This document shows, piece after piece, positions 1 to 34,889 of a stretch of 34,889 nt of DNA. The notes under the pieces were generated by a model, which saw nothing but the letters and a program-made list of their open reading frames with translations, was not told the origin of the DNA and searched no databases. Origin of the DNA: Amoebophrya sp. A120. Its lineage: Eukaryota > Protista > Dinoflagellata. Every line of letters starts with the position of its first letter. Positions within the stretch are counted from its first letter, which is position 1. The DNA is taken from positions 4,428,249 through 4,463,137 of the forward strand of contig CAJINV010000002.1 of NCBI GenBank assembly GCA_905178155.1, in the 5' to 3' direction. The translations under genes and the position numbers were made by a program.

Positions 1-712
1 GCTGAGGCCTTTCGGGACAAGGTACTTACAAAATCACCCGGGGCGCGCTAGGGTACAGAATTGGGCAACCGGGCTAGGGCATAAAACTCGAGCAGGGCGC
101 AGAATTCGCCAAATCGGGCTAGGGTACAAAATTAGGCAAATCGAGATAGGCTACACAGTTTGGAGAGGGTACAGAATTAGCCAAATCGGGCGAGGGTACA
201 AAATTAGGCGTGTCGGGTGAGGGTATAAAATTAGGCGAATCGGTGTAGGGCACAAAGTTGGCTACTCCGCGCCGCCCTTGAAAGAGGAGCTTTGGCCCCC
301 GTGGTGCTGCTCTTCGCTAGACAAATATAAGCCCTGTCCGAGGGCGCAAGGTGAGGCCTTTCGGGGCAGGGTACGTACCTACAAAACTGCCCGGGGTGCG
401 CTAGGGTACAGAATTGGGCAGCCGTGAGAGGATACAAAATTCGAGCAGGGTGCAGAATTTGCCAAATCGGGCTAGGGTACAAAATTAGGGAAATCGGGAC
501 AGGGTACAAAATTCGGGGATGGTACAAAATTGGCCAAATCGGGGTAGGGTACAAAAGGAGCCGATTCGGGTGAGGGTATGAAATTAGGCGAATCGGGGTA
601 GGGTACCAAAGTGGCCAAACCGCGCAGCCTCCGACGGGAGGGCTTTGGCTCCCGCGGTTCTGCTCTTCCGACGCTAGACAAAAATAACCCCTGCGGCCCC
701 ACCAAACCCCTG
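1..712. repeat. Satellite/minisatellite of ~30-bp units (GGGTACAAAATT(A)GGCnAATCGGG) nested in a ~350-bp higher-order repeat
   Basis: Many degenerate GGGTACA(A/G)AATT...AATCGGG units. The block TGAGGCCTTTCGGG...GCGCTAGGGTACAGAATTGGGCA occurs at ~3 and again at ~352. Runs off the window start. Confidence 0.85.
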
Positions 713-932
713 CTTTATATATATTTATGAAGGTGCACTGAAGCTGTAGTGGGTGGAACTTCTACTATGTCCTGCTCGATCTTCATCTTTTTCTCTCCTT
801 TCATTTTCTTTTTGGAGCTGTGCTATTGTGTACTGCTAGCACGGACGAGTTGTGCAACTACTAAAAACCCGCAGACAACGTAGTTTTGTGCCCTATTTCC
901 GTCAAGAGGAAGTGAACAGAACAAAATTACAG

Positions 933-3042
933 CTCGTCAATGATTTTTTCGTCACGCGCGCGTCGGCCCTGGTACAGAGCGGAAGTGGAGGGCGGACGGC
1001 CAGTGAGATAAGGGAAATGGACGAAATGCTGGGCAACATGAACTACAGCACCGAGCAAGACGATGAAGAGGCCTTCATTCAAGCCTATCCAACATGACAG
1101 ATTTTTGGGCTCGACGGAGGGAATTTTTGTTCATATGTTCATGCATGATTCTTAATGTTGATGTGCCACTGCCGGTGGGGGTACTTCTTAGTTCCGGCGA
1201 GACTTTGCAAGCAATAGCAAGCGGAGCAAATAAACCAAAATAAATGGAATTATGCACCCAAAAAATTCATCCTCCGGGGTAAGTAGTTCCTTCAAATCTC
1301 CTTCTCCATAAATCCCAAATGGCGTTGTTCCAAGAAATGGACCTCATGGAGCAGAAAACCCGAGAAACCGATACGACCTGCTCAAACGGTACAATCTCAA
1401 ACGTTACAATAGAGTATGGAAATCTGTGATGCAAACGGTGCATGACCTAGCCTCCTCCCACAGCATTGCGCATGACAAGTTCTGGAGTCCCAAACCGCAG
1501 TAGAATCTGGCGAAATTTGTATTGCAGTGTGGGTCTGTCATGAGCATGCTCATCATGCAATACAAAATCCAGATTCTTTTGTAACGCTTGAGATTGTGAC
1601 GCTTCTTGAGCGGGTCATAACCGATGTGAAGCTCGATGATGTCCCGAAGCAGGTCACGCTGCCACACCCCGGAACCTCCGGAACCATGACGGGCGACGAA
1701 AGTTCGGACCCGACGGTTCGGAGCTTTTTCTATGCACTGCAAAGGTATCGTACTAGTATGAATCGCATGACAAATGTCCTTAGAATGAGAAATGAAATTT
1801 GTAATGCGGATTCAGCATAGCAAATGAATTTGCAATGCATGACTGCGATTAATGTTACCAGTGAGATGCTTTTGCAATGCATATTCTATCCCCGAAGACA
1901 AGTCCGAATGACCGGACGGAGTCGCGGGAATCAAGATCTATGAGAGTGCACAACTCCCTCCCCTGATTTGTGTAGCTGCATCCACAGCAATACAAACACC
2001 AGCACGCGTAGTGCTTATGCATGATAAATTTGTGTTCCTAGTGCAGTACTGTTTCGGCTTCGAAATTTGTCATGCAAGCAGTGCCATGAGGCAGCGACTG
2101 GATTCGGGGTTTTGCATTACAAATAAGGGGGAGGTGGACCTGTGCACTGTCATAAGATCGGTCAAAATTGTCGAAGCGGTGATAATATCAAACGCAAAAA
2201 TGCCCGGGTCTGGAAGTAGATTGCGAGATTTGTAATGCTGGTCTGGCATGAGCATGACTCTGAACAACTCTGTGTTGCGTGGCCGGGAAGCGCTCCTCTT
2301 GGCTGTAATGCAAAAACACAGCTTCTCATGCGGAGTACGCAACTTAGAATTACGGAAAAACTTGTCATGCTTTGTAGCGCATTACAGTGTAGTGCTGAAT
2401 ATTCCTTGTCTTGCATCACAAGTTTCCAGACCCAGACACATTTGCAGTTCATAGATAAGCAGCAGTCCAAAGTCCAACATCGCAAACAGTACTGGCGTAT
2501 CCTGTGCAAAAGTATCGTACTCGTATTGGAATCATGCATTACAAATCTTTTTGTTATGTCAAATCTGCATTACAAATTTCATTTCCCATGCTGAGGAAAT
2601 TTGTAATGCGTTTATACGAGTGCGATACTTTTGCAGTGCATACGGCGGGACCATGCTGCAGGAATACCAGGCGAGATTAGCAGAAAGCCGGAAATCGAAT
2701 TTCAAAACAACAGCCGGCAGTAGCGGCGGCAGTAGAACGAACGCAACTCTGCAGAACATAACTTATCCGGAGGGCGAGAGCAAAAACACGGTGGATTTGG
2801 ATAAGGTGATAGAATCTAGTGCGGAGCAAGGCGAGGATTTTAGCAGCGAGATGTTGACAAGTACAGCACTACCAGCAGCGCCAAAGAAATCCCGGGGAAA
2901 GTTGGAAGTGCGGGTGAGCTCGTCACAGGCCGCGGGGGCTGATCGCGCAGGAGGCAGTAGAGCCGCGCCCAGGAATAGTCTCTACACGGCCACGGATCAC
3001 TTCTCGACCCTGCGACACAGTACTATCATCTACCGTTTTTGA
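933..3042 (+). CDS. Hypothetical protein, at least 7 exons, 5' end uncertain
   Basis: Removing six introners (+5 nt each) gives a continuous frame: ..MDEMLGNMNYSTEQDDEEAFIQA|QMALFQEMDLMEQKTRETDTTCSNG|LERVITDVKLDD..TVRSFF|SPKTSPNDRTESRESR|SVKIVEAVI|SSSPKSNIANSTG|GTMLQEYQARLAES..stop 3042. Possible acceptor AG at 931-932. No recognisable domain. Confidence 0.7.
1086..1310. mobile_element. Introner, degenerate TIR
   Basis: TATCC...CCATA, flanks AAGCC/AATCC; removal restores frame. Confidence 0.7.
1390..1598. mobile_element. Introner
   Basis: TIR TACAATCTCAAACGTTACAA / TTGTAACGCTTGAGATTGTG; diverged flanks AACGG/ACGCT; element+5 restores frame. Confidence 0.75.
1731..1883. mobile_element. Introner family A
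   Basis: TIR TATGCACTGCAAAGGTATC / GATGCTTTTGCAATGCATA; flanks TTTTC/TTCTA. Confidence 0.85.
1939..2154. mobile_element. Introner family B
   Basis: TIR TATGAGAGTGCACA / TGTGCACTGTCATA; TSD AGATC. Confidence 0.9.
2186..2453. mobile_element. Introner family C
   Basis: TATCAAACGCAAAAATGCCCGGGTCTGGAA / TTCCAGACCCAGACACATTTGCAGTTCATA; TSD GATAA. Confidence 0.9.
2498..2642. mobile_element. Introner family A
   Basis: TATCCTGTGCAAAAGTATCGTACTCGTAT / ATACGAGTGCGATACTTTTGCAGTGCATA; TSD TGGCG/CGGCG. Confidence 0.9.
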
Positions 3043-3970
3043 TAAAAGTGTTTTTTTTCTGTAAGAAGGTTAGTTTTGGTCGTTCTCATCTCTACAACTA
3101 CGCATGCAGTGAGTGAGTGCCTCGTCTACCTGTTAATATTACCAGCAGCGCAGTAGAAGTGGCAGTACTAAAGAAGATGCAACACAAGATGGGTTTTTTC
3201 AAAAATATCAACAGATTTCATGCAGTATGGATCGTCGCCTTCCCGCATCCGCGAGGTCATCTTCGAAACAAACGAATCAATATCGGATGTGCTTTACGGC
3301 AGTTGAAAAATCTAAAACTCAGGTCGGCCATGGTCCACCGATTTTGCAAAGGCATCTACCATGCAAGAAAGAACATGACTTGGAAGGGGAAATTTCCATG
3401 TTCTTGGAGCGTCTGTTTTCTGTATCCTAAAGTTTTTCTGAGTGACAGCGCTCTGGTGTCGCAACTCATGGCCGCTTGATTTAGATTTTATCCCTGATTT
3501 CCCGAAGCTGTGGAGCGATTCTGTCCCGCTGTTCATCCCCGACGCCACTTCCATCCTCGAGTCCGTCGAAATGGCGTGCGACAGCTCGGTCTTTGTCGGC
3601 GATTTTTTTGCCGCGGTTTTATTGAAACACTACCTGGAAATTTCGAATTTGCCCCTGGGGATGACGCAGAGGGACGCGAAAGCCATGGCTATTCGGAAGT
3701 AAAGATGTTGGATGAAGTAGTGGATTTCGTTTGCAACTTTGAAATTTCACCGTCAAGAACATGCCGCGCTGTTGTTCCAAGCGCAAGTGCTACTTAATCG
3801 CTGACGATTCATCTTCAGCATCACATGCAACCTACAGGTACCTGCACTTCAACTTCCAGAACCTGTTCAAACCGGAAATCGCCGGTGGTCCGAGAGGGCG
3901 GCAACAGCAGTCGCAGATCAGACCTTCCGGGGGCGACTACTGAGTCCTCGGGTTTTCGGTGGTCTATTAA

Positions 3971-4395
3971 GAATAAGGTAACAAGGAATCTAGACGTGAC
4001 CGGGGGGGTCACGCCCGTCCGGCCGGCCGGACGGACGGCACGTGACCGGGGGTCGGTCGTGGCGCTAGGAGGTGGTGGCCGCGGTGGACCGCGCGCCCGG
4101 GCAACTAAAAAAAAAAAAAGGTCATGAGCTCGGTCCTTCACTGAAGAACTGCCTCTCTTCGTCACGCTCCGCCCCCGGTCACGCGGCCGGGGGCTGTTAG
4201 CTAGCTCGGGCGCCCAACTAAAAAATCCGCCGTCGGTGACGCGGCCGGGGGCTTCTAGCTACCGAGGGCCAAAGTTGCTGCGGCATTCAGCGCCGAACTC
4301 GCCCCGAGGCCGGACTACCCCCGGTCACGTGCCGTCCGGCCGGACGGACGGACGTGACCCCCCCGGTCACGTCGAGTTTCCCTGTTACTATATTC
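3971..4395. mobile_element. GC-rich MITE-like element with ~80-bp terminal inverted repeats
   Basis: Left GTAACAAGGAATCTAGACGTGACCGGGGGGGTCACG..GGCACGTGACCGGGGG pairs with right CCCCCGGTCACGTGCC..GTGACCCCCCGGTCACGTCGAGTTTCCCTGTTAC. Internal GTGACC/GGTCAC motifs. No convincing ORF. Confidence 0.8.
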
Positions 4396-5132
4396 TAAAC
4401 ACGCGGAAGATTTTGCTGCGGAAGCGCAGGGGCGAGTTTTTCAAAAACAAGCTTTAGCTCACGGGAACAACATACTTAAAAACAGCATGGAGCTTCGCGG
4501 AGGAAGAGCCGTGTCCACAGCGGAGGAATGTTTATTCATGACGCAAAACGCAACTACTTAGAAAATGAAATCCAAAAGGAGTTCTATCCACAGAGAAGAT
4601 AATAAATTACGCTCACGCAAACAAACTCAGAAAAAATCTAGACATCAGAGAGTTTTAAAGTTACTTTTTGATCACGATAGCGCACACGACGACTGTAGTT
4701 TTTTGTATTTAGATGCACTATACGCATCGCAGTGACAACGCGACGAGTCCGAGAGGAAGAATAATAGGGCACTAGGTGGCCCTTTTCAGCCCATGTTGCC
4801 CCGTTTGTTTTAGATTTTCGGCGTTCCTTTTCAAGGTTCAGAAATGCAAGTAGTGGTCGTATCACTTGTAGTTCCTTGCGATCCTTTTCGGACACCAGAT
4901 GCGTCAATCCGATCTTTTAAATTTTCGTGTGCTTTGTTGAGCAAAGGTTCATGAAGCTCCTCGTGTACAGAAGGTTTTGTAGGTTCTTCGTTGTCTGGAT
5001 CAACTCCACGTGAAAAAGAAAGTACTCGTATATAATTTAGGACCCCACCGGCGAGGACTTTCGCTCACAGAAAAAGACAACAAGTCGGCTTGGAGATAGT
5101 CCGTTAGGTACAGGGTTGATAAAATAGGAAAG

Positions 5133-5893
5133 ATGCGGTCCGTCTTTCTCTCCCTCGTAGCGTCCTCCGCTACGACATCTTCTGCGCTTTTGATGAAGGA
5201 GAAAGCCCAAACGTCCGCCGCTTTCACTTTGAAGGAACAGGAGGCCGCGAAGCAGGGGTTCGGGTTACCGGGATGTGATTTAGACACCTATGTCCGCTAC
5301 AAGGTCACGTTTTGCTCCGGGACGAAGGGAGAGGGCGGAATCAAGCCGTTGAAGAACCCGTACTTTAAGAAGCTGGAAGCGGACGTCAGCGAGTATAAGA
5401 AGGAGGGAAACCGCGAGCTGGGCTGGAAGAAGTGGATGGGGGTAAAGCTAAAGCAGCTACTTTACTACGTGTTTTTGATGTGCATATAATGCTGGTGCAG
5501 TCGGGTATGCATGACAAAACGACATTTTCATGCGTGATCGTGCATTACAAAATCAAAAAGCGAAGTCACACCATGAAAAAATCCAGGACACCATCGTCGA
5601 AAACTCCTTCTCCGTCTGCCACAACGAAATCGGTGCTTTATCCTGTGCAAAAGCATCGTAGTCGTAGTAATTCTTGGAATCATGCATTACAAATCTCTTT
5701 CCTAAGGTGAATCCGCACTACAAACTTCATTTGTCATGCTGAGGAAATTTGTAATGCATTTATACGAGTGCGATAGTACTTTTGCCCTGCATACGCTTTC
5801 GCAAACGGCGACTCCTGCACCTACGAATTTAAAAACGAGGCGGGGCAGGTCATGCCGACGGACGCTGTCAGCTTATTCGGGGTTTCTGTGTAA
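5133..5893 (+). CDS. Small putative secreted protein, 3 exons
   Basis: Signal-peptide-like start MRSVFLSLVASSATTSSALL. GT-AG intron 5442-5586 and introner 5639-5793 give ..KKWMG|DTIVENSFSVCHNEIGA|FANGDSCTYEFKNEAGQVMPTDAVSLFGVSV*. Confidence 0.8.
5639..5793. mobile_element. Introner family A
   Basis: TATCCTGTGCAAAAGCATCG / CTTTTGCCCTGCATA; TSD TGCTT/CGCTT. Confidence 0.9.
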
Positions 5894-6081
5894 GCGGTTG
5901 AGTGGCAGAGCCAGAGACTACATCAGTTTGATGTGATTCTTCAGAAAACTATAAGCTGTTTCGGGTCAGTCGCTATGTAAGATTTTTGGTTTCGGGTTAA
6001 CAAGGTTTGAAGTTTTAGAAATCGAAATGCAAAAAAAAATGGATCTGCGAAAAATTATGATGCGCTACGAAGATGAGAAAG

Positions 6082-6225
6082 GAACTTTGATTACTTTGAT
6101 ATACTGCAATGGTTTGACGAACTGAAACTATTTTCAGAACACATTTGGTCGACACTGAAACTTTGATTACTTTGATATACTGCATTTTCTATGCTTTTTT
6201 ATGATTACTTTGATATACTGCAACT
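6082..6225. repeat. Three copies of TGATTACTTTGATATACTGCA
   Basis: Exact 21-mer at about 6088, 6164 and 6202 in intergenic DNA. Confidence 0.85.
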
Positions 6226-6697
6226 TTCGCACCCGGTTCTCATCTTCATCTCGCGCATCTAAATTTTGCTTTGACAGTTTGCTGCATGTTTAGGGGAAAT
6301 GAAAATCTTGAGCGGCAGCTCAGAAGCGGTTGAGGAAAGGCAACGATTGAGATATATCTGCGGTGATTTAAAAAGCTGAGTGGTCGTGTTCTCGGTATTT
6401 ATGTCCGTTCCCGAAGATGTAATTTGAGGCTTCGCTCTGTTTTTGCTCGTCGCGCGTCTCCTACCACAGTTACTTTCTTGTCAAGATCTGACTCTTGTCG
6501 GTGAAAATGAGACAGAGATCTTCATCTTGTGGGCTACACTGCACGTGGGCCACGTGGTCCTACTCTTTCTGAGCAGCGTAAGTTCTTCTGCGGTTTTTTA
6601 CGTCGTTCTTTTCCCGCTCCACCAGCACGGAAAATTTAGATTACATCACTATTCGGAATATCAATAGCTACGCCTTCTAAAGTCCAATAATACGACC

Positions 6698-9600
6698 ATG
6701 CGGAGGGCGCGTCCGGGCGCCGTGTCGCTCGTAGCGGCCTTTACTGCTCTCACCGATGCGGCCAAATCCCCGGAAACCAACGGCATCGCCAAGGTGCTAG
6801 AAATGCTTGCTGGCATGAAGGAGAAGGCGATCAAGGAACTGCAGGATGAGAAAGTAACCTTCGCCAAATTTTCCCAGTGGTGCGACGACACGAAGATAGA
6901 ATTGGACTCGGCGATAAAGAAGGGCGGTACCATGATCGACGATTATGCATTGCAAAAGGAATATTGCACTAAGTCTAGTAGGAGGTCTCGTGGCAAGATT
7001 TCTAAAGAGGAAAAAATGCAGTTTGTGATGCTGTTTCACCTAAGGTGGGAGATATGTCATGCGCGATTGCAACTAATACGAGAACGAGTGCCGCGATACT
7101 TTTGCACAGAATAACAAATACACCGGGGCAATCGCGATGAACGAAGGAAAGAGCACGGAGCTCGCAAGCGAAATCGAGGAACTCGCTGGTAAAAGAATTA
7201 TACTCTTTCAAAGTTACATGCTTCTTTAAATTTGCATGTAGTGGCGATTTCGATGAAGTTAGAATTTGAGTTTTAGACTCATACATAATGACGATGTGTA
7301 GATGTGGACGCAATGCAAAATTTTTGCTTTTGGCCCTTCAGATACAATATAACACATTTAAAAAATACCAGCTTCCTCCGCCGCTCTGACCGAAAAGAAA
7401 AACGCGGAAGTCGCCCGTCGAGCGGAAGAAGCCTCTGCCAGCGCGAAGATAAAGGCGGAAATCCAGGAAAACATCATCGCGGTGGGCAAGGCGATTGAAG
7501 TTTTGAAGGCCGAACCAAAGTCCGTCGCGTTTACGCAAACGAAAAAGGAGGCTTTGATGCAAATGGAGCAATCTACCGCCATGTCCAGTAGGCAGAAGGA
7601 GATCGTGTCGCTGTTGGTCACAGGTACTTTTGTTTTTCGCGAAGATGAAGTCAAAAGTTTTTAATTATTTTGAATTTTGCAGCATCACATCGAGGGATAA
7701 TTGTCATTAGCTTTGCTTTGTATGGTAAGTTTTTAACTTGTTCAATGGCGCAAAGGGATTTGAACAGCGACATTTTCCTACATGATGTACTTCTAAATCA
7801 AAATTATCCAGGTGTCCCTGCGTACGAGAACCAGTCCGGCGGTGTTATCAAGATGCTCGAGGACTTGATGGACCAGTTCGTCGCGGAGAAATTTAAAGAA
7901 GAGAAGGAAGACAGCATCAAAGCCGCCGCTTCCGACAAGATCGTGACGAATTTAAACGTATCAAATGCAAATACGTCTGGGTCATCTGGAGGAGCAAAAG
8001 GTTTGTCATGCAGCTTTCGCATGAGCCAGAAAGTCTGGAATGCGGGCCGTAGCATCACAAGTTAAAGTTTTGAGAAGGTTTCCCTAACTGTTGAATCCAT
8101 ACGAGAACTCCGCATGAGAATGGCAATCAAAAGAGAGGACTTCTTCTTTTCCTGGTCACGCAATACAGATTTCTGCGTCGATCAGATTTAGCATGACAAA
8201 CTCGAACTCTTCCACACCCAGACATGTTTGCATTTGATAAAACGGCCAGATCCGCTTGGTTGAAGAAGACAAGACCCGCTCTGAGGGCGCCAAGGCAAAG
8301 CACGACGCCGCCGCGGGAAAGGCGAGCGAGGACAAAGCGGACGCTATCCTGAGTAGAAACACCCCTACACCATAGTCAAGTTGATAAATCTGCAACACAA
8401 AAAAACTCAAAGTCATGGGAGTATATGCATGACAGGTTCCTGTCTGCAGCGTAGTGCTGGTTAGCGAGGACAGCCGCATCACAAAGATGGCCCCTTATGC
8501 TGTTTACAGCACCACAAATCCCAGAACACGACTACAATCGCCACGCATGATGCGGATGCGCATTACAAATGATTCTGTGGATGCAAATCTGCAAGACAAC
8601 TAGGGGGTGGGGATGTTTTTACTCAGGATAGACGCGGAAGAGACGCTCGCGAAGAATGTGAAAAACGAAAAGCAGATGTCCGCGACGTGTGCGAAGAAGC
8701 ACGCCGACATGGACGTCAGGACCCAAATATGAAGTGCAAAAGTATCGTACTCGTATAAGTGCATGACAAATTCCCTCAGCGTGAGAATTAAGATTTGTAA
8801 TGCGTATTTACTTTGAGGAAAAACTTGTAACTATGCAAGACTTGCATTTATACGAATGCGATACTTTTGCACAGGATACCAGACCAGAACGGCGGAGATC
8901 GAAGCGATTGGCAAGGCGGCGGAGACTATGATACACAAAAGTTCGTCACAAGGACAATAATCACTCATGTTGCGCATTTTTGCAATACAAACACAAACGT
9001 GTCTATCATGTGCAATAAAAATTCACCTTCACCACATTGTTCGAGTTTCGTACGCGAGTTGCCGTGTGTTTGTTCGCCAAAAGATGAAAAAGCTGTGTTG
9101 GTAGAAAAAATTATCATTCAAAATCTGCACCAAAGCAGTAACTGCGGCGAACTTTTTTCCCTTCCATAGAGACAATCGAAGGCGTTGCCGGGTTGAAGAC
9201 CGCTGCGGGTTTGGTGCAGCAGGCGACCACCTCGTTCCTGCAGCTGTCCGCCAACAAAGTGTTCTCCAAACAGCACTCTTCCGACGTCGACGTCGCGTCT
9301 CTGCTCCGCACCGCGGGCCAGAAGCAACACAGCAAGCGGCTGCAGCTCCTCGCTTTGAAGATCGAGTCCCTTTCGTCCGTCGGCGGGCCGTTTGATAAGA
9401 TCAAAAAGATGATCGAAGACATGATCATGAAGCTAAAGAAAGAATCCGCGGAGGAAGCCGGGAAGAACGCCCAGTGCGTCCAGTTATGCAGTGAAAAAGT
9501 AGGGTAGAAGTGGTACTGGTGGAACTGTTGTCGCATGACAGATCTCCTTTCAGCTAACTTGAATGTGCGTGACAAGTTAAAGTTTTCGTTTTTCTTCCTA

Positions 9601-11979
9601 AAAATGTTGAAATTTGTATTGCAATTCCCACTAGGACTAGTACCACAATGCAGGTCTTTTTTGAATCCATAAGACTGGATGAGCGACAACAAGCAAGACA
9701 TGGAAGATTCCCAGGAGCGGCTCGACGCACTGAAGATCGAGATCGAGAAGCAAACCTCCACCGTTGAGTCTTCCACTGCGAAGTTAGCGGAGCTCGCCGA
9801 CGAGGCTGCGAAGGCGCAATCCACCCTCGCAAAGGCGTATCACGAGAAAAAAGTGTTACAGTTACCCAGGTGTTGGAGTTTCTGCATCACAGATTTTCTC
9901 TTGGTGGCAGAGAAAACGTGTAATGCGAAGATCATAAGCGAAAGCAGGAACAAAACGAGGCTCCCAAGCATTTCCTGCATGAGAAAGGTTGTCTGTGTTG
10001 CCGGTCTTGCATAGACTATGTGTGTAACTGTAACGCTTTTTTCTTGCGATAAGGCGGGCAAGACGCGGGCGGAGGAAAAAAAGGAAAACGCAGCGACGGT
10101 TGCGGACGCCAAGGTCGGGAGCGAGGCCGTGGACAAGGCCATTCAGGTATAATTGACGGAATTTTCATCTGTTTTCAGCATGACAGAACAGGTTTCCTTC
10201 GCTATTTGCGCATTAGGAACAGGTGTAGGTGGACTTTTGAACCTTTATCAATCTCGATTGCCAAATCGTGATCGCTGCTTCACAAAGAAAAATAATGTTG
10301 TTTGGTGTCCTGCAAGAGAAAGTGAAATTTAGTACTAGTCCCTGAATTTAAATTGCAATGATAAAAAACTATCAGATCCTGAACGATTTCTATGGTGACG
10401 CTGCGACGAAGACCTCCCTGGTTCAAGTGAAGCAGTATCCTGTGCAAAAGTATCGTACTAGTATGAATCGCAATACAAATTAGCTCAGCATTACAAACTT
10501 CACTTTGTAATGCTGATTCACCTTTATTTTTGTATTGCATAACTGCAATTAGTACGAGTGCGATACTTTTGCACTGCATAAGCAGCCAGAAGTGGACATG
10601 TCCGACATGCCCGACACCTTCGATTCCCCCTACACGGGCCAACAGTCCATGGGCGGTGGCGTCGTCGGTATCATGGAAGTGATTCTCTCGGACTTTTTAT
10701 TCTGTTTAAAAACGTCCCCACCCGGCCCAGAGTTCTTGTCATCGACAAATCTGCATGACAAGAAGTAGTCTCTCGTGCGAGGGAGACCGATGAGAGACAT
10801 TTTCTAGTCGTGGTTTGGAATAATTTGTGATGCTAGAAACAGCACGATGTGCTAGATTTGCGATGCTCCTGAACTAGCTTTAAACGCAATTACATATATG
10901 AGGACAAACTTGTCATGCGAAACAAACTAAAGCTGGTGGATTTGTCTAGCAGATTTCCCATCTTGGCTCTGATATGGGGACGTTTTTATGCAGGATACCT
11001 TCTGAAGCTCCTCCAAGAAACCGAAGCTGCGGAGTCCGCCGCACAGAAGGAGTACGACGAGTTGGTCCAAAATGAAGCCGAGGCCAAAGCCGCCCGGGAC
11101 GCGCAAATGTCTCACTATGCAATGCAAATATGTCATCTGGTTCCTCTGAAAGAACGCTGCAACTTGTCAAGTTTCTCATGCGGGAAAGGCATGATGGAGA
11201 TCTTACGGAATCTAGCATGCTAGGTCCTGCATCTTCCCACCCCTCATGATGTGTCAAGGCCATGGAAAACCTGCTTGACAAGCCTTCGGCTCATCATCTG
11301 GCAGATGACCCAGACATATTTGCAATGCATACCCACTTGGAGAAGACCAAAGCGAAAGCAAAGGCGGACTTGACCCAGGCTATGGGAGATTTGGAAACGG
11401 AAAAGTCCACCATGTCGTCGATCGTCGAGGCCAAGCGCGTGATCGAACAGGATAAGGGGTGTGTCATGGGCGCGGGGAATATCCACAGTAAATTTCCTGT
11501 ACACGTACAAATGCGGTCCCTGCATGACAAAACTTGGCTTCGATCCTAGTTTAGCATGACAAGTTTTATGCTCCAAATTGGCGAAATTTGTGATGCATCT
11601 TGTACATGTACGGGAAACTTGTATTGCATAGGCAAGACACCGGATGAGCTGTTCAAGGAAAGGTCGGACGCGAGAAAGGCGGAGATGGAGTCTTTTATGG
11701 CGTTCTCAGCTGTTACATCCTCAGCTGTTACATGGATTTGTGATGCAAGAACTGCAACAGTGAACAAATAGGGGACCGACCTTGCGCTTCTCGCATGACA
11801 GATTTGGCAAAGATTCTCAGCCTGTTGGGCTCGTCGGGAATTTGTCATGCGAAGTAGCTTCATCGTGCCGATTCTGATTGCAATTTTGCATGACACATCA
11901 TGTAACAGTTAAGAATGTAACATTTGAGAACGCCATATCTTTAGGGCAGGCGTTGGAGGTGTTGAAGGTGCAAACGTAG
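6698..11979 (+). CDS. Dinoflagellate-type secreted coiled-coil protein with duplicated halves (possibly trichocyst-matrix-like); 16 exons
   Basis: Signal peptide. Motifs IAKVLEML..FSQWC, YENQSGGVIKMLEDL, SFLQ, GPFDKIKKMIEDMIMKL..EA, PYTGQQSMGGGVVGIMEVILSDF and RKAEMESLGQALEVL*, which I recognise from an abundant dinoflagellate family. 12 introners plus GT-AG introns 7189-7371, 7624-7811 and 10147-10375; frame continuous to TAG 11977-11979. Function is inference. Confidence 0.85.
6944..7113. mobile_element. Introner family A
   Basis: TATGCATTGCAAAAG / CTTTTGCACAGAATA; flanks ACGAT/ACAAA. Confidence 0.85.
7959..8239. mobile_element. Introner family C
   Basis: TATCAAATGCAAATACGTCTGGG / CCCAGACATGTTTGCATTTGATA; TSD AAACG. 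Confidence 0.92.
8345..8630. mobile_element. Introner family D
   Basis: TATCCTGAGTAGAAACACCCC / GGGGATGTTTTTACTCAGGATA; TSD GACGC. Confidence 0.92.
8728..8878. mobile_element. Introner family A
   Basis: TATGAAGTGCAAAAGTATCG / CGATACTTTTGCACAGGATA; TSD CCAAA/CCAGA. Confidence 0.9.
8927..9168. mobile_element. Introner, degenerate TIR
   Basis: TATG...CATA; perfect TSD GAGAC; removal restores frame. Confidence 0.8.
9485..9671. mobile_element. Introner, degenerate
   Basis: TATGCAGTGAAAAAG / CTTTTTTGAATCCATA; flanks CCAGT/AGACT; element+5 gives ..QCVQ|WMSDNK. Confidence 0.8.
9838..10051. mobile_element. Introner family F
   Basis: TATCACGAGAAAAAAGTGTTACAGTTAC / GTAACTGTAACGCTTTTTTCTTGCGATA; TSD AGGCG. 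Confidence 0.92.
10436..10580. mobile_element. Introner family A
   Basis: TATCCTGTGCAAAAGTATCG / CGATACTTTTGCACTGCATA; TSD AGCAG. Confidence 0.92.
10698..10997. mobile_element. Introner family D
   Basis: TATTCTGTTTAAAAACGTCCCCA / TGGGGACGTTTTTATGCAGGATA; flanks CTTTT/CCTTC. Confidence 0.9.
11116..11331. mobile_element. Introner family C-related
   Basis: TATGCAATGCAAATATGTC / GACATATTTGCAATGCATA; TSD CTCAC/CCCAC. Confidence 0.9.
11480..11630. mobile_element. Introner
   Basis: TATCCACAGTAAATTTCCTGTACACGTACAA / TTGTACATGTACGGGAAACTTGTATTGCATA; TSD GGGAA/GGCAA. Confidence 0.88.
11696..11937. mobile_element. Introner
   Basis: TATGGCGTTCTCAGCTGTTACAT / ATGTAACATTTGAGAACGCCATA; TSD TCTTT. Confidence 0.92.
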
Positions 11980-12566
11980 AGGAGTGTTTGTTGTCGGGAT
12001 ATTAATTTACGTATGCTATTGCTAGTGCCTTTTCGTACTAGGAATTGAAGTTTCACTTTCATCTCAAGGAATTTTACAATTTTAGATTTACTGAAGATGA
12101 GTGTTTCACGCTTTTTTTTCTCTCTCCCCAAAACCCGAGCTGCAACTAGCAGGACGTCCATTCTCGTTTCTATAGTCTTAATGGTACATCAAATGGCAGT
12201 TATTTTTTTGGTACATCTTTTTGGCAAAGCAAGTCCTAGTCTTAATGGTAAATCAATGGTACAGAAGATTCTCGAGTAGAATGGTAAATGGTAAACAAGT
12301 CGAATGGTAAAAGGAGATCATGGATGGACTGTGTTGTGGCTCGACAGTTGTGAGTGAAAGAAGATAAGAGTGTGTGGGGAAACAGAAAAAAAAACTTGGA
12401 AGTACAACAGCTTGTATGATTACGATATTCACCTTCACGACAAACACAAAAGTACGCACACGGTGCGTTTTGATTTTATGTATGTCAGGCCAGGCTGATC
12501 ATGCTCCATCAAAAAAACCGTACTGCTGAGAGGTTGTGTTCTTCCAGGCACATGATCCACGCGCGC

Positions 12567-12619
12567 GATTTCAGTTGTGGCGCGAACAGGAGAGAGGTTA
12601 AAGTTGCGTCTTTAGGTCT
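12567..12619 (+). repeat. 53-bp leader repeat (copies at 14415, 16230, 18342; diverged copy at ~22550)
   Basis: GATTTCAGTTGTGGCGCGAACAGGAGAGAGGTTAAAGTTGCGTCTTTAGGTCT is identical at 12567 and 14415, with the same core at 16230 and 18342. Each of these four lies upstream of an ORF or ORF stub. Confidence 0.9.
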
Positions 12620-13738
12620 TTGACCAAGCTAGTGCAGTCGATTGATGTTGACCGGTTTCGTGAAGTGTTGTTTCCTGATGATGATGATGAAGAGAGTGGT
12701 GATACTGTGTCGAGCGGCCTGCGTTTTGCTTCTGAGGATCCTCCAGATGACCACCAGCTGTTGACGTTGCATCTCGAGCGGCAGCACGCGGATATCTGCC
12801 GCGAGGTCGAAGAGTGCCCCTTCTTCACCACACGGCGATACGACCATGGGAGTAGGGCGATCGCGTCCGTGCGCTGCGTCTGCCAGGAGTGTCGCCAGTT
12901 TGTCTCGCGTCGTCAGGCCAGGGGAGCGAGGGCAAGAGCGGCGTCCGGGTCTTCTTCCGTTTCAATTCCAGACTCGATTGATGGTGATGATGTTGATGTA
13001 GGGTGCGAGTCAGATGAGGACTTCGTGCTTGAGGTTGGTGCTCGGGGTGAGCCCAGCCCGGTAGCTAGCCGCGGCGCAGCAGCCGATGACGATCCTGCTG
13101 AGCTCAAGTTGCGTTTTCCCTCTGACCAACAGCGGCTCTTTGCTAACCTGAAGACCGCGTTTCGGCACATGCGCTACAGGAAACAGAAAGATGCGGAAGC
13201 GGTTTTTGCGTCACTGATCCCGCCCCCTCCTGCGAAGCCCAAGGAGACCACTACCAGCGCGAGACCTGTCCGTGCTCTCGACGCTGACGCCCCCCCGCAA
13301 CGATCCAAGAAGCCCACGCCCTCCCAAGCGCTTGACCCCGATCTGCGTCCGGAGCAGCTCGTCGTCGATGTTGGGCATGCTGATGTTGTTGCTGGTGCCG
13401 AAGCTGACGGTGATGACCCTCCCGCGCCGCTTCCCAAGGGTATTACGTGGTGCACATCCATTCCAGGAGCGGAGTCTCGTGCCTTTGGTGGAGTTTTGCT
13501 TGTGCGGGTTACGAGCGCCAAGCTCCCTGACGGGACCACACACCACGTTTCCCGCCACGTTGATCCAGCCGCCTATGGGAACAGCGCGACTTTAGCAATC
13601 GAAGCGGCAATTGCGTTGCGGGCTCAGGTCGTCGTTGACCCGGCGCCCTTCATTGCGAAAACCAGGGCGATGCGGAAGCCGAAAAAAAAGAAGAAAAGTG
13701 GTGAAGGTGTGGCGATCGCTCTGAGTGCTGTGAAGTAG
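12620..13738 (+). CDS. Intronless ORF with C-terminal AP2-like DNA-binding domain, N-terminal Cys/His cluster and basic NLS; no ATG at its 5' end
   Basis: 372-codon open frame. LPKGITW..LLVRV..PDGTTHHVSRHVDPAAYGNSATLAIEAAIALR resembles the AP2 pattern (G-V/I strand, F/V-x-x-x-x-YG, A..AI..R helix). Also CxCxxC and RKPKKKKK. Confidence 0.6.
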   Translation: MTKLVQSIDVDRFREVLFPDDDDEESGDTVSSGLRFASEDPPDDHQLLTLHLERQHADICREVEECPFFTTRRYDHGSRAIASVRCVCQECRQFVSRRQARGARARAASGSSSVSIPDSIDGDDVDVGCESDEDFVLEVGARGEPSPVASRGAAADDDPAELKLRFPSDQQRLFANLKTAFRHMRYRKQKDAEAVFASLIPPPPAKPKETTTSARPVRALDADAPPQRSKKPTPSQALDPDLRPEQLVVDVGHADVVAGAEADGDDPPAPLPKGITWCTSIPGAESRAFGGVLLVRVTSAKLPDGTTHHVSRHVDPAAYGNSATLAIEAAIALRAQVVVDPAPFIAKTRAMRKPKKKKKSGEGVAIALSAVK

Positions 13739-14414
13739 ATGTTGTTTTTTTAAGAGATAAGCATGTTTTTTGTAGTTAGTAGGTCCTGGGGGAGATAGAG
13801 TTTTGGTAGTTTGAATTTCATCTTTCTCTGCATAACTATGAGGCTTTCCTCTTTTAACAGTATAGTTCGTTAGTAGCTTCGTGCAAAAAAGAAAAAGAAA
13901 TACGATATCTCCCGGTCGGTTCGTTCAAACAAAATAAAAAACACAAAAAAAAAAACCTGTATCTTTCTAGTAGTGCAGTCTCTCTGTCTCTTTGCAGCAA
14001 GGTAAAAGTCAAACTATCTGAGTTTGGCTTTCTTTTTTCTTTTACCTTTCTTTTTCTCAGCTGAGAGCTTTGCTAGTCCGCAACACGAGGGTGTACTGAT
14101 GAGAGACGAGTGACGTCGTGTTTTGTCTCTCTTGGTAACGCCGTTGTTGATAATCTTGCGATGCTATTACACGATCACTGGGTTTAATGTTTTACCTGAG
14201 TTCCATTTTAAACTTGATCGCCGGGAAGGGACCGCGGTACGTGTTAAAGGCTTCGCACTTCGTAGTTAAACTCTTACAAGCTCTGAGGATCCATCAAGCT
14301 CGCCTTGTCCCGATGCTATGGTGGAAAAACAGACTCACTAACGGTAGTGAAAGCCCAAAAAAGCTGTTGTTTTCCATGATCTCACATGTATCGCCATGTC
14401 ACATGTATCGCCTT

Positions 14415-16229
14415 GATTTCAGTTGTGGCGCGAACAGGAGAGAGGTTAAAGTTGCGTCTTTAGGTCTGTAAGACGTGATGACGATTGTGATTGTTTGCTT
14501 TCTTGGAAGTGCAAGTGGGAGATGTGGGTCCACGACCAGGGTCTGCTTTTTTCACTGAATGTGATGGACGTGCAATAATTAACACCGTCTCGACGTCCAA
14601 AACCTATAGCTTCACGTTTTGAAAACCATGTCGACTACATCGTCCGCCGTCGAGATTACTCTGCAGAGTTTTGGTCTCCCCAGTATGATTGAGGCTTTAC
14701 ACCAAATGCACCGGGTGGCTATACAAAACCTTAGCCATTACATAAAGAACCTTTCAGCAATTTGTTGTGGTTGTTGTATATGGAATTAAGTATAGTTTTT
14801 TTTATCGAATTGCGTAAGCAAAAGTAGATGATCTACTGTAGATCACACATGTTCAAGCTGCACGACACCGGAAGCAAATTGATTATAGCTGTGAAGCCGA
14901 CAAGTCCGACACTCGTAAAAGGATACCTGACTAGGACTACCACGCGCAACCGCGATCAGAGAAAGAGATGCATGTGTCCCGCCGGCCACGCGCGAATGCC
15001 CCCTCCCCCGTCTCCCTGCAACGCCTCCTCGGAGAGGCCGTCGGTTGCTACGGGTGCGGCACGAAAAACCCTCACGGCTTCCAGCTGCACAGCTACGTCA
15101 AGCGGTTTTCGCATGACAAATCTGCAACGAAAAAAACCCACGTTGCGGTGGAGAGTCTCTGGCACCCGAAAGAACATTATGACAGTACACAACTCCCCCT
15201 CCCCTTCATTTGTATTGCATGAGCGGCAATGCAAGCAACAGCAAGAGCGCCCGTTTTATTGCAATACGAATTTACGCTCCTGGAGTGTAGTACGATTTGG
15301 GCTTTCGGAATTTGTCATGCAAACGGTGCCACAGGGCAGCGACTGGACTCGGGATTTTGCATGACAAACAAGGCCCGAGCACGGGGACAGAGTCCCCGTG
15401 CGGCGACCTTCCGGCATTTGTCTGCGCGGTGGCACTGGGCAGGCAGGTGGGTCGCCTGCAGCTAGGTATCTCGGTGCGCCTTGCATTCACTGACCCGCGA
15501 CGGGCCTGCGGACGCCGCCCCCTGTCTTGCGCGCACTAGATTCATTAGCCTGCCGCGCGCAAAGATAAAAATAAGAAACGAAGAAACTGGCGCAACCCCA
15601 TGAGAGCCATTTCCAGTCGTGTTTTGGACTTTGTGATGCTGTAAACAGGATGAGTAGATTGACTTGTGTTGCGGCTGTACTTGCTATAAACTGCACTACA
15701 CTACAGAGAGGAACTTGTCATGCTTGATTCCCAAAACTTCTCGATTTGTGTTGCGAGATCCCCATCTTGACTATGGGGTGGGGACGTTTTTACGCAGGAT
15801 ACCATGTTCTGGATCTCCACCCCGTGAAGCTCGGGCGGGGCGGAAAACACGGGGAAGGGGACGACGAGGAGCGTGGGTATTACACCGATGAAGACAGCGA
15901 CTACGAGAACGATAGCAACGTGTTCAACGATAGTGAAGATGAGGGCCGGTGGGAGTTTTTATGAAAGCCTCAGGTTGGAAATCCTCAAAGTGAAAATGAT
16001 TTGTAATGCAAATAAACGACTCCAGTTGAGGCACCATTTCTAGCCGGCGCAAGACAAATTTAGTGGGCACTCGAAACGTGTCTGTCATGCTAGCTAGGCA
16101 AAGGGGTGCCTTTCTCTCGTGCTAATCAGTAGCCCAGTTCTGACCCGTACAAGCACAATAGTCGGCCTCCATTGCGTTCTCTGCAATACCAATACACTCT
16201 TTTTGGTCTCGCATTTCATGCATCACAAA
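14415..16229 (+). pseudogene. Collapsed duplicate: MSTTS-gene leader and start + thioesterase 5' part + ASCC1 fragment + three partial introners
   Basis: 14415-14642 matches 16230-16462. 14640-15177 matches 22848-23358. 15590-15959 matches 30248-30511 joined to 30782-30892. Partial introners at 15178 (B), 15590-15801 (D) and 15960 (E). Confidence 0.85.
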
Positions 16230-16449
16230 CAGTTGTGGCGCGAACAGGAGAGAGGTTAAAGTTGCGTCTTTAGGTCTGTGAGACGTGATGATGATTGTGA
16301 TTCTTTGCTTCTTCCTGCTTGGACGAAGTGGGACACGTGGCCGCACAACCAGGAGGGTCTGCTTCTTTCATTGAATGTGATGGATGTGCAATAACCATCG
16401 TCTCCACATCAACTTCAACCAACTTCATAGTTTCACGTTTAAAAAAACC

Positions 16450-17346
16450 ATGTCGACTACATCCGACGGAGTTGTCGGTCCTGAGCAACAGGAATCGCAA
16501 AAGCGACCTGCATTCTTGCTCGACGACCTTACTCGCCGGGTGTGCTTTTGGAGAAAAGAAGAAACATCTACCAATGGAGTTGCGGGTGGTATTGTACAAG
16601 AACAGGAATCGCAAACGCGACCTGCATTCTTGTTCGACGACGTCATCCGCCGGGTTTGCTTTTGGAGAAAGGAAGAGAGCGTGAAAGTACCAGGGAAAAA
16701 TGTGATGCAGAAACCGCAAACGGAATTCGACAAGATCCTTGCGGAGTACGAAAAGGATTTGAAGAAGGATGTCGCGGAGCAGGCAGATGCGGCCAACAAG
16801 CAGAAATACACAACAACTGGAAATATTTTCGGGTTTGTGCTCTCGCCGAGCAAGATGAACAAATCGACGAGCGGCAGTGTGACGACAAGCAACTGCTCAT
16901 CTGCGTCTATCAAGAAACAGCAGAAATCACGGCAGCGCGGCACCAAGACCGGCAGTTCCAAGAACGCCGCTACTGTCTCTTCCGCTGCGCCGGGTGGTGG
17001 TGAAGAACATGATGAAATCAAGCTCGTGGACAATATCGCGAACGACTCTCGTAGAAGTGAATCGGAGACCACCACCACAAGTACAGATGAACCCGAGTGC
17101 TCCTGTGCGGGTCGCTCGGACGAGACCAAATCCACAGCCTGCACGACCTCCTGGTGGCGGAAAATTTTGCTTTTCCTCGGGGTTTTTACCGGTTTGTTGA
17201 CACCCGTATCACCAGTGACGATAACTTCTTGCTTCACCTCCTTGATTGCATGTCATTCGGACCTTTTGTCGTGTTTGTTTGTCATGTCATGCTCGGGGGA
17301 ATCAATGAAACTGCGCCTGAACAATTTGTATAAATGCAAGCAGTAA
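16450..17346 (+). CDS. Intronless hypothetical membrane protein, paralog 1
   Basis: MSTTSDGVVGPEQQ..; two EQESQxRPAFLxDDxxRRVCFWRKEE repeats; coiled segment; WWRKILLFLGVFTGLLTPV hydrophobic segment. 3' end diverges from paralog 2. Confidence 0.7.
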   Translation: MSTTSDGVVGPEQQESQKRPAFLLDDLTRRVCFWRKEETSTNGVAGGIVQEQESQTRPAFLFDDVIRRVCFWRKEESVKVPGKNVMQKPQTEFDKILAEYEKDLKKDVAEQADAANKQKYTTTGNIFGFVLSPSKMNKSTSGSVTTSNCSSASIKKQQKSRQRGTKTGSSKNAATVSSAAPGGGEEHDEIKLVDNIANDSRRSESETTTTSTDEPECSCAGRSDETKSTACTTSWWRKILLFLGVFTGLLTPVSPVTITSCFTSLIACHSDLLSCLFVMSCSGESMKLRLNNLYKCKQ

Positions 17347-18550
17347 AAAGATGAAGATCTCTGCGTCCACCGTTTTATCTTTAGTATTGTTCTTTCATGC
17401 TGCACTTGCTCTTATACCACGCGCGAAGCGGTGTGTCGCAGGGAAAGTTATTGCAAAATCTGATAGCTGACGTTTGTTCTCGCGCGACAGCACATGGGGA
17501 GGCGGATGCGGTACGCTGTTGCAAAAATGTAGCTTTGCCCGTAGAGTCCATGATGTTGGATATTCAAGGCAGATGATTGATCATTCTCATTGCGCTTTTC
17601 AATACTAAAGAAGATCTGCATCGTGCGTATCAATCTTTGTTTCGTGTCCTCGCATCTGTAGTCGCCACAGAGTCAAGCATTTTTGCAATGCATACCGGAT
17701 CGAGCGAGGACATCGATCCAGCGGGTGGCGAGGGGCCAAGTATGGGAATGTCAGGCCTGAAATTGCAATTGGTAAAGTTCAAACCGAAACGATTTGCAAT
17801 GCATAAAATCGACTCCAGTTCGATCCACAGTTTTTACCCGGCCCGTAGCATCAAATTTTCCTAGAATCTCGAGCAAATCTGTCATGCTGTGCAGCAGGGG
17901 AGATGAACCAGAAGAGCTCGTTCCTTCTGTCATGCTAGTCATTTGCCCAGCTCTACTTGGCTTTGACCTTTAGCAGGACGATAATCATCTGCCTGCCTTG
18001 CGTCCCCTGCAATGGAGTCGCTTTCTGTGTCGCATTATACACATCATAGTTTACGTATTTCAACCTCGTCAATCTGTGTCCTGACGTTTCCATACCAACA
18101 TGGGGCGCAGGAATAGTCCAGCAGAAGCAAACGGCGGTGGAGATCGATGGATCGGCTAGTGTGTCGACGACTGGTATGGGACGAAAAAATTTACAGCGTA
18201 CAGCATTGATATTCATATTCTTTTTCTTCCGTTCCTCATCACATTGTAATCTATCTGTGTGAAGGCTGTAGTTTTGCATGTATCATCCTCATGACCACTG
18301 AAGCCGAGCTACGTATACGCACGTTAGAAGAGTGCTTCAAGTTCAGTTGTGGCGCGAACAGGAGAGAGGTTAAAGTTGCGTCTTTAGGTCTGTGAGACGT
18401 GATGATGATTGTGATTCTTTGCTTCTTCCTGCTTGGACGAAGTGGGACACGTGGCTCCACGACCAGGAGGGTCTGCTTCTTTCACTCAATGTGATGGATG
18501 TGCAATTTTCAACACTTCAACCAACTTCATAGTTTCACGTTTAAAAGAAC

Positions 18551-19429
18551 ATGTCGACTACATCCGACGGAGTTGTCGTTCCTGAGCAACAGGAAGCGCA
18601 AGAGCGACCTGCCTTGCTCGACGACCTCACTCGTCGGCTGATGTGCCTCTGGAGAAAAGAAGAAATGCAAACATGTACCAGCGATGGTGTTGGTGGTGCT
18701 GGGCAAGAACAGGAATCGCAAACGCGACCTGCATTTTTGTCCGACTACCTGTTCCGACGGGTTGTGTGTTTTTGGCGGAAGGAGGAGGAGGTGAAAATGC
18801 CCGGCAAAGCAACCGCACCGCAGAAAACGAAAACGGAATTCGACAAGATCCTTGCGGAGTACGAAAAGGATTTGAAGAAGGATGTCGCGGAGCAGGCGGA
18901 TGCGGCCAACAAGCAGAAATACACAACAGCTGGGAATATTTTCGGGCTTGTGCTCTCGCCGAGCAAGATGAAAAACTCTACTAAAGCGACGTCTGCTACC
19001 AACGATCCGTCCACAGTGTCGGCGCAACCAATCAACAGCGGCAGTTTGACAGCTAGTAGCTCGTCTGCGTCTACCACGAAACAGCAGAAATCACGGCGGC
19101 GCGGCATCAAGACGGGCAGAAGTTCCAAGAACGCCAGTACTAGTGTCTCTACTGCGCTGGGCGGTGGTGAAAAACATGATGAAGTCAAGCTCGTGGACGA
19201 CATTGCGAACAACTCTCGTAGAAGTGAATCCGAGACCACCACTACAAGTACGGATGAAGCCGAGTGCTCCTGTGCGGGTCGCTCGGACGAGAACAAATCC
19301 ACAACCTGCACCAGCTCCTGGTGGTGGAAAGTTTTGCTTTTCCTCGGCGCTTTGACCGTTTTGACACCGGTATATTTATACATAGATACCACGACGCCTG
19401 AACAAGTAGATGAGATGATTTGCATTTGA
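18551..19429 (+). CDS. Intronless hypothetical tail-anchored membrane protein, paralog 2 (292 aa)
   Basis: Clear paralog of 16450-17346 with frame-preserving indels; C-terminal WWWKVLLFLGALTVLTPVYLYI. Confidence 0.75.
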   Translation: MSTTSDGVVVPEQQEAQERPALLDDLTRRLMCLWRKEEMQTCTSDGVGGAGQEQESQTRPAFLSDYLFRRVVCFWRKEEEVKMPGKATAPQKTKTEFDKILAEYEKDLKKDVAEQADAANKQKYTTAGNIFGLVLSPSKMKNSTKATSATNDPSTVSAQPINSGSLTASSSSASTTKQQKSRRRGIKTGRSSKNASTSVSTALGGGEKHDEVKLVDDIANNSRRSESETTTTSTDEAECSCAGRSDENKSTTCTSSWWWKVLLFLGALTVLTPVYLYIDTTTPEQVDEMICI

Positions 19430-19809
19430 TTTCTCGGTTTTTTTTGGCTCAATACACGACGTTTCACACAAGCAACCTGTTCCTGTGCATGAAAAATGAC
19501 AAACACAAGAACTACTTTTCTGAAACTGAAACAATGTCTTGTTTGCGTCACGTAGATGAAAATGTAGCTCTAAGAGCTAGGTGCTGCATGTTGATCAACA
19601 TCACATCATGATAAAACAGACGTTCGTTTTCGCGCGCAAACGCATGTTGCGGCGGGTGTATGCTGTGCAAAAGCGTTGCTTGATATTTTTTTTTAAATGT
19701 GCGACGTGCCATGGTAGTGGTTAAAAAGATTCGTGTCGCAATATGAAGCTTTTATTTGTCCCCTCGTAAAAATACTAGTATCTACTATTTTGTATAGCTG
19801 CATGACATC

Positions 19810-22308
19810 ATGGGCAGAAAGTCAGAGTCAGACACTTTTGCACCGCATACCGGACAGGATGAAATCAAGCCAGCGGAAGTCAAAGAAGCAGCGGGTGCAG
19901 CCACTATGAGAGCGCACAACTCCCCCTCCACGTCATAATTTGGAAGGGGGCATGAACAGCTTTCCTTCGTCAGCAAGAGTGCAGGTTTGGCATGACAAAT
20001 TTATTTATTGCGCAGGATTGTAGTGCTGTTTGGGCCTAGTGCCAGCACTTTTTGTAATGCAAACATTTCCTCTTAGAGGCGAGGCGTGAATATCAGTTTC
20101 GTTTTGCATGACAAATGAGGGGTTTTGATATGGTGCAGTCTGGTACGCATGACAAATGAGGGATGGTGGAGGAGGAGTTGTGCACTCTGATAGCTACGGA
20201 GAGCAGCGGTGCAGCAGCTGTCCAGCAGGAACCAACGGTGGTGGACATCGAGGGGTCCGGGACCGTTTCGAGTGATCGTAGGGGATCGGAAATTAGAAGA
20301 ACGCAGCATTGATGTTGTATTTCTCTTCAACTTGCATGCAGCAACGTCAAGACGAACGTATATTTGTTGAAAATGAAGAAAATGAAGAACTCGAACCCAA
20401 ACCTCCGCACGCCCCCCTAGTGCAGGATAAATGATGATGATGATGAACATGAACTTGTCATGCAACACCTACAGCTGCGTCTCTCTGCGCCAGTGGTCGC
20501 AGCCCCACCAATTCAGTCACAGTATACAACATTTTTATAAGTTTGAGCAGCTGTGGCTTAGGAAATGTTGAAGATTGTGAACAATGCCACTTCGTTCCTC
20601 TAGCATAAGCAGCGGTGCCAGCACCTGGGAAACGATTTCGAACTCGATTTACTCGGCGTTTCTGGGAACGAGCGGTATTGAGCTGTTCTTTTCACACGGT
20701 GCGTACACGTAGGACCTCGTCCGCATGACATTCTAGTGCGCTTCTACCCTATGATGTCGTTCCTTCTGGAATTTCGTGTTCTCTAAAATAATCAAACTGA
20801 AGGTGATCCTGCACAAAAAATCCCAGCAGATGTGATTGCTGACGGACAGAAACAAGAGGTGGGAGCAAAGCCGTCTTCGGCCATCGAAATGCAAACCGCG
20901 GGAGGAAAGCAAAGTGGAGACCAGAAAATGGAACGTAGTGGGAGTGATACAAGGACAACAGTTGTAGGATTGGAAGGCAGCACGGGGACTGCAACGGGTA
21001 TCAAATTGTTGACATTATTGAAATTCATTCCTCCAGACGCAAACTTGTGCGTGCTTATCTCAGGAGCTTCTGTATCTGTTTATGTGTGATTGCGAAATGT
21101 AGACTCTGACGCCAACGTTTGTTGCGAGACCGAATTAGAATTTGCAACTCGAGTATGAATGAACTCTGTTGTGAGACGGAATTTCATATTATAAAATTTA
21201 CGGAACTTGTTTGATTGAAACATCAGATACTCTTCCTTCATCAGCTGTTCCGTCGGCCTCTACAAATGATGTCGTCGCCGAAACTGCTATGGAAAAGCAA
21301 GATGCAAAAGCTGCACCTGCGTCGGTTATCGAAGTGAAGCCACCAGCTGCGGCTTCGACTGGTCAGGAAAGTGGGTTGGCGAAGAGCGGTACTGAACTGT
21401 TGAAGTTGATGTTTCTGTAACCATGCGTGTGATTTACCTGTGTTGGCACCTTGATACTTCTTACAAATTGCTATTGTATTTGCACGGATTCACTTGATGC
21501 GCGTGTCTTCACCACTTTCACAGAAACGCCGACGAGTGTCGCCTCGGATTCTGCAGACATCGCGTCAGCGAATGTTGAGCAGCAGCTGGATGAGCAGCGC
21601 AAACTATCATCGGCAACCGAAACAAAAACAGATGAATCGGGTTTCTCCACATCCTCTGCTGTGGAAAAACACACGACAGAAGCACAACTCGAGAAGCAGA
21701 ACGGCCCTAAAGCAGCAGGAGAAAGCGAGAAGAGCCAGATTGTAGCTGGAGGTCCCTCATCTGTCGTGTCTACTGCCGCAAGAACCGCTGCTGCGGAGCC
21801 GGCGAAGGTAGAGCAGGTTGAGCATGATCATGAACGACAAAGCAACGCGCAAACGAAGTTGCTGTCGTCCTCTACAAGCGGCGTTTCTTCTTCTGGTGCA
21901 GCTCCTTCGTCAGCTACCATGTCGATTTCGGGTTCTCCCGAATCGCAGGTGAAAACCCAAGAAACGAAAGCGGGGCATGCGCAGTCTTTGGAAATTGCCG
22001 GAAGCAGCCCGACTGACAGTGATGAACTGGATTCAACTACAACCAGACGAGCGGGTATTAAGGCGAAACAAGAACAATCCGGAAGCGGCACCGGAGATGA
22101 ACATGAAGGCGATGAATTAAAGGACTCAGTAGAGATGAAGGACGAAAATGCGCCAGCCGATGGCCGAACTGCGGGTGAAGTGGTGCTGGAGATGAAGAAA
22201 GGCAACAAAATAGTAGGAGACAGATGCAGCCAAGGTAGCGAATGTCTTTCGGGGAAGTGTAGCACATTTAAAGGAAAAAAGCAGTGCCGACCATCTAGTG
22301 GGGGTTGA
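19810..22308 (+). CDS. S/T/A/E-rich low-complexity protein with Cys-rich C-terminus; 5' structure uncertain
   Basis: Exons 20830-20997, 21227-21388 and 21524-22308 join through phase-1 GT-AG introns and end GDRCSQGSECLSGKCSTFKGKKQCRPSSGG*. A similar upstream module (19810-~20271, split by an introner) is probably part of the same gene. Confidence 0.6.
19905..20192. mobile_element. Introner family B
   Basis: TATGAGAGCGCACAACTCC / GGAGTTGTGCACTCTGATA; TSD GCCAC/GCTAC. Confidence 0.9.
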
Positions 22309-23175
22309 AATCACGGTGGGACTGTGTTGTCGCTCGCCGGTGAGTGGAAGAAGACAAAGTACTGTCGGAACCCAAGTACAAACTGGAATAGGATGTGAAG
22401 ATGCTTAAAATAGTGTATGATTGCAATACCCCCCCACAAAGGTGCACCTGCTTGCTTTTTATAATTTCGGCCTAGAGCACCCACATCCAGTTTCCTCCAG
22501 GAAGCCGTGCTGCTGCGTGTTCTTCTACAGGCAAATTCACAAGCGCGGCCTGAGTTGTGAACGAAAGAGGAGAGCATTGGGACGAGACAGAAAGAGGTCA
22601 ACGCTTCGTCTTTAGGCTTATGAGGCAGTATTGTAACTGTCTGCTTAGAAGTCGAAGTGCGAGTGCTACTGCTACATCGTGTGGCGCGAAGAATGAGCGA
22701 CGCCAAACGTCGGTTCGGAAATCATGAATTGTGAGGCCGCGGTAACGAAGATGTTGATGTAAATCATGCGCAGAAGCAAAAAGCTTTTAACTGATTTATC
22801 TTTATCACAATGATACGGATCTGCAGCATACTTTTCGTTTTCTGATGCATCCGCCGTCGAGGTTGCTCTTCAGAGTATGCTCCCCCAAGTCAGTATAGTA
22901 AGGTTTTGGAGCCCAGCAATAATTGCAATGGGCGGGCGTGCAAAAGCTTACCTATTACCGTATAAAAATCTTGCAGGAATTTTGCTTGAAGTTTTAGTTT
23001 ATCGAATTGAGTAGATCGCTTACACTCAAGGAGCATGACACCCGAAGCAAATTGAGCATAAAAAGTGTGAGGCCGACGAGTCGGATATTAATTTATAAAA
23101 GAACTACGACTACCCGGGAACTACGACTACCATCCGCAACTGCTATCAGAGATACATGTATCACGCCCGGCACGC

Positions 23176-24230
23176 ATGAATCCTTCATCCCCCGTCTCCC
23201 TCCAACGCCTCCTCGGGGAGGCCGTCGGCTGCTACGGGTGCGGCACGAAAAACCCCCACGGCTTCCAACTTCACAGCTACATCAAGCGGCTTTCGCATGA
23301 CAAATCTCCAGCGAAAAAAACCGCCGTCGCGGTGGAAAGTCTCTGGTACCCGAAAGAGTACCACTGCGGCCCTCCGGGGTTTCTGTACGGGGGGTTAAGC
23401 GCTTCTTTACTGGACTGCCTGGCGAACTGGGCGGCGGCGGTGCATCGAGGGGTGGAGGAACTGGGGGCACCAGGAGGCATACCTGAATCAGCTTCAGCTG
23501 GCCTTTCGTGGATTGCTGATGCAGATCATCGCTCGAATCGCCACGACGGCGACCTTCCCTCCTTCCTCACCGACCCAGAATTCCACCTCTCCACCGTCCG
23601 CGCACTGCAGGAAAAGAGCAGACACCTGCCGCTTCCGGTCACGGGATCGTTGCAACTGAAGTATCTGAAACCAGTGCCGATAAGAGTTATCGCGGACACC
23701 AGTACCACCGCCGGCGCCCATTCGGATGGAGCACCACCAGCACCTGGAGAAACGACTGAAGGCGGTGGCGGTGTTACAGTATGCTTTCCAAAAGTATCGT
23801 ACCGGTACGTAGTATAAATCAAAACTATACAACAAAGAACTGCCTCAGCATTACTTGTAATGCGGATTAACCTATAACAACAGGATTTGTAGTCGTAGTG
23901 CATAACTGCGATTACTAACTACGAGCGCGATACTTTTGCACAGGATATACAGCACCAACAACAAACGGCGTCTACCTCCACGCTCACGTAGAGAAAGCCG
24001 AGGGGCGGAAGTATTTCGTTTCGGGTGGGATTTTTGTCGAAAAACCGGAACAACCAATTGTCGTTTTAGATAACGCTGATCGTTCGTACAAGGATGCAGC
24101 GGTGACGTGTACCGCCGTGCTGATTTTTCCGAAACAGAAACTGGCTGATACAACCACTCCTAGCACTGGCAAGCAAGAAGTAGTTGAGCCCCAGATGAGA
24201 AATAGCGCAGAAATTCCCTCGCGGTTGTGA
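23176..24230 (+). CDS. PaaI-like hotdog-fold acyl-CoA thioesterase, 293 aa, C-terminal PTS1 (-SRL)
   Basis: CYGCGxxNPHG, HCGPPGFLYGGLSASLLDC, VTGSLQLKYLKPVP. After the introner: VYLHAHVEKAEGRKYFV..EIPSRL*. Exons of 604+278 nt are in frame. Confidence 0.88.
23780..23947. mobile_element. Introner family A
   Basis: TATGCTTTCCAAAAGTATCG / CGATACTTTTGCACAGGATA; TSD TACAG. Confidence 0.92.
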
Positions 24231-24342
24231 GGTGGAGCAAGGCTATTCGAAAAAGTTTCGCCAGAAGGATCTGCTCATCTTCCCTGTTCGTGATTCAGCT
24301 TGGGTGTTACGCGTGTTCGAGGACCGTCGAACAAACATAAAG

Positions 24343-26537
24343 ATGAGTGATGCTAGATCCATATCTCCAGCACCAGCACCGGGCGTTGCTTCACCTCCGT
24401 GTGAAGTTTTGATCTTTGACTGCGTTCTTCCCACCCGCTGCGCCCCAACTGTGGTGTCATTTGAGAATGAGATCAAGGTGAAAAACAAAGGTCTATGTCG
24501 CGGTTGTTCAGCAAACTGACTAGGTTGCACATGACAAACACAAATATCCACGTAAAATAATGTCCCTCGTCCTCTCGCCCGAGGATCAAAATAGCGGTTT
24601 CTTTTCGTCCCCCTCGCCAGGAGGTGGAGGCCACAATGCGACGGCATCGTCCCCAGACCACGCAGGCGGATTCGGCATGACAACTAGCGGAGTTATTCCT
24701 GCTCCCGATGGTCATCTCGCGCAAGGACAAGGCGGAACCAGCTACACCGAGGAGCAGCTTGCGGCGCAACAGTACATATGCATTGCAAATATGTCTGGGT
24801 CTGGAAACTTGCGATGCAAGGAAGGGAATAGCGAGCTCGCTGTAATTATACACTGCCAACCATGACAAGTTTTTTCCTGGTTCTAAATTGCGTACTCCGC
24901 ATGAGACGCTGCGTTTCCGCATGACAAGCGAGAGGAGCTCCATGCAGCCACGCAACACAGAGTCCAGTGTCATTCCAGACTAGCATGACAAGCCTCGCAA
25001 TCTCCCAGATCCAGACATATTTGCATTTGATAGTACATCGAGGAACACGACCTGGAAGAGCTCCTGGCCGGTTTAGTGAATCACATTCTAGCGCTTCGGC
25101 CCGGTAGTTCTTCGGCAACTAGAAGTACTTCTTTGAAAAACACGGTGGACACAGAACCGCAGGCCCTGCAGGCCGCTGCGCAGAATGTGCATGAGCATGA
25201 CAAATTCACCCCCGCCATCGCCGGCATTCTGTACTTGGCGCAGCGGGTGGACAGTCACGAGTTGCTGAAGAAACACGGAATATCCAGGAGTGCAAAAGTA
25301 TCGTATTCGTTTTCGTACTAGTTGCAGCAATCACGCATGACATTTCTTCCTTGTTTACCCAAAACTGCATCACAAATTCTTGCATTTTCATCTTTTGAGA
25401 AGATTTGTCATGCACCTGAAGCTGTTACTAGTACGATCGGTGGATCTTCCTTTTGCAATGCATACGGAATCACGATTGACAATGAGTTGGTGAACGCATT
25501 CCGCTTGCCGAGGGAGGCGGAGAGGGAGAGAGAAGCGAAGGCGAGGGAAAGAGGTATGGAATCCGGATCATGTTTCCTGCATGACAATTGGCAAAAGTAA
25601 TCTTCTTTCAGCATGACAGATTGCACCTCATCAAACTAACCAATAGCAATATCGAAAAAACACCTCCGCCCAGCCCTCACCGAACCGTTCGCGGATACCG
25701 TGTATCAAACGAAAAAGTGTTAACCTTAACTGTTTTTACAGTTGACAGCCATGCATTACAAATTTTGCCTGCCATGCATGCTACGCAATACAAATTTGCG
25801 CACTTTTTCTGATGCATCACTGCATCACAAATTCCGGTAACTTGGTTAACATTTTTTCTTGTGACACCGTGTGGGAAAAGCTCATCGCCCCGGCTCTGCG
25901 AGCAGGACAGTCTCTGCAAGCGGTTTTTGAGGAGAGCAATGGTGTCATTGGGGAATCTACAACGAGCAGCGACATGCTGTTGAACTTGAACACTGGTGGA
26001 AATAATATTAAAACGTCAACCTCTGGAGCCGCGACAATGATTGGTGCTGGAGCGAACAATATTTTGAAATCCACGAAGTTTTTCACCTGGCTGACCGAAG
26101 CGTTGCTGGATTTCACGAAAGGTGGTGCGACTAGTGTGGTTCTTCATCCGGACGGCGATGAAGGTGCTGGCCAACAACAAAAGTTGTCGTCAGGCAAGAA
26201 ACACAGTGACCACTACCAGCTAGAGCAGCTGCCCCAGGTAACACTCGATGAAGTCGCCGTCTACAGGATTAGCCTACTTGCGGAGAAAGAGCCGGACGTG
26301 GTTTTTGATTGCAAAGACGAAGAGGAGAAGACTTTTTTGGACTTCTTGCTGGATTACGACCCAACATCCTCTACCGATAAAAACACTGCAACAAAAAATA
26401 ATTCCAAGGAGAAACAAAACACCAATTTGGTACTGGCCGCTGCAAAAGCGGCTGCGAATTGGATTAAAAACAACAATTCCTCGGTGCTGGCGAATAGAAC
26501 GAAGAAGCCGGTCGGAGGGACGAGTAAGGAAAAGTGA
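24343..26537 (+). CDS. Hypothetical protein with RIIa/Dpy-30-like dimerisation-docking motif; start at 24343 or 24560
   Basis: Spliced AAQQY|IEEHDLEELLAGLVNHILALRP..GILYLAQR resembles a D/D domain. Three introners plus GT-AG intron 25554-25673 give a continuous frame to TGA 26537. Confidence 0.7.
24777..25032. mobile_element. Introner family C
   Basis: TATGCATTGCAAATATGTCTGGGTCTGG / CCAGATCCAGACATATTTGCATTTGATA; TSD GTACA. Confidence 0.92.
25281..25464. mobile_element. Introner family A
   Basis: TATCCAGGAGTGCAAAAG / CTTTTGCAATGCATA; TSD CGGAA. Confidence 0.9.
25703..25866. mobile_element. Introner family F
   Basis: TATCAAACGAAAAAGTGTTAACC / GGTTAACATTTTTTCTTGTGACA; TSD CCGTG. Confidence 0.88.
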
Positions 26538-27700
26538 GCAGGAGGCTGTACCCTATTGTGAAGATCGACATGGAGTAGACTGGAGTGCTATCGTGGTCTC
26601 TTTGTCTGAATAAAAACCAGCACACACAAGGTCACGAAATTCTTGCACGCCCAAACCTCCGAGTACAAAAGTATAACAATTCGGAAATGTGCCCACTTCT
26701 GTCGGAAATTGATTCCACCACGAGGACATGCGGCGTATACTAAACGCTGGTAGACCACTGGGCAGCTTGATACCTCCTACACTCTGCGCTGCCGGTCGTT
26801 GTTCATCTTCTCTCGTCGTTTTATTTTATGAACTCGCTTCATAAGGCCAGTATATCATTCGTTTGGCCAGCTGTTTTACTTTCAGTATCTCTCTCCAAAG
26901 ACACAGCTTTTCTTGTTTTCTCTGCAAACTTAAAGCGCCAGATATTATAAGTGCTTTTTCTTTATTGAAGAAGCGGGTAGCTTGTTGAGCAAGCTGAAAC
27001 TCGCCGCATCGTGGTGATCACACGTTGCAGTTTTTCTGATCGTCTTGATCCAGATCAACATCGATATTCCGCAGCGGAACACTGCTCACAAAGATCTGCT
27101 ATCTTGTCGTCAAGGTCACTCGTCTGGTCGGCGAAAATCTTTTTGTTGTTATAAACTTCATTTTTGCGCTAGTGAAAAAGAAGTTGGAATACTAGGACTT
27201 CTTACGAGGTGATCGTAGTTGACATTGACACACGTATTTACTACTTCTACATATTTATTTTTTCCTTTGTTCCGCATTTTTTCGTTATCCTGCTAGTAGA
27301 CACACTTTGTTCAATGAGGTTTACTTCTGTGCAGTAGTACTTGCGGCTATCGAGGACGACGAATAAAATGCGGTTGCCGACACCACCGCCCGTGCGGCTT
27401 GGTGTAACAGGAAGAAGCAGCTGACACATAGTTTAGTGTGGCATAAACTTCTGGTCTATCATTGTCGCAGCCTCGGCCACTACTGGATGAGCTGACCCCT
27501 GGGCCGTCGTTACCGCTTGTCTGACACAGACTTTGATCCGGCACTGTAAGGCTCGAAGAGAGCTGCAGGTCGCGTCCGGATCTTCACAGGTGGGACACCG
27601 ACGCACAACTACCAGAAGGAACTCAAGGCGGAATACTAAAACAAGAGGAACACCAATATTTTTAGCCCCCGAAAAAATAAGATAAGTTCGGACCTCCACC

Positions 27701-28974
27701 ATGTCGGAGTTACAGGGGAACATGGATCAACCTGGCATGAACACGCTGGATGAGCCGGTGATAGACACGATAAAAAGAGATGTAAACGCCATTGCCGAAA
27801 AGCTGCACTACGTGCTGTTACCGAAGGCACGGGTGGACAAGGTACAAGTTGCTTTTTTGTCTGATACGATCGTGATGTGATAATTGTGCATCACAGAGCA
27901 GATGGCGTGGTGTAGTATTAGCCACCCCGGCACATATGATTTCAATATTTCCCGCACGACCTCTTGTCAGGGCGCCGGCCTCCGAAAGTGGGATCTCTGG
28001 GGTCCCTTGTTTCTCTGCCTCGCCCTCTCCTATCAACTGTAAAAAAAGTGTCTGGGTCTGGAAGAATCCTACTTTTCATGCTGATTTTGGATTCTAAAAA
28101 AATAAAAATCTGTATTGCGTGAGCAGCAAAGAGAGTCCAAGTTTTGCTACACGGAAAGAGCATTTGTCATGCGGTATGGGCATCAGGAAGTCCTCACAAA
28201 ATCTGCGATGCTAGGGCATGCATCACAGACGTCAGGAGTCATGCAAAATGTGCATGACAAACCTGGCAATCTTCCAGACCCAGACACTTTTACATTTGAT
28301 ATCTCCACCGTCCTAGCCATGCAGGCACACAAGGAGCAGGCTGGGAGAGCCTTCGCCCTCGTGTTTATACTCGTGTGGTATAGAAGTACAAAAATGTTGT
28401 TGATACAATTTGTTCGCAAAGGCTTCTTGACAGATGTGTCGTATAATCGGATCTCATGTTACGCATGACAAGGCTGTTTGTTTTGTTGCATTAAAACAGA
28501 AGAAAAATCAGGGCCGGCTCCGGTGTCGTCACACTGAACACAGTGTTACTGAAGGGAAAAATCTCCTTTTTCCAGAGCGTGTGTGTCCTCGGGTACTGCA
28601 TCTTTCCGCTCGTCCTCGCAGCGGTCGCCTCGGCAATAGTATCGTGGAAGATACTGAAGGTAATGTTGTCGCTCAAGAGCATTTTCATGGAAATGGAATG
28701 CTATTCCTGCATGACAGATCCCGTCGCGGGATTATGTAAATGCATGACAAGTTCTTGTACAGTGAAAATCATGATTAGCATATGTATCGAATAAACTTTG
28801 TACCAAAAAAAACCACCCGCTCAGGTTATCTTCGTCGTCATTGGCTTCATATGGGCAACCGGCGCCTCTGTTGGGTTTATGAGCGACATTGTGCCAGAGG
28901 ACCGGAAAGCGCTAGGAGTGTACCCGGTATGGCTCTTCTACGTGGCAATAGCCTGGATGATTCTGCTCGCATAG
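27701..28974 (+). CDS. YIPF6: Yip1-domain Golgi membrane protein (YIPF6/Yip4-like), 5 exons
   Basis: NTLDEPVIDTIKRD..KLHYVLLP, LRKWDLWGPLFLCLAL, ISFFQSVCVLGYCIFPL, RKALGVYPVWLFY. GT-AG introns 27842-27970, 28378-28511 and 28660-28824, plus introner 28031-28301. Confidence 0.92.
28031..28301. mobile_element. Introner family C
   Basis: TATCAACTGTAAAAAAAGTGTCTGGGTCTGGAAG / CTTCCAGACCCAGACACTTTTACATTTGATA; TSD TCTCC. Confidence 0.93.
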
Positions 28975-29884
28975 TCAATTTTCGACAACTGCATCTTGAT
29001 GTTGGGGTGACTATGTCGTGGAATAAAGTTGTGGGTCAGTAGGGTACTATGTCCGACGAAGTCCAGCTTCCCTTGCCAGTCAGACGAAAACTTTCGCAAA
29101 AAAGCGAAACAGAAAAAAAAAAATCAAAATCATGGACTTGCACCCGTTCTTGCATCGTGTTCTAAAAAGCTGGTCCTTGTTGAATGCAACCATGAAAACA
29201 GATGAGAGCAGAGGATCATCATGGACAGTCAGTCTGAAAGAGCGGATATGGAAACGTCTTTCCAGGTGGTCCCGGTGCTTGTTTTCGGTACGTTTTTGAG
29301 TCGTCCGTATTGGCGACTATCCAGCAACATCTTCGTAGGATCCATAAAGGCTCTGACTGACAGTGTCAGTGGCTCGTGTTTTCGTCCTGTGCGGTTCGTT
29401 TCTCGTGTGCAAATCACCTTCAAATCATACACCGTAGTCGTAGATTCGATTGTTGCCATGCGCGACAAGATGAATCAGGCTCTTAAGCGAAGATCCACCT
29501 CTCACAAGCAGATACCGGTCGAACGATCTTTGTCACTCACTTCTCCTGTGCGAAAATTGCTATCAGGTTGAAATACGACTAGTAGTACGAGCTACAACAT
29601 ACTTTTTGTTGTCGTGGCGATAGTCATCATCACTTGTTTTTTACTTCGTAAGGCTGATTTTGATTTGTCTCCAGCGACATGTAAGTTTCAACAGCACCCA
29701 GGACCGCATTTGATTTTTCTACGATGTGAAAAATTGCAGATATTACTTAGCATTTAGACCCTCCCCGCCGCGCCCCCAGGGTGTTTCGTCTATCAATTTA
29801 TTTAGAGCAAGAGCTTAGTATATTTTTTTCTCCTACGACCATCAGTTAATTTGATGAATCAATCTCCAAGTTCATCGACAAACA

Positions 29885-32800
29885 ATGCTCGCCGACAGCA
29901 GCTTCGATGACCCCGAGTTTACCACGGTCACTATCAAAGAGCAAATAAAGTGTTAATGCTAACGGAATAAAAATTTGTGATGCAGGAACGCATGCATCAC
30001 AAAAGGGGCCCACATTTTTCTTGCATTTGTATTGCATAGCATGCATTCTAAGCAAAATTTGTCATGCTTTTCTGCAATCTGTGTAAACCCGTAAGTACTA
30101 AACGTTAGCACGTCATTTTTGTTTGATAGTCACCCTCAGTGGTCAGCGGTACCGAAAAGTTCTTCTCCCCGACCATGTATCCTGAGGAAAAACGTCCCCA
30201 CCCCATACTTGTCATGCAGCTTTGCAGTTACAGGAAGATTTGTAATGCGCAACCCCATGAGAGCCATTTCCAATCGTGTTTTGGACTTTGTGATGCTGTA
30301 AACAGGATGAGTAGATGGACTTGTGTTGTGGCTGTTGTACTTGCTATAAACTGCACTACACTACAGAGAGGAATTTGTCATGCTTGATTCTCAAAGCTTC
30401 TCGATTTGTGTTGCGAGATCCCCATCTTGACTATGGGGTGGGGACGTTTTTACGCAGGATACCATGTTCTGGATCTCCACCCCGTGAAGCTCGGGCGGGG
30501 CGGGAAACACGTATCAAATGCAAAAATGTCTGGGTCTGGAAGATTGGAACTTGTGATGCTAACTTTGGACTCTAAAAAGATCTGTATTCCATGACCAGCA
30601 AGAGGAGTCTAGTTTGTGCTACGCGGGGAGGGCGTTTGTCATGCGGAGTAGGCATCAGGAAGCCCTCTAAAAATCTGCGATGCTAGGGCGTGCATTACAG
30701 ACGTCCTGGGTCAACATGCAAAACATGCATGACAAGTTTCAGAATCTTCCAGACCCAGACATTTTTGCATTTGATAACACGGGGAAGAAGACGACGAGGA
30801 GCGTGGGCATTATTACACCGATGAAGACAGCGACTACGAGAACGACAGCAACGTCTTCAACGATAGCGAGGATGAGGGTCGGTGGGAGTTTTTGGAGGTT
30901 GAGGACAAGTACGAGTATCGGCTCCCCGTGCCGCAAGTCTACTTCAAATTCCTCATCGGGGCGAATCACAAGACCTTGAAGAAAATGGAGCAAGACACGG
31001 GGTGCGAGATCCTGTGCAAGGAGGGACAGGCGCCTGTTGGGAAAATGACAAACGCGAAAACGGGGGACGAAATCGACGGGCACGTGGCCATTCGGGCCAG
31101 GGACAAAATGTCGCTGAAAGCGGGGAAAGGGGCCGTTGAGTACTTACTCTTCTCTGTGCATTGAAAAGCCTTAACCTACGTTCTTTACGCAATGCATTTG
31201 TAAAATGCAGCTATGCTTACAATGCTTGTTATGCTAGTCCTTCTGATGCCAAGTAGAGTGCTGTAACAGATAGAAGCGTGCTTCGTGTGTGTTGTGTTTT
31301 TCCATGAAAATCATCTCTAAAAACAATACTAGGTACACAATGGAGCTGGCAGAACAAAAAATCCCGATGACGCACTTTTTCAACGTGAGGATACCCGCAA
31401 ATTCCATCGTGCCCACCAAATTCCAGCAGTGGTTGGACACAAAGCAGTGCGTGGAGTTGAATCCCCACTACTTCCAGAAGCCCGAGCGGTTACACTTCAC
31501 GCTGTTGCCGTTGAAGCTTCACACGAAGGAGAAATATGAGAGTGCACAACTACTGCCCCTCCCCCTCATTTGTATAGCATGAACGGCAATACAAGCGTCA
31601 GCAAGAGTGCTGGCTTCGCGTGATAGATTTGCCCAGCAGGGGTGTAGTAATGTTTGGTACCACTCCGGAGTTTGTCATGCAAACAGTGCCAACAGGCACA
31701 GCCTGGATTTGGTATTTTGCATGACATCAAATGAGGGGGAGCAGGGGGGGTTGTGCACTGTCATAAGAAAATCGAGAAAGTGAAACAGATTATCCGGGAA
31801 CTGAACGCCAGTGACTGGTTTCCGGACGCGGTTATGACAGCCTCAGAATGGAAATCCTCAAAGTGGAAATGATTTGTAATGCAAAAAAACGACTCCAGTT
31901 GAAGCGCCATTTCTAATCGGCGCATGACAAATTTCCCGGGCACTCAAAACATGTGTGTCATGCTAGTTAGGGCAAAGGTGTGCTGCCCTTCTCTCGTGCT
32001 AATCAGCAGCCCACTTCCTCGGAACCCGTAGAAGCACAATAGTCGGCCTCCATTGCGTCCGCTGCAATACAGTCTTTTTGGTGTCGCATTTTATGCATCA
32101 CAAATTATTTCCACTTTGAGAATTTCCATTCTGAGGCTTTCATAGCGGTGGAGCGGTTTCGGTTAGATTTATCAAAGAAAAAAACATTGTAGGTGTAACT
32201 TTTTTGGAGGAACAGCATTACAAATCTGTCTGGCATGACAGCAAAAACCTGTCATGCGCAGACAGTATGTGAAAACGCCCTTTACTGGACCCTACAAGGC
32301 ATGCCAAGCATGACAGACGCGATCATCTTGCATGTTGCGCATCACAAATTTACACTAACAACGTTTTTTTCTTGGATAAGATTTGAAAGGTCTTCATTAC
32401 ATGAACGACGAACCAGGGAAGGTGAATGTGTTTATCCTGTGCAAAAGTATCGTACTCGTACAAATGCTAATGCAAGTCTTGCGTTACAGATCTTGTTTCC
32501 AAGGCAAATCTGCATTACAAATTTTATTTCTCATGCTGAGGAAATTTGTAATGCATTTATACGAGTACGATACTTTTGCAGTTCATAGTGTTGTACACAG
32601 AACCAAGCACAGGAGCTGGAGGAGCTTCATCTGCTTCTGCAACGACAAGCAGTTCTGCATCAAGCTCTCATTCTCAACGACCGCCCAACCCTTTAAACCA
32701 CCTCGTGGACATCCTGTTTCAAATTCTGATCAAAAACGACATTGTCACGAAAGAGTACCTGATGCAGCAACGGTTATTGGATTCAACCGGCAAGAACGCG

Positions 32801-33220
32801 GATATAAAACCGCACTGCACGCTTTTGAACACGAAATTCTACGTGCAGTACATGGAGAGAACGGGAAAATGGTCCAGCGCCAAGGCGTTCGAGGAGGAAA
32901 ACGAAAACCCAAGGTTTATCAACGCGAAACCGCTGCTGCAAGCCAACGTGGGGTACGATTTTGGGTCTTTTGAAGCAGTTATCCTTTGCAAACGTATCGC
33001 ATTCGTAGTTGTAATCGCAGTCATGCATTACAAATTTCGTTTCCAAGGCAAATCAGCATGACAAATTTTATTTGTAATGCTGAGCGAATTTGTATTGCAA
33101 TAACTACTACGTACGATACTTTTGCAATTCATAGTGGTAGAGGTGGAGTTTTCCGATATGCTGGAGATTGACAGGAACACCCAGTACTTCAAAAAGCTCG
33201 CTGGGCTGAAACTAGGATAA
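29885..33220 (+). CDS. ASCC1: Activating signal cointegrator 1 complex subunit 1-like (KH domain + 2H-phosphoesterase/AKAP7-like domain), 10 exons
   Basis: N-terminal TLSGQRYRK; KH domain VPQVYFKFLIGANHKTLKKMEQDTGCEI; PMTHFFNV; two HxT motifs (RLHFTL, KPHCTL); KGLHYMNDEPGKVNVLY; YDFG. Eight introners plus GT-AG intron 31140-31332; TAA at 33218-33220. Confidence 0.9.
29932..30128. mobile_element. Introner, family F-like
   Basis: TATCAAA...TTTGATA; TSD GTCAC. Confidence 0.88.
30178..30461. mobile_element. Introner family D
   Basis: TATCCTGAGGAAAAACGTCCCCACCCCATA / TATGGGGTGGGGACGTTTTTACGCAGGATA; TSD CCATG. Confidence 0.93.
30512..30776. mobile_element. Introner family C (young; absent from the paralogous copy)
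   Basis: Perfect TIR of over 30 bp, TATCAAATGCAAAAATGTCTGGGTCTGGAAGATT; TSD ACACG. Confidence 0.95.
31535..31765. mobile_element. Introner family B
   Basis: TATGAGAGTGCACAAC / GTTGTGCACTGTCATA; TSD AGAAA. Confidence 0.93.
31833..32144. mobile_element. Introner family E
   Basis: TATGACAGCCTCAGAATGGAAATCCTCAAAGTGGAAAT / ATTTCCACTTTGAGAATTTCCATTCTGAGGCTTTCATA; TSD GCGGT. Confidence 0.93.
32170..32378. mobile_element. Introner family F
   Basis: TATCAAAGAAAAAAACATTGT / ACAACGTTTTTTTCTTGGATA; TSD AGATT. Confidence 0.9.
32433..32587. mobile_element. Introner family A
   Basis: TATCCTGTGCAAAAGTATCGTACTCGTA / TACGAGTACGATACTTTTGCAGTTCATA; TSD GTGTT. Confidence 0.93.
32980..33133. mobile_element. 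Introner family A
   Basis: TATCCTTTGCAAACGTATCG / CGATACTTTTGCAATTCATA; flanks GCAGT/GTGGT. Confidence 0.9.
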
Positions 33221-33423
33221 AGAACACCGTCGAGGAACAAACTCTGAGAATGTCTCTCCTTTGAAGCACGACGAACAACAAAAAGAATTGACACAAAGAT
33301 AAAGATAAAGAGCAAGAAAGCCAAAGAAATTCTTTCAATGACACAACATCACTCGCTGTCTTGTTCGATACGTACTTGGCAGGTTTTCATCAAATGGAGA
33401 TGAATCTAAGCGGATGAATATAT

Positions 33424-34170
33424 CTCCTACACTCTGCGCTGTCGGTCGTTGTTCATCTTCTCTCGTCGTTTTATTTCATGAACTCGCTTCAAACGCCAGT
33501 GTATCCGTATCGGTTTAATAGCAGCTGTTTTACTTCGACTTCGAGTATCTCTTTCCCAACAGTTTTTCTTTTCTCTGCAAATTTGAAGTACCAGATAAGT
33601 GTATCTTCTTTGATGAAGAAGCGAATAGCTGCTTGATGACCAAACTGAAACCCGCCACCGTATCGTGGTGATCACGCACTTTAGTTTTTCTGATCGTCTT
33701 GATCCAGGTTGATATTCCGCAGCGACACACTGCTGAGTAAGATCTCGTTCCTCACTAAGATCTGTTATCTCGTCGTCAAGGTCACTCTCGTCGGCGAAAA
33801 TGTTTTTGTTCGTTGAAACTCCCACTTTTGCGTACCGAAAAAGAAGTTGGAATCCTAGGACCTACGAGGTGATCGTAGACACGTAATATTACTACTTCTG
33901 CATATTTATTTTTTCCTTATCCTTTCCGCATTTCATCCTGCTAGACACACCTTGTGCAATAAGGCTTAGTTCTGTACAGTACTTGCGGCTATCGAGGACG
34001 ACGATAAAATGCAGTTGCCGACACCACCGCCCGTGCGCCGGGTTCTTGCTGTAACAGGAAGAAGCTGACATCGACAACGCTAGCGAGGGCGTGGAAACAG
34101 CTGGTTTATCGCAGCCCCGTGGGCGTCCGCTCGATTAGCTGACACCTGGGCGGCCGTTACTGGTTGTCTG
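33424..34170. repeat. Diverged direct duplicate of 26774-27530 (region upstream of YIPF6)
   Basis: Colinear similarity from CTCCTACACTCTGCGCTG to GGCCGTTAC..TTGTCTGA, with many indels. Confidence 0.9.
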
Positions 34171-34178
34171 AAACATCA

Positions 34179-34408
34179 GGAAGATACTGAAGGTAATGCT
34201 GTTGCTCAAGAGCATTTTGATGGAAATGGAATGCTATTCCTGCATGACAGATCCCATGGCGGGATTATGTAAATGCATGACAAGTTCTTGTACAGTGAAA
34301 ATCATGATTAGCATATGTATCGAATAAACTTTGTACTAAAAAAACGATCCGCTCAGGTTATCTTCGTCGTCATTGGCTTCATATGGGCAACCGGCGCCTC
34401 TGTTGGGT
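34179..34408 (+). pseudogene. YIPF6 fragment (end of exon 4, intron 4, start of exon 5)
   Basis: Near-identical to 28646-28877. Followed by a ~60-bp copy (34421-34482) of 33355-33418. Confidence 0.88.
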
Positions 34409-34889
34409 TGTTCGATACGCTGTCTTGTTCGATACGTACTTGGCAGGTTTTCATCAAATGGAGATAAATCTAAGCGGATGAATTGCATGGGTCTCCACAA
34501 AAGTGGATGTGCTGGAAGAGCGAGCGCCTCTTCATAGACCCTAGCGCCGGCCTTTCGAGGTCCAGTAGATTTCTCAGAGGAACATGCAGTGCACTGACTT
34601 TCCAACGATGAAGTTATCCCATCACACCCCCGGGAGTCATTAGATAGCTTGCGCCTTTGTTTTTTTTTTAAGACTAGGAAAAGACATGCAACTGGGGAAA
34701 GCACGCTATTGCGCATCTCGCACCCGTCAAGCCCAGAAGAACGAGCCAAGGACGCTCCCACCAATGCAGCAACGGCCGTCCCTGGGTGGTTGAGTGTCGT
34801 CCAGACCGACGGCGGTAGATTCTACTGGGGGCGGAGGCTAGATTTTCAATAGTGGAGGAAAGATGTCGAATTATGTATGGAGTGCTCTA

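Follow-up and report, generated by a model that had tools for sequence, protein, structure and literature searches.

MITE-like introns of Amoebophrya sp. A120 leave transcripts in one fixed register, probably through a relaxed spliceosome

The window, the whole 34,889-nt stretch of Amoebophrya sp. A120 DNA analyzed here, carries 37 TAT...ATA elements with defined ends spread over nine genes, and all features given below lie on the + strand. In the gene starting at 1017, an open frame spans five elements (1372–1619, 1731–1883, 1939–2154, 2186–2453, and 2498–2642); three of this gene's elements are missing from locus L003 of a close relative, where site 2186 holds an element of a different family. 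An old element with a TAT start at 1086 and a degenerate 3′ end (1086–1290, end approximate), common to the relative, is additional to the 37. The next element (5639–5793) corresponds to intron 5638–5797 in the fixed register described below (joint 5634>5795). A coiled-coil-like gene (6698–11980, 678-aa model), backed by RNA joints, an open frame, and an orthologue (L004), holds 12 elements (6944–7113, 7959–8239, 8345–8630, 8728–8878, 8927–9168, 9485–9671, 9838–10051, 10436–10580, 10698–10997, 11116–11331, 11480–11630, and 11696–11937) and three GT-AG introns (7189–7371, 7624–7811, and 10147–10375). Among the joints listed, one X1 contig carries at least 11 of its 12 element joints together with all three canonical joints. 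At 15560–16230, a partial copy of the 5′ region of the ASCC1-like gene described below has a single ACACG as the empty site of element 30512; a truncated element of its own starts at ~15960.

Further downstream, an old TIR intron with GT..TG ends (17206–17469; TAT 17207, ATA 17465) has lost its duplication; its joint (17205>17470, both = 0) is exact in register, and it is homologous to the GT-AG intron 19370–19619 of a paralogue by an alignment whose weak score was above 100/100 shuffles. Elements 17512–17694 (TAC start) and 17741–18094 have joints 17509>17698 and 17735>18095. An intron with GT..GG ends (19658–19853) surrounds element 19659–19849, its joint (19657>19854, both = 0, runs X1 and X4) likewise register-exact, and RNA joints and folding describe element 19905–20192 and a decayed intron at 20278–20611 (GT..CA; TAG start, ATA at 20607, no hairpin predicted). 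RNA joints and open frames cover elements 23780–23947, 24777–25032, 25281–25464, and 25703–25866 (ACA end). The gene at 27701–28974 (open 189-aa frame) contains element 28031–28301 and three GT-AG introns (27842–27970, 28378–28511, and 28660–28824). The first-pass annotation had named it YIPF6; a Yip1 match from one exon agrees with this at the level of the Yip1 family. The ASCC1-like gene (29885–33218) carries the eight elements that had been claimed for it (29932–30128, 30178–30461, 30512–30776, 31535–31765, 31833–32144, 32170–32378, 32433–32587, and 32980–33133) and one GT-AG intron (31140–31332). Its spliced model is identical to the public Amoebophrya sp. A120 protein P0001 (431/431), whose KH_1 and AKAP7_NLS domains we take to be the architecture of ASCC1.

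TAT starts were found in 34/37 elements (two TAC, one TAG) and ATA ends in 36/37 (one ACA), and the 5-nt flanks are identical at 5/5 positions in 21 elements, at 4/5 in 7, and at ≤3/5 in 9. At a strict BLAST cutoff, the elements form six multimember clusters (9, 3, 3, 2, 2, and 2) and 16 singletons. GT-AG ends occur in 0/37 in any register giving the same product as the fixed register, and a GC-AG register is present at element 9838. The first-pass annotation had thus correctly described nearly universal TAT and ATA ends, at least six TIR families, and the absence of GT-AG apart from a single GC-AG register. Its 33 elements in eight genes and its flank counts of 20, 7, and 6 captured the interruption of genes and the flank pattern, with exact numbers now revised. 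It had also stated that removing element plus 5 nt restores the frame in all 33. This removal, together with that of canonical introns, leaves an open frame in eight gene models (two modeled from an internal start, and gene 16450 checked through its last element only), the basis for the gene at 5133 being its RNA joint alone. Automatic detectors recovered 28–29 of the 37 elements with 5–9 extras, and made 8–11 calls per Markov-simulated window in one run and 5 and 14 in another. Because of this noise, the elements listed for the window were established by inspection, from open frames, and from RNA; elements 17207 and 20279 were defined post hoc, after the RNA joints had been seen.

Farhat et al. 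2021 (PMC7789003) described these elements as introner elements, and the phenomenon is therefore already known. The inverted repeat starting TAT, the A-run from about position 11, and the short direct repeat are all present in the window elements. That noncanonical introners flanked by inverted and direct repeats occur in Amoebophrya had been recognized in the first pass, which undersold the earlier work: it covers the same organism and reports inverted repeats of TAT + 7 nt + AAA, direct repeats of 3–5 nt (one example having 5 bp), copies that are MITE-like, repeated, and strain-specific, and no transposase found in A120, where more than 60% of introns are noncanonical and lack a settled route of removal (PMC7789003). 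That account treats the splice position as variable or unknown and describes direct repeats of varying length, whereas the present data give a duplication of strictly 5 bp, one fixed register, and base conservation on one side only.

Insertion generates a 5-bp duplication. Among 361 exact TAT..ATA elements in the relative (median element length 223 nt), a perfect 5-nt duplication was found in 249, a 4-nt one in 1, and one of 6–9 nt in 0. Fourteen strain-specific insertions in two orthologous genes have empty sites with a single 5-mer, and one more empty site lies inside the window. Such empty sites, each with one copy of the 5-mer, bear out the MITE-like origin and strict duplication put forward earlier, and the elements have TIRs, a duplication of fixed length, short and noncoding bodies, and repeated copies, as MITEs do. 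The 14 strain-specific insertions in ~7 kb of two genes mark the invasion as recent.

The first pass had proposed mapping RNA to the elements. At all 22 element joints listed, transcript contigs omit exactly the element plus 5 nt, a precise removal without GT-AG. The mapped transcripts were contigs only, all derived from a single sample; of the raw-read runs, X9 yielded 1 mapped read and X10 yielded 0. The joints listed were 15 of 599 in one mapping and 15 of 16 in the other, and the genes at 1017 and 27701, the ASCC1-like gene, and element 11696 lie outside them. Element introns obey one register, N+TAT...ATA+NNNN, starting 1 nt upstream of TAT and finishing 4 nt downstream of ATA. With k as the number of upstream duplicate bases kept, 22/22 joints are compatible with k = 4, against 17 for k = 3 and 16 for k = 5. 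The value k = 4 came from the first joint set, was recorded, and then recurred in the second, where two joints have zero slide. The fixed 5-nt offset claimed in the first pass is therefore seen at all 22 listed joints, and the register itself is an addition of this analysis, the splice position having been left open by Farhat et al. 2021. If every intron picked one of six registers at random, a common register would arise with a chance of 5.5e-5 over the full set of 22, of 0.001 once the two post hoc elements are dropped, and of 0.004 when a paralogous copy is dropped as well. It is very improbable, then, that the cut slides freely within the duplication or varies by family and that the shared register arose by chance in a small sample. 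The Fig. 3 legend of Farhat et al. does describe the position of the splice sites with respect to the hairpin as variable (PMC7789003), and the A120 family rows of Gozashti et al. 2025 give mixed sites and 2–5-nt duplications (PMC12130899), but mixed published sites would be the expected aligner output at sliding junctions, and 22/22 joints share one register at a simulated chance of ≤0.004.

Scarcely credible is the idea that the elements are excised from DNA, or that the genes are unexpressed pseudogenes. Sequences bounded by TA are eliminated in ciliates, and the RNA status of runs X1–X4 is only presumed. Contigs that omit elements, however, also omit GT-AG introns, and at 15/15 listed joints of the first mapping the depth of the DNA-like run X6 is 0; one of its contigs (5747–8203) spans both element 6944 and intron 7189. 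The frames are open, and in the relative the exon flanks have been conserved (3% divergence).

In the fixed register, the intron 5′ end reads NTA in 37/37 elements, compared with GTA in 12/12 canonical introns. A GT start occurs in 13/37, an AG end in 1/37, and both in 0/37, so the GT(GC)...AG ends of U2-type introns are absent. All 16 pairs of first and last intron bases occur, and AGs ending 2, 3, or 6 nt past ATA are left unused in six introns. A normal spliceosome would not be expected to accept such free terminal pairs. Base conservation was followed in the close relative, whose elements were oriented by a codon model (correct for 34/37 window elements), 245 being kept out of 389 candidates. 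U+2 and A+3, as in U2-type introns, are present in 37/37 window elements and 245/245 of the relative's. Variants at +2/+3/+4 number 0/0/12, and at the mirror positions −5/−6/−7 they number 5/4/2; hence T+2 and A+3 are invariant at the transcript 5′ end only, their mirror 3′ bases varying nine times, and A−7 is the best-kept 3′ base, with 2 variants vs. 12 at +4 (Fisher p = 7e-5). The asymmetry holds with near-perfect duplications only (7e-4) and without the window's orthologues (2e-4), and 0/100000 random orientations reach it. A stands at −7 in only 6/12 canonical window introns, and at positions 11–14 in 196–225 of the 245 relative elements. A drift of old elements toward G+1 was considered on the strength of 10/22 confirmed window introns with G, several of them in two paralogous genes, and was rejected as absent in the relative, where G is at +1 in 4/18 mismatched flanks; nor was there a pull toward terminal AG (16/171 perfect flanks). 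Given the invariant 5′ T+2/A+3 and a fixed register whose N-T-A start resembles canonical G-T-A, removal is not independent of boundary sequence, contrary to the first-pass proposal.

The same proposal had the TIR hairpin guiding removal, and the results do not support this either. Although folding predictions over 150–350 nt are uncertain, predicted terminal pairing probability is ≤0.1 in 10/22 spliced introns, the other 12/22 having some predicted end pairing; between strains, TIR positions 4–20 diverge like the interior (19/306 vs. 99/1293, p = 0.47, in only nine shared elements); and the two ends do not vary as mirror images of each other, contrary to what a pairing requirement predicts. 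These results weigh on a related alternative, which we regard as unlikely: a separate nonspliceosomal machine, as proposed for Euglena nonconventional introns, making fixed cuts 1 nt 5′ and 4 nt 3′ of the TIR stem with some preference for sequence at the stem base. Such a machine would accommodate the free first and last intron bases, the paired ends of about half of the spliced introns, and the failure to detect U1 snRNA in Amoebophrya, and Euglena offers a comparable fixed-offset code (N3CDG..CH′GN5-6/R) with circular excision products. It would not account for one-sided variation at paired positions, for spliced introns lacking predicted terminal pairing, or for TIRs that decay like interior sequence. 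Moreover, the bases that never vary are the ones that the elements have in common with canonical GTA, and two paralogues carry one intron with different ends, GT..TG and GT-AG.

Taken together, we consider it likely, at a probability of roughly 0.6, that a relaxed U2-type spliceosome removes the elements in one register, with U+2/A+3 read and the 3′ cut measured from A−7 as candidate branch point. The nonautonomous inverted-repeat elements duplicate 5 bp as they insert; the spliceosome would act as the cutter, recognizing the 5′ end via U+2/A+3 and setting the 3′ site by distance after the candidate branch A−7, without AG. Since removal takes one duplicated base and a further four together with the element, the mRNA is restored to the base. 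Palindromic ends supply NTA...ATANNNN in whichever orientation, and a long hairpin may help young copies yet be dispensable. Consistent with such a scheme, A120 has most spliceosomal proteins and U2, U4, U5, and U6, and T occupies +2 in each of the nine predominant A120 sites in Table S4 of Farhat et al. 2021, those of A25 all starting TT (PMC7789003). Precedents are the non-GT-AG MITE introns of Fritillaria (PMC11282704) and the near-fixed branch A position in Stentor (PMC9505925). Against it stand the failure to find U1 snRNA in Amoebophrya, the free terminal base pairs, the lack of a pull toward G+1 or a terminal AG in the relative, an A−7 that is not invariant and is shared by only half of the canonical introns, and the predicted end pairing of 12/22 introns. 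NUA plus A−7 also carries too little information for intron definition, so specificity must come from something else. Evenly poised is the broader proposal that the Amoebophrya spliceosome has lost the need for G+1 and the 3′ AG in most introns, leaving a minimal code N/UA ... A(−7)UANNNN/ that one transposon end supplies in both orientations. If true, tens of thousands of "signal-free" introns would fall under a single rule, and any TAT-ended, 5-bp-duplicating insertion would be an instant, scar-free intron. The fixed register would turn "no splice signature" into a code (U+2, A+3, candidate branch A−7, free +1 and 3′ end); should it hold, a spliceosome would function without the G+1/G−1 pair and AG, the spread of transposons in coding DNA at zero protein cost would be explained, and thousands of intron annotations could be corrected.

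An improbable variant also has the spliceosome remove the elements, but with the branch point in internal GCAT[G/T/C]ACA repeats (GCATGACA) and ATA merely marking the 3′ cut. This motif, which resembles a UNAC branch core, occurs 116 times in the window vs. 4.3 expected, and in 13 canonical window introns it is found 11 times in sense and 0 in antisense. In the relative's 245 elements there is no strand bias (318 vs. 315), nor in its predicted canonical introns (16 vs. 21, a noisy set from a finder that called 6/20 window predictions exactly) or outside elements (7 vs. 5). Moreover, 52/245 elements lack a sense copy, and copies lie 30–300 nt from the 3′ end with a spacing peak at 31–33 bp, which fits a DNA-binding repeat. 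A role of the GCATNACA motif as a splicing signal on the sense strand, suggested by its 11:0 count in the canonical introns of the window, was left unsupported, the bias not being repeated in the relative.

For A120 itself, Gozashti et al. 2025 (PMC12130899) give 58 families, most of 21 rows being "TIR DNA, unknown" with mainly noncanonical sites; the automatic calls conflict between families (co-option of 5′, 3′, or both; 2–5-nt duplications), with no common register among those 21 rows. The non-GT-AG, MITE-derived introns of Fritillaria borealis (PMC11282704; preprint 10.1101/2025.08.15.670264) are likewise transposon-derived with TIRs and a duplication, and are removed by a changed U2 spliceosome (PMC11282704), the A120 counterpart being a proposal. 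In Fritillaria, certain ends remain preferred (AG-AC, AG-AT) and U2AF is duplicated, whereas A120 elements fix +2/+3 and leave +1, −2, and −1 free. Euglenid nonconventional introns (Nomura et al. 2025, PMC12501133) share the lack of GT-AG, a near-end stem, fixed stem offsets, and sliding junctions that hide the code. Their offsets are 3 and 5–6 nt around CDG/CHG, unlike GU, whereas those of A120 are 1 and 4 nt with a 5′ end that mimics GUA; A120 elements depart from the euglenid code, with TAT at +2 to +4 and a 3′ offset of 4 nt.

The mobilizing enzyme may be a DDE transposase or an integrase with a 5-bp stagger. No transposase was found in 493 kb of loci (12 of 44 long ORFs scanned), the TIR pattern had no match in viral_contigs, and Rfam at gathering score returned nothing in the window. 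A 415-aa ORF inside L059:476–2934 had no Pfam or Atlas match. Six long TIR pairs are present in the 493 kb of loci, and the long TIR pair in L059 resembles a MITE with a nested insert.

The window contains 37 inverted-repeat elements with defined ends, all on the + strand of nine genes and divided among six multi-member families and 16 singletons, plus an old element at 1086 whose 3' end is degenerate. Flanks were identical at 5/5 positions in 21 elements, at 4/5 in seven and at fewer in nine. GT-AG was absent from every register that agrees with the spliced product, and reading frames were open once the element and 5 nt were taken out. Hence, the first-pass annotation, which had described a mass invasion of genes by TA...TA elements (33 in eight genes) that lack GT-AG borders and restore the frame on removal, was upheld with a higher count. 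It had also regarded the phenomenon as not new, in agreement with the accessible text of Farhat et al. 2021 (PMC7789003), where A120 introners have inverted repeats of TAT, seven variable bases and at least three A, with direct repeats of 3 to 5 nt and one 5-bp example; the window elements thus belong to a class already described from a genome already sequenced. An exon of the ASCC1-like gene (29885-33218) had one protein match, with 100% identity and the label Amoebophrya sp. A120, and the gene model with eight elements and one GT-AG intron removed equaled this public protein at 431/431 residues. Identity and gene structure are thereby confirmed, though not independently, since the protein was probably generated by the same genome project.

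The region was present in X1-X4, contigs of one sample whose RNA status is an automatic guess. Among the best 15 of 599 joints, one X1 contig crossed the gene at 6698 without 11 of its elements and three GT-AG introns, and a second contig skipped element 5639; none of these 15 occurred in the DNA-like run X6. A second region (best 15 of 16 joints) added 10 element joints and five GT-AG joints. The transcript mapping suggested earlier, run here with contigs, therefore found exactly the element plus 5 nt skipped at 22/22 listed element joints; this view covers the dominant spliced form only.

Where flank copies have diverged, the transcript reveals how many upstream duplicate bases (k) are kept. 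In the first region, k ranged from 3 to 4 at 6944, 4 to 5 at 8728 and 9485, and 2 to 4 at 10698, leaving 4 as the only common value among listed joints. This value was written down, and the second region was then picked for its diverged flanks. There, joints 19657>19854 and 17205>17470 permit no slide and gave exactly k=4, while ranges were 3 to 4 at 17512, 0 to 4 at 17741, and 4 to 5 at 20279. Because k=4 fitted all 22 listed element joints (k=3, 17; k=5, 16), the intron is N + TAT...ATA + NNNN, and the proposed fixed offset of removal held. The simulated chance of one common register was 5.5e-5 for all 22 joints, 0.001 without two elements defined after the fact, and 0.004 when one paralogous copy was also left out. 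In this register, each of the 37 elements starts NTA, and the window's 12 canonical introns invariably start GTA (eight joint-confirmed, four from open frames). The first and last two bases are free (GT start 13/37, AG end 1/37), and AGs ending 2, 3, or 6 nt past ATA went unused in six introns.

A 20-nt TIR pattern search of metagenome contigs recovered at least 151 loci (493 kb) of a close relative, all listed contigs bearing one accession prefix; two of these loci, L003 and L004, are orthologues of the window. In two genes compared by eye there were seven window-only, seven relative-only and 10 shared elements, and one site held a different family in each strain; empty sites of strain-specific elements were one 5-mer. 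Among the matches listed, 249/361 exact TAT..ATA elements were flanked by a perfect 5-nt duplication, and duplications of 6 to 9 nt were absent. Together with the single-5-mer empty sites, this establishes that elements insert with a 5-bp duplication, the strict rule claimed initially. Different families occupy one GATAA site (window 2186-2453, L003 ~6010-6180), to all appearances through either parallel insertion or replacement. A relative-only element (L004 ~518-667) has flanks TGCTC/CGCCC, both differences at third codon positions; window 6745-6752 reads TGCTC, and the lineage of the window could have lost an intron precisely at this site. Longer versions occur at L006:505-1608, L023:5520-6334, L063:1561-2313, and L059:476-2934, the last a TAT...ATA element of 2.46 kb that is flanked by a perfect 5-bp duplication and carries an ORF of 415 aa with no match in Pfam or Atlas.

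A codon model, correct for 34/37 window elements, oriented 245/389 candidate elements of the relative. Among the matches listed, T+2 and A+3 were invariant in these 245 and T+4 had 12 variants, while the 3' mirror bases varied five times at -5, four at -6, and only twice at A-7 (Fisher p=7e-5; near-perfect duplications, 7e-4; without L003/L004, 2e-4). Pairing needs or transposase constraint would affect both ends equally, so the asymmetry suggests that these bases are recognized in the transcript, at odds with the proposal of boundary-sequence-independent removal. Guidance by the TIR hairpin fared no better: predicted terminal pairing probability was ≤0.1 in 10/22 joint-confirmed introns, and across nine shared elements TIR positions 4-20 differed between strains at 19/306 sites against 99/1293 in the interior (p=0.47) and 30/954 in exon flanks. 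Intron 20278-20611, with no predicted stem, is cut at ATA+4 nonetheless. Thus, a long hairpin is not evidently required, with the caveat of a small sample and uncertain predictions. A separate stem-guided machine, as proposed for Euglena in the available part of PMC12501133, is the main rival and appears less likely.

We favor removal by a relaxed U2-type spliceosome (probability roughly 0.6), because the invariant bases are canonical donor bases, the predominant sites of both A120 and A25 in Table S4 of Farhat et al., as far as accessible, all have T at +2, and two paralogues share an intron that is GT..TG in the first and GT-AG in the second. Such a spliceosome would read +2/+3, with A-7 as candidate branch point and the 3' cut presumably placed by distance from it. 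A near-fixed branch A is reported for Stentor (excerpts of PMC9505925), and Fritillaria has MITE-derived non-GT-AG introns, spliceosomal according to the portions available of a review (PMC11282704) and a preprint (10.1101/2025.08.15.670264). Counting against the spliceosome, the oriented elements listed favored neither G at +1 nor a terminal AG, and A-7 is not fully invariant (2 variants/245); NUA and A-7 carry too little information for intron definition, so some further source must supply specificity. While the phenomenon is real and already known, the splice code is specific and testable, and no description of the register or asymmetry was found in the Amoebophrya intron, splicing and introner literature, with subscription papers and theses outside this scope; Farhat figures S19-S25 could bear on both. 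In the passages available, the Farhat Fig. 3 legend calls intron borders variable or unknown, Gozashti 2025 (PMC12130899) gives inconsistent automatic calls for A120 families (21/58 A120 supplement rows), and Gozashti 2022 (PMC9860276) only cites Amoebophrya.

The motif GCAT[G/T/C]ACA occurred 116 times in the window against 4.3 expected, 89 of them within elements and on both strands alike. It is common to unrelated TIR families, often 31 to 33 bp apart (2536/2567, 28709/28742, 25579/25611). Among the relative's listed matches, the same spacing peak (87 spacings) and lack of strand bias suggest a DNA-binding repeat, likely transposase-binding. If so, many GT-AG introns would be decayed introners; 8/13 canonical introns of the window carry the motif. 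An 11:0 sense bias in those introns was not reproduced in the relative. Introns 7189-7371, 10147-10375, and 31140-31332, with an ATA-CCAG or ATA-CTAG end or a 4-nt duplication (TCAG), resemble old elements that share this register. The 3' ends of canonical introns are rich in A and lack a pyrimidine tract.

Elsewhere, 3965-4401 is a different kind of element, a GC-rich 437-bp palindrome without 5-bp duplication. A repeated block at 12570, 14420, 16225, and 18345 precedes several paralogous starts, its copy at 16225 truncating the element at 15960. Partial duplicates in 14840-16230 and 33430-34410 comprise the initial part of the gene at 23169 (14840-15170), part of the ASCC1-like gene (15560-15960), and, from the Yip1 gene at 27701, its upstream region together with its 3' part (33430-34410). 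Positions 1-700 hold degenerate, GGGTACAAAATT-like short repeats, possibly subtelomeric.

Follow-up and report, generated by a model that had tools for sequence, protein, structure and literature searches.

A strand-alternating 16-bp lattice of one short motif in the introners of Amoebophrya sp. A120: putative DNA sites for a shared mobiliser

The introners of Amoebophrya sp. A120 were described by Farhat et al. (2021; PMC7789003) as elements with inverted repeats (TAT, seven variable bases and at least three A), 3–5-nt direct repeats and non-canonical junctions. Such elements make up ∼68% of the non-canonical introns in A120, and similar repeats are present in 15% of its canonical introns. 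No transposase was found, general mobilisation by transposase was ruled out, U1 was not detected, and an end-to-end RNA hairpin was proposed for introner splicing. The accessible text of that paper covers the termini and direct repeats only, and names neither a common internal motif nor a lattice. Gozashti et al. (2025; PMC12130899) classed A120 introner family 38, ∼808 bp long and with open reading frame fragments resembling those of LTR elements, as a TIR DNA/Ginger transposon, in an account whose accessible text does not treat internal sites.

IS3EU/GingerRoot transposons use an integrase-like DDE transposase with no target sequence preference, and have TA..TA termini and target-site duplications usually of 6 bp; GingerRoot terminal inverted repeats span 100–150 bp, autonomous copies exist, and the accessible descriptions do not present these elements as introns (PMC10045372, PMC6839031). 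Repeated sites close to the ends are known from other systems: the TnpA protein of IS1535 nucleates on a set of four 9-bp motifs, in helical phase and 20–60 bp from the end, hAT elements carry subterminal repeats at variable spacing, and such repeats are needed for pairing of the ends (PMC6188088). IS1535, of the IS607 family, works with a serine enzyme on directly repeated sites and has neither terminal inverted repeats nor target duplication.

The window analysed here is a 34,889-bp stretch of the A120 genome (contig CAJINV010000002.1, positions 4,428,249–4,463,137), studied together with 622 kb of a sister assembly; 14 element families were defined, after a false element call at 28801–29290 had been removed. 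The introners in the window, from the same organism, are the same elements as those of Farhat et al. They are miniature transposons of the TAT..ATA type, typically 110–320 bp long, that make 5-bp target duplications and belong to the non-autonomous inverted-repeat transposons. The TAT-N7-AAA inverted repeats and short direct repeat of the published introners are found, with A at positions 11–14 in 79–91% of called elements; the TA(T/C) start was a search criterion. The 5-bp duplication is exact in 373 of 497 calls, in a procedure that demanded a match of at least three in five, and is confirmed by empty sites in the sister assembly. Both this duplication and the TA/TA termini are shared with family 38, which was compared by description only. 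The termini also agree with those of IS3EU/GingerRoot, but because the duplication is 5 bp, not 6, the introners are not filed under that group.

Also present in the sister assembly are the F0 introners at 1731–1883 and 6944–7113 (the latter without a sense motif site), an F0-like introner at 11480–11630, older F0-like and F10-like introners at 9485–9671 and 8927–9168, the F1 introners at 7959–8239 and 11116–11331 (the second having lost all exact motifs), and those of F2 at 9838–10051 and F6 at 11696–11937. The sister lacks the F8 introner at 1372–1619 (TAC..ATA, with a 5-bp duplication and an element-free sister orthologue), the F4 introner at 1939–2154, the F0 introner at 10436–10580 and the reverse-oriented F3 introner at 10698–10997. 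Near the site of the F0 introner at 8728–8878 it has a different 314-nt element, and its copy of the F5 introner at 17741–18094 holds a nested F6 element. Further introners belong to F0 (2498–2642, 5639–5793, 23780–23947 with an antisense site only, 25281–25464 as a profile match, 32433–32587 and 32980–33133), F1 (2186–2453, 24777–25032, 28031–28301, and 30512–30776 with a perfect 34-bp inverted repeat), F2 (32170–32378), F3 in forward orientation (8345–8630, with three exact sense and no antisense matches), F4 (15178–15393, a profile match with degenerate ends; 31535–31765; and, F4-like, 19905–20192), F5 (31833–32144) and F11 (25703–25866). Truncated elements of F3, within a duplicated gene fragment, and of F5 lie at 15570–15801 and 15960–16236, and a degenerate TAT..ATA element of no family, without an exact motif, at 19659–19849.

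Cutting out each element plus 5 nt yields a 678-aa open frame spanning 12 elements and three GT-AG introns. For the KH/AKAP7-domain gene (29885–33220), which contains an F11 introner at 29932–30128, the product predicted after element removal is identical at 431 of 431 residues to the deposited protein P0001. The reverse-oriented F3 introner at 30178–30461, with no sense and four antisense exact motifs, is among those removed in this protein. As judged from DNA and deposited protein, removal from the mRNA restores the frame, as in the published introners.

The motif GCATNACAR has 104 matches in the window, against 3.20 ± 1.85 expected (100 dinucleotide shuffles, largest 9), and every position listed in the preliminary description is a match; its full form is GCA(T/A)(G/T/C)ACA(A/G)(A/G)T. 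Several copies per element in both orientations had been described, and indeed 87 of the matches lie in the 37 window elements (8,178 bp), 45 on the plus and 42 on the minus strand, with at least one exact match in 34 elements. Another 12 fall in 10 GT-AG introns (1,650 bp). The described rarity in exons is borne out by a rate of 0.03/kb; only five matches lie outside elements and GT-AG introns, at 15111, 23295, 24675 and 25195 in reading frames (the first two being duplicate sequence) and at 20455. All 14 families carry the motif, with two to eight sites each in the window and sister assembly. The statement that family bodies do not otherwise align stands for the most part: 57 of 91 consensus pairs align unmasked, and two of 91 with motif sites and termini masked. 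However, distant kinship links F2 to F10 and F8 to both F4 and F6, and the families can be called unrelated only for the most part. In three cargo-bearing elements of 815–1,104 bp, the sites cluster near the ends. An Rfam search of the window gave no match, two patterns gave none in viral contigs, and a three-site pattern gave five bacterial matches in genome contigs, within a rough chance estimate of tens. In the literature as far as accessible, I found no published report of the internal motif, although the elements themselves are published.

The spacing of the sites follows a 16-bp lattice. Among neighbouring sites at most 55 bp apart, 50 of 58 have a spacing that departs by no more than 2 bp from a multiple of 16, compared with a null mean of 38% and maximum of 63% (5,000 placements), and 31 of 35 do so with one representative per kin group. 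Site strand alternates with each step, being opposite at 16 and 48 bp and the same at 32: opposite-strand pairs outnumber same-strand pairs 16 to 3 at 14–18 bp and 14 to 3 at 45–52 bp, and same-strand pairs prevail 22 to 5 at 30–34 bp. When orientation is taken into account the period peaks at 10.5 bp (0.58; 0.32 at 11 bp), and an orientation-blind period of 16–16.5 bp fits equally well (0.66). The lattice with its strand rule fits B-DNA phasing.

Strand tests used 383 strand-called elements, 113 of 496 without a confident call being excluded. They hold 458 sense and 530 antisense exact matches, with no sense bias, and 36 have no sense site by weight matrix. In F3 the strong sites share a single direction, and its insertions divide 13:15 by orientation; the asymmetric families have no favoured orientation (33 vs 43). 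On internal branches of the family trees the motif core underwent 0.27 changes per column against 1.43 for background, an approximately five-fold constraint, and on terminal branches 1.33 against 2.96 (p = 1e-10); by site strand, changes number 119/3570 in sense and 121/3978 in antisense. In copies more than 10% diverged, the core differs from the nearest relative at 0.24–0.30 of the background rate, and its conservation exceeds that of the terminal 14 bp. The core/background ratio is 0.28 beside exons (291 copies) and 0.32 away from predicted exons (179 copies). In 10 insertions common to the sister, 7/135 core and 127/1618 background positions changed (p = 0.31), with 13/174 and 119/1549 at a looser cut-off and 4/100 and 99/1028 in a seven-pair subset (p = 0.068). 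Constraint at the level of the internal branches would predict 2.0 core changes after fixation, fewer than the seven seen (p = 0.005), in a weak, small-sample test whose 95% interval (2.1–10.4%) includes substantial constraint. The core is thus constrained along transmitting lineages, much more strongly than in fixed copies, where constraint is not detectable in this small sample. As a neutral reference, four-fold synonymous sites (72/459) were set aside, since they varied independently of nearby introns.

With moderate confidence, I take the motif copies to be putative double-stranded DNA binding sites for a common mobiliser or bending cofactor, those in GT-AG introns being relics. The lattice would then consist of duplex sites needed for copying and bound by a shared transposase or DNA-bending cofactor, and a single mobiliser may read the TAT-N7-AAA tips plus the 16-bp lattice. 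With such spacing the bound protein would line up along a single helix face and help loop the short element so that its ends meet. Splicing would rest on something else, likely the RNA hairpin already proposed (PMC7789003). That all families have the same motif under a strict rule of spacing points to a single trans-acting factor. There is a close likeness to subterminal repeats, also short repeated sites, at least 20–60 bp inside the ends and, in IS1535, helically phased (PMC6188088); the introner sites too include repeats near the ends that are kept in transposing lineages. The introners differ from these systems in that one motif runs across 14 families with different bodies, and in that the sites fill the whole short element, alternating in strand at each 16-bp step; the variable spacing of hAT repeats is likewise unlike this lattice. 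CACTA/En-Spm is another system with subterminal transposase-binding repeats.

In the preliminary description, a transposase-type DNA site was the alternative to a splicing signal. This alternative agrees with a helical spacing that depends on orientation and with the constraint pattern; a branch site or an RNA site for a splicing factor is not supported. No transposase or integrase was found among Pfam matches of 114 sister ORFs or 11 cargo ORFs, and no autonomous integrase-like DDE copy in the 622 kb of sister assembly or the three long cargo elements. Some observations stand against a mobiliser: host selection could be masked by the presence of several sites in each element, GT-AG introns of the window are motif-rich and sense-biased, the orientation-blind period fits equally well, the elements fold strongly as single strands, and general transposase mobilisation was ruled out in the published account. 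The lattice provides a defined bait and a phasing rule by which the missing mobiliser becomes findable, and attention shifts from a branch-point model.

The GT-AG introns of the window, all on the plus strand, carry the motif singly or in pairs. Two sense motifs occur in the intron at 5442–5586 (5509 and 5542, 33 bp apart), whose sister counterpart has one intact and one degenerate motif with the spacing broken, in a predicted intron at 25554–25673 (25579 and 25611, 32 bp apart), and in that at 28660–28824 (28709 and 28742, 33 bp apart), duplicated at 34193–34356. Single sense motifs lie in the introns at 10147–10375 (10178, exact), 28378–28511 (28463) and 27842–27970 (27888), the last in a gene that is presumably Yip1-like. 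The intron at 31140–31332 has one antisense motif, an N=A variant (31226), and those at 7189–7371 and 7624–7811 have none in the window. With the duplicated intron counted once, seven of nine have a match and independent sites are 9:1 sense (p = 0.02 by site, 0.125 by intron); including the duplicate, 11 matches are sense and one antisense. The sense bias described for these introns holds in the window and was not replicated in the sister assembly, where automatic calls, an imprecise set, give 15:15 and 23 strict non-orthologous introns give 3:2, with 20 of the 23 lacking an exact match. The strict filter was used because the gene-finder agreed with hand models for only four of nine high-confidence window introns. 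Weight-matrix sites in 27 sister introns (four orthologous to window introns) number nine, against ∼0.9 expected. The motif pairs are likely relics of old elements; a lattice of three exact sites at 16-bp steps in the 104-nt sister intron L018:2225–2328, which has no inverted repeats, is not readily explained by decay alone.

This enrichment in GT-AG introns without inverted repeats favours another reading, possible though rather unlikely, by which a host protein binds the lattice, as DNA or as RNA stems and in either orientation, marks the intron during transcription and replaces the undetected U1 (PMC7789003), introners having spread because they carry the mark. The spacing of the lattice persists in pairs outside elements (31–34 bp in 9 of 17 same-strand pairs, 16 bp in three of six opposite-strand pairs), the motif is rare in exons, and fixed copies keep the core, if anything, slightly better (ratio 0.66). 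Yet most strict sister introns have no exact match, and the elements at 11116–11331 and 8927–9168, without any exact site, still interrupt intact reading frames. Exon-flanked and other copies do not differ, and all sites are conserved in the lineages that transmit, a conservation that splicing, given redundant sites, would not need. A combination, speculative and on balance improbable, is that one protein coats the lattice, loops the introner for integrase-type copying and flags the intron to a U1-less spliceosome, the mark having spread to GT-AG introns. If so, a transposon binding site would be the genome's intron label.

It is very unlikely that recognition of the motif takes place on folded single-stranded intermediates of RNA or DNA, in which paired copies form stems for copying or splicing. 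Consensus elements do fold strongly (z of −6 to −20 against 15 mononucleotide shuffles with the ends kept), and 94 of 150 site-orientations are paired to another site in predicted folds. Pairing accounts for mirror positions but not for the 16/32/48 spacing; F3 in forward orientation and F9 keep their sites despite few or no partners, a period of 10.5 fits better than 11, and the 5-bp duplication would point to an integrase-type reaction on duplex DNA. There is equally scant probability that motif and spacing are the functionless inheritance of one ancestor built of short repeats, as the kinship of F2/F10 and F4/F6/F8 and the little room that short spacers leave for indels might suggest: the spacers no longer align between families, and the constraint in family trees and in diverged copies, where the core also outlasts the terminal 14 bp, largely refutes this.

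The spliceosomal branch point, of consensus yUnAy or UACUAAC, is paired by U2. The proposal that the motif serves as a branch site pairing with a variant U2, present on both strands for splicing either way, is highly improbable, and an RNA site for a splicing factor is likewise unsupported, given the absence of sense bias in elements (458:530) and the avoidance of A at N (13 of 1,270 copies), contrary to UACUAAC pairing. The likeness lies in the letters T-N-A-C and in a position often 30–55 nt from the element 3′ end: outermost sites point outward in eight of 14 families, giving a sense copy 31–54 nt from the 3′ end either way, and the last sense A most often lies 40–50 nt from the 3′ junction. 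ATGA is enriched 50–9 nt before AG in 17 of 32 GT-AG introns, against ∼10 elsewhere, for a shorter word chosen post hoc with A-rich acceptors selected. The motif is unlike a branch point in its several copies per intron and its absence from most GT-AG introns (present in three of 23 strict sister introns); in sister GT-AG introns its distances scatter from 29 to 204 nt. Neither a conserved branch A nor U2-pairing bases were seen; G is tolerated at the supposed branch A (8%), neighbouring positions are conserved at least as well, and 57 of 75 predicted folds have this A in a base pair. Mirror sites, 3′ sense and 5′ antisense, change equally (61/1374 vs 67/1359, p = 0.59), asymmetric families show no favoured orientation, and the element at 30178–30461 is removed with antisense exact matches only. 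The 9:1 sense ratio of the window's GT-AG introns is a contrary result.

There may also be a resemblance of the motif to an Oct-Sox composite site, which I regard as coincidental or, at best, as hinting at an HMG-type binder.

The preliminary description had reported a short motif, GCATNACAR, recurring across introner families, and the window indeed holds 104 exact matches to it, where 3.20 are expected. In the annotation of this analysis, 37 elements hold 87 of these and 10 GT-AG introns another 12, which leaves 5 at other places; all modelled window genes are on the + strand, so that "sense" (the motif orientation relative to the host gene) and "+" are inseparable within the window. Using a family-specific pattern, I gathered at least 141 loci from the JACKZZ01 contigs of one related (sister) assembly, 622,471 bp once merged; family F0 is inflated, because loci were picked for containing one family. 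The window orthologue among them (L004/L005) is ∼76–98% identical, with private insertions on each side. A total of 497 elements were called, one false call was removed, and 464 were grouped into 14 families of at least three. Element strand, taken from codon use in the flanks, was called for 383 of 496; the calls are coherent along loci, correct for every window element, and concur with all eight Pfam-bearing frames having a call (Pfam matches were found in 10 of 114 frames).

The motif feature is real and regular. Its weight matrix is GCA(T/A)(G/T/C)ACA(A/G)(A/G)T, the variable position being G 575 times, T 385, C 297 and A 13, and the consensus of each of the 14 families carries 2–8 sites. 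These families had been described as unrelated, which holds for most of them: 57 of 91 family pairs align unmasked, but only 2 of 91 after masking sites and termini, with distant kinship among a few families. The claimed scarcity in exons and intergenic DNA is seen in the sister, where exact matches per kb amount to 11.4 in elements, 8.8 in degenerate elements, 0.42 in called introns, 0.16 in unannotated or intergenic DNA and 0.03 in exons.

Elements start with TAT or, in rare cases, TAC; an A run follows at positions 11–14, the far end mirrors the start, and a 5-bp duplication borders both sides. This anatomy matches that of the A120 introners in the available text of PMC7789003, where these elements were published. 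Deleting each element plus 5 nt yields an open frame of 678 aa in one case (12 elements and three GT-AG introns), and in another (eight elements and one GT-AG intron) 431/431 residues of P0001, the deposited Amoebophrya sp. A120 protein of the KH/AKAP7-domain gene at 29885–33220, which an exon of the window matches at 100%. End-to-end folding of the elements was computed, as already proposed for introners in PMC7789003. Three longer elements of 815–1,104 bp (L008:505–1608, L030:6184–6998 and L043:821–1792) have perfect duplications, family-type ends and unrelated cargo, and their sites stay close to the ends; the cargo of the first is found again at L053/L054.

The sites also form a lattice, which went unnoticed in the preliminary description. 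For neighbouring sites at most 55 bp apart, 50 of 58 spacings deviate from a multiple of 16 by no more than 2 bp, against 38% on average and 63% at most under random placement. Orientation alternates along it: pairs are mostly opposite at ∼16 bp (16, against 3 same), same at ∼32 bp (22 against 5) and opposite at ∼48 bp (14 against 3), giving p = 4e-7 for pairs that are not independent. The best orientation-aware period is 10.5 bp (score 0.58), while an orientation-blind period of 16–16.5 bp scores slightly higher (0.66). The pitch of B-DNA is 10.5 bp. Under either period, the lattice suggests proteins arrayed along a duplex.

The five core bases of the motif were followed along the branches of family trees, built for the 10 largest families. 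Changes per column were 0.27 in the core against 1.43 in the background on internal branches, and 1.33 against 2.96 on terminal branches, with no strand difference in the core. When copies are ordered by distance to their nearest relative, the ratio of core to background goes from 0.87 in the 11 closest to 0.44 at 5–10% and 0.24–0.30 beyond; copies adjoining exons give 0.28, and those apart from predicted exons 0.32. Among 10 insertions common to window and sister, differences affect 7/135 core and 127/1618 background positions (p = 0.31), and a looser cut-off gives 13/174 and 119/1549, while a 7-pair subset leans to conservation (4/100 against 99/1028, p = 0.068). Core constraint is thus strong in copy-making lines and weaker or absent later, in a small sample where redundancy could hide host selection; a site that mobility depends on would be expected to behave in this way.

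The motif array is most likely a DNA-level binding lattice for mobility, and the lattice, strand symmetry and constraint pattern fit what had been offered as an alternative, a transposase-type binding site. A single mobiliser, or a bending cofactor, would bind the lattice and draw the ends of short elements together. The mobiliser would probably be integrase-like, because of the TA..TA ends and 5-bp duplication; Pfam searches of 114 sister frames and of the long-element cargo frames found no such enzyme, and no meaningful match for the cargo of L008, L030 and L043. Subterminal binding repeats are known in IS1535 and hAT elements (PMC6188088, in part). IS3EU/GingerRoot elements share the TA..TA ends but have 6-bp duplications (available text of PMC10045372 and PMC6839031), and the introners are not placed there because of this difference; A120 family 38 has a 5-bp duplication and TA/TA ends (available text of PMC12130899). 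Neither the internal motif nor the lattice came up in the available portions of the literature searched, including PMC7789003, the PMC12130899 supplement text, PMC11282704 and PMC12005148, whose figures could show them.

The main rival, that the motif marks introns for the host, is less likely. Exact matches occur in 7 of 9 window GT-AG introns, and the reported sense lean is seen there (9 sense, 1 antisense) but does not recur in the sister, where 3 of 23 strict non-orthologous introns have matches (3 sense, 2 antisense) and a loose set is even (15 and 15). In a strict sister set of 27 introns, the motif is about ten-fold above shuffles. Motif pairs in window GT-AG introns keep the lattice spacing (33, 32 and 33 bp), the intron L018:2225–2328 has an intact triplet spaced 16+16, and in the sister copy of intron 5442–5586 one site has decayed and the spacing is broken. 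I infer that relics of old elements account for most of these motifs, but not for how rich and sense-biased the window introns are, nor for the undamaged triplet in L018.

The earlier reading of the motif as a branch site carried on both strands is unlikely: in 8 of 14 families, whichever way the element is inserted, a sense copy does lie 31–54 nt from its 3′ end, as inverted-repeat symmetry also predicts, but exact matches in elements are 458 sense and 530 antisense, 36 of 383 elements have no sense site by matrix, and element 30178–30461 (0 sense, 4 antisense exact matches) is still removed in the deposited protein. Insertions split 13:15 by orientation in F3 and 57:67 in F0, with F1 at 60:38 (p = 0.03, a single result among 14 tests), and the asymmetric families F2, F3, F9 and F11 show 33 favourable against 43 unfavourable insertions. 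In six symmetric families the 3′ sense site and its 5′ antisense mirror change equally (61/1374 and 67/1359); the A that would serve as branch point, with 8/153 changes, is kept less well than G1, C2 and A8. A weak, post hoc excess of ATGA 50–9 nt upstream of the acceptor AG (17 of 32 GT-AG introns) may point to the true branch site. In canonical introns an A-rich tract, and no pyrimidine tract, precedes (C/T)AG, and window donors are GTA; the 27 sister introns had been filtered for these same features.

Other insertions were seen. One of 435 bp at 3961–4395, which the sister orthologue lacks, is GC-rich and strongly palindromic; without the motif, TAT-N7-AAA ends or a clear target duplication, it is a mobile element distinct from the introners. 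The two lineages differ in element family at roughly matching sites, 8728–8878 and 8345–8630 in the window against L004 16461–17085, suggesting parallel insertions or replacement, and at L005 ∼15171–15413 an F6 element is nested in an F5 element, the orthologue of 17741–18094. Between 1250–12650 and L005, small non-coding indels are preferentially 3 and 6 bp long, whether they fall in elements, introns or intergenic DNA, which suggests a mutational bias. Over 6698–11979, divergence from L005 is 15–18% throughout at four-fold synonymous sites, while introns in the 3′ half diverge by only 4–6%. By eye, and partly by blast, I identified repeated gene-upstream segments (12549–12615, 14418–14640, 16230–16450, 18342–18550 and 22550–22620) and duplicated gene fragments at 15570–15960 and at 33380–34410, with pieces of the KH/AKAP7 and Yip1-like genes, intron included. 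Within 1–700 there is a tandem array of degenerate ∼20-bp units (GGGTACAAAATT-like); it belongs to a longer duplication and shows pronounced GC and AT skew.
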